DNA of 64,000 nt, taken from an uncultured virus (IMG/VR IMGVR_UViG_3300027779_000014). Its lineage: Duplodnaviria; Heunggongvirae; Uroviricota; Caudoviricetes. The first letter of the stretch is position 1; the number at the start of each line of letters is the position of its first letter. The translations under genes and the position numbers were made by a program. Shown piece after piece: positions 1 through 64,000 of this stretch. The stretch is from the IMG/VR virus record IMGVR_UViG_3300027779_000014. One strand, given 5' to 3'. Under the pieces are notes generated by a model. It was not told the origin of the DNA. It was given only the letters and a program-made list of their open reading frames with translations, and searched no databases.

Positions 1-3000
1 TTTCTGCGGCGGTTGATGTAACTCCGTCTAGGATATTGAGTTCTGCGGCTGTTGAAGTAACTGCAGCAAGTTTTGTGAAGTCTGCTTGGACTAATCCAGA
101 TACGCCATCGAGAAGATTTATTTCTGCGGCGGTAGATGTTACTCCGTCTAGGATATTGAGTTCTGCTGTAGTTACAGTAGCGCCATCGAGTATCTCTAGT
201 TCGGTTTCTGATATTCCAGCAGAACCTATTGTAATCGTGCCAGTGAAAGTAGGGTTTGCAATCGGGGCTTTTGCATCAATTTGTGTTTGAATTGCGGAAG
301 TTACGCCATCAACATAGTTCAATTCTGTCGCGGTTGCTGTGAGTGCTGCTAGTTTTGTGAAGTCTGCTTGGACTAATCCAGATACGCCATCGAGAAGATT
401 CAATTCTGCTGCTGTTGATGTAACACCGTCAAGGATATTGAGTTCTGCTGTGGTTGATGTAACTCCATCGAGTAAGTTTAATTCTGTCGGAGTTGATGTA
501 ATGAGTGGGCTTGTTCCTGGGTCTGCTTCGAAGGCAGCTAAGAATCCAATGTCTGCTGTGCCGCCCATATCAGGTAGTTTGTATGTGTGGTCAGCCGTAG
601 GATCGACAATGGTTAATGTTGTTTCGTGCGCGTCTGCGGAAGCGCCCTCGAACACGAAGGCATTCTCTACATTGACTTGAGTTTGATTAACAGTTGTCGT
701 AGTGCCTTGTACTACGAGATTTCCCGCTAATGTAACCGTTTTGTCAGAAGTAACCGTAACTGCTGTCGAAAGATTGTTTGCACTACTACCAGATGAGCCT
801 GCGGCTGCTGATACTTGTAGGACAATAGATCCTCCCGCGCCTGAACCTGTCCCTTGTCCTGCCGCTAGAGTTAGATTCTTACCTGCTGTATTAGTTCCAG
901 ATACGGCGGATGAACTAACTAGGTTGTTTGCTGAATTGGAAAATTTAACTGCAGATAAGACTGTCCCTCCAGTTAGGATGTCTAAAGTTGCTGCTGCCGT
1001 TAATAGGTTATTGTCGCTATCAGAATAAGAATCCCCTGAACTAAGTAATGTTTTTCCAGATACTATGTTTAATTGCGCTGCTGTTGCTGTGACACCGTCT
1101 AGTTTGTTGAGTTCTGCTGTAGTAACTGTCGCCCCTTCAAGAATACCTAGTTCTGTTTCAGATACATTTACCGAACCTATTCCGATTTCTCCTGTGAAAG
1201 TAGGATTTGCAATTAGTGATCTAAGTTCGATTGCAGTTTCATTAGATTGCAATGCTTGTTTGATAGTTCTACTATCTGCAATAGTTGAGCCTGTAAATGT
1301 CCCTAGATGAGTTGAACCCGACGATACACCAGAGAGAGATGCTAGGTTTGTTGCGATTGATGAACCTACATTTGACAGTACATCTGCGTCATTTAGGAAT
1401 GTTACAAGGTCTGAAATAGCAACTTGTTTCATTGTGCCTGCATCATTCGTCACGAAACGATCTGCTGCTACGAGAGTAGTGGATGTAGCGCCCGTATCTC
1501 CATCGATTATGTTGAGTTCTGCTGTAGTTACAGTAGCGCCATCTAGTATCTCTAGTTCGGTTTCCGATATTCCAGCAGAACCTATTGTAATCGTGCCAGT
1601 GAAAGTAGGGTTTGCAGTCGGGGCTTTTGCAGCAATTTGTGTTTGTATAGCAGAAGTTACGCCATCAACATAGTTCAATTCTGTCGCGGTTGCTGTGAGT
1701 GCTGCTAGTTTTGTGAAATCCGCCTGGACTAATCCAGATACGCCATCGAGAAGATTTAATTCTGCTGCGGTAGATGTAACTCCGTCAAGGATATTGAGTT
1801 CTGCTGTGGTTGATGTAACTCCATCGAGAAGATTTAATTCTGCGGCTGTTGAAGTGACCCCATCAAGGATATTGAGTTCTGCTGTGGTTGATGTAACTCC
1901 ATCGAGAAGATTTAATTCTGCGGCTGTTGAAGTGACCCCATCAAGGATATTGAGTTCTGCGGTAGTTGATGTAACACCGTCAAGGATATTGAGTTCTGCG
2001 GTAGTTACAGTAGCACCATCTATAATTTCTAGTTCAGCCTCATTTATGGCCGCTGAACCTATTGTTATTCCTGTTCCAGTAATTACTCCACTTGAAGTAA
2101 CTGCGCCAGAATTGATTGTCCCAACACCAGACATATTGTTGCTAGTGTCTGCGATAGTGATTCCAGTTGATTGGAGACCCCTTCCTGTCCCGTCTGATCT
2201 GATTAGCCTGTTATCTGTACCAAAGGCGCTTTCGGCGGCTACGGAGTTTCCTCCACCTCCTACATTTGACAGTACATCTGCGTCATTTAGGAATGTTACA
2301 AGGTCTGAAATAGCAACTTGTTTCATTGTGCCTGCATCATTCGTCACGAAGCGGTCTGCTGCTACGAGAGTAGTGGATGTAGCGCTCGTATCTCCATCGA
2401 TTATGTTTATTTCTGCTGTAGTTGCCGTTACACCATCCATTATCGAAAGTTCTGCCGTGGATGCTAATATCCCATCTAGTACATTTAATTCGTTAGTAGA
2501 AAGAGTTGCACCATCGAGAATGTTGAGTTCTGCTGTAGTTGAAGTCATGTTTGCAAGGACATTTAGTTCACTAGTAGTTGTCGTTAAACCATCTAATACA
2601 TTCATTTCACCTGTAGAAAGAGTTGCACCATCGAGAATGTTGAGTTCTGCTGCTGTAGAAGTCATTGAGGTATTACCTATTTTGAAAGGAGTAGGAATTG
2701 TAACTGTTCCAGTAAAGGTTGGCCCTGAGCTTGAAACTTTTGCGTTTAGTTGAGTTTGAATGTTAGAAGTTACACCGTCTGTGTAGTTTAATTCCGCTGT
2801 CGTGGAAGATAAACCTGCGATTTTATTGAGTTCTGCTGTCGTTGTAGTGACTCCGTCTAGGATATTCAACTCTCCAGCAGTAGATGTTACGGCTGTGCTT
2901 GCTATCTGTAAGGATCCCGCAGGTATGTTTACTGCTCCTGTGAATGTTGCGCCAGATTTTGATGCTTTAGCGTTTAATTGGGTTTGGATGTTTGAAGTTA

Positions 3001-3690
3001 CGCCATCAGTATAGTTCAGTTCTGCAGTAGTCGAAGTGACTCCATCCATCAGATTTAATTCGGCTAATGTGGCAGTTAATCCTGAAATAGCACTACTTGG
3101 TGAGCCTGCGGCAGTAACAGATAGTACAGAGGCATCGTTTAGGTATGTTACAAGGTCGCTTATTGCCACCTGTTTCATCGTACCTGCATCATTGTAAACA
3201 AGTCTGTCGCCTGCCGCTACGGTTGTTGAACTGGCAGATGTATTTCCATCTAAGATATCAAGTTCTGCTGCACTTACGCCCGTTGCCGCTAGATCTTTAG
3301 CGAAGTTTAGGTCTGCGGCGGAGCCAGTAAATCCGTCAAGTTTGTTGAGTTCCGTAGTAGTGGCAGTGACTCCATCCATCAGATTTAATTCTGATGTGGT
3401 TGCTGTTATCCCATCGAGTGTATTTAATTCGGTTACTGTGGCAGTTAAGCCTGAAATACTATTTAGATTAGCAGTGGTACCTGTGAAGCCATCTAGTTTA
3501 TTGATTTCTGCTGCGGTAGATGTTACTCCATCGAGAATATTCAATTCCGCAGTAGTAGATGTTACTCCATCGAGAAGATTTATTTCTGCCGCAGTTGAAG
3601 TTACTCCGTCAAGGATATTGAGTTCTGCAGTAGTAGATGTTACTCCATCGAGAAGATTTATTTCTGCCGCAGTTGAAGTTACTGCAGTAC
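1..3690 (-). repeat. 39-bp (13-aa) degenerate tandem repeats plus two larger internal duplications in the fibre gene
   Basis: Repeated units such as gatgtaactccgtcaaggatattgagttctgc. Block ~155-470 is near-identical to ~1511-1828 (offset 1356), and block ~1365-1520 to ~2259-2415 (offset 894). Confidence 0.9.
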
Positions 3691-4261
3691 CTCCTATTGC
3701 GAATCCTTGAGATAAATTAGGTGTCCCTGTTATTGTAGGACTTGCTGCGTCCGCCTTCGAATTAATTAGATTAGTAACTGATGTGGCAAAATTAGCATCA
3801 TCGCCAAGTGCAGCCGCTAATTCATCTAGAGTATTCAGTAATGATGGAGCACCGTTGGTGAGGGCGGTTATTGCTGAGGCGTTTGTTGCAACTCCACCTA
3901 AAGTCGTAGCTACATCAGAGAAACCTGGGATTGCAACATTTCCAGTAAATGTTGGCGCATTCTTCGGCGCATTAGATCCGACTTGAGATAAGACTGTGGC
4001 TACATTTGAATGACCTGGTACCGCTACCGTTCCGGAGAATGTAGGATTTGCGAGTGGTGCGTAGGCATTCCCAATTGCTGTGGCTGTTAAGTACCCCTTT
4101 GCAATTATCCGGTCATCAGTAGATGCTGCCGTCATCAAGATAGTATTTGAATCTGTAAATGACTCAGATGATATCTGTATTGCCGATGAGGCGAAGTTTG
4201 AAACTGAAAGGCCAGATATATCGCTTGCATCCGTTTGCGGTGCTGAATAATTAGATGGCAC
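1..4261 (-). CDS. Long repeat-rich fibre/spike protein, >1400 aa, runs off the left edge (absent from the ORF track)
   Basis: GTG at 4261 (MPSNYSAPQTDASDISG...) is in the same frame as codons at the window start. Contains the fibre motif GAPSLLNTLDELAAALGDDANFATSVTN, many 13-aa VTSTAAELNILDG repeats, NDAGTMKQVAISDLVT blocks and FVFEGASADAHETTLTIVDPTADHTYKLPD. The + strand ORFs here are its antisense shadows. Confidence 0.85.
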   Translation of the reverse strand, partial: MPSNYSAPQTDASDISGLSVSNFASSAIQISSESFTDSNTILMTAASTDDRIIAKGYLTATAIGNAYAPLANPTFSGTVAVPGHSNVATVLSQVGSNAPKNAPTFTGNVAIPGFSDVATTLGGVATNASAITALTNGAPSLLNTLDELAAALGDDANFATSVTNLINSKADAASPTITGTPNLSQGFAIGGTAVTSTAAEINLLDGVTSTTAELNILDGVTSTAAEINLLDGVTSTTAELNILDGVTSTAAEINKLDGFTGTTANLNSISGLTATVTELNTLDGITATTSELNLMDGVTATTTELNKLDGFTGSAADLNFAKDLAATGVSAAELDILDGNTSASSTTVAAGDRLVYNDAGTMKQVAISDLVTYLNDASVLSVTAAGSPSSAISGLTATLAELNLMDGVTSTTAELNYTDGVTSNIQTQLNAKASKSGATFTGAVNIPAGSLQIASTAVTSTAGELNILDGVTTTTAELNKIAGLSSTTAELNYTDGVTSNIQTQLNAKVSSSGPTFTGTVTIPTPFKIGNTSMTSTAAELNILDGATLSTGEMNVLDGLTTTTSELNVLANMTSTTAELNILDGATLSTNELNVLDGILASTAELSIMDGVTATTAEINIIDGDTSATSTTLVAADRFVTNDAGTMKQVAISDLVTFLNDADVLSNVGGGGNSVAAESAFGTDNRLIRSDGTGRGLQSTGITIADTSNNMSGVGTINSGAVTSSGVITGTGITIGSAAINEAELEIIDGATVTTAELNILDGVTSTTAELNILDGVTSTAAELNLLDGVTSTTAELNILDGVTSTAAELNLLDGVTSTTAELNILDGVTSTAAELNLLDGVSGLVQADFTKLAALTATATELNYVDGVTSAIQTQIAAKAPTANPTFTGTITIGSAGISETELEILDGATVTTAELNIIDGDTGATSTTLVAADRFVTNDAGTMKQVAISDLVTFLNDADVLSNVGSSIATNLASLSGVSSGSTHLGTFTGSTIADSRTIKQALQSNETAIELRSLIANPTFTGEIGIGSVNVSETELGILEGATVTTAELNKLDGVTATAAQLNIVSGKTLLSSGDSYSDSDNNLLTAAATLDILTGGTVLSAVKFSNSANNLVSSSAVSGTNTAGKNLTLAAGQGTGSGAGGSIVLQVSAAAGSSGSSANNLSTAVTVTSDKTVTLAGNLVVQGTTTTVNQTQVNVENAFVFEGASADAHETTLTIVDPTADHTYKLPDMGGTADIGFLAAFEADPGTSPLITSTPTELNLLDGVTSTTAELNILDGVTSTAAELNLLDGVSGLVQADFTKLAALTATATELNYVDGVTSAIQTQIDAKAPIANPTFTGTITIGSAGISETELEILDGATVTTAELNILDGVTSTAAEINLLDGVSGLVQADFTKLAAVTSTAAELNILDGVTSTAAE

Positions 4262-4268
4262 TGGTTAT

Positions 4269-4556
4269 TCAACTCCCAATCGTATGCAACTTTTGACCGC
4301 TAGAGCCACTAATTGCAAAGACCAGGTTCGAGTTAGATATTTTCAGAGTGATTGAAGCACCTGCAACCATTGGATACCCATTGCTTACAGTTACCGACGC
4401 TGAATTACCCAGGAACAAGGTCGCTGAATTGCCCGCATCCGCTAGAAATGTTAGAGAGTCAGCAGGTGAAGAAGATGCGCAGGCCGCTGCAGTAGTCCCT
4501 ACTGTGGTTTGAAATTGCACAACCGCGTCAGGAAGACCACCAAAAACTCCACTCAT
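4269..4556 (-). CDS. Small beta-rich virion protein (vertex/spike-adaptor-like)
   Basis: 95 aa of alternating beta-strand pattern (LFLGNSASVTVSNGYPMVAGASITLKISN), directly upstream of the fibre gene, with a GAGGTGA SD. Confidence 0.6.
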   Translation of the reverse strand: MSGVFGGLPDAVVQFQTTVGTTAAACASSSPADSLTFLADAGNSATLFLGNSASVTVSNGYPMVAGASITLKISNSNLVFAISGSSGQKLHTIGS

Positions 4557-4561
4557 TCATT

Positions 4562-5143
4562 TCACCTCAATAGTTTTTTCTGATACCTAACAACTTCAAC
4601 GAGTTCGACTGTAAGATTTGCCGCCGCGTCTGTGTTAGAAATTACTAATCTTATTCTTCGATTGTGAGGGAATGCATCATTCCCCCTGAATAGTGCTACC
4701 TTTTCATCAGTTTTGTCTACTGTAAGATGCCACATCCCTGGAATGTCAGATGGAAGGTTTAGATCAGTGAGGACATCAAGTGTTAAATTCTTAACTCCTG
4801 AATCGGTTCCCCCTTGAGCATAATCATCTAATTGAAGATATACTGCTAACTTACCTGCACTTGCTGTTGAACCAGTATTTGCCTTTATTACGGCATAATT
4901 TAACATTCCAGATTCTTTTTCATCAATTATAGTCAGAGTTTCGCCAGGAGTTAGAGTTAGGTTGTCCCTTCGTGTTGATATGTACCGATCTTGGTTTCCT
5001 TCTGCTGGAGTATCTTTGGTTGCAATTCCTTGTGCGCTTGGACCCTCTGATGGCATACCAGGAATACTAATGATAGATGGTTCATCAGGAGTTCCGATGA
5101 TGTTTGTTACTCCATCTGCACCTAGTTCTATCCAGTCATCCAT
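4562..5143 (-). CDS. Putative beta-sandwich structural protein (penton-like)
   Basis: 193 aa, beta-rich C-terminal two-thirds, TAATG overlap with the upstream gene, located in the structural operon. Confidence 0.55.
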   Translation of the reverse strand: MDDWIELGADGVTNIIGTPDEPSIISIPGMPSEGPSAQGIATKDTPAEGNQDRYISTRRDNLTLTPGETLTIIDEKESGMLNYAVIKANTGSTASAGKLAVYLQLDDYAQGGTDSGVKNLTLDVLTDLNLPSDIPGMWHLTVDKTDEKVALFRGNDAFPHNRRIRLVISNTDAAANLTVELVEVVRYQKKLLR

Positions 5144-6510
5144 TACTTATACCCCCTGTGTTGGTTCCGTGGGTCTTCCGCCCCACCTGATTCCCTTGAG
5201 CCGGTGGTGCCGTATAGTATATTCCTTGTCTGAGCAGATGTTTGTTCGGTTGCTCTCTTATAATCCTCTAGTGATAATTTCTTACCTCTATTTTGCTCAA
5301 CAAGTTCTCTCCAGCCCTGTGTAGGAGCACTTCTACCATCTCCTTGTGCGTTCATCCTAGTGAAAGCAGTTGGTATAATTTCGTATTTGAACTTTCCAGA
5401 TTTTCTGATCATATTTCGGAGTTCTCTTTCAGGGACAGGGCGCATACGGTATTTCCAACCTATGAATGAAATGTATGGAGCGATTAATGGCATATTCGTA
5501 TGCCTGTTCATCATTTGGAATTCTGCAGCGTCTTCCTCACCTGCACCTACCCAAATGTCAAAATGCGGATTCATGTCTGATTCCGAGCTAGTGTGAACTT
5601 CAATTATTCCGCTTTTCCCTTGTAGGACCTTATCGGAACCAGTATTCATGACATTTACTTCATCTGCCGCGAAGCGAACTACTCCTTTCGGCTGTAAAAC
5701 TCTTAGTGATGGCCCAATCACACCTACAAGAGTATGTTTTGTCTTTGTACCTATCTGATCTCCATCTACTGATTTGTTCCCACCTGTGTTGGCTATAACT
5801 GCCACTAGATCTTCGTATTCGTGATTTTGCATAGAAGTTGCACTTCCAGTTCTTGCTATGAAAGTCGGATGCTCCGAGACTCCCATCGATAAATGATATA
5901 CAGGTATGTCCGAACTTGAACCAGGTATAGTTGGCTCCAACATATCTATTGAAAGTGATTCAATAACTGCTGCGCCTGCGCCTGTGGTGGCTTTTGGGAG
6001 CCTTAACATCAATGCCTCGTCTCCAACTTTTATCCTGTCAGTAACAATAGTTTCCACTATAGATAGCACCGAACCTGAATCAGAACCTAGATTCCCGCCA
6101 CTTACTCCATCTACAGTTACATGTTGTGTTTCTTGCCTGTAAGTTTGAGCGCCTAGAATAAACTGATCACCCACTACTGGCGTTATTGCAGATAGGTCAA
6201 GACCTAGACTATTAGCTCCTAAACTGTTGTTATCTGCTAATGCAACTGTAACTGCTGCTGCCGATACCGCAGTTATAGTGCATGGAATACCAAAGAAGTG
6301 CCTGACTGAAATAGGTTCAGCAGAAACTACTCTGTGTAAACCTGAATCCATCATTACGAGTTTTCCTGATTGGAACCTTCTGTCCATGTAATTACCGGAC
6401 ATCCTTGATACTCTGCCCAAGTGTGGGCTTCTACCCACTTCTTCGGCGGAACGGACATGCCCAGGCATCTGTTTGGACTTAGTTCCTAAATTTGCTGGGG
6501 TTAGTGACAC
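5143..6510 (-). CDS. Putative jelly-roll capsid protein, paralogue of 6523..7302 with insertions
   Basis: Shares blocks with the neighbouring gene: PKGVVRFAADE/PAGIARWSADE, SGIIEVHTS..DMNPHFDIWV/TGFIDVNSS..DPNPNFAIWI, PYISFIGWKYRM/PVIHLTGFKARL. Confidence 0.55.
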   Translation of the reverse strand: MSLTPANLGTKSKQMPGHVRSAEEVGRSPHLGRVSRMSGNYMDRRFQSGKLVMMDSGLHRVVSAEPISVRHFFGIPCTITAVSAAAVTVALADNNSLGANSLGLDLSAITPVVGDQFILGAQTYRQETQHVTVDGVSGGNLGSDSGSVLSIVETIVTDRIKVGDEALMLRLPKATTGAGAAVIESLSIDMLEPTIPGSSSDIPVYHLSMGVSEHPTFIARTGSATSMQNHEYEDLVAVIANTGGNKSVDGDQIGTKTKHTLVGVIGPSLRVLQPKGVVRFAADEVNVMNTGSDKVLQGKSGIIEVHTSSESDMNPHFDIWVGAGEEDAAEFQMMNRHTNMPLIAPYISFIGWKYRMRPVPERELRNMIRKSGKFKYEIIPTAFTRMNAQGDGRSAPTQGWRELVEQNRGKKLSLEDYKRATEQTSAQTRNILYGTTGSRESGGAEDPRNQHRGYK

Positions 6511-6522
6511 TTACTTCTCCCC

Positions 6523-7302
6523 CTATATCATGTTAGGGGATCCGCCTGTCTCTGCTGTAATTGCACCTGCATAGGGAAGACCCTGGGGCACTATTAGTTT
6601 GTAAACAAGTCTCCCGCCGTTAATCCTTCGAGCCTCTTCTATATCTGAAGGACTCATTTGCTTCAATCTAGCCTTGAATCCTGTTAAGTGAATAACTGGG
6701 TAGTAAAGTGGTTCTCCAGTATCATTCAAGAACCTGAAATTAGGTAACATAGATTCAGAAGATTCAATCCAGATAGCGAAGTTTGGATTTGGATCGTCTA
6801 CTGGACTTGAATTGACATCGATGAATCCAGTCTTGTCGTTCTCTGGTGCTTCGTCAGCACTCCAGCGAGCAATTCCCGCTGGGTGTTTCAAGAATACTTT
6901 ACCAGATATATCTCCAACATGAGTCCTAGATGCTCCACCTATTGATTGAGTTGATGAAACAGTGACTACTGTTGTATCGTTAGGAAAACCTACTCCATCG
7001 TATGTTCCGCTTCGCGAAATAAACTTTGGCTGCCTGTATAGGGCAGGTACGAGACAGTACAGATGATTCCTGAAAGGTTCTAGGTCTTCATCTTCGAAGT
7101 ATCCGCTATCATATGCGTCGTCTACTTCTGTTCCGTTCGTATTTCCTTGAGCTGTTACTACCAGATCGTATGTAAGTCCTTCCACAGAATCTACTGCGTA
7201 AAACTTACCACGAAGCTTGATTATATAACCAGGCTTCAAGGTGTTTTCCATGGGGTTATATCCCCTTACCGTTGGGCTTCTTCCAAATTGCACTCTTGCC
7301 AT
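6523..7302 (-). CDS. Putative jelly-roll capsid protein
   Basis: 259 aa, beta-rich, paralogous to 5143..6510, AGGAG SD upstream. Confidence 0.55.
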   Translation of the reverse strand: MARVQFGRSPTVRGYNPMENTLKPGYIIKLRGKFYAVDSVEGLTYDLVVTAQGNTNGTEVDDAYDSGYFEDEDLEPFRNHLYCLVPALYRQPKFISRSGTYDGVGFPNDTTVVTVSSTQSIGGASRTHVGDISGKVFLKHPAGIARWSADEAPENDKTGFIDVNSSPVDDPNPNFAIWIESSESMLPNFRFLNDTGEPLYYPVIHLTGFKARLKQMSPSDIEEARRINGGRLVYKLIVPQGLPYAGAITAETGGSPNMI

Positions 7303-7328
7303 TTTCTTTTTCTCCTTTTATGTGTATA

Positions 7329-7577
7329 TTAATTTATTGAATGTAATATTGATGCTCCACCTATCATGGCTAGTGCCATCATGCCGTAGTCTCCTTTGGC
7401 TGCGTCGGTGGAATATGCGTTGTAAATTAGGCCAGTTGCTATTATAACACCCAATAGGCCTGATGCTGGATTTCGGATTGGGCTTCCGTAGCCTGCTAAC
7501 TTCTCACCAGGTAATGTAGTCCTAAGTTGAGAATTATTTGTTCCTTGAAGCATAGCCTCGTAATCTGTTGTTTGCAT
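7329..7577 (-). CDS. Small membrane protein (2 hydrophobic segments)
   Basis: GLLGVIIATGLIY and MMALAMIGGASIL; TGATG overlap with the upstream gene. Confidence 0.7.
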   Translation of the reverse strand: MQTTDYEAMLQGTNNSQLRTTLPGEKLAGYGSPIRNPASGLLGVIIATGLIYNAYSTDAAKGDYGMMALAMIGGASILHSIN

Positions 7578-7903
7578 CAGGGCATCACTCCTTTAACAAT
7601 TTCTTGAGCCCCCTTAAATGTGGCTTCTGGTACTTTAGTTACTATACTTTGATTCTTTCTTTTCATTATTTTGTCCACGACTCCCTTGGCCTTGGGCATT
7701 GTTCTTGACACACCATATACTATTGCGTATGTCGTAAGTATTGTTCCGATCCCTGCTATGAAGGAACTTCCATCTAATGAAGTTTGATTTGATGCATTAG
7801 CATTATCGGAACCTAATCCTCCATGCCAACGAATTGAGCCACCTCGGCGGCGGGGTGTAACTGTACCCCCAATTCCGCCACCGAAGAAGTTTGTGTCATT
7901 CAT
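7577..7903 (-). CDS. Small membrane protein
   Basis: Gly-rich N-terminus and TM segment FIAGIGTILTTYAIVYGV. Confidence 0.7.
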   Translation of the reverse strand: MNDTNFFGGGIGGTVTPRRRGGSIRWHGGLGSDNANASNQTSLDGSSFIAGIGTILTTYAIVYGVSRTMPKAKGVVDKIMKRKNQSIVTKVPEATFKGAQEIVKGVMP

Positions 7904-7914
7904 TTTCCCACCCT

Positions 7915-8280
7915 TTACTTTATACTGCGACTATATGCAAAACCAAGTACAAGGGCAAGTGCTCCTACTGCCTTACCTTTAGAAACAGTTCCGAAGAACG
8001 GTAAGCTGAAAGTACCTCTTCCGAAAGCAACTGAATTAATTGCTTTCAAAGGGCCGTTGTTTGCAGGTCCCTGGTTAACAGGTCCCTGGTTTACTTGATT
8101 CACTGCTTGATTCACATTACCGAATGCGTGATTATCGAATTGGGCCATATATCCAGTTCTGCCGCCAGCATATCCGAGAGATCCGAAGCCATGCGACATA
8201 TTGCCTGCCATAGCCTGATTTCCCATATTGCCTGTACGGCCACCTGGGTAGCCTAATCCTCCTGCTCTAATTCCGTCCAT
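7915..8280 (-). CDS. Gly/Asn/Gln-rich protein with C-terminal membrane anchor
   Basis: LGYPGGRTGNM/LGYAGGRTGYM internal repeat and C-terminal AVGALALVLGFAY. Confidence 0.7.
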   Translation of the reverse strand: MDGIRAGGLGYPGGRTGNMGNQAMAGNMSHGFGSLGYAGGRTGYMAQFDNHAFGNVNQAVNQVNQGPVNQGPANNGPLKAINSVAFGRGTFSLPFFGTVSKGKAVGALALVLGFAYSRSIK

Positions 8281-8296
8281 AATAATATATCTCCAT

Positions 8297-8340
8297 CAAG
8301 CTCAACTCAAGGACCGCAAGGATCCGAGAGATGATGCTTG
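8297..8340. other. Imperfect intergenic stem-loop
   Basis: CAAGC-TCA-ACTC-AAGGA-CC-GCAA-GG-ATCC-GAGAG-ATGA-TGCTTG fills most of the spacer between two structural genes. Confidence 0.5.
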
Positions 8341-8347
8341 AATGTAA

Positions 8348-8869
8348 TCAGAGGTTGCTGCGTGCGTGAGCGTATACAATCAATCTGTATGTGTCTGTAG
8401 CGCTGACTGGGGTCGCTGCTGTGCCGTCGTCAGGATCGGTCATCGTTACTAGTAGGTTGACTGTTCCGCCATCGATTGACTTCACTGATACTGAACCTGC
8501 GGTGTCGTATACTGGTGTTGCACCGCCGCCGTCGTCCCAGGCAATACTTCCGTGTGCTCCAACGATATCTAAATCGTCTTTGCCGTCACCTGCTCCGAAT
8601 ACTACAGTCACAGGGCTACCTGCGGCTGCTACTGTACCCAATACTAGGGAACCTGCTCCTGCTACGACTGAAAATGGGGCCTTGCTGGTGACAGCGAGAG
8701 ATCCTACATTTGCGCTTGCAGTACCTTCTCCATTAATGAAGAAGGCATCTGTAGCGGTATACAACCCAGTAACATGCAGCAGGTGTAGGGTTGGCTTTGA
8801 ACCAGTAGCTAATTCGTAGCCACCGATTGCGCTTTGTGCTAGAGTTCCTTGGTCGCCCATTTTACTCAC
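8348..8869 (-). CDS. Beta-rich virion protein adjacent to the MCP candidate
   Basis: 173 aa, Gly/Ala/Thr/Val-rich, AGGTGAG SD. Confidence 0.65.
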   Translation of the reverse strand: MSKMGDQGTLAQSAIGGYELATGSKPTLHLLHVTGLYTATDAFFINGEGTASANVGSLAVTSKAPFSVVAGAGSLVLGTVAAAGSPVTVVFGAGDGKDDLDIVGAHGSIAWDDGGGATPVYDTAGSVSVKSIDGGTVNLLVTMTDPDDGTAATPVSATDTYRLIVYAHARSNL

Positions 8870-8894
8870 CTATTCCTGTCTAAACCCAAAGGGT

Positions 8895-9488
8895 TCAGTT
8901 TAGCTCTCCACTGCTAGTAGTTTGTTGAATTAATTCGTGATGTTGGCCGACTACTAAGCCGACAACTCTGATCTTCTCTGCTGACATTGCAGTTGAAGCC
9001 TGGCGTGTTCTTACATCCCATGCGATAGTTTTCTCTGGTTCCACTACAAGCGGTTCAGAGTAATATACTAGAGGTTCTTCTAGAACACTCATTATTGAAT
9101 TTTCTATCACAGGAGTAGTAATCCCAGCGATTGACCATTGTGTTTCTACAATGTTCAGAGGATTAACTGCATATTGAAGACCTTGCATCATAACATATAA
9201 TTCTTCAAGAGTCTTGAAATCAAGAGCCTTGGAGATCCATCCGTTAGATGCGGAAGTCTTGCTTCCAGTTGTACCGATTGAAGTATTTGGAATTTGCCAA
9301 ACACCTTGGGTATCTAATATAGACATGTGATCTGCGCGTAGTCCGCCTGTTCCATATTCTCCCTTGGCCCAAACGCCACGGTTTTTCCCTCCCCAGTTAG
9401 GATATGCGTACGCAATAAATCCATTTATCTGGTCGAGGTAGTCTGCTATTAATGCTGCTGGTCTATCAAAATATACTTTCCATTCCAT
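8895..9488 (-). CDS. Putative single jelly-roll major capsid protein (Halopanivirales/P23-77 VP16-VP17-like)
   Basis: 197 aa. The pattern GLRADH...W...WIS...LYVMMQGLQY...EEPLVYYSEPLVVEPEKTIAWDV...KIRVVGLVVG resembles vertical SJR MCPs as I recall them. First gene of the structural operon, with a strong SD (GGAAGGT). Confidence 0.6.
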   Translation of the reverse strand: MEWKVYFDRPAALIADYLDQINGFIAYAYPNWGGKNRGVWAKGEYGTGGLRADHMSILDTQGVWQIPNTSIGTTGSKTSASNGWISKALDFKTLEELYVMMQGLQYAVNPLNIVETQWSIAGITTPVIENSIMSVLEEPLVYYSEPLVVEPEKTIAWDVRTRQASTAMSAEKIRVVGLVVGQHHELIQQTTSSGELN

Positions 9489-9571
9489 TGTTTTTACCTT
9501 CCTTTTTTTGTGTGCGACTGTTGCCGCTAAACCAATCCACTCACCATCCCTATATCAACGAGGGTAGCCCA

Positions 9572-9607
9572 TTGTAGGCAAGTCGTGGAACTTTGTAGGC
9601 AAGTCGT
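9572..9607. promoter_or_regulatory. 15-bp direct repeat TTGTAGGCAAGTCGT x2 (21-bp period) between divergent genes
   Basis: Copies at 9572-9586 and 9593-9607, between the MCP candidate and an RHH gene. Confidence 0.65.
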
Positions 9608-9627
9608 AGTCAATCGTTCCGATTTGT

Positions 9628-9638
9628 TCAAACGGCAA
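9628..9638 (+). promoter_or_regulatory. Class-B promoter motif TCAAACGGCAA
   Basis: Lies 18 nt before the in-frame GTG at 9657; same motif and spacing as other copies. Confidence 0.7.
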
Positions 9639-9656
9639 TGACCAGTGACCCCCTTT

Positions 9657-9893
9657 GTGTCCAAGACAGATCCCAAGGAACATACGGTGCGAGTCCGTTT
9701 GAGTGGTGAAGACTTCTCGGATCTAAAATTTGTTTCTGAACAACTGCAGATTGGTCTTTCTACCTGCTTACGCATGCATGCACTGGAGGCGTTGAGGTCT
9801 AGAAAGAACGATTTGTTCAAAGAAGCTACGCAAAGACGGGTGCATCAAGATATGCTGCGGCAGCAATTAGAGGGTGTCGAAGATGGAAATTAG
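9657..9893 (+). CDS. Ribbon-helix-helix DNA-binding protein
   Basis: HTVRVRLSGEDFSDLKFVSEQLQIGLSTCLRMHALEAL has the RHH pattern. Start moved from 9645 to GTG 9657 on motif spacing. Confidence 0.7.
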   Translation: MSKTDPKEHTVRVRLSGEDFSDLKFVSEQLQIGLSTCLRMHALEALRSRKNDLFKEATQRRVHQDMLRQQLEGVEDGN

Positions 9894-10317
9894 AGGTAAG
9901 AAGTGCTTGACCTGTGGAGAAGTCACAGGACTTATGAATGATTCTTGCGAAGAGTGTGACTCAGATAGGCTTGTCCTGTTTACACAGGTAGCAAAGGCTG
10001 AAGCTCCTTTCTGGGGATTAACCGTTTCTAAAGAAATTGATAATTCGAAAGCAGTATTTGAATTTGAAGAGGCTATCCTGGGTAGCACTAAGAAATGGAG
10101 AGGATATTATGACGGGCATGGCGTCACTATGAAAGGGATCCCTGGTGTTGATGCTGAAATTAGTCTTATGGAACTTCATTGGTACTTTAATGAGGACGAG
10201 GGTCATCCTGCTGTGGATCTACAAAGAACTCTTTTTGGATTAAGACCAGGACTGATGGGTGAGGCATCTATTTCAGTTACTTTTTTTGATACCATCGAAG
10301 TTGGGGAAGAAGATTGA
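9874..10317 (+). CDS. Zn-ribbon protein
   Basis: N-terminal CLTC...CEEC. Confidence 0.7.
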   Translation: MSKMEIRGKKCLTCGEVTGLMNDSCEECDSDRLVLFTQVAKAEAPFWGLTVSKEIDNSKAVFEFEEAILGSTKKWRGYYDGHGVTMKGIPGVDAEISLMELHWYFNEDEGHPAVDLQRTLFGLRPGLMGEASISVTFFDTIEVGEED

Positions 10318-10436
10318 TGTCGAGATTTGAACAGTGGGCATCTAATTATGTTGCGACTATGCAATTGGCCCGTACATTTACTAGTATTCTGAAATTAATA
10401 GTAGCAATTGTGATTTTGATTGAGGTTTTATCTTGA
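10317..10436 (+). CDS. 39-aa membrane peptide (not in the ORF track)
   Basis: MSRFEQWASNYVATMQLARTFTSILKLIVAIVILIEVLS; start and stop overlap both neighbours. Confidence 0.65.
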   Translation: MSRFEQWASNYVATMQLARTFTSILKLIVAIVILIEVLS

Positions 10437-10654
10437 CAGTAAAGGGAAGTTCTACTGCCTTAAGGGTGGCTCAAGAATTAATAGGGACAGTTAAGAAGGA
10501 AGTTGATTTAACTCGTAAGTCAAGTATAGAAAGACGATTGGATATACAAAGCAAGGTAATCGAAGATAAGTTTGAAGCCCTTCACCAAATTATCGCAGTA
10601 CTAACAGTCATGCAAATCATTAGTACATGTTTGTTACTAAGTCAGATATTCTAA
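10433..10654 (+). CDS. Small coiled-coil protein with C-terminal TM helix
   Basis: IIAVLTVMQIISTCLLLSQIF; TTGA overlap with the previous gene. Confidence 0.6.
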   Translation: MTVKGSSTALRVAQELIGTVKKEVDLTRKSSIERRLDIQSKVIEDKFEALHQIIAVLTVMQIISTCLLLSQIF

Positions 10655-11139
10655 AGATTCGCTTGATTCAGCATTACTGCGTCATTTCCGGTTGGATTAA
10701 CTGCTGCAGTGAGTGAACCAGAAGCTAAGTAGTTGAATCTTTGACCGATTTGTGCGTGAGGAAGTCTCGATAAGAGGCTTGCTCCAGTGAAACCTATTGC
10801 TGCTGCTCTTGCCTTTCTCCTTGCGCCCTTTGCTAGATACTTCTGATTGATTGCCATTTCTTGTACGAATCCTATTGCTGTGAGAGTTGCGCCGAATCCA
10901 ACGACCTTCCCTAGAGAACTACCGTAGAACTGCCTGGTGAACGATCTGTATTGTTCTTCCGAGGTAGCGAGATTTTTTAGCAAGAGTTCATCTACAGTAG
11001 TTACCATCGTACCGAACAGACCTAAGCCTGCTGCACAAGTGGCAAACACCTTTGCGTTCTCTTTGGTTAAGCCTAAGTCCTTTGCAGAACGCTGGGCATC
11101 CCTCAAAATCTTAGGGGTTTTAGGTTTCTTGGAGGCCAC
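10651..11139 (-). CDS. Virion membrane protein
   Basis: Basic N-terminus and three Gly/Ala-rich hydrophobic segments. Confidence 0.65.
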   Translation of the reverse strand: MASKKPKTPKILRDAQRSAKDLGLTKENAKVFATCAAGLGLFGTMVTTVDELLLKNLATSEEQYRSFTRQFYGSSLGKVVGFGATLTAIGFVQEMAINQKYLAKGARRKARAAAIGFTGASLLSRLPHAQIGQRFNYLASGSLTAAVNPTGNDAVMLNQANL

Positions 11140-11155
11140 GAGATCATCTCCTTAT

Positions 11156-12469
11156 TCAAAAGAGATTTACTCGTGTGCTTCCAAGAGACTTTGTTCCGAA
11201 GAACTTAGCGTTACCTGTTGCTGCTGTATTGTTAGGTGACATAGCTAGAGCAAGGCTGTTGTTGCCGTGAACCATTCCCATTGCCGGTGCTGCTTGATTG
11301 TGCATACCGAACATTGCGTTGTTCTGTGTCATACCTAGACCGCCTAATGATGTCCCACTTAGAGGATTCAATGCTGCTAGTGATGATAGACCGCCAGCGA
11401 ATATTTCACCAGATGCTAAATCACTTGCCTTATCACCAATTCCGCCTGCTTCGATGTTTCGAATGAAGTCTGCTGCAATGATTAGAGATGTTGCTGTCAT
11501 TGCTGGACCTAAGAACTTCTTTGGGATTCCTTGCTTGCTCATTAGAGCTCCAAGTGCCCCAACAGTTGCCATGTCTAGCATAGCATCGAAAGCATTTACC
11601 AGATCAGGACCAACATAGTCGATACCGCCTACTGCGCTATCTACCATTGATGTTACACCGATTCTGTTCCAGACATTACCCTTAGCTACTGCTAGAAGTC
11701 CCATCATTCCCATACCTGCGAGAGCGAACTTAGAAGAAGCCATTAATGCATCAACTTGCTTACCTGGACTCATAACAGATGAAGATAGTGACTTACCGAA
11801 AGCCATCAATCCACCTACTGGGTCTAATTTAGTTGGTAGAGCGTCTGTTAGATTAACTGTTCCTGCCTTTACTGTTCTTCGCGAAGCCCTTCTCTTAGTT
11901 GAAGTTCTCTTAGTGGATTTTCGGCGTGTGCTTGTTCCACGGCGAGTTCTCCAGCCTTTCTTTGCTGCTGCGGATCTCTTAGCCTTAGTCATACGACCAG
12001 CGGACTTTTTCTTAGTAGATGCTCTCTTAGTAGTTTTCTTAGGAGATTTACGGGACCTTGCTGCTCTCTTTGCTGCATTAGATCTCTTAGTGGATGCTGC
12101 TCTGCGAGTTCTCCAGCCTTTCTTTGCTGCAGATGAACGCTTTGCTTTTGTACCTGTTTTCTTAGCAGGTGATCTCTTACTCTTCCTGGTAGCTGCGGCT
12201 TTCTGGCCAGCAGTGGAACGCTTTGCAGCGTTGCGCTTTCTTGTAGCTGCGGCTTTCTTGCCTGCAGCGGAACGCTTTGAAGCGTTGCGCTTTCTTGTAG
12301 CAGCGGCTTTCTTTGCCGATGCTGATCGTGAAGCCTTAGAGCCTCCACGACGGACTGATTTTCTAGCGGTTGTCTTCTTAGTCTTTCTTGTAGTAGTCTT
12401 TCTTGCCAATTTATTCACCTTCTTTCTATTGTTAGGAGGGTTGACTAATACAAGTGTTCCCTGACCCAT
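11156..12469 (-). CDS. Lys/Arg-rich histone-H1-like core protein fused to a hydrophobic C-terminal domain
   Basis: Repeats KRSAAGKKAAATRKRNA and KRSAAAKKGWRTRR over ~190 aa, followed by hydrophobic helices; N-terminal LVLVNPP. Confidence 0.75.
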   Translation of the reverse strand: MGQGTLVLVNPPNNRKKVNKLARKTTTRKTKKTTARKSVRRGGSKASRSASAKKAAATRKRNASKRSAAGKKAAATRKRNAAKRSTAGQKAAATRKSKRSPAKKTGTKAKRSSAAKKGWRTRRAASTKRSNAAKRAARSRKSPKKTTKRASTKKKSAGRMTKAKRSAAAKKGWRTRRGTSTRRKSTKRTSTKRRASRRTVKAGTVNLTDALPTKLDPVGGLMAFGKSLSSSVMSPGKQVDALMASSKFALAGMGMMGLLAVAKGNVWNRIGVTSMVDSAVGGIDYVGPDLVNAFDAMLDMATVGALGALMSKQGIPKKFLGPAMTATSLIIAADFIRNIEAGGIGDKASDLASGEIFAGGLSSLAALNPLSGTSLGGLGMTQNNAMFGMHNQAAPAMGMVHGNNSLALAMSPNNTAATGNAKFFGTKSLGSTRVNLF

Positions 12470-12552
12470 TGACTAGGGGTCTTAACCATCCGCATATAAC
12501 CAGACTGTAGTACACAGTATATACTTCGGCTACTATGTAGTCAAATGTCGTG

Positions 12553-12567
12553 CGTAAGTATCTTACG
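12553..12567. promoter_or_regulatory. Perfect inverted repeat CGTAAG-TAT-CTTACG, candidate RHH operator
   Basis: In the divergent promoter region just upstream of an Arc-like RHH gene. A second inverted repeat, ACTGT-N5-ACAGT, lies at ~12504-12518. Confidence 0.5.
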
Positions 12568-12586
12568 GTAAACACCCTTAGACTGA

Positions 12587-12787
12587 TTGATGAAGAAGAA
12601 GGAGAGCAGTGTAATATCGCTTAGAATACCGGCAAACATCATGGAAAGGGTGCGTCAGCAGGCACAAGAAGAAAATAGAACCATCAATAATCTATTACTA
12701 ACATATATTCAATTGGACATAAACTTCACCACTAGCGAGCATAAGACCAAATTAGAAGGGAAAGATAGAACAAGGCGACGCAGGTAA
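12587..12787 (+). CDS. Arc-like ribbon-helix-helix protein
   Basis: VISLRIPANIMERVRQQAQEENRTINNLLLTYI; the start may be ATG 12590. Confidence 0.8.
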   Translation: MMKKKESSVISLRIPANIMERVRQQAQEENRTINNLLLTYIQLDINFTTSEHKTKLEGKDRTRRRR

Positions 12788-12796
12788 GGTGTTTGT

Positions 12797-13558
12797 ATGG
12801 ATTCACCTTCCCACCTAGTTAAGTCGATGGAACCATTGTATGATGGCATTCGTGGAGGCCACCTAGTAATTGTTGGACAGACTAGATATGGAAAGAGTAC
12901 GGCTGCAGAACAATTCTTCTTGAATGAGAGTCTTTTTGATGGCAGAAAGAGTGCTACGCATATCTTTATCGACACTAAGCACGATGATGCGTTAATCAAG
13001 CATGGATTTTACGCTAAGACTATTACGGACTTGGATTTTTACCTTAATATGAAAGTTAAGCGGGTTGTTTATCGGCCACCTGGTACTTCTGAAAGGGAGA
13101 AGCACCTTACAGACATAATTAACCTCTTATTCAAGAAGAAAGAAAAGCGTCGTTACAAGAAAGCGGTCTACGCGATATTCATAGATGAGGTTCAACTATA
13201 CGCAAGAAAGGGATCAAGGCATGAAGGACTTGAGAGGTTATCTACGACTGGTGCTGGTAAAGACATACACGGTATTGTCATTGGACAAAGATTGCAAGAT
13301 ATACATGAACAGACATTATCTCAATGTAATAGCCGGATGGTTTTCTTCATGCAAGAAAGACCTGATTATCTGAAATCCAGAATGATGACTGAATTAATTG
13401 ATTGGATGGACTGGCTTAAGGAGAACCCTTACTATTTTGGATTCCAGACTCTTGCTTCTGTCGATTGGCAACTTCACGCTCCTGTCCCTTTACCGCCCAA
13501 GCCCATAGATATCTACGCCGAGATGTTCGCCCCTCCGCCTTCAAAAAGAAGATTTTGA
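12797..13558 (+). CDS. FtsK/HerA-superfamily genome packaging ATPase (A32/P9-like)
   Basis: Walker A GQTRYGKS, IFIDTK, Walker B IFIDEVQ, IGQRLQDI motif; 253 aa with no TM domain. Confidence 0.8.
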   Translation: MDSPSHLVKSMEPLYDGIRGGHLVIVGQTRYGKSTAAEQFFLNESLFDGRKSATHIFIDTKHDDALIKHGFYAKTITDLDFYLNMKVKRVVYRPPGTSEREKHLTDIINLLFKKKEKRRYKKAVYAIFIDEVQLYARKGSRHEGLERLSTTGAGKDIHGIVIGQRLQDIHEQTLSQCNSRMVFFMQERPDYLKSRMMTELIDWMDWLKENPYYFGFQTLASVDWQLHAPVPLPPKPIDIYAEMFAPPPSKRRF

Positions 13559-13594
13559 ACCAAAATGGTAATATTGATTTGAATGCGGGTCCAA

Positions 13595-15097
13595 TCAAGA
13601 CATCTCATCCGTAAAGGTGTCCTGTATAGGTTTTGATTTTTGTATTTCATCTGTTCTAAGTAACGAGATTGCATTTCCTGTTGCTGTATTCATTGAAGTT
13701 AACACTAATGTTAGCGGTTCTACTACCCAAGTCATATCACAAACTTTCTCACCCATTGGATCAACACCTAACTCGGGATTCATTGATAATTCATATAGAG
13801 TATCAATGATGTCCATTGATGCGGTTTCTGCCAATGTTATTGGTATTACTAATAGAGATTCGGCAAATGCCATCTTTGCTAATTCTGCTCTAGAGGACTC
13901 CATTGGTTCAGAATTCTTGATTGCATGACACATTCTTGCTTGTATGGAACCGGCACCTGGAACTGTAAGTGGATTCTTGGCTGTGATGTAAGCTACTCCA
14001 ATAGCGTCATCCATTGCTCTGGAAAATTCTGCGGCGGTTTGCTCAGTTGGTGCTGGAAGTATAATTGAGGCTACTTGGATATTTTCCCCTACCACTTGAA
14101 TATAGGGGTTGGGACCTTCTTTACCTCTAATAGTACAGGTACCAGTACCTAGTTCATCTTCCAATATATCAGATAGATCTGCGATTACTTCACCATTAGT
14201 TGCTTTTGCAATCCTGTGCATGTCACTCTTTCTAATATTGCGAACTGCTAAAATTCCTTGTCGCCTAAAGTGTTGTATGGCCCTAGAGTCCATTCCTTTC
14301 TGGCACAGGACTATTTTTATTTCTTGTTCCTCTATTGCAGAAAGCCTTTGTTCCATGTATGCTTGCTGTACTGCGGCTATTTGGGCTATCTTGTTAGGAT
14401 CTGACAGAGATACATTTGCTTGAGGCGGCCCTAGTTCTTCATCGAGTAACAGTATTTTACCAGTGAATTTTTCTTCATCAGTAGGATATGCGCTTTGTTT
14501 GAGTATTACTACGCCCTCTATTAGTTCTGCATCTTTAGGATCTCCTGGCCTTCCGATTAGTTTGATATTATCTGGAGTGGCTGCTTCTGCGGCTCTGGCG
14601 CAAATATCACTCAATACTTCGATATAAGCCTCTGCTGATTTACCTGTGATTGCTGTTTGTGCTACCTTTTTGGCCGCATCATAGGGGGTATCTGCTGCTG
14701 ATGCGTTTTTCTTTGCTGTTTCTGTCGCAATTTCAAGTGCTTTTCTATATCCCCTCGTTATAGAGTTAGGTTGTACGCCACGATCAATAAGTAGGTCTGC
14801 TTGATGAAGAAGTTCTCCGAGAAGAATAACTGTACTTGTAGTTCCATCGAAAACGGATTCTTCCTGTGCCTTTGCTACTTGGGCTACTATTCTAGCAACT
14901 GGATCCCTATCTGCTCCCTTCCTTAGTATAGTTGCCCCATCATTAGTTACTAGGTGCTCACCCATTTTATCGACTAGCATTTTATCGAAGCCTAATGGCC
15001 CCAGAGTTGATCTGACCCTATCTGCAACTTCGCGGGCTTTACCTACGATGTGTTTTTGGGCAGCTCTTCCCCTCAGAGTTTCGAATTGTTCTTCCAT
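13595..15097 (-). CDS. ths: Group II chaperonin (thermosome subunit)
   Basis: STLGPLGFDKMLVD, VTNDGATIL, DGTTSTVIL, TAITGKSAE, VLCQKGMD, PGAGSIQ. Confidence 0.95.
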   Translation of the reverse strand: MEEQFETLRGRAAQKHIVGKAREVADRVRSTLGPLGFDKMLVDKMGEHLVTNDGATILRKGADRDPVARIVAQVAKAQEESVFDGTTSTVILLGELLHQADLLIDRGVQPNSITRGYRKALEIATETAKKNASAADTPYDAAKKVAQTAITGKSAEAYIEVLSDICARAAEAATPDNIKLIGRPGDPKDAELIEGVVILKQSAYPTDEEKFTGKILLLDEELGPPQANVSLSDPNKIAQIAAVQQAYMEQRLSAIEEQEIKIVLCQKGMDSRAIQHFRRQGILAVRNIRKSDMHRIAKATNGEVIADLSDILEDELGTGTCTIRGKEGPNPYIQVVGENIQVASIILPAPTEQTAAEFSRAMDDAIGVAYITAKNPLTVPGAGSIQARMCHAIKNSEPMESSRAELAKMAFAESLLVIPITLAETASMDIIDTLYELSMNPELGVDPMGEKVCDMTWVVEPLTLVLTSMNTATGNAISLLRTDEIQKSKPIQDTFTDEMS

Positions 15098-15114
15098 GAG
15101 CCTTTCAATCGTTG

Positions 15115-15125
15115 TTGCCGTTTGA
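15115..15125 (-). promoter_or_regulatory. Class-B promoter motif TCAAACGGCAA
   Basis: 17 nt before the thermosome ATG (15097). Confidence 0.75.
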
Positions 15126-15131
15126 AGGTGC

Positions 15132-18100
15132 TTATCTTTTTGTAGAGCGTATTTGTTCGGGAGACATATGATAGCACTTGAATTTCACATTATACTCAGG
15201 TATTTCCTCGTTTAATGCATTCACAATATCCATAGTCCTATCTCTAAGGTGTGCATGCCCATCTGTTTCCATGATATGTTCTTGTTCTGATTCTTGGAAT
15301 ACTTCTTCTATGTCTTTTTCTAGGTCGATAATCACATCTGCTACTTCTTCTGCCTTCAAACGGTTGCTCTTGGCAAAATGAAACCAATCAATTCTATCTC
15401 CCATTACTGTGAAGTGGTCTTGGATGCCGTGTATTGTAAATAATCCATGATAAACTTTGAAATCGTCTGGGCTAGTTTGACTGGGTTCCCAAACTCTAGG
15501 ATGAGTATGGAAGAATGCTGTCGCTCCTTCTAGTATGTATCCTGAAACTGCTGCTTCGTTCAAATGTCTTGCACCTGGCCTGAAATATAGGCGATTCCCT
15601 TTCATCCAACCAGATGCTTCTCCGAAGTCTTGGACTTGTTCTGCTAATTGTAAGAATAGTGCCTTAGAACCAATTGGGCCTTTCATTTTGGTCGACTTGA
15701 ATTTCTTTTTTTCTTCTTGCTTAGTCATAGTTTCTCCGAAATCTTCGATGTATTCTACTCCGTCAAGATTTAGAGTTATCGGATTTAGTTTGATTGGGTT
15801 CCTTTTCTTTTTCTTTTTCTTTTTCTTGTTCTGGTTATTGTTCTGGTTATTGTTCTGGTTATTGTTCTGGTTCTTGTTCTGGTTCTTGTTCTGGTTATTG
15901 TTCTGGTCCAGGTTATCAGTAGGAATAGTGGGGTGTTTCCTTCCAGTTAGGCTTTTGATAAGGTCCCTGCTAGTAATACTGAATACATTTTTTACTTGGC
16001 TTTTTCCTTTTTTCTGAGGCTGCCCTTGCTTTTTGATGAGGTCTTGCTTATCCCGAGATTGCCCTTGCTTATCCCGAGGCTTATCCCGAGATTGCCCTTG
16101 CTTATCCCGAGGCTTATCCCGAGGTTGCCCTTGCTTATCCCGAGGTTGCCCTTGCTTATCCTGAGTTGGTGGGCCGCTATTCGGGCTTTTCTTTTCTTCT
16201 TCGAACCATTTTTCAAAACTCTCTGTTTTGCCAGCCTTCAAATCTGCGAAGATATTAGGGGGTATTCTTGCCCCTTTCATTTGACTTAATGCCTTTACTG
16301 CTTCGGGATGTAAATGATCTCTATGTTCTCTGCTGACTTTGGCCGGATTGTTTTTGGGTTCCTTAGATTGAATTTTTTCTGCTACCTTTATCACATCGTC
16401 TCTTACTGCTGCTTGATTTTCCTCTGAAAGAAGGTGTGCGCTGTACAGATAAGAGGTATGCGGCCTAATATGTAAGGAGGGTTTTCCACCAAATCGAGTT
16501 TTTAGTGTGTACCACCCTCTTTCCAAATTCTCTTTCACCCATTCGTAGCCTAGTTTTTCTAATTCGAAGAATGCTAGCGAAGTATCATAGAACCTAGCAG
16601 GTATTTCTAAGGTGTATTGTCTTAGTAACATACCTTCTGGCGGATTGATGCTAATATCTATTGCATCACCTAGAGATTTGGAGATTTCTTTGTAGTGCTT
16701 GTGTAAGTTGGATGCGTTGTTGATGAATATAGCCAGTGCAGCACCTTTCTGGGCATGGTGCATTAGCCTGTTACCAAGTGGATCTATATCATCCACGGTA
16801 TCTGTAGTTATTTCAAGTTCGGAATTTTCTGAAAGGAATAGTGCAACTCTTTGGGCGATTAATTGATGACTACTTCCCATTGATTCAGGAGATGACACTA
16901 TGATATCTGAGGCATTGTTAGAATTAGCCGTAAAGCCAATAATCTCTAAGTATATCGAGCCAGGGTCAGATATTTTGTGGCCTTTGGCTTCTAATTCCCT
17001 TATCAGTTGGTTTTTGATTATATGCCCTTGCCCAATAGATTTGATATTGAATGTCTTTAATGGATTACGCCATGATTCACCCAATAATGTATCTGCTGTG
17101 AATATGGTTTCTCCTTCGTCAGATTTTCTAGTTTGTATTGCTTGTCCTTGAGTTTTAGGGCCGCCAGTTTTAGGATGAGTGTTCCCCATCTTAGCTCCTT
17201 TATGTATTGCGTAATTGTATCTTTTCTTATTTTTAATCTCGAAAGGCATAGTTAGGTGTTTTTTTGCTGCTACTTTGAAGTTATCTAGGTCTTTCTTTGC
17301 AGTTGTAGTTGAAGTGTAGCCTACGGCAAATATGATTGGCTCTTTTTTTGGTTCAATTTTGTAAGTATTATCTTTAGGATATCCTTCGTGGATCCATTCG
17401 GGCATATAGAATACCTTTCGGCCTAAATCATCTTTTTGAGGTTTAATCGCTATTCCTGATTGAAGAGGTGATATTGGATTCTCCTTAGTACCGAATAAAC
17501 TGTCCTTAGGAAGATACATCTTAGGGAATGGAGGGTTGTCGTATTTCTTGTTGAAATGTTCTATCTTACCCGCCTGACTGGTCTTTACTTTCAAATCGCC
17601 CGTTAGAGAGAAAACCGCTAGGAAATGGTCGAAACTTTTCTTGACGGTTGGTTTGTTCCATAATATCCACTTTGATAATGCGCCTGCTGTTGTGAAATCA
17701 TCCCAATCTTCTCTTTTCCCATGTCTTGCCAAATAGTCGGTTCTGCGTCTCTTATCATTATGTATAGTATAGTCGTTGTAGTGCTTGGCTCCAAAGTGGG
17801 TAGTTTTCTTCCTTCCATCGGGGAATGTGAATACTGCTCGTAGTTTCTTGTCTTTCTGTGGAGATCCGTCAATCACAACATGGACTCGGCCCTCTGCAGG
17901 AGGATTTGATTTTGTGGTTGGAACATACCTCATGTGATAGTTAGTGAATCCATTGTATGATTTTTGCGCCCATCCGTCTTTTGCTACTGTTCTTTTTGCT
18001 ACTGGCGCTCTGGTCACTTCTTCACCGCATGATTCACAAGTGTAAGTTTTCTTGTCTAATTTTTCTCTTTTTCCTGTACCGGATAGAATCCATGAAGGAT

Positions 18101-20045
18101 CTATTGAATCCCATTTTGCTACTAACTGCGCCTTTGGCTTCTTACATCCTTCATGTGTAGCGTACCAATACCATTCGCCAGGTACAGACATTGCAGGAGG
18201 ATTTGTTATAGCCATCTTTGAGATTATTTTAGAGTTGATGTTTGATACTGTTTTCTTGAGTTCGCCTGTTTTGTTCTTTATTATTAGGTCGAAGTTCATG
18301 TCTTTGTAATTTTTCATCATTTTTATTCCTGACTTAATTCTTCGTTCAACTTTCCATTGAGGTTCCCCTCTTGATTTGATTATGTATTCCCATTCTTCTC
18401 TCGGCTTATCTAATAGTAGGAATATTGAGAATATATCTGCTATTTCAGCAGATCTCATTTTCTTCAATGCATCGAATGACTGATCTATAATTACTATTGG
18501 TGTTGCTGTCAAGTCTTGGATTCTTCTTGCGTACTTATCACCATAGTTCTCGAATACGAGGTCAGTCCCATTGGCAGATGTGAAATCACCTGCTTCTCTC
18601 ATTTTATCGAACTTAGCTTGACTAACGGTTTTGATGTCTATGCCTTGCTTCTCGTTCTTGCGCTTTTCCCTAGTAGTATATGTAGGGGCGATGGAGGCTT
18701 TATTTCCAATTAACTTCTTGAGGGCTTTTTGTATAGTGCTTTTACCCATCCCCGATGGACCTGATAATGATACGATGATTTGTTCAGGCATCATTTCTTC
18801 TAGTGGAACAAGAGGATTCTTGATCCAATCCATATCCTCGTTGAGAGGAGAGATCCAGAATGAATCATAGAGTGGGTGGACTTTGCCTCGTACAGATAGG
18901 GATGAGTCGGCTAGAGGTTCTGGAGGAGATTCTGAAGCCCCCGTCTTTGTCATTACTCCTCTTGTCTCTATGCGTAGTCGGGGTTCTGACTTCTTAGAGG
19001 GAAAATTGGCTAGTATTCCATAAACCGCCCTTATTGCAGTCAAGGCGTAGTAGTGCTTACCGCCCGTTTCTGCGGAGATGATGTATTCGGGTTGATTCTT
19101 GATTGGTTTTCCATTCTTGAGGACTTTGAATCCAGCAGTGCGCCTGAACATATTGATTCGGACTAGATTGCCCAATTGCATGTGATCTCCTTTGTTCACC
19201 TTATGGCTTCTGATTTGCCAGGCATTAGTATCTCTGGTTGCATTCACATAAAGTTGCGGCTTTCCATCGGAGTCCACTGAGACAACGGGTTCGAATGCGT
19301 AGTGGTTGGTGACATCTTCACCTTCCATGACGAATCTCCCCTTCTTAGTGGGTGATACCTTTCGTGGTTGGACGGTGACAGGTGGGTTGAAGGAAATCGT
19401 AGGAGATATTAGATCTGCATACAGCAAGTGCGGGTGCTTTATTGCAGCATTACCTGGAAAGAACTGTGAGTCTTTTCTGCCTGTTGGGTTACTTGAGTAG
19501 GCTGGGGTCACTTCGCGTCCGTCAAGATGTCCAATGAGTTCGACTGACTTGATTGCATCCCCCTTCCAGATGCACCCACTGGCTACATCCCATCCGTAGT
19601 ACCAAATGAAGTCCTTATTCATCCGTAAGTCCCATTGATAGGGGCATATCTCAATTCCACTGTAGTTCTTCGCCACTTGCTGCCAGTCAATTGTTTTAAT
19701 TTCTGCTCCGGAATGATACTGACCGCCGATAGTGCCGTAGTTCTCGGCAAAGGCATACATGTCCTCGGGTGTTCTGATTATCAGCATTTTCTCGAAGTTG
19801 ATTTTGATTTCGTACAGGTATTCGTATCTTCCCACCATTCCTCCTTTCATTGTTTCATCTTCGGAGATGAAATCCTTCCAAGTATTACCTTGGCCTTGGC
19901 CTTCACATCCATACCAGAGTCCTTTCGGTTTCATGGCATTAGAGATTGGATCTGCGGGCTGCGGGTGTTCGTGCCGGAACGCTTCTGGCCTCCACTTCTC
20001 TCCGGTGTAGAAGGTTCTGCTGACTGTCACTGAATCTGCCCCCAT
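15132..20045 (-). CDS. Giant modular protein: conserved viral domain, guanylate kinase, Zn ribbon, DUF5754-like, low-complexity tract, JAB/MPN metallopeptidase-like
   Basis: GK: SGPSGMGKST..YTTREKRKNEKQGID (~18204-18812). DUF5754-like: KTTHFGAKHYNDYTIHNDKRRRTDYLARH..AGALSKWILW (~17538-17900). JAMM-like: GEASG..FHTHP..SPDD (~15132-15779). The true start may be GTG 20030, overlapping the upstream TGA. Confidence 0.85.
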   Translation of the reverse strand: MGADSVTVSRTFYTGEKWRPEAFRHEHPQPADPISNAMKPKGLWYGCEGQGQGNTWKDFISEDETMKGGMVGRYEYLYEIKINFEKMLIIRTPEDMYAFAENYGTIGGQYHSGAEIKTIDWQQVAKNYSGIEICPYQWDLRMNKDFIWYYGWDVASGCIWKGDAIKSVELIGHLDGREVTPAYSSNPTGRKDSQFFPGNAAIKHPHLLYADLISPTISFNPPVTVQPRKVSPTKKGRFVMEGEDVTNHYAFEPVVSVDSDGKPQLYVNATRDTNAWQIRSHKVNKGDHMQLGNLVRINMFRRTAGFKVLKNGKPIKNQPEYIISAETGGKHYYALTAIRAVYGILANFPSKKSEPRLRIETRGVMTKTGASESPPEPLADSSLSVRGKVHPLYDSFWISPLNEDMDWIKNPLVPLEEMMPEQIIVSLSGPSGMGKSTIQKALKKLIGNKASIAPTYTTREKRKNEKQGIDIKTVSQAKFDKMREAGDFTSANGTDLVFENYGDKYARRIQDLTATPIVIIDQSFDALKKMRSAEIADIFSIFLLLDKPREEWEYIIKSRGEPQWKVERRIKSGIKMMKNYKDMNFDLIIKNKTGELKKTVSNINSKIISKMAITNPPAMSVPGEWYWYATHEGCKKPKAQLVAKWDSIDPSWILSGTGKREKLDKKTYTCESCGEEVTRAPVAKRTVAKDGWAQKSYNGFTNYHMRYVPTTKSNPPAEGRVHVVIDGSPQKDKKLRAVFTFPDGRKKTTHFGAKHYNDYTIHNDKRRRTDYLARHGKREDWDDFTTAGALSKWILWNKPTVKKSFDHFLAVFSLTGDLKVKTSQAGKIEHFNKKYDNPPFPKMYLPKDSLFGTKENPISPLQSGIAIKPQKDDLGRKVFYMPEWIHEGYPKDNTYKIEPKKEPIIFAVGYTSTTTAKKDLDNFKVAAKKHLTMPFEIKNKKRYNYAIHKGAKMGNTHPKTGGPKTQGQAIQTRKSDEGETIFTADTLLGESWRNPLKTFNIKSIGQGHIIKNQLIRELEAKGHKISDPGSIYLEIIGFTANSNNASDIIVSSPESMGSSHQLIAQRVALFLSENSELEITTDTVDDIDPLGNRLMHHAQKGAALAIFINNASNLHKHYKEISKSLGDAIDISINPPEGMLLRQYTLEIPARFYDTSLAFFELEKLGYEWVKENLERGWYTLKTRFGGKPSLHIRPHTSYLYSAHLLSEENQAAVRDDVIKVAEKIQSKEPKNNPAKVSREHRDHLHPEAVKALSQMKGARIPPNIFADLKAGKTESFEKWFEEEKKSPNSGPPTQDKQGQPRDKQGQPRDKPRDKQGQSRDKPRDKQGQSRDKQDLIKKQGQPQKKGKSQVKNVFSITSRDLIKSLTGRKHPTIPTDNLDQNNNQNKNQNKNQNNNQNNNQNNNQNKKKKKKKKRNPIKLNPITLNLDGVEYIEDFGETMTKQEEKKKFKSTKMKGPIGSKALFLQLAEQVQDFGEASGWMKGNRLYFRPGARHLNEAAVSGYILEGATAFFHTHPRVWEPSQTSPDDFKVYHGLFTIHGIQDHFTVMGDRIDWFHFAKSNRLKAEEVADVIIDLEKDIEEVFQESEQEHIMETDGHAHLRDRTMDIVNALNEEIPEYNVKFKCYHMSPEQIRSTKR
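15800..16165 (-). repeat. Coding low-complexity repeats (DKQGQPR/DKPR, NQNN, poly-K)
   Basis: cttgcttatcccgagg units at ~16040-16165 and ttgttctggtta 12-mers at ~15825-15908. Confidence 0.9.
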
Positions 20046-23000
20046 TTGCCCGTTCCCTCTACTGGGACTTGTTCCATACGCAAGTCATGTGGCGTTATGC
20101 TCTTGTCCGTTCTCCATCTCTTGAAAGATGGTTGGAACATAGTAGGTGCTCGCATTGTTCCGACTTGCACTAGTTTCTTGCCCTTAACTCGGTATATTGG
20201 CTTCTCTGACCAGTTCAGCCCTCTGTAATCGAATTCTCCAATCATTGTAGGTTTAATTGCGGTCATCGTTCCCTTGCCTGTAGTCATGTGAGTCTTGGTC
20301 GGATCTACTTCGTGATTCCCCCATCGAGCTTTGCCCCCAAGTTCTATTGCACTAGGGGTGAGTTCTTCTAAGAGTGCTTTCTTCTCTACCATAGAGCTAC
20401 CTATCACGGCATTTCCAGAATAAACGAAGTCTCCGTTCGGTAGCATCCATGCTAGACCGCCTCCTCCGATGATTTCCTCGTCCCTTCCACCTGCCTTGCC
20501 ACGATAGAATCCAATGACGGCTAAATCAGCAGTTCCCTTCATCTTGATCTTGATTGACTTGGCCTCGTTATCGAATCTGAACACAAGCCCCTCGAAGTTG
20601 GGTTCTTTCATTCCAGTGTTCCATGCCTCCTGAACTTCGTGTGATGTTCCTATGCCTCTCCATGATTGCACAACTGAGATTGATTCGCCTTTCAAAAGAG
20701 GTGGAGTCTTTTCTGGGCGTACATCTTTCTTCTTCGCCCATTCAAGAAAAGAAGCCCCTGTTGTTAGTACCAGCATCCTTTCTTGGTAGGGTGTGTCAGC
20801 CGTGATTGTATAGTCTGATCCCTGCGCTTTTAACGAAGTTATGTCGAATGCCGTGAATCTGATTTGGTTCTGCCTCTCAATCGTTTTAGGAGACACTATG
20901 ATGCTTCCAACCTCATTCAATGGTAGTGTCAGTCCGTCGGAGTCTACTGCGTAAAGTTCACCGTTTATCATTGCCTCAGCCACTCCAGCCTTCTTGAGTG
21001 ATGCTGTGATCTCGTCTGTTATGTGGAAGTCCTTTCGCCATCTGCCCCTGTGATTCCAGATGATTGACTCCTCTCCGTCGAACATCACCATGCTACTGTC
21101 TCCGTCTATCTTGTGAGATACGGTGTATGTCCTTTCATCATCCTTGTATTTCTCTAGGAAGTCTCCTAGTGACAACTCGACTCTGAAAGACTTCTTCTTC
21201 CAGTTCTTCGCAATAGCAGGTATTGTCTCCGCTTGTTCCTCGAAGCCCTTTGGGTATTGGTTGTGGTACTTCGTAGGTCCTGAGTCGGCGGCTATTCCCA
21301 TGTCCATAGCCTCTGGACTATCGAATACAGGAGGATTTAGACTAGCAGTTAATAGTGCTTCTACCCCAGATGGCACATTACCTTCTATTCTTGGTTCTGG
21401 ACCATTTTTGAAAAACTGATCTAAAGATATGTCAGTAGTGAATACGATTCCCTCATTGGTTTGATATTCGGTTTTTGCTGTGAGGGTATCTTCATTTTCT
21501 ACTTTGTAATCTAATTCAGGTATCACAGATCTAATCCCTACTATCTTTGCATTTTCAATCTGTGGTAATACTGCAGATTCTATCTGAATTAGCCTCGCAA
21601 AATCTGATGCAATGTATTTAGCTCTTGAGCCGAATACTGCGCTCTGCGCTACAGGTAGTACAGCTTCTACATCTCTAATCGATGTGGAATCCAAAGTCTG
21701 TCTTGTTTCCTCACCGGCCTCTTGTGCCGCATCTGTGTTATATCTTTCTTCACTCCTTTCCATTTGGATTTGCCTGATATAGCGATTTCCCATCTTCAAA
21801 GATGTTTTTTTGAATTCTACTTCTATTATTGTGTCAGCCTTGTATGGATCTATGAATAAATAATCTCCATCCATATGAGTTCCAGCCTGGACTAGATGTT
21901 CGAACAAGACTCTTCTATCTTTTACTGTGAACCCTTTCATTGAACTGGCTATACCTACTGATTCATACACCGTAGTTACTGGAGTTTTAGTTGAACCTGA
22001 CCATTCTACAATGCCTGGTTCACGCTTTCTTCTTTCCTCGCTCATAACAGATATTATGACTGGTCCTAATTCTCCGTTATTGAAACGCTTGTTGGTTGTA
22101 TCTAGGGCTATGATTGTAGCCGCTATTCTATATGTTCGCACGAAATAATAGGTTTTACCTTCTAAAACATATCCTAGCGTTTCAGCATCTCCATTTGTTA
22201 TCTCATCTTCATAGACATCAAACAATGTTCCTTTTGCACTCTTTACCTGCACTATATTACTATCAAGCAAATGACTTATCTTACCAGAGTAAGCATTTTC
22301 TATGTGCAATATGCTATCTTCCCAATCATCACTCTTGAAACTTAACAGGTCTTTTGGTAGGTCTGGGTCTAGATTTGGAAGTGCAGACAACCTGCCGTAG
22401 AGAATTGCATCCTCCCCTTTATTCATTAATGCATCAATCTGTTTTAGATGTATAGTTCCAGATCTGATTGAGCCATCCGAAAAACCAGCCATAGTGGAGC
22501 CTTCTGACTTAGCATGAATCAAGACTTCACGGCCATAGGGTAATACGAAAGCGATATCTGGTTCTTCTGTAGGCAGTTCTTCCACGATGTTTAGTGATCT
22601 ACTTCTGTGGTTGCTCCATTTCTTTGCTAGTCTTTCGTCGATAACAATTCGTATATCTTCTTCTTCTGCCTCTCTTTCGAGATTTATTAGTCTAGCAGAT
22701 TTCATAAAATTAGAAACCTTTGAGACATATTTACTTATATTGTATGCTGCAACTAATGGGTGAGCATCATAGTACCAAGTAAATTTATCATCTAATATGG
22801 GCACTATCGCATGACCCATACCTGTGACTAAATGAGAGAACATTCCCTTTGTACTTGAGGAAGTCTTTGGAGGAGGAGGGAGTATGTAGAGCGAAAGAGG
22901 CAGAAGTGTCCTTCTGGCATCTGCTTTTTCGCCCTTATTGTTTCTTGTTTTGACTAGTCTTGCAGACATTTTGGAGTTAGATCCTCTTAGGTTCTTCAAT

Positions 23001-23851
23001 AACGGCTTTATTTGCGTGATTAGTTGCCCATATTGTTCAGGAGAGGATAAAGCAACATATAGTAACATTCTCCTAGAGTTTGCTGAACATAGGAGAGTAG
23101 TATATTCTAAAGCCTTCAAATCAGAATCTAAATCTAGTGCGACAGCTACTTCCGGCCTAGTTATTGTTTTTTCACAATCAATCTCAATCAACATCACGGA
23201 TTCGGTATCAGGCCTCATGCCCGTCAAGTTTGAAGGTTTGATAGTTCCCATTACTCTTCCTTTGTTTATATCAAAGCCTACTCTAGAATAATCTTTATTC
23301 GCTTTTCTTCGTAACCAATTTAATACAGTTTGGCGATAAGTCTTGTGCATCTCTATTTGTTTCTCCACTCTTGCCATTGTCATTTCATCTGTGGGATCAT
23401 TAATCAGAGAAACTAGATTAGTCGGGTATTCAGTGATTTTTGATTGAGATGGGCCTGCCCTATTCTCATCGGCTTCAAATTGATGAAGTATGCGTGCTTG
23501 GTATTCGAATATAGTTGCTACTTGATCTATCGGAATGCCTGGGTAATCTTCGTCAAGAACCACGACTGGCCGAGATTTGCCGACCTTACCTTTCCTTATT
23601 CCCCAAGCGGGCAAACCAGGGTGGCGGCTTTCTGATCCTGGTTGCATGGTGAAATTATTCTTACCGCCGGTTGAAGTGAAGAAGTCTAATGGAGGCTTTG
23701 TTAGAAATCTGCCGTCCCCTCCACTTCTCGTCATTATTGCTGAACGGGCGCGTTTAGCGAAATCATCTTCGGATAATTGATGAAATCCGAACGATGTACT
23801 GTTCTTTAGTATGTATGCAGCCGTTTCCGGTATCGATGGGAGGTAAACCAT
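20027..23851 (-). CDS. lig: Large protein with C-terminal ATP-dependent DNA ligase
   Basis: Motif I SHKIDGDS, III INGELY, IIIa FTAFDI, IV EGLVFR, V KIKMK, OB domain ADLAVIG...FQPSFKRWRTDK, all within ~20027-21330. Confidence 0.9.
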   Translation of the reverse strand: MVYLPSIPETAAYILKNSTSFGFHQLSEDDFAKRARSAIMTRSGGDGRFLTKPPLDFFTSTGGKNNFTMQPGSESRHPGLPAWGIRKGKVGKSRPVVVLDEDYPGIPIDQVATIFEYQARILHQFEADENRAGPSQSKITEYPTNLVSLINDPTDEMTMARVEKQIEMHKTYRQTVLNWLRRKANKDYSRVGFDINKGRVMGTIKPSNLTGMRPDTESVMLIEIDCEKTITRPEVAVALDLDSDLKALEYTTLLCSANSRRMLLYVALSSPEQYGQLITQIKPLLKNLRGSNSKMSARLVKTRNNKGEKADARRTLLPLSLYILPPPPKTSSSTKGMFSHLVTGMGHAIVPILDDKFTWYYDAHPLVAAYNISKYVSKVSNFMKSARLINLEREAEEEDIRIVIDERLAKKWSNHRSRSLNIVEELPTEEPDIAFVLPYGREVLIHAKSEGSTMAGFSDGSIRSGTIHLKQIDALMNKGEDAILYGRLSALPNLDPDLPKDLLSFKSDDWEDSILHIENAYSGKISHLLDSNIVQVKSAKGTLFDVYEDEITNGDAETLGYVLEGKTYYFVRTYRIAATIIALDTTNKRFNNGELGPVIISVMSEERRKREPGIVEWSGSTKTPVTTVYESVGIASSMKGFTVKDRRVLFEHLVQAGTHMDGDYLFIDPYKADTIIEVEFKKTSLKMGNRYIRQIQMERSEERYNTDAAQEAGEETRQTLDSTSIRDVEAVLPVAQSAVFGSRAKYIASDFARLIQIESAVLPQIENAKIVGIRSVIPELDYKVENEDTLTAKTEYQTNEGIVFTTDISLDQFFKNGPEPRIEGNVPSGVEALLTASLNPPVFDSPEAMDMGIAADSGPTKYHNQYPKGFEEQAETIPAIAKNWKKKSFRVELSLGDFLEKYKDDERTYTVSHKIDGDSSMVMFDGEESIIWNHRGRWRKDFHITDEITASLKKAGVAEAMINGELYAVDSDGLTLPLNEVGSIIVSPKTIERQNQIRFTAFDITSLKAQGSDYTITADTPYQERMLVLTTGASFLEWAKKKDVRPEKTPPLLKGESISVVQSWRGIGTSHEVQEAWNTGMKEPNFEGLVFRFDNEAKSIKIKMKGTADLAVIGFYRGKAGGRDEEIIGGGGLAWMLPNGDFVYSGNAVIGSSMVEKKALLEELTPSAIELGGKARWGNHEVDPTKTHMTTGKGTMTAIKPTMIGEFDYRGLNWSEKPIYRVKGKKLVQVGTMRAPTMFQPSFKRWRTDKSITPHDLRMEQVPVEGTGKWGQIQ

Positions 23852-26527
23852 TCACATACTCTCCACTATTCGATAGTTGGCCGGTACGGTCAATGGTGCC
23901 AAGCCTCTTATCCCCAGGGCACCTAACTTATCGTATGCCACTAAAGTTGAGATTAGGAATCCTTCACCTCTTTCTGCTTCAACTGCTTTCATGAATCCTT
24001 CCAACATATCAACATATCCGCCTGGTTTGTAGTAAGATAGGGCTTTGGCCGCGTGGTAAGCAGCCGCGACCTCGCAGAAGTGTTCTACATTAAGTGGGTC
24101 TGCTCCATAGGACCAACTTAAGAAATCAGACACTTCTCCTCTTTGTCTCGCCCTGTCATCTAATGCTGAAAATGACGAAGGTAATGACGGCATCCATGAA
24201 GGTATATCGACATCAATTTTTCCAGATTTAGTGAGGAATCTCAATACCGCCGCGAATGCATACGATTCTGGAGGGTCGGTTTTCGCATCTTTCTTCAATC
24301 CAGGCCAATGTTTGCTTAGGTTGAATTCTTCTCTCTGCATTCGGAGAGGGAAGAAGGCTAATCGGTAGTATGAAATTATTATTGGAGCCAATTTGTTCAT
24401 TAAATTGGCCTCATCTACCGCCACCTCTTGATTTGTTTTAGGTATTGTAAAGAATTCTGGTTGTCCCTCGGCATTGAATCCTCCCATGTCAATCAATGAG
24501 TTATTAGCCATCATCCATAGAGCCATTAGTTTCGCTGGGTTCTTAGAATATTGTTCGAATACTAAATTTGCGCCCAATGATACCATGCCTGCGCCATCCT
24601 CTATTCCTTCTAGAGCTGCATATACTGTCTCATATAGTAAATCGTGTTGGATCTGTGCATGGTACGATGCTGGCCCTGGACTGTGATTCGTACCCAAGAG
24701 GCCGTCCACTGCTTTGTCGAATTGTGAGGTTGATTTTGATTTTATTAACTGCTTATTTGCATTATTCTGCACCTGATACATGATTATTTTACCTAATGCT
24801 TGAAAGGCTCTTGAAAGTCCTATATCTGATTTTATTGGTGGATCTCCTATGGATATTATCTTCGGATAGGCTAGTGATAGAATACTATTTCCAGAGTCTA
24901 AGAGTTCAAAGCCATATTCAGCTTCCTCATCAATCTCGATGAATTTAGCCATTTCTGTTGCAGATTTCAAACCCCTGTTTAATGATGGAGTTTTCATATT
25001 GAAGCTAAATTTATTCTTAATTGTATCAAATTCCTCAGGTGTAGCTTCATTTTTTAATAATTTTTCTCTATCAAAGATCAGCGTAATGATTTCGGTTTCA
25101 TCATCATCATCTTCAATTTCAAATCTGATTTCTATATTAGTTTTATCAATAGAGAGTATTTCTCCGATATACGACCTTTTAGCCATTGAGTTTGCTACGA
25201 ACTTGATTCCATCTACTTCATCAACTGGGTCTATATCCTCTCCTTCAAACCCTTCAATTAGACTTTCAAAACCACTAGGGCCATCTCTTTCTGCCCAAGT
25301 AAACATAATTTCATTATCAACGAATTTTTGAAGGAATTCTGTACCTCCATCGTTAGAATAAGCCATGATCATCCAACCAGGCATTTCTATTTCACTAAAT
25401 ACAGGTATTATTTCCGAGAATATAGCATTTGAAGTTAGGTCTATCGTATCTACAAAACTGATACTCTTTTGTTGCACAACATTACCTAACTCAATTTCTT
25501 CTATCCAAACCAGCACTTCCTCTAATACTTCAGTAGGTATTGTGTATAGAAATTTTGTACCATCTGTAAATCTTTTTTCCCTAGGAAGTGTTTGTATTAT
25601 CTCAGATACAAGTTTTTTGAATTTGTTTTTTCTTTGTGTATTCATCATAGAATATATTTTTTGCAATAAACCTATTTCTTTGTTATCATGGGGTATCTCA
25701 AGTTGAACATTGTCTGCAATTGCATCTATATCGTTATCACGGTATTTTATAGTTGATCCTATGGGTTTCATGTCGAATAACTCATCTACATCTGTTCTTA
25801 CATCTGGAGATAAATTGATTGCTTTTTCAATTAATTTAGATACATCTTTATCTACGGTAGTTATTCTCGCTAAATCGACTGTTTCATTCTTTGTACCTAT
25901 CCCTACTGATTCTTCGGCTTGCGGTAGTAGTAAAGACGCAATGTACCTAGAGAGAAAATAGTGGACCATTGGTGTGGATTCTACAATCTTATTCCCTTTT
26001 TCGGAGGGCAAAGGATACACTTTTTTCAGATTTTCGAAGCCAGCCTTGAGAGTTTTGGTTTCTGAATCGGATAATTTATCCTGACTGGTAAAAGGAGAAC
26101 GGGTCAGACGAGGGGGGATTGGGTTGAATGTATATACAGATCTTTTCTTGTCGTCTATACCTTTACCTTGTAGTGGCTTTGGACCCCATGGTTGCCATTT
26201 TTCATAGTTCGCTATATTTTGCTGAGTCAATTCTGCAATAGTTGAATATTCTATTTCTTTTCCGAACTCATTGATACTTGCAGGGGTTGTTTTTTTGTCT
26301 GCCATCACTTTAATTATAAACGATAAACCAGATTGGCTAGATATAGATACGGCTTCCTGGCCTTTGACATCTGATTCCTTGGGCGTAGTGAATTCTAATA
26401 TTTTGAAATCTAAGTCAAGAATATTAGATAGGTCCTTGATTCTTTTGAAGTCAGTCCCGTCACCATAATGTGAGCCAAAACCTATGTGGTTTGCAATTAG
26501 TCCATCTACATCGGAGATTGTTGCCAC
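23852..26527 (-). CDS. Large hypothetical protein (891 aa)
   Basis: Long ORF in a tightly packed operon; no motif recognised. Confidence 0.8.
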   Translation of the reverse strand: MATISDVDGLIANHIGFGSHYGDGTDFKRIKDLSNILDLDFKILEFTTPKESDVKGQEAVSISSQSGLSFIIKVMADKKTTPASINEFGKEIEYSTIAELTQQNIANYEKWQPWGPKPLQGKGIDDKKRSVYTFNPIPPRLTRSPFTSQDKLSDSETKTLKAGFENLKKVYPLPSEKGNKIVESTPMVHYFLSRYIASLLLPQAEESVGIGTKNETVDLARITTVDKDVSKLIEKAINLSPDVRTDVDELFDMKPIGSTIKYRDNDIDAIADNVQLEIPHDNKEIGLLQKIYSMMNTQRKNKFKKLVSEIIQTLPREKRFTDGTKFLYTIPTEVLEEVLVWIEEIELGNVVQQKSISFVDTIDLTSNAIFSEIIPVFSEIEMPGWMIMAYSNDGGTEFLQKFVDNEIMFTWAERDGPSGFESLIEGFEGEDIDPVDEVDGIKFVANSMAKRSYIGEILSIDKTNIEIRFEIEDDDDETEIITLIFDREKLLKNEATPEEFDTIKNKFSFNMKTPSLNRGLKSATEMAKFIEIDEEAEYGFELLDSGNSILSLAYPKIISIGDPPIKSDIGLSRAFQALGKIIMYQVQNNANKQLIKSKSTSQFDKAVDGLLGTNHSPGPASYHAQIQHDLLYETVYAALEGIEDGAGMVSLGANLVFEQYSKNPAKLMALWMMANNSLIDMGGFNAEGQPEFFTIPKTNQEVAVDEANLMNKLAPIIISYYRLAFFPLRMQREEFNLSKHWPGLKKDAKTDPPESYAFAAVLRFLTKSGKIDVDIPSWMPSLPSSFSALDDRARQRGEVSDFLSWSYGADPLNVEHFCEVAAAYHAAKALSYYKPGGYVDMLEGFMKAVEAERGEGFLISTLVAYDKLGALGIRGLAPLTVPANYRIVESM

Positions 26528-26539
26528 ATCTACAACCCC

Positions 26540-26740
26540 TCAATCATCATCTCTTGCCCTTCCAATGGCTCCGGATATTGTTTGTATGATTAGTAGGTTT
26601 GCTGCCCCTAATGCTATTGCATAGAAGCAAAACCTTAGTGGTTGCGAAATAATACCTATGGGACCATATAGCGCCCTATCGAATTCGTCTGATACATTTT
26701 TTTGTATCGCATTTACTTCTTTGCCAAAGTCAAATTCCAT
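26540..26740 (-). CDS. Small membrane protein
   Basis: Hydrophobic FCFYAIALGAANLLIIQTI; abuts both neighbours. Confidence 0.65.
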   Translation of the reverse strand: MEFDFGKEVNAIQKNVSDEFDRALYGPIGIISQPLRFCFYAIALGAANLLIIQTISGAIGRARDDD

Positions 26741-27340
26741 TTAGTCCACCAACCATAAGTTTCCGTCTCCACGCTCTTCGATGTCCCAATCTCCGCCCAA
26801 TATAATTAGCATCCTTTCCATTCCAGGTGGCGGCATTGTGACATATAGTTTGGGACGCTTGCCACCTTCTTCTCCAAAATGGTGTATGTAGGTATCTATT
26901 GTCTTATCTTTATTTGTTTTACCTGATTCGTAACCTATGAATGGACATTCACCTTCGCCTAGAGCTACCAATGGACTGTTCTCATCTGGAAGCCATGCCT
27001 TTACATGATCAACTGACTTCACATCTGTACCATTGAATTGCCTGTATAGTTGCATAGCATCTGGCGAAACATTTGCTGCTTTTTCTTTCTTTCCTTTCTT
27101 TGCTGGACCTGGATTTAATTTTGCTTTGACCTTTCCATTTGGAAGAAACCATTGTTTCTTGAAATTACTAGGTGTCTTACCATCCTTGAAGTCGATGTCT
27201 TGGCCCCATGATTTCAAACCCCTTAGTAGTGCTTCTAATCCTAGTAGGTGGTGAGCAGCATTTGACTTTCCATTGAAAGATACTACGAACTCGTCACCTT
27301 TCTCTTCCATTGTCACTTCCCACTTAGATTTCTTAGCCAT
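26741..27340 (-). CDS. Conserved putative virion protein of tailless prokaryotic viruses
   Basis: C-domain AMQLYRQFNG..LVALG..IGYES.K..YIHHFGEEGGKRPKL..LIILGG resembles a family I recall from jelly-roll virus genomes; preceded by KLNPGP. Confidence 0.6.
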   Translation of the reverse strand: MAKKSKWEVTMEEKGDEFVVSFNGKSNAAHHLLGLEALLRGLKSWGQDIDFKDGKTPSNFKKQWFLPNGKVKAKLNPGPAKKGKKEKAANVSPDAMQLYRQFNGTDVKSVDHVKAWLPDENSPLVALGEGECPFIGYESGKTNKDKTIDTYIHHFGEEGGKRPKLYVTMPPPGMERMLIILGGDWDIEERGDGNLWLVD

Positions 27341-27344
27341 TTGC

Positions 27345-30300
27345 TCACCTCATTTCGTATTTTGCACCACAGTCGCTACACTTGTAGATCCTACCGTTTT
27401 TCATTAGTTTTACTTCACTACCACATGGCTTGCTTCGCTTGGTTTTTTTGTAAGCGCATTTGAGAGTAGGGTTTTTCTTTGCTGACTTTGCCTTTGTGTA
27501 TTTTCCTTTAGCCCACTTTTGCTTCCCACATTTATCGCACTTATCTCCTAATGCTTTGATTTTCTGCTTGTGGCCGCAACCGCCTCTTTTCTTATCGCAT
27601 TCTGCAGTTATTGGGTTTGACTTTGGGCGATTTCCTCCGAGTGTTGTCCTTGGTGGGCGATTTCCTCCGAGTGTTGTTCTTTCACGATTCCCTCCGAGTT
27701 TTTTTATTATTGATATATCAAAACTTGTAGATCCGCATCTAGGGCAGCCTTTACTAAAGAATCCTGAATACCCTGGGTCGCTTGGTTCCAATGGTGTTAA
27801 CTCATCAGATTTGAACGGTCCGTGTCCATTCTCACATCTATATCTGCTACTATCGATCTCCTCCTGTGTTACAATCATCCTTTCTTCGTCATGATTAGGG
27901 TTTGGTAGTGAGCGATTTCCTCCGAGTGTTGGAGGTTTAGCCATCTTGATGGCGTCTGCAGTAGCGATGAGAGTCAGAGTAACTGTTTGCGAAATCATCT
28001 CGTAGTCTACTTTCAAGTTGGCAACAGCGTTGCCTCCTTTTGCTTTTGCTCTGTTAGAGAGTTCTTGTTGCATACTTGCTATAGCCATAGCCATTCTTTT
28101 TTCGGCCATTGATGTTCTTCCACCAATAAGTCCTCGGTATATGCCTTGAACTGTCTCGCCAATATCTTTCACGAAGTTTCTTCCGATTTGGACTTCGGAT
28201 GTAACCATTCCTTTGTTAGTGAACTTAGATGATGGCGTACCTGCGTAAATAGGGAGAATATTTGCTGGGTTGGATAAGGGGCTACCTCCCTCTGGAGCCA
28301 GATGGAATGGATAGGTGAAAGTGCCACCTAATCTATCAAAAGATACTGAGTTGAATTCCTTATTTCCTTGCCCCTTTAATTTAATTGTAGTGTTGAGCCT
28401 AGTTTGCTGATCTATTTCTAAGATAGTATAAATTTCTCCCTTTTTCAATTTTGGATATTTGTCATTTCCATTATATCGTACCATTTCATTCACTGCAAAG
28501 GGAGGGTTCGTCTTAGATCGTGCCATAGTCATTGCCTTTGACCCCATGAAAGAATCTATTGATACTACTTTGTACCCTTTCTTTTCAGCTTCGCCAATCG
28601 AACTAGGAGATACTAACAAGTAATTCTTACCCTTTACCATAACTTTGTAATCGAATCCCTCTTGTAACAAAAGTTCCCTCTTGGATACTGCATCATCTTT
28701 ATCTGATGCTTTTACTACAGAAGGCGGTTGCATTGAGAGTCCGGCTCTCTTGGTCTTACTAGAAAGTTTAAACCAGGTCCTTCTTTGTTCTTCAGCGTCT
28801 TTTAAAACTGCGGCTCCCACCTTAATATCTGAATAATATTTATCGAGTAGTTGAATTTTGTCGATTAATAGATTCGCTGCAACTGCAACATCATCTTCGT
28901 CAAACCCTTGTGTGCCACTAAAACGCCATAATTCTATTTTATCCTCATTTGTCATTACGCTTGTTACAAAATTATGTAGTTTTTTTTGCTCTGCGGTACC
29001 GCTTCCCATTTTATCGAATGCATCTTGATTTTCATCAACCTTTTTTGTTAGTATTTCTATATAATTATCCAATTTATTTTTTTCTGCCTTTTCTTCCTTT
29101 CGTATGGCTGCTTTTTCCTTTCTAACTTCTGCTGCTGCTTGTTTCTTCAATAACTCAGGTTCGTTCTTTTCGCTCTCTGTCATCCATTTGATATCTTCAC
29201 CTTCTAGTTTATGCCACAACCGGCCTAATTCCTCTAATTTTCCGTGTATTTCTCTTGCATCATTGGGCGCTTCGGGTCCGTCATAAACTGGAATTTTTTT
29301 CTTTTTTTCCTTGTCGGCCCTGTCTAGTACCATCCTTTTTGTTTGAATGTTGGCTTTCCAGTATTCTTTTGATTTATTCAGGGGGGCTATGACCTTATTG
29401 GCTTCTGCTACTTTTTTAGTGAGTATATTGAAAATGTATTCCGCGTGTGGTGTGTTAAAGGGGTCGCCAAGTTCTTCTGGGCCGATTCCTGGTGGTAAAA
29501 TATTTGCAGGCGGATTTCTTATTATTCCTCTGCTCGTCTTTGTTTTTCTAACTGTACTTGGAATTCTTGTAGGGTCGTGTGGGTCGAGCATTGAATACAG
29601 TAACATTGTTTCTGATTCATTTAGTTCATAATCATACATTGCTTTAGATCTTGTTGCGATCATATATAGTAATTCCAGGGCAGATGGCATGGAATTACCT
29701 TTCATCACATCTGAGTATTCCTCTAAGATCTGGAATGTTGGAATTACCCACCTACTATCCCACCCTTTAGGTTGTTTAGTAAATCCAGAATTGAATAGAG
29801 GCACTAGGAAGAATGTACTTTTAGTTTTTAGTTTTTCACTTTGTTTTGATAAATTGTATTCAGCCAAGGCTTTATTTCTTTCCAGTTTATCAGGATGAGA
29901 TTTCTTTGTAGGTTTTACAAGTCCCATTGGCCTTGACCCTACATTTATAGGGAATGCTAGCCCTCTTGACACTAATTCATCCATTACTTTGAAGCGCCCT
30001 GCGGGTTTCTGGTCTTCAATTTGGAATATCTTTTGGAATGATTCGCTGTCCACTCTTTTTTTGTTTGCTATATCTAACGCACTATTGACATTCACATTTA
30101 AATTCTGGTCTCGCATTGGCATAAGAGGTATGGAAACTCCCACATCCATAACTCCTCTATCAGATAGGAATGCTTGTTGGGAAGCCATTAGTATTGATTT
30201 GGCTGCTGCTGCGGTATCGTGATTGTGTGCCCCTAAGAATCTGTATGCGGCTTTCTTCAAATCTGCCTTGACGAAGGCGGGATCTGATCTTGTTTTCTGA

Positions 30301-31388
30301 TTTAATGGTTCACCAGTTAGTAGCCTCAACCACCATTTGTCCCAAAGTTCAGGTTTTAACACAGTAGTTTTACTTTCTATATCTACTATGTAGTGTACTA
30401 CACCTGCTTCTATCATATACTCGGCAGTAGGAGTAAGAGCATTCAGGAACTTCTTGTCAAATCCAGGGAACAAATCAAGTTCTTCCATTCCGCTTGATAG
30501 AGAAGGAAGGATTTCAGCCATGAATGGCGCGTTTCCCCTTCTTATTTGTGTATAAGCATTCACCATTCTTTTGAAGTCGGTTACAGTCGTATTGCTTCTG
30601 TCAATGTATCTATGGTGTCCGGCAAGTACCGCTTCCATCAATGCTTCTTCTGTAGCACCCATTGTTTTTACTTGCTTTAATATTTCATCTACGGACATTC
30701 CAGGGTATTTTTTCTGGACGAACTTGACATATTTCTCATATATCCTTCCTCGGATTCTTCGGCGAAGCTCTTTTGTCTGTCGAGAAGATAGTTTTTCAGA
30801 TGACGATGGTTGTATTCCAAGTACTTGAGCCCTTATTTTCTTGTTCATTTCACCAGTTATCTTTATTGGAGCGCCATGTGGTACTCCCTTTCCAGTTTGT
30901 GCTTCGAATGATCCTCTGAATGGCCCTCTCTTTCGCATCATCTCTGCTAGAGTTAATTTTCCTAGGTCTGGATATAGTGATTCCATCAATTCTCTGTTTT
31001 CGTACATCTCTACTGCAACAGTTGACTTCCTGACATCTTCCCATTCACTTTCTGGATTTAGTTTGATTGAATCTGTAGTTGGTAGTATGAAAATTTTCTT
31101 TCCTGCTGCTACTCTTTGCATTGCTTCAACTATTCCTATCTTTTTGTTTACATCAGCAGAATTCGCGAAGATTACTGGACCGAGGTCACGGTATCTCTCA
31201 GGACCCCATATTCCACCGTGGCCTTTTTTCCGTAACTGATCTAGCCATCCAGATGTTAATGTGTGAAATGCCACCATTCCTTCTTTCTTTACCTTTCCAG
31301 ATTGCTTTTCAGAAATTACTCTCTTACCATCTTTATCGACTTGGTTTAATGGATTGATTTTTCTTTGTTCATCTCTATTCATTCGCAA
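27345..31388 (-). CDS. Giant modular protein: SH3-like, YbjQ/UPF0145-like and three Zn ribbons at the C-terminus
   Basis: YbjQ-like GMVTSEVQIGRNFVKDIG...GGRT...AKAKGGNAVANLKVDYE...ATADAIK (~27935-28265); C/H-rich knuckles CENGH..CPRC, CDKKRGGC..CDKC, C..C..CSDC; TLGGNR repeats. Confidence 0.85.
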   Translation of the reverse strand: MRMNRDEQRKINPLNQVDKDGKRVISEKQSGKVKKEGMVAFHTLTSGWLDQLRKKGHGGIWGPERYRDLGPVIFANSADVNKKIGIVEAMQRVAAGKKIFILPTTDSIKLNPESEWEDVRKSTVAVEMYENRELMESLYPDLGKLTLAEMMRKRGPFRGSFEAQTGKGVPHGAPIKITGEMNKKIRAQVLGIQPSSSEKLSSRQTKELRRRIRGRIYEKYVKFVQKKYPGMSVDEILKQVKTMGATEEALMEAVLAGHHRYIDRSNTTVTDFKRMVNAYTQIRRGNAPFMAEILPSLSSGMEELDLFPGFDKKFLNALTPTAEYMIEAGVVHYIVDIESKTTVLKPELWDKWWLRLLTGEPLNQKTRSDPAFVKADLKKAAYRFLGAHNHDTAAAAKSILMASQQAFLSDRGVMDVGVSIPLMPMRDQNLNVNVNSALDIANKKRVDSESFQKIFQIEDQKPAGRFKVMDELVSRGLAFPINVGSRPMGLVKPTKKSHPDKLERNKALAEYNLSKQSEKLKTKSTFFLVPLFNSGFTKQPKGWDSRWVIPTFQILEEYSDVMKGNSMPSALELLYMIATRSKAMYDYELNESETMLLYSMLDPHDPTRIPSTVRKTKTSRGIIRNPPANILPPGIGPEELGDPFNTPHAEYIFNILTKKVAEANKVIAPLNKSKEYWKANIQTKRMVLDRADKEKKKKIPVYDGPEAPNDAREIHGKLEELGRLWHKLEGEDIKWMTESEKNEPELLKKQAAAEVRKEKAAIRKEEKAEKNKLDNYIEILTKKVDENQDAFDKMGSGTAEQKKLHNFVTSVMTNEDKIELWRFSGTQGFDEDDVAVAANLLIDKIQLLDKYYSDIKVGAAVLKDAEEQRRTWFKLSSKTKRAGLSMQPPSVVKASDKDDAVSKRELLLQEGFDYKVMVKGKNYLLVSPSSIGEAEKKGYKVVSIDSFMGSKAMTMARSKTNPPFAVNEMVRYNGNDKYPKLKKGEIYTILEIDQQTRLNTTIKLKGQGNKEFNSVSFDRLGGTFTYPFHLAPEGGSPLSNPANILPIYAGTPSSKFTNKGMVTSEVQIGRNFVKDIGETVQGIYRGLIGGRTSMAEKRMAMAIASMQQELSNRAKAKGGNAVANLKVDYEMISQTVTLTLIATADAIKMAKPPTLGGNRSLPNPNHDEERMIVTQEEIDSSRYRCENGHGPFKSDELTPLEPSDPGYSGFFSKGCPRCGSTSFDISIIKKLGGNRERTTLGGNRPPRTTLGGNRPKSNPITAECDKKRGGCGHKQKIKALGDKCDKCGKQKWAKGKYTKAKSAKKNPTLKCAYKKTKRSKPCGSEVKLMKNGRIYKCSDCGAKYEMR

Positions 31389-33858
31389 TGCCCCCTTTTG
31401 ACGGTGCTAAGGAGAATGGCCCTACCCTTTGTCCTCCAGGTCGCCTTCCTTCATATTGCATTACGCCATTTAATCCAACTTGAGACACATAGCACACGAT
31501 TTTATCGTATTTTAATCCAGTAGATTCGAATAGTTTGGAAACTCCTCTGTTGTAATTTATATCTTTCGACTTCAATACGGCATCTTTGAATATTTGGCCG
31601 CCGCCATCAGTGAGTGTTTTCTTGAGTTTTATTTCTCCGAAGTCTTGTTCAATTCTTTTTAGTAGTAAGCTAGTTTCTTTAGAGTATTTTGAGCCTTTTT
31701 TTGCAGATATTTTGCCTGTGGCTAGGTCATGCTGAATTATCATCCTAGGTAGTATGATCCTGTGAGGGACAAGATTGTTATTGTCTTTTCTTTTACCGTA
31801 AATTATCTGTATCTTTGGGTTTCCTTTATCGACTTGAGTACCAGTTTTCATTACTGTATCCATGACTTGTGCCTTAGTGTTGTACACCTTTCCTTTCCAC
31901 CTGTATGTTTTATTTTTTTTGTTATAGACTGGTTCTTGGCCTGTGGCGTAGTGTTTGTATAAATCATTTAGACCTAGTTGATCCCTTACTTTCTTGATAT
32001 ATTTTAAGTTTTTATTTGTCTCAGTCAATGTTTTCATATTTATTTGACTTCTTGGAACTAAATCAATTGCTATTGCCTTACCCCTTACAGAAGGGTTTTT
32101 CTTCACATTCGCTCTAAGAGTTTTTTGCCCTAGGTTATCTTCCAGGGCAGTTGCAAGATCATTGTCGCCTAGTTCATCTATCTCTTCCAGACCCTTGCTT
32201 CTTGACGCATCTGTGTAGGCGTCTGATATATCTGACCCTCTGCCTAAATCTTCTACGAATAAATCTATTTTTGGTAGGAAAATATTATTACCAAATTTGT
32301 CTAACTTCCCGAAATCACCTACACTGTACCCATCATCAGATGGCCTTGCAACTACCGTAAGTCTGCCTTTAGGCACTAAGTAATCTTCACCTATTCCTTT
32401 AGATAAGTCTGCATGTATTATAAATCGTATGGAAATTGTTTCTTTCGGCCAGTTTAATGCAATTCCTTCAGATAGTTCCTTTAGGCCCTCCTTACTTTTT
32501 ACATCCCTACCTGATATCGCTGCTTCGAATAATCCTGACCAATTAGTAGTCAGTGCTAATGATTTATTTTCTGATCCATAAACGGCTGCTGTCAGACCAA
32601 GAGTTCCATTATTCTCCTTTGACGCTAGTTTCATTTTTACGATTTTAGCTACTTTGTCATAGGTCATTTCAATATTAGTTTGATTTGCTGCTTTCATTGC
32701 CGCGTGCATGTTGGATTTTTTCCAACCAGTTTTGAATGGTGGCATAGAAGTGTCTAGTGAGACAAGAAGTGGTGAAGGAGAACCTTTCAAGTATGTGTTC
32801 TTAGAGTCTCTTTGCGCGTTATTGTTATTGTTTTTGTTGTTTCGGCTTCGTGAATTACGAACTATGGCCCTATTTGCGGTTCTGTTTCCCTTAAAATCAA
32901 GAGTTGAAGCTGTGATTACAAACATATCCTTCAAACCTGATTGGAAAGTATTCATGTTCAAGCCGTATTCGCCGTTGAGACTTCTCAATCTCATCCTAGC
33001 TTCTTCAATCTCTCCTCTCTGGTAAGACCCGACTGTACTTTTAGCCAGTTCAAATGCTTCGAATGTCCTACCTGCAGATGCGTTTTCAAAGTCTTCGCCT
33101 CGATCATCTTGTGCTTGGGCTAATGCTACACTGAATTTCATAATATCTCCTTCCGTCACTAGTGCTTTCAAAGTTATCAGTGATTGGTGTTCTACACTTG
33201 TAAGTGGTTCGATTGAGGGATATATTTGCTCACTGATTTCTGGGTCATCTTGAGTCATTTGTGCTACAGTGTACCTATTGTAAGAGTTAATCGGCAGATT
33301 GTTTAGTAATCTAATTTGTAATCCCCTTAAGTCGTGTATTGTTAACCCCGCCATTGTGTCCATTCTCTTAGAGAAATCCGGACAATTTTTTCTTATTTCT
33401 AGAGTCCAAGCATGAGCGTCTTTTATTTGTGTGCCTGATTTTAACTTGGATCTTTCATTTACTCCAGTGATCATCCAATACAGTAAGTCACCAATAATTG
33501 CTGCATTAAAACTATCATAATTTTCTGGTACTTGAGATAAGTAGCCAGAGTGATCCCTGTTTAATTCCCCCCAGTCATTTGCGAAAGCGAATAATATATC
33601 CCTAGATAAGATAGCGATATCTTCTGTTTTTGAGTATCTTCTGATTTGTTCTTTATTTACTGAGTTTATGAGTGAATAAACATCTAACAAATCCGGATAT
33701 TTACTTACGGTGGAAAGAGTTCCTTTTCTTCCTTCATCTTTTCTTAGGGTGGTTGTTTTAGTTCTTCCACCTTCTTTTGAACCTAAAGGCCCTGATGAAT
33801 CGTAGTATCTTTCACTGTCACCAACAGGGTTTTGTATTATTTTTTTACGGCTTGCCAT
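31375..33858 (-). CDS. Large hypothetical protein (827 aa) with basic C-terminal module
   Basis: Long ORF, N-terminal MASRKKIIQNP, Lys-rich module after KKNPSV. Confidence 0.8.
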   Translation of the reverse strand: MASRKKIIQNPVGDSERYYDSSGPLGSKEGGRTKTTTLRKDEGRKGTLSTVSKYPDLLDVYSLINSVNKEQIRRYSKTEDIAILSRDILFAFANDWGELNRDHSGYLSQVPENYDSFNAAIIGDLLYWMITGVNERSKLKSGTQIKDAHAWTLEIRKNCPDFSKRMDTMAGLTIHDLRGLQIRLLNNLPINSYNRYTVAQMTQDDPEISEQIYPSIEPLTSVEHQSLITLKALVTEGDIMKFSVALAQAQDDRGEDFENASAGRTFEAFELAKSTVGSYQRGEIEEARMRLRSLNGEYGLNMNTFQSGLKDMFVITASTLDFKGNRTANRAIVRNSRSRNNKNNNNNAQRDSKNTYLKGSPSPLLVSLDTSMPPFKTGWKKSNMHAAMKAANQTNIEMTYDKVAKIVKMKLASKENNGTLGLTAAVYGSENKSLALTTNWSGLFEAAISGRDVKSKEGLKELSEGIALNWPKETISIRFIIHADLSKGIGEDYLVPKGRLTVVARPSDDGYSVGDFGKLDKFGNNIFLPKIDLFVEDLGRGSDISDAYTDASRSKGLEEIDELGDNDLATALEDNLGQKTLRANVKKNPSVRGKAIAIDLVPRSQINMKTLTETNKNLKYIKKVRDQLGLNDLYKHYATGQEPVYNKKNKTYRWKGKVYNTKAQVMDTVMKTGTQVDKGNPKIQIIYGKRKDNNNLVPHRIILPRMIIQHDLATGKISAKKGSKYSKETSLLLKRIEQDFGEIKLKKTLTDGGGQIFKDAVLKSKDINYNRGVSKLFESTGLKYDKIVCYVSQVGLNGVMQYEGRRPGGQRVGPFSLAPSKGGIANE

Positions 33859-33872
33859 TTATTCAACCCCTA

Positions 33873-35111
33873 TTACCAATTAGAAAATCCCTTATCGTAT
33901 GTTGAAGGCCTCATTACCTTTTTTCTCCCGCTGAAAACTTTTCCTAAGAAGTAGAAGCCAGCAACTACAGTGGCAGTAGCCACTAAAGCAGTCTGATTGG
34001 GATTTTTGTCTGTCCAACCGCCCATAGGAGTTGAGTATAGGGCTTCATTTTTCTTGGCGTGCATGGCTGCTAATTTTCCAGCCGCTTTATGCTTTATTGC
34101 GCCATGTGTTTCTGCATTCACCTTATGTTCATTAGGATTATTTCTTGTATCGAATGGAGTAGATAACTTAAATGAGTTGGAAACAGCACCATACGGACTA
34201 GGGCCCCTATAGATAGCATTCTCATTACCACTAACTCTGAAACCATCTCCATTATTAGTTGTTGAACCTAATAAGGAAATCCTTTGTTGTCTTTCTGACT
34301 CTACGAACATTCCGCCCGCTAATGATGTTGCACCTGCTTCTCTGTTTAGAATTGATAGTGCCCTATCGAGTACTCTATCCATTTGTTCTAAGATTACATT
34401 CGGGTCATGTGCGAATGTTCCGATTGAGTTTACTTGTTCGCTGAATACTCCATTGTTTCCTAGAAGAGATTCTATTTCTTGGTAATCCCCGTATGGGATC
34501 AAAGATTGTTTTTTTGCAGACTTAGCTTCGGCTAATATCATACCTTTAGTAGTCATCCTGTTTGCTATTTCGCCTTTCATCTGTGTTTGTTCTGTTTTTT
34601 TGCTGCTGGCAACTAGAGTTTGTTCTAGTTCCATGAGTGCTCCCCTGGCCGATGATATTGCTATTTGCTTCTCTTCTACAGTCCCAAATACAGGTATTTT
34701 TGATAACGCGCTATCCCTGGCACGATCTATTGTCCTCAAATCATGTTCACTCATCCCTTTTATTGCTGTTGCGTGGATTTTGAGTAGTTTGTTCCAACCA
34801 TCAATTAGGCTCTCATTTACTTCATTTAATGGCATTGCTCCTGATTGAGTTGCTCCTAATAAATACAAGTCGTGCTGAGAGTTGTGAGTAAGGGACATAT
34901 TCGATAAAATGGTCTCTATTTCTAATTTTGCATCTAACCAGAGCGACTCTTGCCCCATTAAGTCTGCACCCTCAGATTGTATAGCCCATTCTGCGACTAT
35001 GGCCTCTACAGTCGTCATCCTATCTGTTCCAATATACCTGTCTACACCTAATCTTGCTGCAATATTGCTGACTTCCGACATCCTTTTTTCGATTACCGTA
35101 TTACTTGCCAT
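33873..35111 (-). CDS. Helical protein with C-terminal membrane anchor, first gene of a ~20-kb operon
   Basis: TM segment ALVATATVVAGFYFLG followed by a basic tail; lies downstream of the class-C promoter. Confidence 0.75.
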   Translation of the reverse strand: MASNTVIEKRMSEVSNIAARLGVDRYIGTDRMTTVEAIVAEWAIQSEGADLMGQESLWLDAKLEIETILSNMSLTHNSQHDLYLLGATQSGAMPLNEVNESLIDGWNKLLKIHATAIKGMSEHDLRTIDRARDSALSKIPVFGTVEEKQIAISSARGALMELEQTLVASSKKTEQTQMKGEIANRMTTKGMILAEAKSAKKQSLIPYGDYQEIESLLGNNGVFSEQVNSIGTFAHDPNVILEQMDRVLDRALSILNREAGATSLAGGMFVESERQQRISLLGSTTNNGDGFRVSGNENAIYRGPSPYGAVSNSFKLSTPFDTRNNPNEHKVNAETHGAIKHKAAGKLAAMHAKKNEALYSTPMGGWTDKNPNQTALVATATVVAGFYFLGKVFSGRKKVMRPSTYDKGFSNW

Positions 35112-35164
35112 GGTTGTGGGATGGGGGTTAAGAGGATAAACTCGACCCGTTACGCCGTTACGGT
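35112..35164 (-). promoter_or_regulatory. Class-C promoter: ACCGTAACGGCGTAACGGGTCGAGTTTAT-N5-TAACCCC-N6-ACAACC-ATG
   Basis: 29 bp identical to 46341-46369; TTTAT lies 25-29 nt before the ATG, the position expected for an archaeal TATA box on a leaderless transcript. Confidence 0.8.
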
Positions 35165-35166
35165 GT

Positions 35167-35811
35167 TCACACTGGACTTAACACTAATGGCCCTGCTGCA
35201 GTTACTATATTGAATGCAATAAATCCTAATGCAGCCGTCAATAAAATTGGACCTATACCCATCACTGGATCTGCTACCCAATTGAATAGAGGAAGGCCTC
35301 CATAGTCTGCTTTTCCGTCTTCGTCAATATCTAAGTCCTTTTTTATCATTACACTTAATGGTTTTGCAACCCAATCCGGTATTCCGATATCTTTTCTTGC
35401 TAGATCATGGACAGTATATCTCCCTCCATCATCCCTCTGATAAGGCCAAATCACCGTAGGAGTGTATGTTGAGAAAGGAGCTAATATCTTTTTCTTTTTC
35501 GTTCCTGTGTCTATTGAACCATTAAACAAGTTGCCATCTAATCTATCGAACATTGAAATAAAGTTTTCTTGGTCGTAGGCAGAGTTTGATTTAGCAATTA
35601 GCGATACAGTTTGTGCGCCTATGTTCTTATCCTTTTTACTGATTGTCGAGTCAGGGGGTTCTAGATACTTGTAGGCTTTACCGAATACATCTTTGATGCT
35701 TATTTTTAATGGGCCTTTTCCGAAATCACGATGGTAAACATCATCTACATTTTCTTTTAGTTCACTTACGCCTGTAGAAACGCCTTCTCTTATCTGCTTA
35801 TAGGCGCTCAT
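35167..35811 (-). CDS. Membrane-anchored virion protein
   Basis: C-terminal TM segment IGPILLTAALGFIAFNIV; likely start MSAYKQ at 35811. Confidence 0.7.
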   Translation of the reverse strand: MSAYKQIREGVSTGVSELKENVDDVYHRDFGKGPLKISIKDVFGKAYKYLEPPDSTISKKDKNIGAQTVSLIAKSNSAYDQENFISMFDRLDGNLFNGSIDTGTKKKKILAPFSTYTPTVIWPYQRDDGGRYTVHDLARKDIGIPDWVAKPLSVMIKKDLDIDEDGKADYGGLPLFNWVADPVMGIGPILLTAALGFIAFNIVTAAGPLVLSPV

Positions 35812-35816
35812 TTTCT

Positions 35817-36482
35817 CTAATCCTTCCATTCCTCTATGGTCTCATCAACAGCCTCAAACGGTATAGTGATGAAATTTGGTATTGCCTTTTTCGCTGCCCA
35901 CGAGAAGAGTACGATTGCTCCCATGCCGAAAACGGCATTCCAAACTGCCCCACCTGCGTGATAGGCAGTTCTTAAGATATCACTATCTATTTCGTGTCCT
36001 TCGAATCTTGAACCGTCTTTGTTTTGGAATAGATTCCATAGATTTGGCACAAAGTCTCCTGCGGCAGTTTTGTGAACTATGCTAGGGTAAACTGATTGAA
36101 CTATTCTTTCTCCAACACCATCTCTCCCCTTTTGTGCTTGTTGGTAAAAATAAATGGTATCTGGGTCTTGCCCTGCAGTTGCATTGGCCCAAGATGGATC
36201 TAACAAAAGGCTATCTGCGTTTAGCGGGTTTGTTTCATCCAACATTCCAGGGCTATTACTTTCTGCACTCTTTGGTGCGCCGTCTTCAAGAGGATCTAAG
36301 GCGAATGATAGCCAAGTTCTGGGCTGTGGTAGTGAGAGCATTCGTGCTGAATATGCATCATCATCTTCCCCTGGTAATTGTTCTAGATTTGACAAAGCCT
36401 TTTTCCTTTGTTCGCTTTCCTGTTGCCAATGCAATATGGCATCTATCTTGTATGCGCTCATTGTTCGTGCCATTTTATTCAT
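35817..36482 (-). CDS. Membrane-anchored virion protein
   Basis: C-terminal TM segment AVWNAVFGMGAIVLFSWAA. Confidence 0.7.
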   Translation of the reverse strand: MNKMARTMSAYKIDAILHWQQESEQRKKALSNLEQLPGEDDDAYSARMLSLPQPRTWLSFALDPLEDGAPKSAESNSPGMLDETNPLNADSLLLDPSWANATAGQDPDTIYFYQQAQKGRDGVGERIVQSVYPSIVHKTAAGDFVPNLWNLFQNKDGSRFEGHEIDSDILRTAYHAGGAVWNAVFGMGAIVLFSWAAKKAIPNFITIPFEAVDETIEEWKD

Positions 36483-36811
36483 ATCCTCTTGTATATACGG
36501 TCTTTTGTGTTGTCTTGTATATACTGTCTCCTCTTGTATATACTGGCTATTGCCGCAGTAGTTCCACCGATTAACAATAGTGCGTCAGTGGTGCTATTAG
36601 TTATTCCACCGAACTTTGGATTTTTGGCTGTCTTTTTTGATATATTATATTCATGGAGGGCTAGTGAAGCTATTCCCAGAGGGAGATCAAGACCGTATTG
36701 GTTTGGATAAACAACATACCTTCCTAAAAAAACACCTGCAAATGCGATATTACTATATTGAGATATTTTTCCTAGAGTTGTTGTTACTTTTATCTTTCTT
36801 GTTTTTCCCAT
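36479..36811 (-). CDS. Small membrane protein
   Basis: Hydrophobic segments with basic ends; GAGGTGA SD. Confidence 0.65.
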   Translation of the reverse strand: MGKTRKIKVTTTLGKISQYSNIAFAGVFLGRYVVYPNQYGLDLPLGIASLALHEYNISKKTAKNPKFGGITNSTTDALLLIGGTTAAIASIYKRRQYIQDNTKDRIYKRI

Positions 36812-36822
36812 TTTCTCACCTC

Positions 36823-37083
36823 TTATTTAATATTTCGGACATTATCCATTGCTCGCAACAGACCATTCGTGCCTAGCATGACCATTGAAGAAACAACGAA
36901 CCCAGTCATAAATAAACGACTCAACGGTAGAATTATTGAGATTGGGTCTGCACGAATTGGTTCTTTCCAATCCATTCCGGCTATTTGAGCGATTATTAAT
37001 GGTGTCATTGAGTAGACTATTCCACTAGATGATGCAAAAAATAAAAATTTTGCTGCGTCATTTTTTTCTAGTATGTCTATCAT
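36823..37083 (-). CDS. Small membrane protein (2 TM)
   Basis: Two long hydrophobic stretches; GGGGTGA SD. Confidence 0.65.
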   Translation of the reverse strand: MIDILEKNDAAKFLFFASSSGIVYSMTPLIIAQIAGMDWKEPIRADPISIILPLSRLFMTGFVVSSMVMLGTNGLLRAMDNVRNIK

Positions 37084-37087
37084 TTTT

Positions 37088-37621
37088 TCACCCCGCTATG
37101 AATCCCATCGTATCTGGATTGTCCGGCTCTAGAATCGGTGCATACAATATTTTACCTAGTGGTTGTCCATTATTTTCTAATTTTCCTGCTAGACCAAATA
37201 TTTGCTTTACTCCTGCTAATCCCTCATCATATACATTACTTGTAGCAGATTCTCCTGTCTCTTGCTCGTTACCACCTACTGAGTTGAATGATACAGATTG
37301 CATCTCTGCGGTTTGACCCATCCAGACACCTGTTGTTGTGATTTCCCTGTTGTCTGAGATCCGAGGAAGAGGGTTTGTGCCTGATATTGCTAGGCCTAGT
37401 CTGTTTAGTGTATCTTCTACACCCCAACCATCTATCTTTATCGCCATTCCAGCGTATAATGCCCCATCAGCATCTTTAGTTATTAATGCTTTAGCAGTCA
37501 TTTGATTACCGTCTCTCAAGTAAGCAATTGTATTCTCACCCCATGCGACAAGAGCGTCTAGTGAACCTAGAGTTTGTTCAGCAACTATGGTTCCATTTTC
37601 GTCTTTAATTATTCCTTTCAT
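37088..37621 (-). CDS. Hypothetical structural protein
   Basis: 177 aa; ATGA overlap with the upstream gene. Confidence 0.65.
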   Translation of the reverse strand: MKGIIKDENGTIVAEQTLGSLDALVAWGENTIAYLRDGNQMTAKALITKDADGALYAGMAIKIDGWGVEDTLNRLGLAISGTNPLPRISDNREITTTGVWMGQTAEMQSVSFNSVGGNEQETGESATSNVYDEGLAGVKQIFGLAGKLENNGQPLGKILYAPILEPDNPDTMGFIAG

Positions 37622-40600
37622 AATCTTGTTATCCCTCCACTGGCTATCGCTGCGGCGATCTTTGCGTGTTCGGCTGCTAGTGCAGCTTGAGCCTCAGGAG
37701 TTGCTGCTTCTGCTGCTTGAGCGTTCACGGCTGCTGCTATTGCTGCTTCCCTAGTTGCAATTTCATTGTTTGAGAGTCCGTTACGCCATGTAATATATCC
37801 GTCACCATCTGTATTCATTGCTGATACTGCTTCTAAAGCATTTGCCTGCTCTTGGGCATTTGCTTGGGCATTAGCTTGCGCTTGTGCTGCTCGTTGGACA
37901 GATTCCGCATTTGCTTGCGCTTGTGCTGCTGCGGCATTTGCTTGCGCTTGTGCATTTGCTTGTGCTAATCGGTTGAGGGCATTTTGCACAGCAGCAGGTA
38001 GTGAAGATGAGTTGTCGCTAGTCTGTTGTTGTATTATATGCTCCCAGTATGCCGCGTTGTTCTGCGCTTGTGCTGCCGAATTTAGGGCTGCTTGGTGTTG
38101 ATTGTAAAGAGGGTCTAGCATATTACTTATATCTGTTGAACTCCACGAGTGTTCAGTTTCTAAACGGTATGCAGCATTACTGTAAGTTAGGTTTCCTGCA
38201 CCATACGAATTGACTATTGATTGAGAGTTTAGGTAGTCTTGAGTCACGGTAGATACCGCAGGTGTTACTGCCGTGTTTTGAACTATGACACTTGGAAGTC
38301 CGTCACCTATATTGTTCTGATTTGGAGTTTGTGCTATTATATTGTTCTGATTTGGAGTTTGTGCTATTACAGGAACGGGTAGGGCGTTGCTAACTTCAAT
38401 TGTCTCAATAGTTCCGTTGTTTGCATTGTTTTGAGTTGTTTCGTTTACTGTTGGCTCTACACCATATTCCGATTCGATACTGAATGTGTAATTTTTTCCA
38501 TCTCCAGGTGTACCCATTGTTACTGACTCTGTAGGATAAGCTACTATTGAGCCTGGAATGTCAGGGTAAAATACTAACATATCATCTCCTTGTTCCATAG
38601 AGGTTGCTCTAGGGAAGGTTATATTTGCTATTGAATAGTTATTTTCTCCATGCTGGTCTGTAGGAGTGTTTGGATTATACTGATCACTAAATGTAACTGT
38701 AGGACTTTGGTTTTTACTTACTGCCAATCTTGTGACTTTCCATTTAGTCCCAGCAGCCGTAGCATCTATTCCAATAACTACCGAACCCGTTGAGGCTTGA
38801 GTCATTTCAATGGTTTGCCCGAATTCTAATGAGGGTTCTGCTTCTGTTTCTTCTTCCACATCTTCGAGATTTGGTGATAGAACAATTTCCCCAGGTAATG
38901 ATGACAGTATAATTTCAAACGCATCAAATATCCTTTCGCTGGTTGAAGTCCCTGAACTATTGGGCCAGCCAGATTCTATTCCAGTAAGTGATGAGATGGC
39001 ATATACAGTTTCATTCGGCGCTTTTCCTTCAGGTAATCTAGGAATAGATGAGTTTAATTTGAAATCTCCTACTGTCATGTAACTTTTAGTCAGAATTGCG
39101 CCTATTACGCTTATTGGGGTAGTGTCATTCTGAGTTGTGTTTCTGTAAAATACTCCTGCAGGTACTTCGATTACTCCGATTTGGTTTTCAGTTATTTCTC
39201 CTGTATCATTTTGCGATACAATGAATGCTGAATATTCCCCTACTGGCAATGTAATTGATACTACTCCCGATAGATCAGTTGTAGATGAAAATGTATTCCT
39301 TGAGGTTAGCCAAGTATTTTCATTTGATGGTCGTAATTCGACTTTTACACCCCTAACAGGGAGTTTAGATTCCAAGTTTATGTCATCTCTTGCTAGTTCC
39401 CCTTGAGGTGACTGATATTCGCTTTGGTCAATTATACCGTCTGCATTGAGATCTGCATTTTCCCAGAGTTGCGATTGTGTTAATCTAGAAATTTTCATCA
39501 TTACCTTTACTTTCTGATGGTCAGGTAATTTATTTACATTAGTTATTGTTGACCATTTGCTGATTAATTTTCCATCTTCTCCTTCTACTAAGTGAGTAGG
39601 TAGTGGTTCCCTATATACAGGAACTCTTATTTCTTTGTAGCTGCCTTTTCCACGAAATGTAAACGCTTGTGAGGTTATCATTGCACCAGGTTTTGTTGCC
39701 ACGATTGAACCCTCTCTGTCATCTGCAGAAGATGGTACTCCCGCATATACTTTCAATCGGCTATTTGCCCAAGGTGAGTTTCTATCATACTCAGGTATGA
39801 TTACTTGAACTTTGAAAGAACCTCTGTGCGGGACTTCGTCATTTATTTTGTATCTGTATAGATAGTGCCTTCCTCCTTCACTTTCATTTGAACTCTGAAA
39901 TAGTGTTGATCCGGATGCGAAGAGACCAGGGTTTTTCCCCCCATTGGTTTTAATCCACGAATCTCTGAAATTTATAGCCCCCCTTACTGAAACTGTGTAT
40001 GGAATATCAATTACTTCATCCCCTTGTTGATCTATGAATTTGACCGAGATGCTTGCGTAAGTGGAATCTGGTAATAGCGGTGATTGTTCGTTTGATGAGA
40101 AATTATTTAGAGATCCTTCGTATTCAGATTTCTGGAATTCAATTCTTAATATTCTGTTTGCCTTTATTATTTGAGACATCACAGATGGTTCGAAATACTC
40201 TACCAATATACTTTCTCTTATATCTTTTAATGCGTTTATTCTTAGTTCTTTTGTATATGATTCATAGCGTATCGCTGCGTGTTTGAGATGAGATTCATCA
40301 TTCCAGGTAAAACCAGGAGGGTATCTTAAATCTAGTGTTGCTTTTTGGGCACCGAATTGATTTATTCCTGTTCTTTGGAATTCTTTTATCAATTTCTTAT
40401 TTAATTTACTTAAGGACACTAATTTTTCATCTAAGTCATCATACGAGGTTGCTAGTGAAGGTATTAATCCCTCATTAGTTGATGATCCCACTCCTGCTGC
40501 GACCATTATTGTGAATTGAGCGTAGGCATTTGCAGCATTTCTTTCTACTGATGTATTCCCATCGCTGGCCTTGTGTGTTGATGTAGGGAATAACGCCATT

Positions 40601-40776
40601 TCTGATGCGCTCGTATATTGTTTGACGATTTTGAAGCATAAACTCCCATCAGCAGGGTGCGGTGATGATAACATAGTTATCCCTGATGTTTCCTTGACAA
40701 AGTTCCAATCATATGTTTGGTTTGGCGAACCGAGGTCCATCTTACCTAGATTAAGGGATCTAAAGTCAACTTCCAT
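37618..40776 (-). CDS. Large putative surface/spike protein with beta-sandwich and Ca-binding-like loops
   Basis: DLNADGIIDQSE and NTDGDGYITW (DxDxDG-type loops), prealbumin-like VRGVKVEL..TTDLSGVVSITLPVGEY, Ala/Gln-rich tail. Confidence 0.7.
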   Translation of the reverse strand: MEVDFRSLNLGKMDLGSPNQTYDWNFVKETSGITMLSSPHPADGSLCFKIVKQYTSASEMALFPTSTHKASDGNTSVERNAANAYAQFTIMVAAGVGSSTNEGLIPSLATSYDDLDEKLVSLSKLNKKLIKEFQRTGINQFGAQKATLDLRYPPGFTWNDESHLKHAAIRYESYTKELRINALKDIRESILVEYFEPSVMSQIIKANRILRIEFQKSEYEGSLNNFSSNEQSPLLPDSTYASISVKFIDQQGDEVIDIPYTVSVRGAINFRDSWIKTNGGKNPGLFASGSTLFQSSNESEGGRHYLYRYKINDEVPHRGSFKVQVIIPEYDRNSPWANSRLKVYAGVPSSADDREGSIVATKPGAMITSQAFTFRGKGSYKEIRVPVYREPLPTHLVEGEDGKLISKWSTITNVNKLPDHQKVKVMMKISRLTQSQLWENADLNADGIIDQSEYQSPQGELARDDINLESKLPVRGVKVELRPSNENTWLTSRNTFSSTTDLSGVVSITLPVGEYSAFIVSQNDTGEITENQIGVIEVPAGVFYRNTTQNDTTPISVIGAILTKSYMTVGDFKLNSSIPRLPEGKAPNETVYAISSLTGIESGWPNSSGTSTSERIFDAFEIILSSLPGEIVLSPNLEDVEEETEAEPSLEFGQTIEMTQASTGSVVIGIDATAAGTKWKVTRLAVSKNQSPTVTFSDQYNPNTPTDQHGENNYSIANITFPRATSMEQGDDMLVFYPDIPGSIVAYPTESVTMGTPGDGKNYTFSIESEYGVEPTVNETTQNNANNGTIETIEVSNALPVPVIAQTPNQNNIIAQTPNQNNIGDGLPSVIVQNTAVTPAVSTVTQDYLNSQSIVNSYGAGNLTYSNAAYRLETEHSWSSTDISNMLDPLYNQHQAALNSAAQAQNNAAYWEHIIQQQTSDNSSSLPAAVQNALNRLAQANAQAQANAAAAQAQANAESVQRAAQAQANAQANAQEQANALEAVSAMNTDGDGYITWRNGLSNNEIATREAAIAAAVNAQAAEAATPEAQAALAAEHAKIAAAIASGGITRL

Positions 40777-40779
40777 CTA

Positions 40780-43080
40780 TCAATCCCACCTGTGATGAAA
40801 CCTCGGGTCTTGGAAGCGATAAGCCCCACTTGTCCTAGTGGAAGTGGTTGTCGAAGTTGATGCTCCGAGACTCATTAAGATCCCATCCTCCTCATCTTCC
40901 CTGTATTTCAGTCTTGGATCATTTTTCTTGTCATCTGGTTTGGCATATTCAGTGTTTTCATATCCTTTGCGAATCAATATCCTTGGATCTTTTTTCTTGT
41001 CATCTGGTTTGGCATATTCAGTGTTTTCATATCCTTTGGGAATCATATTCTTTGTTTGGAGATGCTTCCTAGTATTATTGACATTTTTTTGTGAAGGTAG
41101 TTTTGCTAGTGCGTTGGCTACTTTTTGTTGCGGAGTTCTTCTATTTAATGAATAAGGACTTTGGTTTATGAATATACTATCTTGATTCGTCTCCTTATTG
41201 AATAATAACTCTTCTTCTTTCTGCCTCTTTTTGTTCTCAAGATTCTTGAGATTAGCGGCTGCTTGAGCGTTTAGGTAGGCTTGGATCTGTTCCTTTTTTT
41301 GACGCTGTAGTTCGAGATTGTTTGCTTCTTTCTGCCTCTTGTTGTTTTCAAGTTTCTTGAGATTAGCGGCTTCCTTCAATCTTTTCCCTTCTTTTGCTTT
41401 CAAGAGATTGTTTGCTTCTTTTTGTGCGAGCTTCAATGCTAGTTTGTTCTTGTTGTTCTCAATCTGCTGGCGTTTAGCGGCTTCTCTGACTCTTTCTGCC
41501 TCTTCTGCTTTCAAGATGTTTTCAATCCTTTTTAGGTTAGCAATTTCTTTTAATGCCAGCTTCTTCTTGTTGTTCTCAATCTGCTGGCGTTTAGCGGCTT
41601 CTGCTGCTTCCTTCTTCTTCTCCTCAGAGATCCTCTTAGCTTCTGCTGCTTCTTGTTCGAGTTTTGCTTTTAACCCCACTTCTTTGACTCTTTTCGCTTC
41701 GTTTGACTTTTTCTTTGCTAGATTGTTAGCTTCTCTTTGAGCCTTTATCGCTGCATCTTTTCGAGCCTTTTCTTCTGCCTCTTTCCTGGTGGCCTCTTGA
41801 GCATTTAGGAGGGCTTGTTGCGCTGCTTGTGCTATCTTACTCGCTTCGTTGTTCTCTTGAGCCTTTTTTGCGGCTTCTTTTTGCTTTAGTAGGATCATCT
41901 GTTCGTATTCGTAGTTTGAATTTTGATTGAGGGATGGAATGTTTTGAACTAATTCTAATGTAGTTGGGATTTGGGTTATATTTTTGCTAGGCTTTTGGTT
42001 GTCATAGTTGGGCATACCGTCGCCGTAATTTACATTGTTATTACCTGGTTCTGTACTTATCAAGATTTGATTAGCCGAATTCCCTTTTATTATATTTTGT
42101 TCGTTTGCTCTCTGATTTAGAGTGTTATTCGCTTGGTTTACGAATGATGCTGCCCATTCCAATTCATCCTCGAAGGCCAGGGGATCTGCTAGTGTATCTA
42201 ATGCTGCATTTCTTACTTCCACTATTTCGTTTATTCCCATTTTATCCGTATTTAGATTTGCGGAATTAGGACTTACGGTTGGATTTGTAATAAAATTTGC
42301 GTTTTGCGTGACTACTGCCCTAGTAATTTCTCGAAGGTCTGCTGAAACTATGTTTTGCGCTGCTATTAATGAGATTTCACCATTTATTACAGATTTAACA
42401 ATCTCGGCTGCTCTATTTCTATTGTAACCTTGTTTTGTTAATTCTGCTCCGGCGTTTCTAGCGTTGGAGATGATGTAATTTTCGGCGGATTGTACTGGCA
42501 TCCCATTTGCTATTGCTGCTTCTACTCTGTTATGCACTGTATCTGACAGATTTCTTAGAGAATTGATTACCGAGGGAGTATTCGAAATATCTCTCCAAAC
42601 CCCTGCAAAATTCGGAGGGCTGCTGCTACCTAGAAGTTGAGATTGTTGCATTTCATTTACGCTGTTAAGAGCCGCTTGGAAATCAAGTGGTTTGGAATTT
42701 TGTTGTAACGAATCCATTATTGATTCTGAATCTACATCACTATATGCGTTTTGGAGTTGCGCCTGGCGTATTTTACTTTGTGATACTTTCCTTGTTTGTC
42801 CATCAAGTTCTTGATTTGCTTCTAATGAGGCTTGATACCCTGTTGGCCGAGCACTTAGGTTTAATTCATCCCTGCCATAGAATTCTTGTGCGTTTAATGC
42901 TAAAGGAGTGTTTGCTGAAATTACTCTTTCTAGGTTTTGTACTAATCTTTCCCTGCGAGAGAGATACATGGCCTTTGTCATCCTGTTATTTTTGTATGCT
43001 TGATCTAATTTGGAAAGTGCCCTTTCTGTTTGTGCATATTCCGCTTTTGTTATTTCTGTATAGGCTCTATCATTGAACAT
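40780..43080 (-). CDS. Long coiled-coil protein with internal duplications
   Basis: K/E/A/Q/N-rich ~250-aa tract; KGYENTEYAKPDDKKxDPR x2 and EAAKRQQIENNKxKLALK x2. Confidence 0.8.
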   Translation of the reverse strand: MFNDRAYTEITKAEYAQTERALSKLDQAYKNNRMTKAMYLSRRERLVQNLERVISANTPLALNAQEFYGRDELNLSARPTGYQASLEANQELDGQTRKVSQSKIRQAQLQNAYSDVDSESIMDSLQQNSKPLDFQAALNSVNEMQQSQLLGSSSPPNFAGVWRDISNTPSVINSLRNLSDTVHNRVEAAIANGMPVQSAENYIISNARNAGAELTKQGYNRNRAAEIVKSVINGEISLIAAQNIVSADLREITRAVVTQNANFITNPTVSPNSANLNTDKMGINEIVEVRNAALDTLADPLAFEDELEWAASFVNQANNTLNQRANEQNIIKGNSANQILISTEPGNNNVNYGDGMPNYDNQKPSKNITQIPTTLELVQNIPSLNQNSNYEYEQMILLKQKEAAKKAQENNEASKIAQAAQQALLNAQEATRKEAEEKARKDAAIKAQREANNLAKKKSNEAKRVKEVGLKAKLEQEAAEAKRISEEKKKEAAEAAKRQQIENNKKKLALKEIANLKRIENILKAEEAERVREAAKRQQIENNKNKLALKLAQKEANNLLKAKEGKRLKEAANLKKLENNKRQKEANNLELQRQKKEQIQAYLNAQAAANLKNLENKKRQKEEELLFNKETNQDSIFINQSPYSLNRRTPQQKVANALAKLPSQKNVNNTRKHLQTKNMIPKGYENTEYAKPDDKKKDPRILIRKGYENTEYAKPDDKKNDPRLKYREDEEDGILMSLGASTSTTTSTRTSGAYRFQDPRFHHRWD

Positions 43081-43208
43081 TATTTCATCTCCTTGAAAAA
43101 TGGTCCTCTAAATTCAGTAGGAAGGCCGTGACCGAATACACCCATGTAAACAAAGGCACCTATTCCAATAATTATTGCGTGTTTAGCCATGTCTTGTGTG
43201 CTTTCCAT
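43080..43208 (-). CDS. 42-aa membrane peptide (not in the ORF track)
   Basis: MESTQDMAKHAIIIGIGAFVYMGVFGHGLPTEFRGPFFKEMK; TGATG and TAATG overlaps fill the gap exactly. Confidence 0.75.
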   Translation of the reverse strand: MESTQDMAKHAIIIGIGAFVYMGVFGHGLPTEFRGPFFKEMK

Positions 43209-44794
43209 CAATTCCCCTCCATTAGTGTATTAGTCAAGTGCTCAAGCAATGATGCTACCTCTGAAAGAGGTTTTGCTTTGGTATATTTGAATCCGAACGC
43301 TTCGAATGACGCTTCTGGTGCATTAGCAGTATTGTTCTTGCTTCCGAATTCTAATATTTCATCTATCATATTGCGGTATGCGTCTTTTCTTGAAGCATAG
43401 ATCATGTCCCTCAAGGCCATCACTCTGGAAGTACCTGGTAGGTAGTTCAAAGCCGTACCTAATCTTGCTATTTGTTCTAAGACATCAACTTCATCACTAT
43501 CTAAGAAATCAGAGATCATATCAATGGCAGATAGGAAATTCTCCATCTCCACTATCTTTTCTGCATTTATCGCCTTCTGCATGTAAAGAGAACTTCCTTG
43601 TGAACTCATTGCTGATTGTTGGGCTAATCTGAGGTTATTGAATAAATATGATTCTGCGTCAAGATAAGTTTCAGATAAATGATTTACCCATAGTCGAATT
43701 AATTCTGATTCATTTTCAGTTACTACTGTTTGTTGGGAGTTTTTCATCGAGTCAAGTTTTGATGCTAAATATTCTATTTGATTGGATAGTGCGGCTCCGC
43801 TTGTCCTTACATCAGTCATTTCTGCTTCTGATGCCTGGAAATTCTTTTCTAACTTCAAGTAAGTATCCTGTTTGTTACTGAGTTCTTTTAATGTGGATTT
43901 TTTAGCGGAATAGAGTTGATTCAGGGCATTTTTCATAGTATCTGTATTCAAGTCTTGAGTAGTTAGTCTCATCAACTGTTGGCCTAATTGTGATACTGCA
44001 TTTGCTACTTGTGCATTTTTCTTGCCAAGATGAGTGAGCCGGTTTGATGCGTTGTTGACCACGCTACCATTTCCAGATTTTAATTTTGCTTGCCATGTTT
44101 CTATTTCTTGGATTATTTTTCTTTGGTTCGCTTCTGCATTTTTCAATTCACTACTTACTTGAGTGATTTGCCTATTGGTTTCCTTTACCATTTTTAGGCC
44201 TTGCTCCACATACTCTACTTCGGATTGTAACCTTTGGTATTGTGATGCAGTAGCTTGATAGTCTTGCCTAACCTTTTCTAGTTCTTGTAAGGGGAAATAA
44301 CTTTCCTCTAACTCGGACATTCTCATTACTAATTGCCTCATTTGTTCTAATTTTTGAAGATATTCTGTTTCGATAGTGCTAACTTCTTCACCTACTTTTC
44401 CAGATAATGATGATCTTTGTAATAATGAATTAACAATTGGTTCTAAGCACACTGCTGCGATTTCTATTCTACCGCCGTCTGAAGAATTTTGTATGTATTC
44501 AAGGGCTTTACCACCTTCTCCACTAGCAGAGATATATTGGTTCATGGACAATAGTTCACCCACTTTCCAAAGTTTTTCTCCAATTATTACACTGAATGGG
44601 CCATTTGCAAGACCTTCGATTCCATTTAGTGTTGAAGATATGTCGAATTTACTGAAACCAGTCCTTTGTTCAAGGGCACTAGGCACTTGGTTGTATATTT
44701 GAGCCCAGAATCCTGAGTACGGAAATCTGCCTAATGGCGGAACTTGGTCAGGGACATCTATTGTTAAGCCTGAAATCGGATCTTGTTTCTTCAT
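43208..44794 (-). CDS. Coiled-coil protein (528 aa)
   Basis: Heptad-rich central ~220 aa. Confidence 0.8.
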   Translation of the reverse strand: MKKQDPISGLTIDVPDQVPPLGRFPYSGFWAQIYNQVPSALEQRTGFSKFDISSTLNGIEGLANGPFSVIIGEKLWKVGELLSMNQYISASGEGGKALEYIQNSSDGGRIEIAAVCLEPIVNSLLQRSSLSGKVGEEVSTIETEYLQKLEQMRQLVMRMSELEESYFPLQELEKVRQDYQATASQYQRLQSEVEYVEQGLKMVKETNRQITQVSSELKNAEANQRKIIQEIETWQAKLKSGNGSVVNNASNRLTHLGKKNAQVANAVSQLGQQLMRLTTQDLNTDTMKNALNQLYSAKKSTLKELSNKQDTYLKLEKNFQASEAEMTDVRTSGAALSNQIEYLASKLDSMKNSQQTVVTENESELIRLWVNHLSETYLDAESYLFNNLRLAQQSAMSSQGSSLYMQKAINAEKIVEMENFLSAIDMISDFLDSDEVDVLEQIARLGTALNYLPGTSRVMALRDMIYASRKDAYRNMIDEILEFGSKNNTANAPEASFEAFGFKYTKAKPLSEVASLLEHLTNTLMEGN

Positions 44795-45078
44795 TTTTTG
44801 TACCCCCTCGTAGATTCTTTGATTAGCACAAACAACAAGATGTATCCAATCGCAGTACGGGTCTTGTTTGAACCTAGCATGAATGGTCGTGGGATCACGC
44901 TTCTTATCACGGCTTTTGAGATAGATAGATTGTTTTCTTCTTGTAGTATTCCCATATTAGATCCGAAAAGATAATCCTGTGAGGGAGTAGATGCTATTTT
45001 ACCTGGCATTACCCCAGGTCTTGTTGCGAAATTGTTTGGTGTTATCTCACCTGTATTTGTGTTACCGTATATTGCCAT
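44791..45078 (-). CDS. Small protein with C-terminal TM anchor
   Basis: AIGYILLFVLI followed by a basic tail. Confidence 0.65.
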   Translation of the reverse strand: MAIYGNTNTGEITPNNFATRPGVMPGKIASTPSQDYLFGSNMGILQEENNLSISKAVIRSVIPRPFMLGSNKTRTAIGYILLFVLIKESTRGYKK

Positions 45079-45204
45079 TTATTTTTCCTCCTTTACCCAT
45101 GTTTTTACTCTGGCTGCTGCTACTCCAGATATTATTGCTAGAAGAGCCCATGCTAACATCGGATTTGATGCGCTTGATTTCATCATCCCTAGCATTGAGT
45201 TCAT
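45079..45204 (-). CDS. 41-aa membrane peptide (not in the ORF track)
   Basis: MNSMLGMMKSSASNPMLAWALLAIISGVAAARVKTWVKEEK; fills the gap exactly with an ATGA overlap. Confidence 0.7.
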   Translation of the reverse strand: MNSMLGMMKSSASNPMLAWALLAIISGVAAARVKTWVKEEK

Positions 45205-45560
45205 TCGTCATCATCCTCATTCAAAAATCTCATTGTGAAGTATGCTACTGATGCTAAGGCTACAAAACCGCCTGCATAGGCGATGCCACCCGCTAATGGT
45301 CTCTTAGATGTCTTCGGTTTTGCGAGAGATCCTAGAGTTGCTGCTGGAGTATTTGGCGGATAAGAAGTTGGTGCCTTGAAAGTAAATTCTGGTGGAGCTG
45401 GTCGAGGCATTACTTCTGGCGCTTCAAACCCTATACCTGAGAAACTTTGACCAGTATTAGTATGTTGGGCTGGTTTCCTATCCACCATCATACCAGATAA
45501 TTCGAATGGCATTTTTACTTCATCCGGTGTGCCTTTTAGTTCGTAGTGTTTTCTCATCAT
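45201..45560 (-). CDS. Pro-rich protein with C-terminal TM anchor
   Basis: GIAYAGGFVALASVAYF. Confidence 0.65.
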   Translation of the reverse strand: MMRKHYELKGTPDEVKMPFELSGMMVDRKPAQHTNTGQSFSGIGFEAPEVMPRPAPPEFTFKAPTSYPPNTPAATLGSLAKPKTSKRPLAGGIAYAGGFVALASVAYFTMRFLNEDDDE

Positions 45561-46316
45561 TTATCTGAACTCCTTTGGGATTAATCTTTGTTCTTTTGGC
45601 AATAGGTCATATGATTCGACCAGGAGAGGTATGTATGACGAGATTCTGACTGATTTACCTAATTCAAATGGATGGATTAGTTCTATTGGAAACCATTCTG
45701 CTCCAAATAGAGGGTTAGCACTGAATGTTTTTGTCGCTAACATCACATGAGAATATGCGCCTTTAGGTCCGCCTGCATCTACTATCATCAACATTGTAGG
45801 ATAACCTGCCGCGTTTAATGCACAGGCGCAGGCTGCTGCTATGTCATCACAATCTGCGCCAGATTCTCCTGCTTGAATATCTCTGATTACTTTTGGTGGT
45901 GATTGGAAGAGTTCTACAGAGTATGGGTCTTTCTGGTAACGGTATGATCCTTGGTCGCCATACATTAACGGAGATCCTACCTTATCATCAGGAGTATTGA
46001 TATTGTGGCTTCCTTGAAAATAAGTGACTATTTTCTGTATTTCGCCTAATTCATCGTGATTTCTTAGACCATACCCTATTATTTTCCCATTGAATAGCCT
46101 TCTTGTGAATTGAATCACTTCTGGATCTGAAACATATTTTGATGCCATCTCTTGGAGGACTCTGATTGTTGTTTCGAAGGCTCTGTGATCACCGTTGAAT
46201 GTATATCTAGCTTGTTGCCTAACACCACTACCTGATACTGACACTTCGTAACCCCTATCCGAACCCCACCTAGCATTAGCAAGTGGGTTTGAGAATGCGG
46301 CGTTCTCTCCTACCAT
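45561..46316 (-). CDS. Transglutaminase-like cysteine protease (candidate maturation protease)
   Basis: YRYQKDP..ELFQSP, GADCDDIAA, YSHVML, WFPIE (Cys-His-acid triad). Start moved to ATG 46316 because the track's N-terminus is the class-C promoter. Confidence 0.75.
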   Translation of the reverse strand: MVGENAAFSNPLANARWGSDRGYEVSVSGSGVRQQARYTFNGDHRAFETTIRVLQEMASKYVSDPEVIQFTRRLFNGKIIGYGLRNHDELGEIQKIVTYFQGSHNINTPDDKVGSPLMYGDQGSYRYQKDPYSVELFQSPPKVIRDIQAGESGADCDDIAAACACALNAAGYPTMLMIVDAGGPKGAYSHVMLATKTFSANPLFGAEWFPIELIHPFELGKSVRISSYIPLLVESYDLLPKEQRLIPKEFR

Positions 46317-46369
46317 GGTTGTCCCATAGGGGTTATGGGAATAAACTCGACCCGTTACGCCGTTACGGT
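46317..46369 (-). promoter_or_regulatory. Class-C promoter, second copy
   Basis: Same 29-mer, TAACCCC and ACAACCATGG, with spacing identical to 35112-35164. Confidence 0.8.
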
Positions 46370-47731
46370 TCACCTTCCGTTTTCTTCATTGTTGTCGAAA
46401 TCGGTTAGTACCATTTGCCCTTCTTCATGAACTACTCTTTGCCCTCTTAATCTTGCTTCAAACCTCTCTATGACCCGATTTGCTCGTAATTGTTGGGCTG
46501 CGAAGAACTCTTCTAGGTGCTGATTAAATCTTTCTTCGAAGGTATTGTGCATCCTCTCCACTAAATTAGTCATTTCTGATTCAATATTGCTTGCTATTCT
46601 TTCTGTGGCAGAAACTCCTTGTTCCTCTATAGTTTCAATTGATTCGTTTGCTACCTTGGCTGTGGATTCGGCCATTTCGGTCAATTTGGTGTGAATTGTG
46701 TCCATCACCATAACTGGATTTGCTTGCATTGCCGCTTGTTCAGGTGTTTTGGCATCTAGGTGTACGAAACCTGAACTTAACAGATCGTGTGAACCATCTG
46801 CAGTGATTGAGCCATCGGCATTCATTGGCATCATCCTTGTTTCGCCCGATTTTCTTCTTTCCTTGACTTGGCGTGCCAATTCAGGATTGAATATTAGCGT
46901 GCCTGCTTCATATTGTTGCGAGTTTCTTTGATTAGGGAGCCCTAGAGACCACCCGTATGTCTTTGAAAGTTCGGACATCACATGATATAGTGAGTCGGCT
47001 ATACTTTTGTTTATCTCTGCGCTATCCATAGCTTCTTCGGGAGTCACTATATGACGATTAGGTAGCGTTATTCTAACTGGATGAGGTAAGCACCAACTCC
47101 CATAAACTGCATCTCCCTCTTCATTATGGCTCATTCTCCTTCTAAAACGGATTCTCCAAGGCCCTATTGCCGATTCGATGTCCGGTGCAGCAAAATGAAT
47201 CCATCCTCTGATCTCTTTTCCATGAGGAATTACTCCTTCACGCTTCCATTGCTCAATCTCCCTATCCCATGGCATTCCGCCTCTTGGTCCGTCGGTATTG
47301 ACTGGTAAATTCCAGTCAAGTCTGTGTATATCGATGCGTGGTTCTACACCTCCTGGTAGCGGGCTCCAAACTGGAGTGTCACGATGTACCCCCATTTGGG
47401 ACTGCAACTTGTAGATGATTTTCTCCATTTCTTTAGATCGTGGGCCTGGCTTGTATGCTTTGAACCTCAAACTGACTGAACCTTCTCTTACTTGTTCCAT
47501 TTCCTTTTGATGCTCTATGAATGAGTCTGACTGAATGATGTACTGCTCTTTACACAGTCTCCTGACCCATCTACTGATTGTTGCCTTGTCTTTGCCTAAA
47601 ATCTCCGCTATTCTGTTAGCGATGTGCCTTTCGTTGATTAGAAGATGGTATATCGCCGCCTTCTTTTGTAAAGTGGTTTCCGAAAACCACTTAGTTGCAT
47701 CTATGGTTGCAGTGTTTTCAATCATGTGCAA
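46370..47731 (-). CDS. Winged-HTH protein with uncharacterised core and coiled-coil tail
   Basis: IANRIAEILGKDKATISRWVRRLCKEQYI is an HTH; AGGAGG SD upstream. Confidence 0.7.
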   Translation of the reverse strand: MHMIENTATIDATKWFSETTLQKKAAIYHLLINERHIANRIAEILGKDKATISRWVRRLCKEQYIIQSDSFIEHQKEMEQVREGSVSLRFKAYKPGPRSKEMEKIIYKLQSQMGVHRDTPVWSPLPGGVEPRIDIHRLDWNLPVNTDGPRGGMPWDREIEQWKREGVIPHGKEIRGWIHFAAPDIESAIGPWRIRFRRRMSHNEEGDAVYGSWCLPHPVRITLPNRHIVTPEEAMDSAEINKSIADSLYHVMSELSKTYGWSLGLPNQRNSQQYEAGTLIFNPELARQVKERRKSGETRMMPMNADGSITADGSHDLLSSGFVHLDAKTPEQAAMQANPVMVMDTIHTKLTEMAESTAKVANESIETIEEQGVSATERIASNIESEMTNLVERMHNTFEERFNQHLEEFFAAQQLRANRVIERFEARLRGQRVVHEEGQMVLTDFDNNEENGR

Positions 47732-48074
47732 CTTGGCCTCCTAGAAACTTTGTCCGTTGCCCGTTGGTTCATAATACTGTCTACCACTATGAGGGTGCTT
47801 ATGTCGATTATAACCTATGTAACCATACATGGATTGACCTTTTTTTAAGAGTTGTAATTATTGGTTTTTCTTTGATTAAATCTAAACTCACTCGATAAAC
47901 AAGGTACTGCAACCTTGTTGGGAAAAGTAACTTCGGAGAATAGAAATAGAATATGGTATGGTTGGTTGTGCCACTCATAGCATGGTTCAGTTAGAAGTGG
48001 CTTGAATATCTTTTGAAGCATGGAGTATTTTATCATCGGCATACTTCATACGACACTGCCTTCTCACATGGTTC

Positions 48075-48425
48075 GTGCTTAAAGCGGAACGAGTTGAACT
48101 AACAGATGGCTTTGTTTATCGAGATGTGTATGTCATACCTGGAGATATTTCTTTATGCATAGTAAGTGAAGGAGAAACTATAGATATTACCAGAGAAGCA
48201 GTAAAATTAGTAGCATATTCCGATCCCAAATCAGCATGGATGATTCGAACTTTAGCAATGGGCTTACTGTTAGATGTTTTTGAGGAAGTTCAAGAAACAC
48301 TAATGGATTTAGAAATGGTCGCAGAAGATGTACAAGACTATATTGACGAACTTCACAAAGCCGATCAAGCAGATTCTCCAGAAGCTCCTGAGACTAATTC
48401 CACTACTAAATCCCCATACGAGTGA
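48075..48425 (+). CDS. Hypothetical acidic protein
   Basis: First ORF of a + strand operon; degenerate class-B motif TCATACGACAC 18 nt upstream. Confidence 0.65.
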   Translation: MLKAERVELTDGFVYRDVYVIPGDISLCIVSEGETIDITREAVKLVAYSDPKSAWMIRTLAMGLLLDVFEEVQETLMDLEMVAEDVQDYIDELHKADQADSPEAPETNSTTKSPYE

Positions 48426-48745
48426 TATTTATGAAAGATTTTGATGTTATACCCTCTAATTTTGAGGCAAAATTGAAAGAGAAATGCTTTCAAGTAGTTT
48501 CTTTAATTGCCATGGTGGCAGAGCACCCCATGAATAATGCACACTATATTGCCGAAATTAAGAATATAGTAACTGATATTGAAGAAGATTTGGAAGAAGT
48601 TGGCCTTGAGGGAGATGGCAGAAGTGTCCCAGACACTCAACAATTAGATGTTGTTGACTTGCTTTTTTTGAAAGGCGCTGAGGGCTTGAAAAAATACTTT
48701 CAGCAAAAAGTAAGTTCTGGTGAAGAATATGATGATGATAACTAA
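48422..48745 (+). CDS. Hypothetical protein
   Basis: GTGA overlap with the previous gene. Confidence 0.65.
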   Translation: MIFMKDFDVIPSNFEAKLKEKCFQVVSLIAMVAEHPMNNAHYIAEIKNIVTDIEEDLEEVGLEGDGRSVPDTQQLDVVDLLFLKGAEGLKKYFQQKVSSGEEYDDDN

Positions 48746-48755
48746 AGGTGAAAAA

Positions 48756-50177
48756 ATGAGTGATGAACAACAACTAAAAGCAGAATTAGAGAGATATTTC
48801 ACAGCAGTGGTCGATGAACAGTACCTAGTACAGTACCCTGATATCGACAGCCCTGTTGGAACGCCTTTGTTTTATGATGAAAATAGACAGATAGATGCAG
48901 ATTACATTAGTGATATGACAGGCATGAGCAAAGGCGGCGTTTTGACTTCCTTTGAAGCGTGGCTATCAAATGGAGGAGTTATTCCCCATGAGCGACCTAT
49001 CGCTACTACTAGAAATAGTAGAGCCAGTCCAGCAAGCCCTCTTTCTAGGCCTGTATTGGGGCAAATAGATGTCCCTGAACGCCGCCAATCAGGTAGTTTT
49101 TTATCTGAGATAAAAGATGATATGAATGATGCTTTGGAAATGAGGAGATTGGAGAATCAATTCGACAGTATGAATCGGCCACAGCAAACATATGCTCCAC
49201 AAGGAGGATCTCAAAGTGAAATCACTGCTCTTATAGCAGCATTAGCCCCTTTACTGAAACAAGATAGGCCAAGCATAGATCCTATGACTATGACTCTAAT
49301 GAAACAATTGAATGATAGAACTACAGATTCAACTGCTCAAATGATTGCTTTGTTCAATATGAATCAAAACGCTAACCAGCAGTGGATGACTATGCTCATG
49401 GATCAGTCTAAAGGAGGCGGAGGTCGTTCTTCTTTGGAAGATCGTTTGCTGAATCACAGCCTGGACAAGATGCTTACTGGTTCTGATTCACCCGAAGACT
49501 CAATTTGGTCAGACCTTGTGAGAAGTGGACAATTAGGAGATATAGTTCAAGGAGCTGCTGCTGGGATTGCAGGCCTAGCAAACCGAAGATCGCCTATGGG
49601 AGACAATCCGTATGCAGGTGAAGCACAGCAAGTATTGGCAGAACCTCAACCATCACCTCAAGAATTAGTCCCTACATTCGAAGTTCCTGTTACTGAAAGT
49701 AGTTCTATGTCATATCAAGAGAAATGCACCCATATAATGAATGAGATGATGCCTACTTTACCTGCAGAATGGACAAGTGATGGGAATACTATGCAGATGT
49801 TAATGAATTCAGTAGAACTTTCTGTTAAAAGAGGAGAGGATACTTACCCAACAAGTACTGAAATGCAACTTGCGCTAGCAGCAAAAGAAATGCTGATAAT
49901 AGCAAATCTAAGGACGGTGGGGACTTCATTGAGTAAAATCGAAAAGGGGGAAATTGGGATTGACCTAGCGGCAACGATATTATCTCAGCATCCGCTGTGG
50001 CCTGTATTCCAGGGCGAAACTGTAGAATCGTTGTTAATGACCATTAACGCTTACTCTGTGGCCGATTTGCCAGACAGTCCGTCAATAGTGCATGACCTTG
50101 AATACCTAAATCGAGCGACCACAAGGCCGATAATAGAATCCCTACTGGATACAGCAAGAGGAGGTACAGGCGAATGA
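48756..50177 (+). CDS. Met/Gln-rich helical protein
   Basis: Start moved to ATG 48756, after an AAGGTGA SD. Confidence 0.75.
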   Translation: MSDEQQLKAELERYFTAVVDEQYLVQYPDIDSPVGTPLFYDENRQIDADYISDMTGMSKGGVLTSFEAWLSNGGVIPHERPIATTRNSRASPASPLSRPVLGQIDVPERRQSGSFLSEIKDDMNDALEMRRLENQFDSMNRPQQTYAPQGGSQSEITALIAALAPLLKQDRPSIDPMTMTLMKQLNDRTTDSTAQMIALFNMNQNANQQWMTMLMDQSKGGGGRSSLEDRLLNHSLDKMLTGSDSPEDSIWSDLVRSGQLGDIVQGAAAGIAGLANRRSPMGDNPYAGEAQQVLAEPQPSPQELVPTFEVPVTESSSMSYQEKCTHIMNEMMPTLPAEWTSDGNTMQMLMNSVELSVKRGEDTYPTSTEMQLALAAKEMLIIANLRTVGTSLSKIEKGEIGIDLAATILSQHPLWPVFQGETVESLLMTINAYSVADLPDSPSIVHDLEYLNRATTRPIIESLLDTARGGTGE

Positions 50178-50917
50178 GTATTGAATATTATAGTTATGAA
50201 TTAAAGAAGAGTAGATTAGGTGGATTCCTGGGGAACAAGGTAGCCGTTAGAGAGGACTGGATTAAGAGAACTAGGAGATATATTGTAAGTCAAGGGTTGG
50301 ATCTCAACAAGTTGGCTACATTCCTCAAGAAAGGCCTCTATGATCGTAGAATAGAGGGTTTCAATGAGCAGGCTTTGGGAGAACCCCTTAGTAAAGCACA
50401 ACAATGGACATTGATGTGGATTGTTCTGTCTGATTTTGGAGTTCCGGACTGGCTAAGAGATATTGAGAAGGATGAATATACTCCTGAGATGATAGTTGCA
50501 GAGCCAGAAGAAGAGGATGAGGCTGTAATCAAGACATTATTGGCTCCGGCGAGTGCTGTTGCAGCAGTATCGAGTTCTGTCGCAGGAGCGACTGTTAGTT
50601 CACTGGGTTCACTCGGTAGTTCGATGGCTAGAGGAACTGCTACTGTTGCTGGAAGTACTGCTAATGCTACTGTTGATGCAACAAAAGCAGTGGGTGTCGC
50701 TGCCTTGGGTGTTGCGGCTATACCAGTAAAAACTCTCACATCACTTGTTGGAGCAGCAAAAGGAGTAGAAGTAAAAGCAGAAGCGGCTATTGCAGAAGCA
50801 GAAGAGGCTATTGCTGCTGCTGATGCACCTACCGAATTACCTGAAGTAAAAGATTTGACCGAAGCTATGGCAGTTGAAGCACCAACTGATCCAGAGGTCG
50901 AGACAAGTGGGGAATAA
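50174..50917 (+). CDS. Hypothetical protein with Ala-rich amphipathic region
   Basis: ATGA overlap; GGAGGT SD. Confidence 0.7.
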   Translation: MSIEYYSYELKKSRLGGFLGNKVAVREDWIKRTRRYIVSQGLDLNKLATFLKKGLYDRRIEGFNEQALGEPLSKAQQWTLMWIVLSDFGVPDWLRDIEKDEYTPEMIVAEPEEEDEAVIKTLLAPASAVAAVSSSVAGATVSSLGSLGSSMARGTATVAGSTANATVDATKAVGVAALGVAAIPVKTLTSLVGAAKGVEVKAEAAIAEAEEAIAAADAPTELPEVKDLTEAMAVEAPTDPEVETSGE

Positions 50918-50919
50918 TC

Positions 50920-51543
50920 GTGGTCGTAGGGGCGGAAAGCCAAAGTTACGGCGAGTTAGAATTCGTAGAAAGCCCCGACGAACCGACTGAAAGAGAAAAA
51001 AACATTCGATTAAGATTAATCCTTGGAGCATTTACATTTCTTTTAATTGCAACATTACCACTAATCCAATATTATTATGCAGGTGCTTTTCTATATGTCT
51101 TGGCAGGTGGGATTGCTTTTACTATAGGTACTAACCTGACTATTGGGATATTATCTATCAGAATAGAGGACAAAGCGGAATTGATGGAGAGGAGGATGGC
51201 CGATTTACTGGAAGAGTTAAGCACCTCTACAGATTTATTAGGAGATTTCAATAATCAGTTGCAGCAGTTCCCATTAGAATCCATGCTTGAGACTATGGAA
51301 AAGGCTAGAGATGAGTTAGGACCGGCTTTATCTCAAATGAATGGAGTTAGTTGGACTGAAATCTCTACTGCTTTCGCTGCGGTTATGGAATGGTATGAAA
51401 CACTTGATACTGATAAGATAAAGTCGATGATTGCCCCTTTTGTAGTTGAGACACCTCAGATAACATTGATTGATGATCCCTTCAATGATTCGATACCAGC
51501 GCCGGATTTCTTCCCACCACCGCCACCTAGGCATCGAAATTAA
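50920..51543 (+). CDS. Membrane protein (2 TM plus coiled coil)
   Basis: LILGAFTFLLIATLPLI and AFLYVLAGGIAFTIG. Confidence 0.7.
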   Translation: MVVGAESQSYGELEFVESPDEPTEREKNIRLRLILGAFTFLLIATLPLIQYYYAGAFLYVLAGGIAFTIGTNLTIGILSIRIEDKAELMERRMADLLEELSTSTDLLGDFNNQLQQFPLESMLETMEKARDELGPALSQMNGVSWTEISTAFAAVMEWYETLDTDKIKSMIAPFVVETPQITLIDDPFNDSIPAPDFFPPPPPRHRN

Positions 51544-52028
51544 TCTTTGAATACGCTCGCTAGTAAAAATAGGCCTGCTGCATTTACTACTTTACCAAAC
51601 ATCTCATTTGATTGAGTTGAGTTCCAATTTCCAGATAGCGCATAATTAGCATAGTGCTCACAATTTCTTATTGCGGGGTTGTAATCATCACGATTCATAA
51701 ATTTCTTAGCTCTTTCTAAAACTGGTATGGGATTTTCTGGAACGGAGACGACTTCTATGCTCCTTCCTTCTGAAAATAGATCATAAGGCGTTAATCCTAT
51801 GTGTACTCCAGTGTATGAATTATCTTTTGTAGTGGGCCACAGTGCATTCACTATTTTTAATTTTTTATCTTCTAGTGAACTGCCCTCGTATGGACCACCG
51901 AATTGATAAATTAACTGTTTTTGACTTTCAGGGTGATAATATTCTGATGCTATTCCGTAATGATATAAATTCCAACCTATTTTTCTCCTTAATCCGGCTC
52001 CTATAGGGTAAGGCATGTCTTCTGACAT
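51540..52028 (-). CDS. LRAT-like permuted NlpC/P60 protein (acyltransferase/phospholipase/peptidase)
   Basis: N-terminal YHYGIA, C-terminal YNPAIRNCEHYANY, hydrophobic tail. Confidence 0.8.
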   Translation of the reverse strand: MSEDMPYPIGAGLRRKIGWNLYHYGIASEYYHPESQKQLIYQFGGPYEGSSLEDKKLKIVNALWPTTKDNSYTGVHIGLTPYDLFSEGRSIEVVSVPENPIPVLERAKKFMNRDDYNPAIRNCEHYANYALSGNWNSTQSNEMFGKVVNAAGLFLLASVFKD

Positions 52029-52071
52029 GGCCTTCGACTACCGCTAGGCCGGATATGTCTTTCGGATAAGG

Positions 52072-52082
52072 TCAAACGGCAA
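52072..52082 (+). promoter_or_regulatory. Class-B promoter motif TCAAACGGCAA
   Basis: 17 nt before ATG 52100. Confidence 0.75.
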
Positions 52083-52099
52083 TCACCACTCATAGCCTC

Positions 52100-52279
52100 A
52101 TGGAAGAGGCGAAAAGCGATGATGAACCTATTCTAACTCCAGTAGATACTTGCTACATCGTTATGCGAGATGTCCCTATTACCATCAAGGCGCAACTTGT
52201 AATCATCAAATATAAACGAGGTTGGAAGTCTTGGGCAGATATGGCTTATGATGTAGTCAAAGAGTTTGGTGAAGAATAA
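52100..52279 (+). CDS. 59-aa RHH-like protein (not in the ORF track)
   Basis: MEEAKSDDEPILTPVDTCYIVMRDVPITIKAQLVIIKYKRGWKSWADMAYDVVKEFGEE. Confidence 0.65.
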   Translation: MEEAKSDDEPILTPVDTCYIVMRDVPITIKAQLVIIKYKRGWKSWADMAYDVVKEFGEE

Positions 52280-52280
52280 G

Positions 52281-52697
52281 ATGCGTGATGACCACATAGA
52301 ACAGATTATTTCAGTAGTAAAAGGCACATTAGGCCATCCTTCCGAACAGCGAGAATTAGTCCTAAGAAAGAGATTGCTTGATTTGAAACTTAAATCTGGT
52401 CCAGAGGGCTATGTAAAAGAGAGAAGAGATCCTATTGCTTTGTGGATTGCCAACGCTAGAAAATGGGCTACAAATAAGTGTTTGATGGGGAACAAAGTTG
52501 ATATCGACATGGTTGTAAATTCTAATCCCCTACCTGATGGTGTAGATAGGCGAGCAATTGGTGGTGTTTTCAAGCATCCTACTTTCAAGAGAGTCGGAAC
52601 GGTGAGAACAAGGAAGGCATCAGGAGGATTTAGGACAAGTGGGCAATATATCTTATCTAGTCAAACTATAGTTCCAGATGCCATAACAGATTGGTGA
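52281..52697 (+). CDS. Basic putative DNA-binding protein
   Basis: PLPDGVDRRAIGGVFKHPTFKRVG resembles a small phage wHTH family; start moved to ATG 52281. Confidence 0.6.
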   Translation: MRDDHIEQIISVVKGTLGHPSEQRELVLRKRLLDLKLKSGPEGYVKERRDPIALWIANARKWATNKCLMGNKVDIDMVVNSNPLPDGVDRRAIGGVFKHPTFKRVGTVRTRKASGGFRTSGQYILSSQTIVPDAITDW

Positions 52698-52701
52698 AGG
52701 T

Positions 52702-52712
52702 TCAAACGGCAG
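52702..52712 (+). promoter_or_regulatory. Class-B promoter motif TCAAACGGCAG
   Basis: 17 nt before the in-frame ATG at 52730. Confidence 0.7.
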
Positions 52713-52729
52713 AAGCCACTCACAGCATT

Positions 52730-53419
52730 ATGACTGATGACTGGAGAAACAACTTCCTACCGCCTGAATCTATTGAGGTCGAAACTGCTCAGGCCGAGTT
52801 CGTACCTACTGAAGAACTTCAAGGCGATGCTTATGTAGCGCGTATTAGAGAAGAAGAATTGAATAATGTAGCAAGTGAAGACGATATTCTTGCTGAACTA
52901 GGCGCAGAAGATAGAGAGGAAGCTCTAGAACGAGTTGTTGCTAAACTGTTGGAAGAAGGTCCAGAGGCGCAACTAGCAGTTATAGGTCAGAATCAGCAAA
53001 GAATAATGGAGGCAATAGATAATATGGCTTCTGGATTTTCTAGTCAATTAGTTATATTGGCTAGAAGAATTGATAATTTTGAAAGAGTATTAGATCAGGC
53101 ACAGGGGCAACCTACAATGACAAATCTCATGTTCGACGCGCCAGAAGTATTCAACAAAGTAGTCAATAGAGATGTTGAAGAAAAACAAGACGAGCCTGTA
53201 GAATTAGAGAAAGCCATTGAGCCCGCTACTCCTGATCCCGATTTCTTTATACCTGACGAAATAGAAGGTATGCTCAATTTTGATGCAACATTCCCTGTCT
53301 CCATTGAAGTCCAGGCTGCGTTCTGGATGTGGAAGGAAAAACTATCTTCATTTCAAAATTTCGTCAAAGTGGCGGGTGGCCCAGTAGCGGCTAAAAAAGC
53401 AAGAGGCCATCTCGAATAG
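52730..53419 (+). CDS. Acidic hypothetical protein
   Basis: Start moved to ATG 52730 on motif spacing. Confidence 0.7.
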   Translation: MTDDWRNNFLPPESIEVETAQAEFVPTEELQGDAYVARIREEELNNVASEDDILAELGAEDREEALERVVAKLLEEGPEAQLAVIGQNQQRIMEAIDNMASGFSSQLVILARRIDNFERVLDQAQGQPTMTNLMFDAPEVFNKVVNRDVEEKQDEPVELEKAIEPATPDPDFFIPDEIEGMLNFDATFPVSIEVQAAFWMWKEKLSSFQNFVKVAGGPVAAKKARGHLE

Positions 53420-53457
53420 TCCGCATTGTCTAAACGACGAGCCCACATCTCACAGCC

Positions 53458-56115
53458 ATGAGCGACGACCTGGTGATGCACTGGCTCGGCGCTCTTCGTG
53501 AGATATCTAAAGATAGAGTTCCAGATATATACCTAGTCAATGTAGCCAAAAGATTAGGTGGAGTTCAGGGAAAGAAGCCTTTAGCACCTGACTATTATCG
53601 GGATATTGGAGAAATAGATGATAAAGTCCTAGAGAAGATCATTAAGGGATTAATGAAACAGAGACAGAAGGATGCCGTCATTCCAGGTGAGAGGGTCGGT
53701 GTTATCGCAGCACAATCATTAGGAGAGCCTGGTACGCAGATGACTCTACGAACATTCCACTATGCAGGGGTCGCATCAACGGTGAATCCCCTCGACAAGA
53801 TGATTGCCGATCAGTCAGGAGTAAGGACTGTCTATACAATGAGTCTTGGATTGGGAGAGGATTACCGTTGGGATAGAAGTCGTGCAGATAGCCTTCGACA
53901 TGGCCTTCTTAGGACTAAATTAGGAGATGTTTGCGATATTTACTTTGAAAATGATGATGTCCCTAAACAGACTTATGAGGAACTAATTAGAGTTTCAAAA
54001 AACGAAGGTTTAACGCGAGAGGCTTTGGAATTGCAGCAAGGTCGAATCATAGCAAATCTCCTAGATAGAACAACACAAAATAACATAATTATCACACCCA
54101 AAAAGGAACTTAAAGATGATGAGGAGGGTTATGATGAGAATTATGAATATATAGACATAGAAGACATTGTGGGAATTCTGCAAACTATGTTGAAAGTCAA
54201 TTGGAATGGAGAACGACGGAAAGATCCAGGTAAAAGTACACGCTTCGGCGAAGATGTCGTTGTCTATATGCCTGGATTAAGAGGCAACATTAGGATTGAG
54301 CGTTTTGACGATTCTGTAAGAGTCTCCGTTCCCCATTTCCCACCATCTTACAAACTGTCTTTGTATCATCTTCTGAAAAAGATTCAATTTTGTAACAGTT
54401 GTCACTCTGGCATACAATATATGAAGACAATGAGCCAAAGTGGTAAAGCGGTTTCACAGAAAGTAGTGGAAAAGGGGGAAGATAAAGATTATGTGAGCCT
54501 TATTAATCAATTTGTAGAAGCTGTCGAGGGAGGTCAAGGATTGAGTGATGAATGGAAGGGTGCGGTTTCATCTTCTGCAAGGGATGATGAGTTTGATTTT
54601 CAAGAAGAAGTATTCACTGAATTAGGAGGAGATCCTTCGTTTAATCCAGAAGAATGGATTGCAGTAATAAACGGAGATATTCCTAGTGGTTTGGAATATG
54701 GTAGTCCAGATCACATATTAGGCATTAGGAGGTTTTGGACTTTAACTCCTGCCAGTTATACTCTTGAATTGGCAGCAGGAGTCGATTTCAAATGCTGCCC
54801 TCTGTGTGGATTGGGCTGGGAGATTTCTTCTGCAAGTTTGAGACAAGTAGGGGAGTTTGATATCGATCATCTATTGCAACCCCAAATTACAAGTTCCGAG
54901 AAATCTGGCATGAAAGAAGGTTATAGAAATCTCTATTCTGAACTGGTTCGTGTTTCTGAATATCCGTTAGACGATAGGAATGTCGATGTCGCCAAACAAC
55001 CAACATGGGAGCCTTCTTCTCTTGGCAGCCCTGCAAAGAAGGTTGCAGAAAAATCTGTTACGATTCCAGGCAGCGTCTATGAAGGTGTTTATCCAGGAAG
55101 CGGTAGATTAGGTAGCCTTACTGATTACCCAGTACAGGCGATGTCTTCTGGTAGAGGAATAGGTGGTGGCGTAGAAAGTGAATGGTTCATCTATGTTGTA
55201 GGGGCAGATGTGAAGAACTTCTGTAACTCAGAATTAACTGGCCCACCAGCTAGAAGTAAATATAGAAATAAAATTAATGAAGGGAAAGGTTGGGAAGGCA
55301 TCCCCTGGACATCTAAGTTAAGAAGTTCTTTTGGTGGTTACTTCGCCGCTATTGACGGTGATGATAGGTTTGACTTCTTACGATCTACTTGTGATGATCC
55401 ACGACAAGTATTTCACGCCTTAGGCATTGAAGCTGCTAGAATGGTTATTTTGGAGAATATGTACCATATAATCACTAACGATGATGCTGATATTGCAGAG
55501 TATGGTATCGCTAGTGCTGGGATGGAAGTCCATAATGGTCATATGACTTTATTGGCAGATTCTCTTTGTAAAGATACCACTATAACAACGATTCTTAGTG
55601 CTTCTGCTATAATGGGTGGAAAGGGTGTTGTAGGGAAAAAGGGAACATATTCCCTTGAGATGCCTGATGGCAGTATAGAAAATTATGGCGATATACTTAC
55701 TATTGCTTCATATGAAACTGCAAATAGAGTTTTATTTGATGCAGTACCTATGGGAGTTATAGATCCATTAGGGACGGTAAAGGCGGAACAAATAACTGGA
55801 ATAATTAAGGGTACGGGGTATCAAGGTGTGCCGCATAGAATTAATGGAGATAAATTGAGCCTAGTTGATGATTTAATACACTTAAAAGATGTAGAATCGA
55901 AGGCTATGAGAAATCTTTCATCTTTTGCGATAGAGAAGTCTGGCATGAGTTATAATGATTTAATGGTTAGATTACCTTTAGATCGTACTAAAGTAACAAA
56001 GGATATTTTGGATGATTTATTCGCTATGGAAGAATTTAGAGCAGAAATAGAAATTGTGAAGACGACTAAGAAAGAAATCGAAGAGATTTCTATTACTCTA
56101 TCTCAAATGCCGTAG
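53458..56115 (+). CDS. rpoA2: Divergent, enlarged archaeal RNA polymerase subunit A'' (Rpo1C) homologue
   Basis: [30 protein letters not shown] (trigger loop), [32 protein letters not shown]; 885 aa. Confidence 0.9.
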
Positions 56116-56462
56116 ATTGCGCTATCTCGTAGCCTTTGAGCTAGAGTATCATTGTTTACCTCTGGCTTAGGTTCCTCAACTACTTCTTCGATTATTTCTT
56201 CCACTGCCATTTCTTCTTCTACTTTTTTTATGTAATCTAAGTCGTGTCCGTGGTTATTATCTATATTTTTAGTTGATTCTTCTAGAACTGTGAGTTCTTC
56301 GAGTTCTTTTTCGTCTCGTGGTGCTTCTTCTGTAGTTAGTGTAGTAGCATCATTCCCAATTAGGTACTTCCCTTCCTTGAATCTCTTCCATCTGTGAGAG
56401 ATTTCTTCATTAGTTAGGTTTGCGTGCTGGTGTTTGAATTGAGGCCATGTTATTTCAGTCAT
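56103..56462 (-). CDS. Small protein with basic N-terminal helical motif and acidic tail
   Basis: [24 protein letters not shown]. Confidence 0.65.
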
Positions 56463-56881
56463 ATTTTATACTTCCTTAGATCGTTTGACATGTCAGATAT
56501 TGTGATATTAGATTCATGGCGTAAAATTTGCGCTCTGTTTTCGTAGTATTCTATTTTATTGTTTACATCTTCTAGAATATGCATCATCTTATTGTGTGTA
56601 TTTTCCATATCCATAAACATATTTTCATCGATTGTATCTTCTGGATTATTTGGTTCGAAATCACCGATTGCATCATTTATAGATTTAGATAGATTGTTTA
56701 ATTCATCTAACTGCGAATCAGTAACACTCTTGTTACTTCTAATGCCTAAGGCAACGATGCCTTTTAGTGTGCCTTCTTCTACAATTCTTATCAATTCTTT
56801 GTATTCGGACCATGAATCGCTAGTTTGTTCTTTTGATAACCCTCTTTCAGTGCAAATTTTTCTCCAATCCTGCCATTTCAT
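56459..56881 (-). CDS. Small helical protein
   Basis: WQDWRKICTERGLSKEQTSDSWSEYK; class-B motif upstream. Confidence 0.65.
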   Translation of the reverse strand: MKWQDWRKICTERGLSKEQTSDSWSEYKELIRIVEEGTLKGIVALGIRSNKSVTDSQLDELNNLSKSINDAIGDFEPNNPEDTIDENMFMDMENTHNKMMHILEDVNNKIEYYENRAQILRHESNITISDMSNDLRKYKI

Positions 56882-56899
56882 ATTAATCCGTAGGGATAA

Positions 56900-56910
56900 T
56901 TGCCGTTTAA
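56900..56910 (-). promoter_or_regulatory. Class-B promoter motif TTAAACGGCAA
   Basis: 18 nt before ATG 56881. Confidence 0.7.
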
Positions 56911-57050
56911 CCTCTTGTACCTATTTTCCATTTAGAGTATATCCATTCCCTAGGAAGGTGTTTTCCGCAATTATCGCATCTGCAGGTTAAAGGATTCCAG
57001 AATTTAATGTCGCAATCCTCGCATTCAGCATATATAGGGAGTGTCGTCAT
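56907..57050 (-). CDS. 47-aa Zn-ribbon protein
   Basis: CEDC...CDNC; likely start ATG 57050 with TTTAT about 26 nt upstream. Confidence 0.6.
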   Translation of the reverse strand: MTTLPIYAECEDCDIKFWNPLTCRCDNCGKHLPREWIYSKWKIGTRG

Positions 57051-57245
57051 CAGGTGGGCGGAGAGGATTGGAGAAATAAACATGAACTGTGGAAACTGCC
57101 GAAACACAGATTGAGGAACTCAACGCCTCCCCACCCGTTTGTCGAAAGGCTACCTCTCATTTCAGTATTTCTGTGGACGAGGAGCTATGGTTGCAGCCTT
57201 GCCTGCCGCGCGGTCAGGCCCCCGTCCGATTTAGGATAGGACCAA

Positions 57246-57337
57246 TGCCGGTTAAGAGTTCGGGTTGGCAAAAAAATATTACCGACCCAGAGAGTTCGGG
57301 TCGGCAAAAGGGGGGAACCCACCTCATAGAGATGGGC
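57246..57337 (-). terminator. Tandem stem-loops with U-tract at the 3' end of the gene array
   Basis: Minus strand: GCCCATCTC-TAT-GAGGTGGGT, then TTGCCGACCC-N9-GGGTCGGTAA followed by TATTTTTTT. A 19-bp direct repeat lies at 57255-57273 and 57291-57309. Confidence 0.6.
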
Positions 57338-57649
57338 TTATCTTGCTTGGAGAGCATTCCTTATGGATTGATTGAGATTACTACCCTGGCCTTTCCCTTC
57401 TTTTGATAAGATAGGGTAAGCACCGTGGCTAGCATCAATGATTCTTGTTGCTCGTCCAGTGATCGTAGTATGGTAAATGCCATTTTTAATACTAAATGTA
57501 GCTATAAGGTAGGCATCTAATGATGATTGCCCCGCTTCTTTTAATTCATCTATCATTTCTTTTTCAATTTTGTTCCAAATCGTTGTTCCAGTAAATCCAC
57601 CAATTGGTGGCGCGTGGTTCGAAGACATGATTGCCCGATTGGGTATCAT
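57338..57649 (-). CDS. Hypothetical protein, last of the array
   Basis: Preceded by the variant motif ACTGACCATAT. Confidence 0.55.
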   Translation of the reverse strand: MIPNRAIMSSNHAPPIGGFTGTTIWNKIEKEMIDELKEAGQSSLDAYLIATFSIKNGIYHTTITGRATRIIDASHGAYPILSKEGKGQGSNLNQSIRNALQAR

Positions 57650-57668
57650 TCTTTAATATGGTCAGTAA

Positions 57669-57935
57669 TTACCACTCATAGGTTGCCCAATGAGGGTGTA
57701 TTTCCGCGTCTGCGTCGAAAAGAAGGAGTTTTGCCCCTTCATCGTATGCGGCTTTCATAATCGGCATCAGCCATTCAGGACAAGTTTCATCCCAATGTGC
57801 GCCGTTTGGTTCACTTATCCAAACTACAAATCCATATTCGAATGCACGAACTCTATAGTCTCCCCAATCTGGAGAGGTGTTCGGCATATGGCCTGTCGAT
57901 AGATCTAACATTTTATCAAATTCTATGTTTGTCAT
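57669..57935 (-). CDS. DUF5983-like protein
   Basis: LDLSTGHM...EYGFVVWI...PEWLMPIMKAA..GAKLLLFDADA...YEW. Confidence 0.7.
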   Translation of the reverse strand: MTNIEFDKMLDLSTGHMPNTSPDWGDYRVRAFEYGFVVWISEPNGAHWDETCPEWLMPIMKAAYDEGAKLLLFDADAEIHPHWATYEW

Positions 57936-57942
57936 GGTCAGT

Positions 57943-58218
57943 TTATAGATGGGTTTTGTCCCATGATATTTCAGTGATCCCTTCTGAAAGATTCCATTCT
58001 ACTAATCCATAAGATTCGCAATTTAGACATTCTATCATCACAGAGAAGCCGTTTTGATCGACTCTTCCTACGCCTTTTGGGTTGCTGGATATCCATTCTT
58101 CATGGGGGCAATGCTCTATTTCATTTATTTTTTCTGTTAGTTCTATAATTATATTTTTCATTCTTTGCAATCTATCAATGTGATTTTCACATAATGTTGC
58201 TGTTCTTAGTTTTGTCAT
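57943..58218 (-). CDS. Coiled-coil plus Zn-ribbon protein
   Basis: CPH...CLNC. Confidence 0.7.
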   Translation of the reverse strand: MTKLRTATLCENHIDRLQRMKNIIIELTEKINEIEHCPHEEWISSNPKGVGRVDQNGFSVMIECLNCESYGLVEWNLSEGITEISWDKTHL

Positions 58219-58226
58219 GGTCAGTA

Positions 58227-58721
58227 TTACTCATTCCAGTTAGATTTCTCTATGAATCCGTTTTCTTCTAGGTAATCGAGTCCGAATGAACCTAATAGTT
58301 CTTCTCTTAGTTCTTGCACCGACATTTCGAGGAATTCCCTTGTTGTCTTGTAGCCTAAATCGATTAGAGGTTCTCCGTTCTTCAATATACCTCCACGGTA
58401 TATGTTGTGGTATTGCTCCTCGACTGTAAAGAGGGGGTTTACTTCCCCTACATCAAGATCTTCATCAGTGATATTGAGTACAATATCTCCGTCTGGTTCT
58501 TCTCCTACTCTAAATTCTGTACCTAAGATGAAATTTTGCGTGTAGAAAATTCTTTCTTCGAATTCCTTTGTCCCTTCTGATGTGAGAACGATAAATCCGT
58601 CTTCCATCCCGAGTCCTAATCTCCACTCTAAACCTCCTAGATCGACATAACTCCTGTCAATCATTATTCTAACTCCTTCTGGTAGTTTTGCTGTAATATC
58701 TTTAGTTTCTTTTCTTGTCAT
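58227..58721 (-). CDS. Acidic hypothetical protein
   Basis: Motif-anchored start. Confidence 0.7.
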   Translation of the reverse strand: MTRKETKDITAKLPEGVRIMIDRSYVDLGGLEWRLGLGMEDGFIVLTSEGTKEFEERIFYTQNFILGTEFRVGEEPDGDIVLNITDEDLDVGEVNPLFTVEEQYHNIYRGGILKNGEPLIDLGYKTTREFLEMSVQELREELLGSFGLDYLEENGFIEKSNWNE

Positions 58722-58728
58722 GGTCAGT

Positions 58729-59031
58729 TTATCGCATCTCTGTAACCACGCCCTCGTAAATCGAGCCGCTTGGTTCCCAGTCCACTCTTTGTGGATTGTT
58801 TTCTGCTTGTTCTTCTGGTTCTACCCAAATATGAGAACTTAATTCGTTTCTTCCGTCGTAGGAAGCACTACAAAGTGCGTTGTATGCCTCATCATTCGCT
58901 TCTTCATCTCTGATCCCTGTTGCATAGGCTCTGCTAAGAGCCCTGAATAACAGGGCTTCAAGTTGTGATGGTTCGAAGCTAAAGCACTCCTTCATTTGTG
59001 CTTCTAAGATTTTATCTGATGTTTCTGTCAT
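58729..59031 (-). CDS. Acidic hypothetical protein
   Basis: Start moved to the motif ATG at 59031. Confidence 0.7.
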   Translation of the reverse strand: MTETSDKILEAQMKECFSFEPSQLEALLFRALSRAYATGIRDEEANDEAYNALCSASYDGRNELSSHIWVEPEEQAENNPQRVDWEPSGSIYEGVVTEMR

Positions 59032-59039
59032 GGTCAGTA

Positions 59040-59408
59040 TCACTCAGGCCATGGAATATCGGAGTAGTATTTGGAAAACACTTCAAAGATAGCATCGTTT
59101 TCCGCTTGTTGGTCGATGTCATTCGCGTCGTAATCCTCTATGTTTTCTTCAAGAAGCCTCGCCTTAACTTCTAAGATTTCATCCATGTGCTTATTCAACC
59201 TGTCTATTTCGGTTTCTTCGTAGCGTTCTGTATAATCGTGGATTTTCCAAGAACCAATCGTATTTCCGTTGATATCTTGTATGCTTCCACCGTCATTTCC
59301 GTTTGCGATAAGATCTACTATTTCTGCAAAGATTCTTTTTGTCTCTGGTAGCGGTGTTTCGTCGAACGCCGCATTATCTATGTCATATTCAATATGAATT
59401 TTTGTCAT
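59040..59408 (-). CDS. Conserved small viral early-region protein
   Basis: DNAAFD...IQDINGNTIGSW pattern, common in phage early regions. Confidence 0.7.
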   Translation of the reverse strand: MTKIHIEYDIDNAAFDETPLPETKRIFAEIVDLIANGNDGGSIQDINGNTIGSWKIHDYTERYEETEIDRLNKHMDEILEVKARLLEENIEDYDANDIDQQAENDAIFEVFSKYYSDIPWPE

Positions 59409-59418
59409 GGTCAGTATG

Positions 59419-59643
59419 TTATCCGTCTAGTTCTAGTAGGCAGTTTTCGTATTCTTTATCCCATACCTTTGTTGTCAAAGTACATTGAGAACCTTGTTCC
59501 AAATACCCTTCTTTTATTGCCCTTGCTAGGTCCCAAGGAATATTCTCTTTATCAATTGCTTCCAATGAGTTGGGGGCTTTGACTTTGGTTGATACTGTCA
59601 ATAAAATTGTTTTTGACACATAGTATTCATTTAATTTGGTCAT
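59419..59643 (-). CDS. Hypothetical protein
   Basis: Motif-anchored start; VKAPNSLEAI. Confidence 0.7.
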   Translation of the reverse strand: MTKLNEYYVSKTILLTVSTKVKAPNSLEAIDKENIPWDLARAIKEGYLEQGSQCTLTTKVWDKEYENCLLELDG

Positions 59644-59657
59644 GGTCAGTTGGTGGC

Positions 59658-61031
59658 CTAAGCCACCGTGATGTTCATTGCTTCCCTAGATGTTGGGAAC
59701 GCTTCGAGATTAACTCGGCCTTCCACTACATCCTTTAGAAGATGGTGAACATCATATAGCCTCTTGTCGAGAGATTTTAGATTGAGCGTTCGCCCCGCCA
59801 TTTTTCTCTCTCCTGAGCCATTATCTGTTTTTGGCCCTGCCCAAGCGGGCTTATGTGTAAAGCCGCCTGTCAGAACATTGTATGCATGGAAGGCGGTTCC
59901 TACCGCTTCTCCCTTGACTTTTACCCAATCTCTATCAGGATCTTTCCATCCGTCTTTAGAAACCAGGAACATGTGTCCTTGATGCATTTCGTAGTCAATG
60001 ATTTCCCCAGTTCTTTCGTTGAGAATTGGGTTAGCCTTCGGTAATGTCAATATCTTGCGCTGTTGAGCAGCAACAAGTAACTTATCGAAGATTTCGTCAG
60101 TCATTTCATAGTTTTGTAGAGACTCTACAAAGAGTAGTTCATTCTCTACATCAGTTATCATCTCGCCTATTTGAGAACCAAACTTATCCCAATCAATAGA
60201 TCCGATTGAGTTTTCGGTGTGTCTTAACGAAAATAGATGTCTTTTGCTGCTAGCAACCATTCCATTTAGGCATGCGACTCTCTGAGCGACTCCTACCATT
60301 CGTAGGCTGCCAGATCCGTCTAAGCTGTTGTGGATTGATATACCGTAGTTGTATAAATCTCCAGTTCTTAGGTCTGCGGCTTTCATAATCTTTGATCGTG
60401 ATTGTCCATCTGGTGTCATTGAGTAGTTGGTTCCGTTTCCGAAGCCACCACGATTTGTCACATCTATGTCCATTCTAGCCTTCTTTCCTTGGTCGTAGCA
60501 GGTAATTGCCCAACTCCAACCAGCCCTGTCGCAGTATCTTGCGATAGGAGCGTATAGATCTGTATAGGAAACCACCGCATATCTGTCACTCACCACTCCA
60601 AGTGGTGCGCCGATAGGTTGGTTCTCAGAGGATTGCTTCGGATTCAAGATCAGGATATGGTTAGGCCTTCCTTGAGTGTTTGTCGAAGTGTAAAATCCAC
60701 TTTCTATGTCATTCTCACGCTCTTTTCCGTCTGCGTAATTGTTGTTATCATATACACCTGCAGCAAGCAGGTCGTCTTTCAGTTCTCCTTCAAGATTGAT
60801 TTGTACGGGGAACGATAGCGGCTGGAAATTCCAGTCGCAGGTCGATGACCCTCTATTACCTCTCTTTAAGAAGGCAAAACCTTCTCCTTCTGATTCGGCC
60901 ATCGAATTAGCGATTGCCGTATGTCTGTCCCAATTTGGGATTTCATCATTTTCCGTCATAGTCTCGTTCCCTAGCAAGTTGCTAAGTTCGATAACTTCTA
61001 TATTGTCATCATTATTTGATGTATCTGTCAT
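59658..61031 (-). CDS. DUF932/DUF945-family protein
   Basis: LGVVSDRYAVV...IHNSLDGSGSLR...RVACLNGM...LRHT. Confidence 0.8.
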   Translation of the reverse strand: MTDTSNNDDNIEVIELSNLLGNETMTENDEIPNWDRHTAIANSMAESEGEGFAFLKRGNRGSSTCDWNFQPLSFPVQINLEGELKDDLLAAGVYDNNNYADGKERENDIESGFYTSTNTQGRPNHILILNPKQSSENQPIGAPLGVVSDRYAVVSYTDLYAPIARYCDRAGWSWAITCYDQGKKARMDIDVTNRGGFGNGTNYSMTPDGQSRSKIMKAADLRTGDLYNYGISIHNSLDGSGSLRMVGVAQRVACLNGMVASSKRHLFSLRHTENSIGSIDWDKFGSQIGEMITDVENELLFVESLQNYEMTDEIFDKLLVAAQQRKILTLPKANPILNERTGEIIDYEMHQGHMFLVSKDGWKDPDRDWVKVKGEAVGTAFHAYNVLTGGFTHKPAWAGPKTDNGSGERKMAGRTLNLKSLDKRLYDVHHLLKDVVEGRVNLEAFPTSREAMNITVA

Positions 61032-61037
61032 GGTCAG

Positions 61038-61259
61038 TTAGTCTCCTATGTATTTTGAAATAGGAATTAGGTCTTCTATATCGCATATTCGACCTGCCAT
61101 CGCTTCTTCTAAATAACTTGCAATTGACTTCATTGTTGCAAGTCTTGGTCCAAAATCAACATATTGTTGAAGACTTGCCAATACTTCATTGTATATTGTT
61201 TCTTTATCTTCTTTCGCCATTTGACTTATGTAAGTCGTTTTTTCATATTTCATGGTCAT
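61038..61259 (-). CDS. Hypothetical protein
   Basis: Start moved to the motif ATG at 61259. Confidence 0.7.
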   Translation of the reverse strand: MTMKYEKTTYISQMAKEDKETIYNEVLASLQQYVDFGPRLATMKSIASYLEEAMAGRICDIEDLIPISKYIGD

Positions 61260-61401
61260 GGTCAGTATCACTCCTCTTCTTTTTTTAGGTCTTTTACTAT
61301 ATTCTCAATCAATTTTTTTAGTGCTTCTTCGTATGTCATTTTCATTTGTATTCCTCGGACATCTTAGATTGAAATAGATTGTTAATAAATATATGGTCAG
61401 T

Positions 61402-61902
61402 TTATGCTAGGATTAATTTCATAGCATATCCATCATCGCACATAGCATAGTTCTCCACTATGTAGGAGAAGTCGTTTTGTAGCGTAAATGAGCCTGTTGT
61501 CCCTCTACCGATGTAGAGGTTTACTTGCTCACAACCTACAATTACTTCTTCTGGTTCGTACATGACTAATTGTCTTTGTTGAGAACCTCTCCATGGAACT
61601 TTGAGCCCTTTGACTCCATCCATCTGTGCTAATTCACCTGCTAGAATCCATCTCCTTAGCGGTGTGCCGCAGAGTATATCAGAACCCTGGTGGGCCCTGC
61701 AGGCTTGTGCTATCCTGTTGAGTGTCTCAACGGGAATTCTGTCGAAATTTCTGACAAAGACATCGACTTGCTTTACTTCTTGGTTTTTTCTTGTAAAGTA
61801 AGTATTGGCTATTCTTACACTTACCTTAGCGTCTGGCGCTATGGAAAGAATCGCTGCTTTCAACATCTTTGATATTTCGGTTGTTTCTAAATATCTTGTC
61901 AT
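61402..61902 (-). CDS. Protein with LPD29-like N-terminus
   Basis: YLETTEISKMLKAAILSIAPDAKVSVR; start moved to the motif ATG at 61902. Confidence 0.6.
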   Translation of the reverse strand: MTRYLETTEISKMLKAAILSIAPDAKVSVRIANTYFTRKNQEVKQVDVFVRNFDRIPVETLNRIAQACRAHQGSDILCGTPLRRWILAGELAQMDGVKGLKVPWRGSQQRQLVMYEPEEVIVGCEQVNLYIGRGTTGSFTLQNDFSYIVENYAMCDDGYAMKLILA

Positions 61903-61904
61903 GG

Positions 61905-62165
61905 TCAGTCTATGATTTCTATGTGATTCCCCAAATGAGGGTAATACATTCTTCCCGCTATTTCTTCCCTTTCTGGGATTGCGTATTCTGCTTCTAAGTG
62001 TATGTGGTCGCATTCAGAGCCGCAAAATTTGGTAGGCGCTATTTTCTTAACCACTCCAACTATGAAGGAATCAAACTTCCCAATCCGTCCGAAATCAAAT
62101 GATTTTATTCTATCTCCGACTTTTAACTCGGATCTATTTTTCTCTGCTATCTCTGTTTCAGTCAT
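61905..62165 (-). CDS. Small SH3-like protein
   Basis: LKVGDRIKSFDF...FIVGVVKKI; start at ACC-ATG-AC 62165 (partial motif). Confidence 0.65.
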   Translation of the reverse strand: MTETEIAEKNRSELKVGDRIKSFDFGRIGKFDSFIVGVVKKIAPTKFCGSECDHIHLEAEYAIPEREEIAGRMYYPHLGNHIEIID

Positions 62166-62175
62166 GGTTTTGTCA

Positions 62176-62340
62176 TTATACAATATAATGTTCACCTTCG
62201 ATGTATATGGTCTTAACTCTACCATCTTCGTGCATCTTCAAGTAACATGCCTTACACAAATCACCAAACTCTGGTAGTGCATAGAAGTAAGGTTTTCCAC
62301 ATTGATATTGTTCACATATTCTCTCTCTAGTTTCTGTCAT
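62176..62340 (-). CDS. 54-aa Zn-finger protein (not in the ORF track)
   Basis: MTETRERICEQYQCGKPYFYALPEFGDLCKACYLKMHEDGRVKTIYIEGEHYIV; motif-anchored start. Confidence 0.75.
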   Translation of the reverse strand: MTETRERICEQYQCGKPYFYALPEFGDLCKACYLKMHEDGRVKTIYIEGEHYIV

Positions 62341-62349
62341 GGTCAGTTT

Positions 62350-62628
62350 TTAGTACAATATCTCTTGTCTAGTTATTCCAACTGAATCACAGTGTTTGTG
62401 AAACTCTAACTCAATATTATTCAAATATTTTAATTTAGATTTTATTTGACTGTAAGATAACTCGCCGTCACACGCAAGATTTTCTGGTGAAAGTCTGCTT
62501 CCTAAATGATTGGCGATGTCCTTTGCCGTATTTTCATTAAGAGGGATCGTAATGTCGGTCCCTCCTGTTATGTTATTCCATCTGTTTATATCTTGGATGA
62601 AATTTCTTAAATTTTCTATTTTTGTCAT
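62350..62628 (-). CDS. Conserved viral hypothetical protein (LSPENLxCDGE family)
   Basis: RLSPENLACDGELS. Confidence 0.7.
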   Translation of the reverse strand: MTKIENLRNFIQDINRWNNITGGTDITIPLNENTAKDIANHLGSRLSPENLACDGELSYSQIKSKLKYLNNIELEFHKHCDSVGITRQEILY

Positions 62629-62639
62629 GGTCAGTCCTC

Positions 62640-62954
62640 CTAATCGGAGAGTTTGCTTTCATAGAAGAGCGAATCCCATAACTCGCGGGGTTCCCCTAGT
62701 TCTTCCCTAGCATGGAATGTCATGGTATCGTGATCCAGCATTTCATCAAGAAGGCAAATTAACCCATGCAAAGCCTCTAATTTATCTAAAAACAAAGGTG
62801 CGTCTGCCATAAGTTGCCTATCTGTGTCACTAGCAGGTGTATCATCGTCCAGATAGATTGCTTTCAATCCATCGGCCCAAACTATTTCTTGCCATTTGCT
62901 AGTAGGTGTGCGTCCGAGGTATCGTGCCTCGTCAATTTTTCTATGTTCTGTCAT
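62640..62954 (-). CDS. Phage-type hypothetical protein
   Basis: RTPTSKW...DRQLMADAPLFL resembles the HTPGPW...ARLIAAAP family; start moved to 62954. Confidence 0.65.
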   Translation of the reverse strand: MTEHRKIDEARYLGRTPTSKWQEIVWADGLKAIYLDDDTPASDTDRQLMADAPLFLDKLEALHGLICLLDEMLDHDTMTFHAREELGEPRELWDSLFYESKLSD

Positions 62955-62978
62955 GGTCAGTGGCAATTCTAGTTGCAT

Positions 62979-63176
62979 TTAATCTTGTTCTGGGCCTTCT
63001 AATTGGAAGGCTGCGAATGCTTTCTGCATCATTTCTAGCAGTTTTGATGTTCCTGCTTGGACTAGATAAGCGCCGTTTTGATTCCATTGTTCCCACATTT
63101 GTTCATCTATGTAAAATTTTATTTCTTTTCCATTGGACATATGTATTGTCCCTTTGATTTTTTCTATATCTGTCAT
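62979..63176 (-). CDS. Hypothetical protein
   Basis: Motif-anchored start. Confidence 0.7.
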   Translation of the reverse strand: MTDIEKIKGTIHMSNGKEIKFYIDEQMWEQWNQNGAYLVQAGTSKLLEMMQKAFAAFQLEGPEQD

Positions 63177-63185
63177 GGTCAGTAG

Positions 63186-63599
63186 TTAAGCAGCCCTCTG
63201 TAAGAGCTGCTTAATTTGTTCTGCGGTGAATTTGAATTTCTTCCCGTCATTTCTTGTAACGGAAATTGGATACTTTCTCCTTTTTCCGTTTAATCCTGAG
63301 ATCTTGAAGGTATGGTCGTTCTGCGTGAATTCCTTTCCTAGATCGTCTGGTGACAATCCATAATGGATAGCATTTGTCTTGAAATCTTTAACCTCTTTTG
63401 TCTCAATTGTTCCGTCATCGTTTGTTGCAGATACTTCAATTTTGAAGGTTATAGGAAATATGCTGTCACCTGTGTAACTGGCGTTTCCTAATTTTACCTG
63501 CAGTCCTTCATGGATGTTATCAAGAGAGCCATCATTGATTTTGGCTTCAATGGTTCTTCTTAACCTCATTATAACATCACTGGCTTTTTGCTTTGTCAT
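63186..63599 (-). CDS. Conserved viral hypothetical protein
   Basis: YGLSPDDLGKEF..FKISGLNGKRRKYPI..DGKKFKF. Confidence 0.7.
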   Translation of the reverse strand: MTKQKASDVIMRLRRTIEAKINDGSLDNIHEGLQVKLGNASYTGDSIFPITFKIEVSATNDDGTIETKEVKDFKTNAIHYGLSPDDLGKEFTQNDHTFKISGLNGKRRKYPISVTRNDGKKFKFTAEQIKQLLQRAA

Positions 63600-63601
63600 G
63601 G

Positions 63602-63718
63602 TCAGTTTACCTTGTTAGGGCACCCTTCTTGATAGCATTCATCGGGATAATTTACCGCGAAATTTGCTTCTATAGGTTTGCCACATTTTGGGCAAGTATA
63701 ATATCTGCTTGGACTCAA
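63602..63718 (-). CDS. 38-aa Zn-finger peptide (not in the ORF track)
   Basis: TTG start; SPSRYYTCPKCGKPIEANFAVNYPDECYQEGCPNKVN. Its stop is the TGA inside the 12-mer. Confidence 0.55.
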   Translation of the reverse strand: MSPSRYYTCPKCGKPIEANFAVNYPDECYQEGCPNKVN

Positions 63719-63813
63719 TGTATCACTCCGCAGCATCTATTACATGAGACTGGATGACTTCCTCTGTATCGAGGATGAGGTTCATCGCATTCACATTCTG
63801 AGCTAATTGTCAT
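63715..63813 (-). CDS. 32-aa Cys-rich peptide (not in the ORF track)
   Basis: MTISSECECDEPHPRYRGSHPVSCNRCCGVIH; AGGTGA SD. Confidence 0.55.
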   Translation of the reverse strand: MTISSECECDEPHPRYRGSHPVSCNRCCGVIH

Positions 63814-63814
63814 C

Positions 63815-64000
63815 TTATTCACCTAGTATTGGCTCCATTCGGCCTTCCTTCGGTTTTACTGTGATAGTATAACCCTTTCTAGTAACATCTGCATCCCAGG
63901 CTATTTCGGGGTTGGTTACTTTCCGAATCATAGGATCCAGAAGTTCGTCAGTCACTTCTTGTGCTATCTTTCTCGCAAGATAGTCGAAATCTTCTTTTCC
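63815..64000 (-). CDS. C-terminal part of an ORF entering from the right edge
   Basis: Open frame GKEDFDYLARKIAQEVTDELLDPMIRK...MEPILGE-stop. Confidence 0.55.
   Translation of the reverse strand, partial: GKEDFDYLARKIAQEVTDELLDPMIRKVTNPEIAWDADVTRKGYTITVKPKEGRMEPILGE

Follow-up and report, generated by a model that had tools for sequence, protein, structure and literature searches.

An uncultured marine archaeal virus encodes two giant proteins that are, judging by their sequences and those of their homologues, chains of swappable enzyme modules with an Asn-Pro (NP) peptide at the joints. We predict that this joint peptide most likely serves as the binding and cutting site of a viral protease. 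The joints carry a definite motif, the chains are modular, and selection acts on the site at the protein level. The giants lie in a 64,000-nucleotide stretch of viral DNA (hereafter the window), where gene position places them within the structural block; the features described below are on the minus strand unless stated otherwise.

Architecture and shuffling of the giant proteins

The 1637-aa protein (15132..20045) contains 12 NP sites, five of them NPP, all confirmed at the coordinates given in a preliminary description of this DNA, which mark the last base of each Pro codon. Its first module (residues 1-185; 19491..20045), which matches phrog_8582 (function unknown), is missing from close relatives. 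At NP186, a site kept in none of seven homologues, it precedes the sequence with which their proteins begin, and a contig of run X12 omits positions 19478-20036. The seam NP220 (an NPP; 19383..19388) closes a conserved leader of 34 residues; relative G001 carries an insertion exactly there, and an X12 contig departs from the window at 19388, where the Asn codon starts. Further on are a guanylate-kinase module between NP410 and NP615 (18204..18818; Pfam match at 426-604), which belongs to the adjacent giant gene in G002, G003 and G004, and a Zn-ribbon module between NP615 and NP714 (17907..18203), present in 4 of 19 giants and 97% identical in G001, but with another downstream neighbour there. 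They are followed by a DUF5754 module from NP714 to NP837 (17538..17906; Pfam match at 723-775), where an X12 contig diverges at 17889, and by unnamed modules, recognised by homologue comparison, between NP837, 856, 994, 1134, 1233 and 1416 (15801..17537), the last of them of low complexity (Q/N/K repeats). Runs X8 and X12 have loose contig ends at 16345, within the codons for NP1233, and an X2 contig spans 16133-20158. The chain closes with a JAB/JAMM-like metalloprotease module after NP1416/NP1421 (15135..15785), a candidate processing enzyme.

In the 1274-aa protein (20027..23851), an NP-free core of 838 residues is followed by the seam NPP839 (21332-21337) and an ATP-dependent ligase module; this is indeed its single NP, as described before (2.4 expected). 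G001 has an unrelated tail behind the same seam, and the ligase module begins at an NP in other giants too. The 1347-aa protein (27345..31388) comprises a core, YbjQ and Zn-ribbon modules, with sites at NP625, 961, 1040, 1163, 1258 and 1306; modules 961-1039 and 1163-1257 are missing from G001, where NP1306 reads SP. The 827-aa protein (31375..33858) has motif-like NP10 and NP588, both kept in G001, and all four relatives have an NP close to the probable start; its NP count is not enriched. As to the domain labels proposed earlier, guanylate kinase, DUF5754 and YbjQ (1059-1146) are matched in Pfam and the ligase in PHROG, while the ‘SH3-like’ label corresponds to a weak, unnamed PHROG match only (E 0.006).

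The 1637-aa protein has 35 homologues with shuffled module order; in relatives, modules both change order and move between genes. Of the 146 homology breakpoints seen in 19 non-redundant relatives, 88 fall within 5 residues of an NP (12.4 expected), and NP ranks first of all dipeptides tested for breakpoint proximity. Only 3 of 260 NPs lie inside domains recognised by 50 Pfam/PHROG matches, versus 44.9 expected, in a test that counts homologous domains repeatedly; frequent NPs inside folded domains would have spoken against a role at the joints. The breakpoint and homologue comparisons thus agree with the original proposal that NP delimits modules and that modules are swapped there. About one site occurs per junction regardless of the neighbour, and module families with up to 12 different upstream neighbours retain their typical starts and ends. 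Many unrelated domains are fused and shuffled within one chain, as in polyvalent proteins, and a conserved protein-level motif marks what would be the product boundaries, as in processed polyproteins. In the distant relative G005, four Pfam domains each lie between a pair of NPs. Junctions without NP also occur (a DUF7831-DUF5754 fusion in P0020 and P0028), and 25 of the 146 breakpoints are more than 15 aa from an NP. At the ends of the chains, 14 of 35 giants have a site 4-10 residues from the start (starts unverified), minimal N-termini such as Met-Lys-x-Asn-Pro included, and 14 of 35 end in a conserved tail of 12-15 residues behind their last NP.

The raw NP count is weak evidence, because NP is over-represented everywhere; the signal sits in NPP and in the sequence context. 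Two complete relatives have 131 NPs in 254 non-structural ORFs against 94.1 expected, so that the background itself already stands at 1.39 times expectation. The 1637-aa ORF has 12 against 5.2 (shuffle p 0.004) and 5 NPP against 0.29, and the 1347-aa ORF has 8 against 3.4 (p 0.02) with 2 NPP; of these eight sites, six had been listed beforehand together with KINP. The ten ORFs considered here together contain 35 NP (17.8 expected) and 9 NPP (0.87 expected), versus 31 (25.6) and 0 (1.19) in the other 49 ORFs of the window. The suspected NP excess is therefore modest, and it is NPP that stands out. The 891-, 827-, 412- and 199-aa ORFs show no NP enrichment by count; the motif marks only part of the proteins of the block. 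The three NPs of the thermosome subunit (13595..15097; identified by Pfam) are incidental: they are kept in 6-13 of 30-33 homologues, the context motif is absent, and the thermosomes of relatives have 0-4 NP. Conservation of NP is not diagnostic alone, as some NPs of capsid-like proteins are also conserved (18/19, 10/11).

A peptide signal at the joints

The consensus of the sites is hydrophobic-Lys-x-Asn-Pro-(Pro), with information at positions -3, -2, 0, +1 and +2, similarly to a protease P4-P2' site. K/R occupies -2 in 50% of 431 giant contexts versus 8% of 127 control contexts, and a second Pro stands at +2 in 42-43% versus 8%; no residues other than Asn and Pro are fixed. All eight NP codon pairs are in use (AAT 190, AAC 170; four Pro codons) and no bases are conserved outside codon positions 1-2 at the seams. 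Since synonymous positions are free, the motif is read as a peptide and not as DNA. A DNA recombination site was rejected as the cause because of this codon use, and no conserved DNA site of the kind found in integron- or shufflon-type cassette arrays is present at the junctions.

It is very improbable that NP is a by-product of an in-frame recombination site, of a Pro-Pro ribosome pause or of gene fusion that left a neutral scar. Relatives carry a resolvase, and adjacent seams share at least 10 nt slightly more often (3.8% of 395, versus 1.3% of 2374 non-adjacent; one 27-nt duplication), while identical seam hexamers occur in 19% and 17%, respectively. Such microhomology may be a route of module exchange. 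However, besides the free synonymous positions, the sites persist between proteins merely 42-50% identical, and the Pro at +2 is present in less than half of the contexts. As a sole cause, this explanation is largely refuted.

The notion that NP falls in disordered linkers was not borne out: disorder-promoting residues make up 0.460 of the seam flanks and 0.456 of the rest of the proteins, and the ‘linker’ is therefore a short joint rather than a long disordered spacer.

The motif also appears in a 437-aa basic core-like protein (11156..12469) with a conserved hydrophobic C-terminus, whose N-terminal tag LVNPP is encoded at 12434-12448. NPP is present in 37 of 37 orthologue ORFs, and M1, L8, N10, P11 and P12 are invariant in 24 of 24 aligned N-termini. 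A ribosome-binding-site-like AGGTGA (12420-12415) and an in-frame TTG start (12409), together spanning 12407..12420, would yield a product in which the tag is omitted; all 24 other distinct N-termini have an ATG at the matching position. A core-like protein with an invariant LVNPP tag and a conserved second start omitting it is a new observation. Among the other N-terminal sites proposed before, IQNP has counterparts, whereas KINP (missing from the closest complete relative) and FSNP (kept in just 13 of 45 divergent homologues) are not conserved.

We favour polyprotein processing, to which we assign roughly even chances: on sequence grounds, the NP peptide is predicted to be the recognition and cleavage site of a virus-encoded protease, JAB-like or transglutaminase-like. 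The giant genes would encode polyproteins: enzymes and binding modules that were captured and strung together, every one opening with NP(P) and closing with the upstream part of the following site. Synthesis would give a single chain, from which the products would be released by cutting at N|P or NP|x, probably as the particle is assembled or afterwards; they presumably reside in the virion. New cargo could be acquired by recombination joining the upstream half-site of one module to the NP of another, with whole sites kept by selection. The site might additionally be an address, bound prior to cutting, because sites lie 4-10 residues from N-termini and the tag of the core-like protein is optional. 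Against cutting, a site so close to the N-terminus separates nothing useful, 838 residues of the 1274-aa protein are NP-free and some junctions lack NP.

Docking without cutting, the leading alternative, is rather unlikely: the motif would bind a pocket of the capsid, of an inner membrane scaffold or of the chaperonin, and the uncut chain, with part of the core protein, would be tethered inside the particle. The minimal N-termini fit such a role, as does the invariant core-like tag with a second start omitting it, which is what an optional address predicts, and SPV1-like particles contain a protein layer besides their nucleoprotein core (PMC8459092). Yet one or a few tags would be enough for docking, and a full site is found at nearly every new junction; moreover, what connects the folded domains at the sites is short, unlike a long, exposed linker.

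Processing might also dispense with a protease, if the Asn side chain cyclised and the Asn-Pro bond broke, triggered by a partner or by conditions inside the particle. RsgI and reovirus mu1/VP5 cleave themselves at Asn-Pro, according to the available part of one report (PMC10328401), and such a mechanism would agree with Asn and Pro being the only fixed residues. However, the documented cases need a specific fold at the site, whereas here unrelated neighbours flank the same site, and the -3/-2 preference suggests an external reader. We regard self-cleavage as improbable.

Candidate processing enzymes

The preliminary description had named three candidate proteases, two of which, the JAB-like and the transglutaminase-like, occur in every genome tested with invariant catalytic-type residues; the third, LRAT-like, was not found in the most distant one. 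Given cutting, the JAB-like module inside the polyprotein has somewhat less than an even chance of being the enzyme. Its E56, H93, H95, S105 and D108 are invariant in 34 of 34 members, with a spacing of x9 versus x7 in the JAB/JAMM motif, E...HxH-x7-S-x2-D. The ‘JAB’ label is favoured by these residues and by an Atlas lead (Prok-JAB 0.88); on the other side, none of the 34 members matches a Pfam JAB family, and a profile sequence search gave no significant PDB match. In redundant loci, an NP lies 87-94 aa upstream of its HTH in 45 of 52 and 125-133 aa downstream in 31 of 31 non-terminal ones. Both genomes that were found via the capsid protein, not via JAB, carry the JAB-like module and the transglutaminase-like gene. 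Some JAB domains have been proposed to act on nucleic acids, according to the available text of PMC5512222.

The transglutaminase-like Cys-His-Glu protein (45561..46373) is the other candidate, with a chance, given cutting, that falls clearly short of even. C175, H209 and E231 are invariant in 33 of 33 sequences, and 12 of 16 profile-linked homologues match Transglut_core at E<=0.05, so that both the Cys-His-acid triad and a profile match point to this superfamily; the protein of the window itself has no significant family match, and its profile found nothing significant among PDB sequences. The distant homologues contain 93 NPs versus 63.9 expected, which is not beyond background. Quite improbably, this enzyme could cut after Asn and transfer the module to an amine group on the capsid, the membrane or another module, leaving the cargo covalently attached. 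In other members the transglutaminase fold acts on carboxamide side chains. The invariant triad is consistent with transpeptidation, as is the conserved tail after the last NP, which resembles a removable sorting signal; but no acceptor was identified, the enzyme family is widespread with distant members that are not NP-rich, and N-terminal sites would donate merely 4-10 residues.

The LRAT-like protein (51540..52028; Pfam E 1e-4, below the cut-off) is a weak candidate, found in G001, G002 and G004, and not in G003 (partial) or G005. It was rejected as a universal protease, as the window query did not find it in G005, whose assembly is perhaps incomplete. HExxH occurs in one variable module of G001 only, with none in the window and none common to G001 and G002, and a zincin or PPEP-type protease was rejected on this ground. 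This absence also speaks against cutting, zincins being the enzyme class of PPEP-1 and of the polyvalent proteins. In the available part of its description (10.1101/2024.03.15.585006), PPEP-1 cleaves VNP|PVP, and the core-like tag likewise contains VNPP; a protease can thus read Asn-Pro-Pro. However, Firmicutes secrete PPEP, which belongs to the HExxH zincins, and here Pro at +2 is far from general.

Identity of the virus and significance of the joint peptide

Apart from the giants, the window encodes a candidate single jelly-roll major capsid protein (8895..9488). Its AF2 model (pLDDT 60.5; 32 when built from 16 sequences) has the SPV1 capsid 6oj0 as top match in two structure searches (Foldseek E 6.5e-4; VIA Z 7.8, rmsd 4.7, 139 aligned, next row Z 6.4), a moderate match that suggests an SPV1-like capsid; the capsid profile found nothing significant among PDB sequences. 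A small P-loop ATPase (12797..13558, plus strand) with weak AAA matches and a PHROG terminase-ATPase match over 170 residues is a candidate packaging ATPase, presumably A32-like. INPHARED phages gave no match to it or to the transglutaminase-like protein. The basic nucleoprotein and membrane proteins also fit Portogloboviridae (PMC8459092), but the SPV1 genome has 20 kb versus 128 kb here, and the present virus also has the ATPase, thermosome and polyproteins. The tailed Satyavativiridae are unrelated (PMC13108676). In the RNA runs, just 0.05-0.11 of the words were present.

The virus resembles the unexplained ‘magrovirus group D’ in gene content: both are marine, with a thermosome, a resolvase (here in G001) and an RNA polymerase A homologue and without head-tail genes, as far as the available parts of the group D papers go (Philosof 2017, PMC5434244; Xu 2023, PMC10160649). 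Group D has PolB, like the distant G005 and unlike the two complete close relatives G001 and G002. The same texts report no morphogenetic block and leave polyproteins unmentioned; transglutaminase, protease and JAB are unmentioned in Yutin 2018 (PMC5894146).

The closest parallel in design, polyvalent proteins, likewise combine 2-15 unrelated shuffled enzymatic domains per viral chain, and embedded-peptidase processing, packaging and delivery have all been proposed for them in the available text of Iyer et al. 2017 (PMC5512222). That text describes bacterial hosts, tailed phages or plasmids and a zincin-like MPTase peptidase, and mentions no junction motif; here the virus is tailless and archaeal-type, no such peptidase is conserved and Asn-Pro stands at the joints. 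The cargo differs too (GK, ligase, PAP2, NUDIX, HD, YbjQ, DUF5754/5824/7831), with no ArdC-N, MutS-I, ART, MuF or methylase-helicase among the Pfam matches of 23 + 14 proteins, most modules having no family match.

Eukaryotic viruses are well known to process polyproteins at a repeated site. In African swine fever virus (pp220/pp62) and adenovirus (pVII/pVI), a viral cysteine protease cuts at one short motif repeated at all cuts, and a basic core protein bears a short N-terminal propeptide; these viruses are eukaryotic, with Gly-based sites and a fixed product order, in contrast to Asn-Pro and mobile modules here, where no adenain-type protease was identified. In phage T4, an N-terminal leader of about 10 residues addresses internal proteins to the capsid and is then removed by gp21; there is one leader per protein, whereas here a site is found at every joint, and neither an HK97-type head nor a prohead protease was seen.

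We found no description of the motif or the lineage in the literature searched, which did not cover subscription journals, nor any repeated-site polyprotein processing for an archaeal DNA virus or for freely reshuffled modules. In its boldest and improbable form, our proposal is that in a large group of tailless prokaryotic viruses, magrovirus group D included, one Asn-Pro peptide is a plug-in code: captured genes flanked by it would be addressed to the particle, cut out and even covalently ligated by a transglutaminase-like, asparagine-specific viral sortase. If the chains are cut, the protease would read Asn-Pro, a bond that most proteases avoid, and a simple rule would predict domain boundaries for about 180 module families, mostly unannotated. 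The capsid candidate, in turn, offers a possible answer to a question raised in print, namely the nature of the capsid-less ‘group D magroviruses’ from marine group II archaea.

Asn-Pro sites at the joints of giant proteins

The 1637-aa ORF (15132-20045, minus strand) contains 12 Asn-Pro (NP) sites, all where the preliminary description had placed them, where composition predicts 5.2 (shuffle p 0.004); its five Asn-Pro-Pro (NPP) compare with 0.29 expected. Eight NP are found in the 1347-aa ORF (3.4 expected, shuffle p 0.02) and a single one in the 1274-aa ORF. NP is frequent in general, and NPP and position are stronger signals than the raw NP count. Of the enrichments whose testing was suggested earlier, that of NPP holds (9 versus 0.87 expected in the ten ORFs concerned, 0 versus 1.19 in the window's remaining 49). 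Raw NP is high outside the structural genes too: two complete relatives have 131 versus 94.1 in their 254 non-structural ORFs, which were called mechanically. Using the C-terminal region as a query, we obtained 35 homologues; after removal of near-duplicates, 19 of 36 sequences were retained. In these giants NP (218 versus 76.4) and NPP (96 versus 4.5) are the top dipeptide and tripeptide, the homologues not being independent. In one relative, a 382-aa protein directly behind the core-like gene (L044:15054-16199, plus strand) has ten NP (2.8 expected) and no NPP; the window has no counterpart.

Cutting the homologues at NP yields modules that recur in varying orders, and alignment bore out the module swaps anticipated at these sites: the high-identity matches have 146 internal ends, 60 of them no more than 3 residues from an NP (8.0 expected) and 88 no more than 5 (12.4 expected), with 25 more than 15 residues away. 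NPs inside folded domains, named in the preliminary description as contrary evidence, were counted as 3 of 260 within 50 Pfam/PHROG matches (44.9 expected). Five window modules share 70-97% identity with the colinear relative G001, and each of seven G001 segments without window counterpart has NP at both start and end. The 1274-aa protein and its 985-aa G001 orthologue diverge at the same NPP, one continuing into a ligase and the other into an unrelated tail. Modules also move, guanylate kinase, ligase and YbjQ modules being carried by different genes in different relatives; in a 1874-aa giant of the distant relative G005 (15 NP, 4.9 expected), an NP stands on either side of each of the HD, GK, YbjQ and DUF5824 matches. 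Motif and modularity are shown here at the sequence level.

G005 also has a free-standing, NP-less 193-aa gene (L090:869-1450, minus strand) whose homologue in L036 is a module bounded by NP, the pattern that gene capture would produce. The variable modules of a G001 giant (L026, residues 539-707 and 941-1099) include one that is zincin-like, with HExxH, and another whose HGT motif is reminiscent of ADP-ribosyltransferases; PAP2, NUDIX, HD, csx3-like and GTPase modules occur in other relatives. A 34-residue leader (19389-19490, minus strand), conserved at the giant's N-terminus in the window's clade, lies inside the protein in both the window and L052.

Six marine runs contain at least 0.93 of the window. 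For most of the giant gene an assembly chimera is excluded by a contig of run X2 that covers 16133-20158. Contigs of run X12, from a close relative, diverge from the window at 19388 (the first base of the Asn220 codon), at 17889 (in the NP714 module, six codons from its start) and at 16345 (inside NP1233, as in run X8), and omit 19478-20036, the first module, which is private to the window. Loose contig ends also occur off the seams, at 17626 and 17717 and at several places in runs X7 and X8. Short tandem peptide repeats (Q/N-rich; TLGGNR-like) stand right before seams at 15800-16150 and 27620-27960 (minus strand), and assemblies break at the first.

The motif as a peptide and at protein ends

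The motif set comprised 469 sites from 64 ORFs, 360 after redundancy removal. In the latter, position -3 is hydrophobic (I 17, P 13, V 11, L 9%), Lys occupies -2 in 41% and Pro +2 in 42%, while Asn is encoded by AAT 190 and AAC 170 times and every Pro codon is used, which marks the motif as a peptide. K/R at -2 reaches 50% in giants versus 8% in controls. Among homologues below 90% identity, on the better-covered side, eight of the 12 sites in the window giant are retained in 88-100% and NP837, NP1233 and NP1416 in 54-67%, with NP186 kept in 0/7; the thermosome (13595-15097, minus strand) keeps its sites in 6-13 of 30-33 homologues, and two NPs of the capsid-like proteins are likewise well kept. 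Selection at the protein level is shown, and that NP is a by-product is the least probable reading of all. Two seams share at least 10 identical bases a little more often when adjacent (3.8%) than when not (1.3%), and one pair shows a 27-nt duplication; some exchanges may therefore proceed by microhomology. The suggestion that NP falls in disordered linkers found no support in composition, seam flanks not being enriched in disorder-promoting residues.

In the basic core-like protein (437 aa, 11156-12469, minus strand), NPP is present in 37/37 orthologue ORFs, and M1, L8, N10, P11 and P12 are invariant among 24 aligned. All 25 distinct N-termini have a second start in frame, 3-27 codons past the Asn, which is ATG in 24 and TTG (at 12409) in the window. 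Matches of at least 5 bases to an archaeal ribosome-binding consensus precede 12/25 second starts, as against 0/25 for the first starts and 1.7% for 3050 control positions; in the window, both conserved starts lie within 12407-12469 (minus strand), with a site at the second and none at the first. The gene probably yields tagged and untagged forms. Its hydrophobic C-terminus (11156-11200) is invariant.

In 14/35 giants no more than 10 residues separate the first NP from the called start, some with Met-Lys-x-Asn-Pro, and the N-terminal KINP and FSNP noted earlier proved not to be conserved. These N-terminal sites and the optional tag on the core-like protein would suit a motif that serves for docking only, which we regard as possible but clearly the weaker reading beside cleavage. 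At the other end, 14/35 giants terminate in NPP plus a 12-15-residue tail that closes with Gly and aromatic residues. This conserved tail, found at the ends of the JAB-bearing giants L030, L035 and L043-L059 and missing from the window giant, is possibly a second address, a degron or a protease cofactor.

Candidate enzymes and the possible fate of the site

Of three proteases proposed earlier, two stand as candidates, with invariant residues and co-occurrence with the giants. The JAB-like module (15135-15785, minus strand) keeps E56, H93, H95, S105 and D108 in 34/34, is flanked by NP on both sides wherever internal, and occurs in G001, G004 and G005, genomes found by other genes; it has no match in Pfam or PDB, the Atlas lead being Prok-JAB (0.88). 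The transglutaminase-like protein (45561-46373, minus strand) keeps C175, H209 and E231 in 33/33 and is encoded in G001, G002, G004 and on a second contig of G005. Its distant homologues match Transglut_core, frequently have a C-terminal hydrophobic anchor, and hold NP not above background (93 versus 63.9); one homologue, P0093, is interrupted at the catalytic Cys by an apparent intein. The LRAT-like gene (51540-52028, minus strand) is a weak candidate, being present in G001, G002 and G004 and not found in partial G003 or G005. No HExxH is conserved. The co-occurrence of the enzymes is shown, again from sequence.

We give about an even chance that the motif is recognised and cleaved, a reading favoured because nearly every junction retains the full site, whichever its neighbour. 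Since PPEP-1 is described as cutting between VNP and PVP (10.1101/2024.03.15.585006), a cut here could also follow Pro. Self-cleavage at Asn, with precedent in the described cases of RsgI and reovirus mu1 (PMC10328401), is improbable, and transpeptidation slightly more so. Gene position is the one ground for placing the giants, putatively, in the virion. As background, the system was compared to those of ASFV, adenovirus and T4, to sortase and to the specificity of JAMM.

The virus lineage and known systems

An ATPase query retrieved the colinear G001 (128,784 bp, terminal repeats); G002 (127,570 bp, complete) and partial G003 are also colinear, and G005 was found via the capsid protein. The capsid candidate (197 aa, 8895-9488, minus strand) has a predicted beta-sandwich fold (74 sequences, pLDDT 60.5). 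Two structure searches both rank the single jelly-roll capsid protein of SPV1 first (E 6.5e-4 in Foldseek; in VIA Z 7.8 against 6.4 for the next row, with 139 aligned and rmsd 4.7), a moderate match to an SPV1-like single jelly-roll. Two paralogues next to each other at 5143-7302 (minus strand; 455 and 259 aa, ~28% identical, the shorter 92% conserved in G001) are candidate vertex or minor capsid proteins, and the open-ended repeat ORF at 1-4265 (minus strand; >1400 aa of short repeats, 2989 aa in G001) is likely a spike or fibre.

PolB is present in G005 and absent from both G001 and G002. The window (53458-56115, plus strand) encodes an 885-aa RNA polymerase A'' homologue with long insertions, found in G001 and G002 at 25-49% identity. 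One RNA polymerase subunit without PolB is unusual for a virus. G005 shares the capsid gene (loci L087-L089) and also has a thermosome, a complete fused RNA polymerase A (1618 aa) and, on a second contig, MCM. Because bins label some giants Marinimicrobia, the host can only be inferred, as marine group II archaea, from thermosome and RNA polymerase A'' matches and 2/75 homologue names (Euryarchaeota, Poseidonia). The lineage resembles the 'capsid-less' magrovirus group D in gene set; published work left the nature of that group open since no morphogenetic block was found (PMC5434244, PMC10160649).

The NP-seam system is real and lineage-wide. A literature search for the NP motif or the capsid of this lineage found no paper on either. 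As far as the cited descriptions go, the giants work in like manner to polyvalent proteins (PMC5512222, PMC9503650), which have a zincin that this system lacks, while it adds a junction code; we do not class it as a member.

Follow-up and report, generated by a model that had tools for sequence, protein, structure and literature searches.

The window, a stretch of 64,000 nucleotides classed as an uncultured virus (IMG/VR record IMGVR_UViG_3300027779_000014), contains on its plus strand an open reading frame (53458-56115) for an 885-residue protein that resembles Rpo1C, the A'' subunit of archaeal RNA polymerase (RNAP). This identification, first proposed in an earlier note on the DNA, is confirmed by matches to PF04998 (Rpb1 domain 5; Pfam, E 9e-23) and TIGR02389 (A''; E 1e-27, with 96.9 bits lying below the equivalog cut-off of 420.65 bits), and the closest PDB sequences are archaeal Rpo1C chains (E 2e-16). 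The protein was compared with 16 near relatives (full length, 48-74% identity) and 10 distant full-length sequences, fragments and one identical copy being left out, which gives a family of 27 full-length members of 818-967 residues. Identity within this family falls as low as 23%, and its members form a single clade both in an 85-row quick tree (SH-aLRT 96) and in a 52-row careful tree (100/98). By these similarities, which are far above chance, the protein is a member of a conserved Rpo1C (A'') family. Its features are as follows:

53458-56115, plus strand: Rpo1C (A'')-like gene, 885 residues (PF04998, TIGR02389, PDB matches, family)
53458-53682, plus strand: N-terminal helices, residues 1-75, predicted to touch the host A' C-terminus (model, co-fold)
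53722-53769, plus strand: trigger-loop N-helix, a 16-residue segment, residues 89-104 (family alignment)
53770-53811, plus strand: shortened trigger-loop tip and C-helix, a 14-residue segment (PDB and family alignments)
53953-55179, plus strand: expanded jaw, residues 166-574 (profile alignment, length comparison; Atlas look-alikes as a lead only)
54391-54807, plus strand: acidic insert, net charge -13, with CxxC 312/315 and CxxC 447/450 closing it (CxxC conservation)
55366-55827, plus strand: conserved C-terminal core, residues 637-790, with DFLRST, LGIEAAR, H695, D701 and E753 (hhalign)
55828-56112, plus strand: family-specific C-terminal helical extension (predicted model, length comparison)

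The trigger-loop N-helix, the cleft core and the overall fold are common to this protein and to cellular archaeal Rpo1C (TIGR02389; 4ayb_C, 7ok0_C, 8cro_C). The Rpo1C core is formed by residues 1-165 and 637-790, and the C-terminal conserved blocks noticed earlier are retained as the cleft core (LGIEAAR, H..L.D, A.E), which hhalign aligns to Poseidoniales A'' at 99.9%. In contrast to cellular Rpo1C, the window A'' has a Cys4 jaw insert and a C-terminal extension, lacks the GLPR segment described below, and sits outside the rpoH-B-A'-A'' operon, not being encoded behind rpoH-B-A'. It is also about double the cellular size, in line with the earlier description of a subunit more than twice the normal length. 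The distance from the trigger-loop His to LGIE is 554 residues, relative to a cellular median of 191 (174-214, n=107), and the jaw is thereby larger by about 360 residues around the conserved Cys4 site; from LGIE to the C-terminus there are 231 residues, relative to 110-112 in four Poseidoniales-type proteins, an excess of about 120. The insertion of roughly 250 residues originally placed at about 54390-55140 is thus real but was underestimated, as that interval (residues about 311-561) spans only the zinc insert and a second insert. Since EWFIYVVG at residue 575 aligns with the cellular jaw strand EYYLSTIG, the inserts lie within the jaw. The CNSC and CCPLC motifs pointed out before are located at residues 312-315 and 446-450. 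Exactly two CxxC pairs are present in 27/27 family members, and a jaw CxxC occurs in 0/107 cellular sequences; the pairs are proposed to form a putative four-cysteine zinc clasp. By eye, the CxxC...CxxC block appears to lie in the linker behind the long jaw helix. The Atlas look-alikes of residues 305-575 are Rpb1 domain 5/7 clusters at 0.86, which is taken as a lead only, and longer fused forms of the insert region were found in 0/5068 candidates, which is weak evidence. IDGDD at residues 632-636 was considered as a catalytic motif and rejected, as its counterpart in the alignment is a cellular jaw-end motif and distant members do not retain it.

The trigger loop combines strict conservation with remodelling. 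As reported earlier, the segment is intact: the motif EPxTQxTxRTFHxAG is present at residues 89-104, Q94, R98 and F100-G104 are invariant in the family, and Q...R[TS]FHYAG is retained in 27/27 members. By motif, the invariant Q, R and H would correspond to the nucleotide-interacting region of Pol II. Their retention in all 27 sequences, despite the low identity within the family, supports an active enzyme formed with host subunits. Immediately downstream, the 17 near sequences have a His-to-Pro distance of 10, versus 14 in 115/117 cellular sequences, and the trigger-loop C-helix motif G[LIVF]PR, 13-14 residues after the His, is found in 0/27 family members versus 117/117 cellular archaeal sequences; the replacement of this usual segment had also been recognized correctly. 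The QMT pocket motif, present in 117/117 cellular sequences, is lost in the 10 distant members, which counts against an active hybrid, as it could mean impaired catalysis. These losses would suit a poison subunit that assembles with host A' into a dead or stalled enzyme and shuts off host transcription late in infection. We regard this explanation as quite unlikely: invariant Q, R and H residues would be superfluous in a poison, and in yeast Pol II pocket changes at M1079, G1097 and L1101 and the E1103G substitution mostly raise activity (PMC5127505), so the loss of GLPR need not inactivate a hybrid RNAP. As between redirection of promoters and shut-off of the host, the retained catalytic residues would favour an active enzyme. 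An NP dipeptide in the trigger loop was rejected as a cleavage seam; distant members have S, D or A in place of N, and a helix cap fits the site.

A comparison of the window A'' with that of one relative, G001, gives pN values of 0.20 for the trigger-loop region, 0.24 for the C-terminal core, 0.44 for the zinc insert and 0.52 for the C-terminal extension. The dN/dS check proposed in the earlier note thus points to purifying selection for this one pair, in which pS is saturated (0.75-0.85 for the first three regions, 0.64-0.85 with the extension included). To the extent that it can be modelled, the fold agrees. The predicted structure from a 50-row alignment (pLDDT 64.6; an earlier AlphaFold model from 17 rows, pLDDT 42, was set aside) superposes on Sulfolobus Rpo1C (4ayb_C, Z 12.2, rmsd 3.1, 274 aligned) and is poor across much of the insert, where 266 residues fall below pLDDT 50. 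When residues 1-800 were modelled together with a Poseidoniales A' fragment (862-1035), the co-fold reached 0.64 versus 0.00 for the best of 3 controls, a mark reached by 116/157 solved pairs and 2/215 mismatched pairs; at least 83% of contacts are common to the runs, and the partner pLDDT is at least 73. The predicted contacts involve A'' residues 22-117 and 692-775. A docking of the kind anticipated earlier is thus predicted for the A' C-terminus, and the inserts make no contacts in it. Because like complexes have already been solved, the result shows likeness of the docking surfaces rather than binding by this copy; the score may reflect likeness to solved RNAPs, and the docking surfaces still look right. 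Judged from alignment, the A'-binding surfaces and the substrate-contacting trigger-loop residues are kept and the tip is remodelled. These data also bear on the idea that the protein acts outside RNA polymerase as a repurposed scaffold, with another role exerted through its inserts. Over half of the protein is new sequence, and one closed relative, G002, has no Rpo5; conservation nevertheless peaks at the trigger loop and the A'-binding core, and the A' co-fold exceeds its controls (like complexes being solved), which makes this idea highly improbable.

A scan of viral contigs for close relatives was negative, but G001 (128,784 bp) and G002 (127,570 bp), both IMG/VR records that have direct terminal repeats, carry the A'' gene and are syntenic with the window, with A'' at the same place in these closed, 128-kb genomes. 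One 27.7-kb contig, whose run may be the source of the window, covers 44898-63900, and the identical protein is encoded on contigs of up to 118 kb. The shared position in two closed relatives and this contig exclude a chimeric host fragment, which had been raised as a concern. A' and B were found in none of the six frames of the window, and neither L30e nor NusA turned up when 40 of its 112 ORFs of at least 80 residues were scanned, as had been stated for the neighbourhood of the gene. In the two closed relatives, the A' catalytic family and the Rpo2 families were each found in 0/2 (controls 14/14), with Pfam scans that took in 148/155 called ORFs of G001 and 149/177 of G002. Rpo2 was not found in six records, three of them closed. 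Custom A' and B profiles returned nothing under E 0.9 in six frames, DxDGD (the NADFDGD aspartates) occurs in no frame of the window or the two closed relatives, and 55 large ORFs reached at most 2.8% hhalign probability against A' or B, versus 99.5% for an A'' control. Rpo6, Rpo3/11, Rpo10 and Rpo7 were found in 0/6 records and TBP in 0/5. A full RNAP gene set was thus not found in the window or its two closed relatives, and this absence of a fallback polymerase also argues against a poison subunit. The term stand-alone used in the earlier note holds for the catalytic subunits, but not beyond them: the proposed search for further RNAP, TBP and TFB genes yielded, in the closed relatives, an Rpo5 in G001 (the partner of A''; E 2e-8, from a family of 14) and a divergent TFB-like protein in both, with weak matches (E 1e-4 to 1e-3). 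Rpo5 is present in 4/5 elements examined (G001, G003, G005 and G006). A Poseidoniales-like insertion in the viral Rpo5 was considered and rejected, as other archaea scored higher against the viral profile.

A search with a 197-residue candidate capsid protein of the element reached four further elements, G003-G006, that carry an A''-like stretch within ORFs of about 1,610-1,670 residues. The three of these ORFs that were read are fused Rpo1 (1608-1664 residues) with NAD[YF]DGD. Host-like TFB is present in G004 and G006, and G003, which is closed at 140,336 bp, has PolB, MCM, primase, thermosome and resolvase but no Rpo2. Philosof et al. 2017 (PMC5434244) described magrovirus group D as having a 'DNA-dependent RNA polymerase A' but lacking a structural block, and Xu et al. 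2023 (PMC10160649) subsequently raised the possibility that it is plasmid-like; the G003-type elements fit this group. G003 and G001 have candidate capsid genes, an ATPase, a thermosome and a resolvase in common, and both lack Rpo2. A thermosome is encoded in the window, and both a thermosome and a resolvase in G001 and G002, as in magrovirus group D. The lineages differ in that the group D-type has a fused Rpo1 with catalytic aspartates and no jaw insert, plus PolB, whereas the window lineage has A'' only and PolB was absent from the 148 G001 and 149 G002 ORFs scanned. The sister elements would achieve the same exchange with a fused Rpo1, and the split archaeal largest subunit can therefore no longer be held to be a precondition, as had been supposed. 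An autonomous enzyme, with A' and Rpo2 diverged past detection or supplied by a co-infecting element, is very unlikely. Most G001 and G002 ORFs have no family match and the A'' family sits on long branches, which would leave room for such genes; against this stand the missing DxDGD and the blank A'/B profile searches, made with a profile that does detect the strongly diverged Rpo1 of group D (E 1e-104 to 1e-119), and the group D elements are likewise without Rpo2.

The A'' gene is preceded by a short motif, AAACGRC, that recurs before other genes of the element:

53432-53438, plus strand: AAACGAC, 26 nt before the A'' ATG and also before the G001 orthologue; candidate element-specific promoter box
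52704-52710, plus strand: AAACGGC, 26 nt before the ATG at 52730
52074-52080, plus strand: AAACGGC, 26 nt before the ATG at 52100
56902-56908, minus strand: AAACGGC, 27 nt before the gene at 56459-56881 and also before a similarly placed G001 gene
15117-15123, minus strand: AAACGGC, 26 nt before the thermosome ATG and also before the G002 thermosome

Five of the 15 AAACGRC sites in the window have an ORF-opening ATG 24-31 nt downstream (background 3%), all at 26-27 nt, and AAACGRC followed by ATG gives 7 matches versus a shuffled mean of 1.39 (0/100 shuffles as high). This spacing is that of an archaeal TATA box ahead of a leaderless message. In three host-type genomes no positional excess is seen (40 versus 34 at a shifted distance). 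The motif is thus a candidate element-specific, non-TATA promoter box, although raw counts are weak in G001 (5 versus 3) and G002 (4 versus 3). Because the A'' gene itself carries AAACGRC, it must be transcribed before any hybrid enzyme exists, which counts against the hybrid reading. The same spacing suggests that the gene annotated at 52691-53419 probably starts at ATG 52730 rather than TTG 52691. In one metatranscriptome, contigs, which are blind to strand and level, fall in 25/30 bins of 44001-63900, with none over 53961-55952. The box and the TFB-like gene would be left unexplained if A'' were an immunity subunit, in which case the hybrid would keep host promoter rules and escape a jaw- or funnel-binding inhibitor, either a TFS4-like defence of the host or a shut-off factor that the element itself makes; only polymerases with the viral subunit would then keep working. 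The changed parts (jaw inserts, a tip shorter by four residues, and a viral Rpo5) are those expected of such a subunit, but no inhibitor was identified in the elements, and we consider this explanation unlikely.

The sequencing runs that best cover the stretch are marine or seawater, and the thermosome is a pointer to the host:

13595-15097, minus strand: thermosome subunit, pointing to the host and possibly helping A'' to fold (Pfam/TIGR matches, Thermoplasmatota comparison)

When the thermosome was compared with those of 121 Thermoplasmatota genomes, the 13 best matches included 10 from genomes whose A'' bears the Poseidoniales-type trigger-loop signature, the other three being uninspected. 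The comparison covered a single phylum, and the margin is small (278-263 bits, the best other genome reaching 263). The thermosomes of published magroviruses also group with MG-II (PMC5434244, PMC5332604). Together, these comparisons make Poseidoniales the likely host of the element. The phylogeny of A'', suggested earlier as a way to the host, did not serve this purpose, and assignment of a donor or host from it was rejected: in the 85-row tree the family shares an open group with Poseidoniales and group D, but it falls in a basal polytomy outside Thermoplasmatota in the 52-row tree, from which 33 rows had been left out, among them those of group D, those of NCLDV and eukaryotes, and the three longest branches of the family. 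The AU test for the family with Poseidoniales gives p 0.244, which neither establishes nor rejects that grouping.

The description of the element as a virus is based on its IMG/VR classing and on gene content, although a capsid fold search returned no match. The most conserved genes are the candidate capsid genes:

6523-9488, minus strand: genes for 259- and 197-residue proteins, 93% and 95% identical in G001, candidate capsid (synteny)

These two proteins have no PHROGs or PDB match; 67-86% of their Atlas neighbours are labelled viral, and an ATPase of the element matches a packaging family (E 1e-11). Regions 4562-9488 and 12797-13558 encode conserved proteins of 197, 259 and 455 residues, the last two alignable, and a P-loop ATPase, and are a candidate morphogenetic block common to the group D-type G003, where none was reported. 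A conserved protein at 45561-46373 (minus strand; 79% identical in G001), whose G003 homologue weakly matches a transglutaminase-like fold, is a candidate maturation protease. Giant modular proteins at 15132-20045, 27345-31388 and 31375-33858 (minus strand) are punctuated by [KR]xNP. This motif occurs 79 times in 66,283 residues of the structural blocks of four genomes versus 18 times in 71,582 residues outside them, and 114 times in 543,447 residues of cellular ORFs; in the giant proteins it is a candidate cleavage seam. It is absent from the window A'', but lies between the two CxxC pairs in 9/10 distant A'' sequences (P0019, P0177, P0178, P0180-P0183, P0186 and P0200), and the G002 A'' (8480-11011) is the only strict match outside the structural blocks of the four genomes. 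In the distant branch, the motif may indicate packaging or cutting of A''; as a possible cut site resembling polyprotein seams, it is also the one further observation that would suit a poison subunit.

In Methanococcus, the Rpo1'1''-5-6 module is loaded after the Rpo3/11/10/12-Rpo2 platform, and Hsp60 co-elutes with RNAP assembly intermediates (Li et al., PMC13556214). The RNAP genes of the element are parts of this late-joining module, and, by gene content, the A''-only branch and the fused-Rpo1 branch both carry just parts of it. We consider it probable, if by no means assured, that the viral A'' enters the host RNAP at this late Rpo1-Rpo5 assembly step and gives an active hybrid enzyme. The element would make a replacement A'' subunit, in at least some members with its own Rpo5, from an AAACGRC-type promoter; the subunit, perhaps folded with the aid of the element's thermosome, would pair with host A' when the Rpo1'/1''-5-6 module is added late to the Rpo3/10/11/12-Rpo2 platform of the host, and the exchange would result in an active hybrid RNA polymerase. 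In this hybrid, the new jaw would face downstream DNA and the docking site of TFS-family factors, and the enzyme would therefore probably differ from host RNAP in factor binding. Together with the divergent TFB, it would probably favour the element's non-TATA promoters, although no direct role of the jaw in promoter choice is known, and the missing GLPR pocket residues may raise its speed at the cost of accuracy. The subunit exchange of the earlier note is accordingly kept in modified form: no other catalytic subunit was found, the A' co-fold is favourable and the region is not chimeric, but the stand-alone and split-gene parts of that proposal are revised. Further observations that count against the exchange are that G002 is without Rpo5, that the TFB-like matches are weak and that the AAACGRC raw counts are weak in G001 and G002. 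A broader proposal, that marine archaeal viruses rebuild host RNAP with a swapped A'' (or Rpo1), Rpo5 and TFB, that the hybrid reads AAACGRC, and that the distant-branch A'' is perhaps packaged or cut with the zinc clasp joining its halves, is possible but rather doubtful.

Phage sigma or accessory factors such as T4 gp55/gp33 and SPO1 gp28 redirect the host core enzyme to phage promoters; these are exchanges of dissociable initiation factors, and, to our knowledge, none replaces part of the catalytic centre. A virus that brings half of the active centre would stand between those with a whole polymerase of their own and those that add factors to the host's. The archaeal inhibitors ATV RIP and TFS4 act on host RNAP during infection, TFS4 targeting the jaw and trigger loop (PMC8448823); they are add-on inhibitors, whereas the A'' of the element is a core subunit. 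The closest functional analogue, by analogy and not by membership, is plant Pol V: in Pol IV and Pol V the largest subunit is a variant whose trigger loop is altered, the small subunits are shared, and Pol V has a dedicated Rpb5 paralogue (PMC10533338). The plant enzymes are, however, cellular, have their own second subunit and have lost substrate-binding trigger-loop residues, whereas the A'' of the element keeps these residues and its gene is on a mobile element. According to one review, RNA polymerase genes are absent from archaeal viruses, which rely wholly on the host enzyme (PMC5569661), and neither an A''-only viral subunit nor subunit exchange was found described in the literature searched, although supplementary tables (e.g. 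Philosof's Table S1) may list such genes. If true, the proposed exchange would provide a natural chimeric RNAP with a re-engineered trigger loop, together with 27 sequence variants of a motif invariant in 117/117 cellular sequences, and would account for the orphan 'RNA polymerase A' seen in the group D elements of archaea that abound in the ocean. It is open to test in existing recombinant archaeal RNAP systems.

Several other features of these genomes were observed. A conserved orphan of about 147 residues, winged-helix-like by eye and with no family match, is convergent on the TFB-like gene in G001 (117063-117503) and G002 (59296-59745). G001 has PCNA (73737-74525) and RusA (66802-67296), and, unlike in G003, no DNA polymerase or helicase was recognized in its 148 scanned ORFs. 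In the window, a 1274-residue protein with an ATP-dependent DNA ligase domain is encoded at 20027-23851 (minus strand), and tandem repeats at 1-4200, which are read as a repetitive shadow ORF (1695-2753), probably belong to a fibre-like gene on the minus strand. Finally, ACTGACC-ATG heads 14 small genes at 57933-63606, all on one strand (minus), much of which is covered by RNA contigs; this sequence is present in 61 copies in G001, and a variant, ACCGCTC-ATG, occurs 87 times in G002.

Follow-up and report, generated by a model that had tools for sequence, protein, structure and literature searches.

The question raised by this locus is what a short word, repeated before the start codons of a long run of co-oriented small genes, does for the virus that carries it. 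The window analyzed is a stretch of 64,000 nucleotides from an uncultured virus (IMG/VR IMGVR_UViG_3300027779_000014), one of a family of large marine archaeal viruses in which such a word precedes the start codon of 45–100 consecutive genes. No paper on this word or array was found in the literature.

The repeated word and the gene array

The first-pass annotation had described 14 perfect copies of a 12-mer at gene starts and none in the rest of the window. An exact count across the window agreed, giving 14 copies of ACTGACCATGAC, all on the minus strand at 57931-63606, against an average of 0.02 in shuffled sequences; a search allowing up to two mismatches added one match, at 35404. Two further copies of the heptamer are followed by ATA (ACTGACC-ATA, 61395-61401 and 57660-57666) and lack an ATG at +1. 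The observation was confirmed, and the array proved larger than had been noted. IMG/VR contig G001 is identical to the window over 58400-64000, and the array runs on for 31 kb past the window end, measuring ~38 kb with 65 sites; G001 holds 62 copies of ACTGACCAT, all on one strand. Because G001 possibly stems from the same assembly as the window, it was taken as an extension of the sequence and not as independent support.

The 12-mer was too long a unit. Over the 65 sites, the conserved unit is the heptamer ACTGACC followed by a purine, usually the A of ATG, and the trailing AC is a strain bias (A at +4 in 53 of 65, C at +5 in 41 of 65). The lineage specificity of the word had also been missed: four related viruses carry 44–87 copies each of their own word (ACTGACC, ACTGAAC or ACCGCTC), which is near-perfectly homogeneous within each genome. 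An ATG occupies a fixed position behind the word at 61 of the 65 sites, and it can start 1, 3, 10 or 49 nt after the word. The proposed Met-Thr start of all word-led proteins holds only within the window, because the +4/+5 bias is partial across the whole array and other viruses of the group favor different second residues. The features are as follows, X8 and X9 being metatranscriptome runs:

57338..64000, minus strand: co-oriented accessory (probably early) gene block, the 3' end of ~38 kb punctuated by ACTGACC, continuing in G001 (L035/L036)
63186..63606, minus strand: heptamer 63600-63606 and 137-aa gene; an X9 RNA piece covers 63575-63225
62979..63183, minus strand: heptamer 63177-63183 and 65-aa gene
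62640..62961, minus strand: heptamer 62955-62961 and 104-aa gene
62350..62635, minus strand: heptamer 62629-62635 and 92-aa gene
61905..62347, minus strand: heptamer 62341-62347 and two-gene unit (54 aa, then 86 aa)
61905-62165, minus strand: 86-aa gene inside the two-gene unit, its start preceded only by a degenerate CAAAACC
61402..61909, minus strand: heptamer 61903-61909 and 166-aa gene without Pfam match
61268..61401, minus strand: heptamer 61395-61401, then ATA, a 49-nt leader, a GAGGA SD-like word and a 25-codon SD-led ORF (61268-61345)
61038..61266, minus strand: heptamer 61260-61266 and 73-aa gene
59658..61038, minus strand: heptamer 61032-61038 and DUF932 gene (457 aa; Pfam)
59419..59650, minus strand: heptamer 59644-59650 and 74-aa gene
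59040..59415, minus strand: heptamer 59409-59415 and 122-aa gene, with homologs at other places in the G003 and G004 arrays
58729..59038, minus strand: heptamer 59032-59038, bridged by one X8 RNA piece, and 100-aa gene
58227..58728, minus strand: heptamer 58722-58728 and 164-aa gene; an X8 RNA piece stops at 58723
57943..58225, minus strand: heptamer 58219-58225 and 91-aa gene
57669..57942, minus strand: heptamer 57936-57942 and DUF5983 gene (88 aa; Pfam)
57338..57666, minus strand: last heptamer 57660-57666, a 10-nt A/T leader and 103-aa gene, whose homolog is likewise last in G003
57173..57337, minus strand: array tail with hairpins and a hairpin/T tract (57307-57279), conserved with G003; the probable transcription end of the block
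53458..56115, plus strand: virus-type RNA polymerase subunit Rpo1C (A''), 885 aa, a candidate reader of the word

The word was said to stand at nearly every junction; two genes of the run (61905-62165 and 61268-61345) lack it. Among the gene identities proposed earlier, DUF932 and DUF5983 were recovered by Pfam, but a search of the 55 window proteins at E ≤ 0.01 gave no match to LPD29. For most array proteins, no family could be assigned.

The word has no TATA box, SD or terminator alongside it, and no sequence is conserved at −47 to −8 (65 sites). Sigma70-like promoter matches numbered 18 compared with 18.3 in shuffles, SD-like words accompanied 24 of 321 motif-led starts compared with 23 of 48 core genes, and a T6 tract lay within 60 nt upstream at 1 of 349 sites. 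The region at the word is less base-paired than the sequence to either side. Junctions are mostly 0–10 nt long, and of 259 near-motif stop codons of preceding genes in five genomes, 254 lie ahead of +1, 63 of them within the heptamer; five ORFs extend past +1. The word occurs in one orientation and on the accessory arm only. It also accompanies non-coding RNAs: in G005, copies of the word stand at either side of small hairpin RNAs and of one tRNA, with the RNA stems beginning at +1, and a hairpin is all that follows the last copy in G004 and in two relatives. Rfam gave no match in the window and, at three head loci, only tRNAs over the gathering score.

RNA ends and the transcription machinery of the virus

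RNA contigs start a short way past one copy of the word and extend only to the next. The data comprised the 24 longest of 98 pieces from metatranscriptome runs X7, X8 and X9, probably of one campaign; these are assembled contigs and not read ends, carry neither strand nor end chemistry, and their stops are a weak hint. Among these 24 pieces, four heptamers were bridged compared with 32.7 ± 3.7 at random, and motif-less junctions were bridged in seven of seven covered cases. Left ends lay 0–40 nt past +1 in 17 of the 24 pieces (1.9 expected), and right ends lay within 45 nt before +1 in nine (2.2 expected) and 1–45 nt past it in none. Right ends of the same 24 clustered at −2 to −11, falling exactly at −2 in three X8 pieces. 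The bridging deficit and the start enrichment were present in each run; neither appeared in six pieces of DNA run X11. Taken by itself, X9 gave no significant 3'-end enrichment (p 0.16). At the DUF932 unit (59658..61038), X7, X8 and X9 pieces begin 14, 20 and 23 nt past +1, and an X9 piece (62307-61949) crosses the inner junction of the two-gene unit 61905..62347 and ends short of both heptamers. The four bridged sites show that separation is incomplete.

RNA cleavage is the best supported of the four roles that the first-pass annotation had offered, since the word has RNA contig ends to either side. We give about even credence to the heptamer punctuating the RNA, with cutting most likely at C|A and leaderless single-gene mRNAs as the product. 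A 38–45 kb accessory block would be transcribed, presumably early, in one direction from the head region beside the viral TFB gene, and we infer an enzymatic activity specific to the virus that would cut the RNA at or next to the C|A of each ACUGACC. The upstream message would retain its stop codon and the downstream one would begin at AUG and be translated leaderless, and tRNAs and small RNAs would be freed by the same cutting. Each gene would be a self-contained unit without promoter, SD or terminator, so that array order would be free.

The Rpo1C-like protein matches a solved Rpo1C at E 1e-22, contains an insertion of ~400 aa with two conserved CxxC pairs and is encoded in both complete genomes; a divergent TFB (TFB-like match, E 1e-10) is encoded in all four relatives that cover the head. 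Beyond these two homologs, no other RNA polymerase subunits or machinery were detected. The whole-protein model of Rpo1C had a pLDDT of 42, and the model of the insertion (pLDDT 57) had no Foldseek match at E ≤ 0.001. Atlas look-ups gave no match above 0.8. No nuclease was found by Pfam among 55 window, 62 G001, 46 core/head and 144 G003/G004 array proteins, or by PHROGs among 30 proteins; RNase H is present in G004 alone. No gene tracked the word rather than the core among the families common to G003, G005 and G006 (Rpo1C is missing from the G005/G006 fragments). The available portions of PMC11706807 and PMC12451623 do not mention RNA polymerase, and no report was found in the literature of an archaeal virus redirecting host transcription via its own Rpo1C and TFB.

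The main rival to RNA cleavage, which we consider possible but doubtful, takes up the initiator for a virus-modified polymerase proposed earlier: the host RNA polymerase, equipped with the viral Rpo1C-like subunit and viral TFB, would read the word as a TATA-less DNA initiator, start at +1 and end the incoming transcript there. Its expected RNA boundaries do not differ from those of cleavage, both viral homologs are encoded, and +1 is a purine preceded by a pyrimidine. In G005 a terminator-like hairpin with T8 precedes the first main-array copy by 21 nt, and in G004 an isolated copy stands ahead of a tRNA on the opposite strand; both fit initiation. Array genes contain no antisense copies (0 versus 4.2 expected; P 0.016, the test being one of four) and show no significant depletion of sense copies (4 versus 7.1 expected), so a DNA-level role fits better; core genes, however, carry 17 antisense copies versus 8.4 expected. 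Release and re-initiation would also be required within 1–2 nt, which to our knowledge is known only from negative-strand RNA viruses, and tandem copies 8 nt apart flank small RNAs. Furthermore, TFB does not group by word: G005 and G006, with the same word, share 22% identity, compared with 37% for G003 and G006, whose words differ.

Gene shuffling at the word

Consecutive order of shared genes was kept in the core (38 of 40 versus G003, 25 of 30 versus G004) and largely lost in the array (7 of 35 and 0 of 15, respectively). Blocks of sequence identity have the word at either edge, even between viruses with different words; the unit 58227..58728 shares 87% identity with a unit of G003 and has the word at both ends. 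One strain carries a single gene relocated with the break inside the word. In DNA run X11, a different gene stands at heptamer 58722-58728, and reciprocal joints were seen, both at a depth of about 2.5 and one with a short side of only 20 bases. Breakpoints of such single-gene crossovers fall in the word together with the start codon, an identical stretch of 10–17 bases. These results bear out the earlier suggestion of a crossover site as a matter of evolutionary history; the DNA role is rated secondary because no dedicated cassette recombinase site is present.

That the word is primarily the recombination site of a dedicated DNA cassette system, with incidental effects on expression, appears very unlikely and is already weakened by the RNA data. 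The scrambled array beside a conserved core, the word-bounded blocks, the reciprocal joints and the homogeneity of the word favor it, as does a serine recombinase in all four relatives. The recombinase gene is far from the array, however, and no flanking arms, dyad or attC-like structure occur at the word. Rearrangements that preserve expression must break at these junctions anyway, the X11 joints are shallow, and the RNA ends, the missing SD sites and the copies around tRNAs are left unexplained. No single-gene circles, the counterpart of the excised mini-circles of PeSL cassettes, were among the joints listed for four runs, contigs dropping rare variants; no tyrosine recombinase was among the Pfam-scanned proteins (window, G001, core/head and G003/G004 array), and no provirus or MAG copy was found in genome contigs with the marker used.

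An ordinary short promoter for each gene, with read-through, is highly improbable. The word at +1, the viral TFB and Rpo1C, and the leaderless mRNAs common in archaea accord with it. Read-through would nevertheless bridge junctions, of which 4 versus 33 expected were bridged, and the clustered right ends (both among the 24 longest of 98 pieces) are not explained by a plain promoter. Equally improbable is a role proposed earlier, that of a translation (re)initiation signal, here pairing with 16S rRNA: the fixed spot before ATG suits it and ACTGACC has an exact complement near position 1135 in three of three Thermoplasmatota 16S genes tested, but ACTGAAC and ACCGCTC have none in the same three genes, about 9% of 1.5-kb sequences would contain a given 7-mer by chance alone, tRNAs and hairpin RNAs are likewise led by the word, the distance to ATG varies, and the intact polycistronic RNA required is at odds with contigs discontinuous at the word.

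Other candidates were rejected. A wobble complement of the word in the head RNA of G001 and G003, considered as a guide RNA, is partly taken up by a stem; it fails to co-vary in G006, and nothing equivalent exists in G004. For leader joining or trans-splicing, none of eight listed RNA loose ends (14 more exist) had a shared leader and six were adapters; the loose end at the heptamer had no match longer than 11 nt in G001, G003 and G004 and none of at least 10 nt in the window. L040/G002 is an unrelated coding repeat.

The word as an ordinary start context of host genes, which would have made it unremarkable, was not seen: ACTGACCATG has 0–15 copies per genome in the 301 Thermoplasmatota genomes searched. 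The best matches in a thermosome scan reached only 32–34%, and the viral tRNA-Lys is at most 90% identical to that of small Thermoplasmatota genomes.

Comparison with known systems and biological meaning

PeSL cassettes of the T4-type phages RB49 and phi1 are repeats between non-essential genes, with sigma70 promoters and terminator stem-loops, that govern expression and act as sites of crossover in modular shuffling (PMC2839356, excerpt). In both systems genes are gained, lost and shuffled by breaks within the repeat, but here seven bases are fused to the start codon in 44–87 copies, with neither promoter boxes (matches at the level of shuffles) nor a hairpin or terminator stem-loop per repeat (T6 near 1 of 349 sites). 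The Start-Associated Sequences (SAS) of cluster K mycobacteriophages are likewise asymmetric, single-orientation repeats of the non-structural arm tied to ATG starts; they are 13 bp long with an SD core, AGGAG, 3–7 bp upstream of the start (PMC3203893, excerpt; the seen part of PMC4351075 points to SAS). The present word, in contrast, abuts the ATG, lacks an SD core and coincides with RNA ends. Halovirus HF2 also has repeats ahead of accessory genes in an archaeal virus, but these are AT-rich promoters of 29–58 bp with very long transcripts (PMC8707807, excerpt), unlike the present array, which has no AT-rich box and discontinuous RNA. Compared with integrons, no attC with inverted cores was found, nor a tyrosine integrase among the Pfam-scanned proteins.

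Cutting at a short word of up to seven bases, as by MazF, ToxN or the seven-base RNA cutter MazF-hw, can give leaderless mRNA or free array monomers (PMC5408214, excerpt). No Pfam or PHROG match to such a nuclease was present among the proteins scanned here. We know of no endoribonuclease that punctuates 60–100 genes at the start codon. The early polycistron of T7 is similarly turned into single messages, but by host RNase III at stem-loops. Very short virus-specific words at +1 are known as initiators, such as TAAATG of poxviruses and TATG of phiKZ, along with the yeast mitochondrial nonanucleotide; those viruses carry whole polymerases, whereas only Rpo1C and TFB homologs were detected here. 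In negative-strand RNA viruses, gene-end and gene-start signals direct a stop-start that yields abutting single-gene RNAs.

Taken together, we think it somewhat probable that the word is a private seven-base code for a 40-kb shuffled library: a virus-modified archaeal polymerase or a partner would cut or restart RNA at every copy to give leaderless single-gene messages, the same word would be the crossover that homogenizes and reorders the library, and it would change wholesale between lineages with its reader. This points to an undescribed way of dividing a long gene block into single-gene messages. If true, it would add to operons and a promoter per gene a third way of operating a very large set of accessory genes, and would explain single genes as portable units with almost no intergenic DNA. 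The reader would be a naturally reprogrammed RNA-cutting or initiation factor of 7–8-base specificity; if it is a nuclease, natural variants of three specificities exist and would be useful as RNA tools. How close relatives come to differ by a base switched in concert across 44–87 copies is an evolutionary question of its own, and the redirection of host transcription by an archaeal virus via its own Rpo1C and TFB becomes testable.

A virus-like element and its relatives

The window belongs to a virus-like element of approximately 120–130 kb, whose status as a virus comes from its IMG/VR classing and gene content. Archaeal SD sites precede its core genes, and its products include a thermosome, an ATPase, and a Rpo1C-like subunit of 885 aa; the probable host is a marine Thermoplasmatota archaeon. 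The subunit lies as follows:

window 53458–56115, + strand: virus-type Rpo1C, a family of its own, trigger-loop motif intact

Its clade comprises 17 proteins with 48–100% identity, some on contigs of up to 129 kb, and more distant members are present in the 50% library. An insertion of approximately 400 aa carries two conserved CxxC pairs and had no fold match. The relatives compared were two complete genomes bearing direct terminal repeats (G003 and G004) and two fragments (G005 and G006).

Two small, highly conserved proteins, matching G003 at 92–95%, and an ATPase (window 6523–7302, 8895–9488, and 12797–13558) possibly form a capsid and packaging module; none of the three had a solved relative by sequence, and no capsid fold was confirmed. 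The window also contains a long, fibre-like coding repeat with a 39-bp period (15–4000), a basic protein rich in Lys, Arg, Ser, and Thr (11156–12469), and a 1637-aa protein with guanylate-kinase and DUF5754 domains (15132–20045). A local inversion surrounds the LRAT-like gene (window 51540–52697 vs. G003 66386–68047), and G003 and G004 have a RusA gene for which the window shows no match.

The word and the accessory gene array

The first-pass annotation had counted 14 perfect copies of ACTGACC-ATG-AC, and exactly 14 were found, all on the − strand at 57931–63606, where 0.02 were expected. Two further copies in the window read ACTGACC-ATA. G001, an IMG/VR contig identical to the window over 58400–64000, lengthens the block by 31 kb and carries 62 copies on a single strand, with eight copies of the variant ACTTACC in its first 5 kb. 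ATG follows the heptamer ACTGACC (hereafter the word) in 61 of 65 aligned sites, the heptamer and AT being fixed by the search, and positions −47 to −8 hold no information.

The array of this virus has 61 ACTGACC+ATG and five ACTTACC+ATG, and that of G003 has 60 ACTGACC+ATG. G004 has 87 ACCGCTC+ATG and 11 ACCACTC+ATG, and ACTGAAC+ATG occurs 69 times in G005 and 44 times in G006. Among the arrays compared, the main word of one lineage was never found before ATG in another's; the word is lineage-specific. G006 is near G003 (core genes mostly 50–77%), yet its word differs at one base. Minor variants change mainly at position −4 and are concentrated in the array head. Use of the word as the ordinary start context of host genes would have made it unremarkable; in 301 Thermoplasmatota genomes it is no such context, with 0–15 copies each.

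A divergently transcribed TFB gene adjoins the block start in G003–G006; the protein is fast-evolving, with a zinc ribbon and cyclin repeats. Large structured RNAs bounded by the word (z about −9) are found in the head together with repeats and tRNAs, and the block ends in a conserved hairpin tail.

G003 116130–117080; G004 58114–59205; G005 23513–24607; G006 31897–32886: TFB homolog, transcribed away from the array
L035:1036–1462 (G001); L209:14055–14250 (G003); L249:10053–10244 (G006): structured non-coding RNA, conserved at the array head
L213:16758–17585 (G004), − strand: structured non-coding RNA, 828 nt, z −9.1, bounded by the word
L245:11893–12470 (G005): tandem hairpin RNAs of 50–78 nt, two types, each flanked by the word
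L213:10413–10540 (G004), − strand: array tRNA with intron, 4 nt downstream of a word copy
window 57173–57337, − strand: conserved tail behind the final array gene, with hairpins and a short duplicated element

The conserved head RNA is bounded by the word in G001 and has no Rfam match; the 828-nt RNA was unmatched by the G001/G003 model. The G005 hairpin RNAs have paired ends followed by A (CCA-like), one type with a variable middle. In the same run, ACTGAAC precedes and ACTTAAC follows each hairpin RNA and the tRNA, and the stems begin at +1, the first base after the word. Tandem repeats of 110–165 bp adjoin the TFB gene and are possibly an origin or promoter. Array cargo (L035/L036, L208, L209, and L211) includes PCNA-like, ArdA, Mom, PAPS-reductase-like, and AAA proteins and several DNA methylases.

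Stop codons of 259 of 306 motif-led ORFs lie near the next copy (254 before +1, five after), and 47 have no copy near the stop. In the core of the window, 8 of 40 junctions are ATGA stop-start overlaps, compared with two among those 259 ORFs, and SD-like words precede just 24 of 321 motif-led starts.

RNA ends and the reading of the word

Three metatranscriptome runs (X7, X8, and X9), probably from one campaign, were compared with L036, a G001 locus with 37 copies that includes window 58400–64000; the data are assembled contigs without strand or end chemistry. The 24 of 98 RNA pieces listed were mostly the longest, a selection that should favour bridging. These 24 bridged four copies, compared with 32.7 ± 3.7 for random placement (minimum 18 in 20,000 trials). 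Left ends fell 0–40 nt after +1 in 17 of the 24, and right ends fell at most 45 nt before +1 in nine, three exactly at −2, with none in the 45 nt after +1; the 3′ signal of X9 taken alone is not significant. Junctions lacking the word were bridged in all seven covered cases, including a degenerate start at window 62165. The pattern was absent from a small control of six DNA pieces (run X11).

RNA cleavage, in which each copy would be cut once at C|A, has about an even chance of being the mechanism. Such a cut would account for both RNA ends, the kept stop codons, the lack of SD sites, and the copies that surround tRNAs, and its chemistry would resemble T7 early processing or MazF cutting. Stopping and restarting by a polymerase with the virus's own Rpo1C and TFB would give identical RNA boundaries. 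It better fits the G005 terminator (a hairpin and T8 21 nt before the first main-array copy), the isolated G004 copy preceding an opposite-strand tRNA, and the absence of antisense copies in array genes; we regard it as a tentative second reading, less probable than cleavage. No reader of the word emerged from scans for known families, tests of guide RNAs, co-variation, or folding.

Gene shuffling at the word

The suggestion that the word is a crossover site is borne out as shuffling: gene order is scrambled, with breakpoints at the word. Consecutive shared genes remained in order in 7/35 and 0/15 cases in the array, compared with 38/40 and 25/30 in the syntenic core, and 4 of 33 neighbour pairs persisted across ten array pairs. 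Window unit 58216–58728 has an 87% match in G003 with the word at both ends, and a 291-nt block common to G003 and G006 is bounded in each by its own word. In an X11 contig, the end of window gene 59031–58729 is joined through 12 shared bases to a gene whose position in this strain is 8.9 kb upstream; another joint leads back to gene 58721 (17 shared bases, 20 on the short side, depth approximately 2.5). The joints read as one gene relocated between two copies of the word.

A conserved serine recombinase gene sits far from the array; no recognisable site for it was seen in the array, and no integrated copy was found.

G003 2417–3370; G004 72020–72817; G005 9999–10823; G006 45941–46900: serine recombinase, resolvase and recombinase domains

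By their defining tests, the array is none of PeSL cassettes, which it resembles in shuffling, SAS, which it resembles in placement, HF2 repeats, or integrons. No published description was found in a survey of largely open-access literature that included a search for the literal words. Shuffling is explained by junctions identical over 10–17 bases together with selection for intact units, and fast turnover by such identity-requiring crossovers could be the source of the homogeneity of the word.
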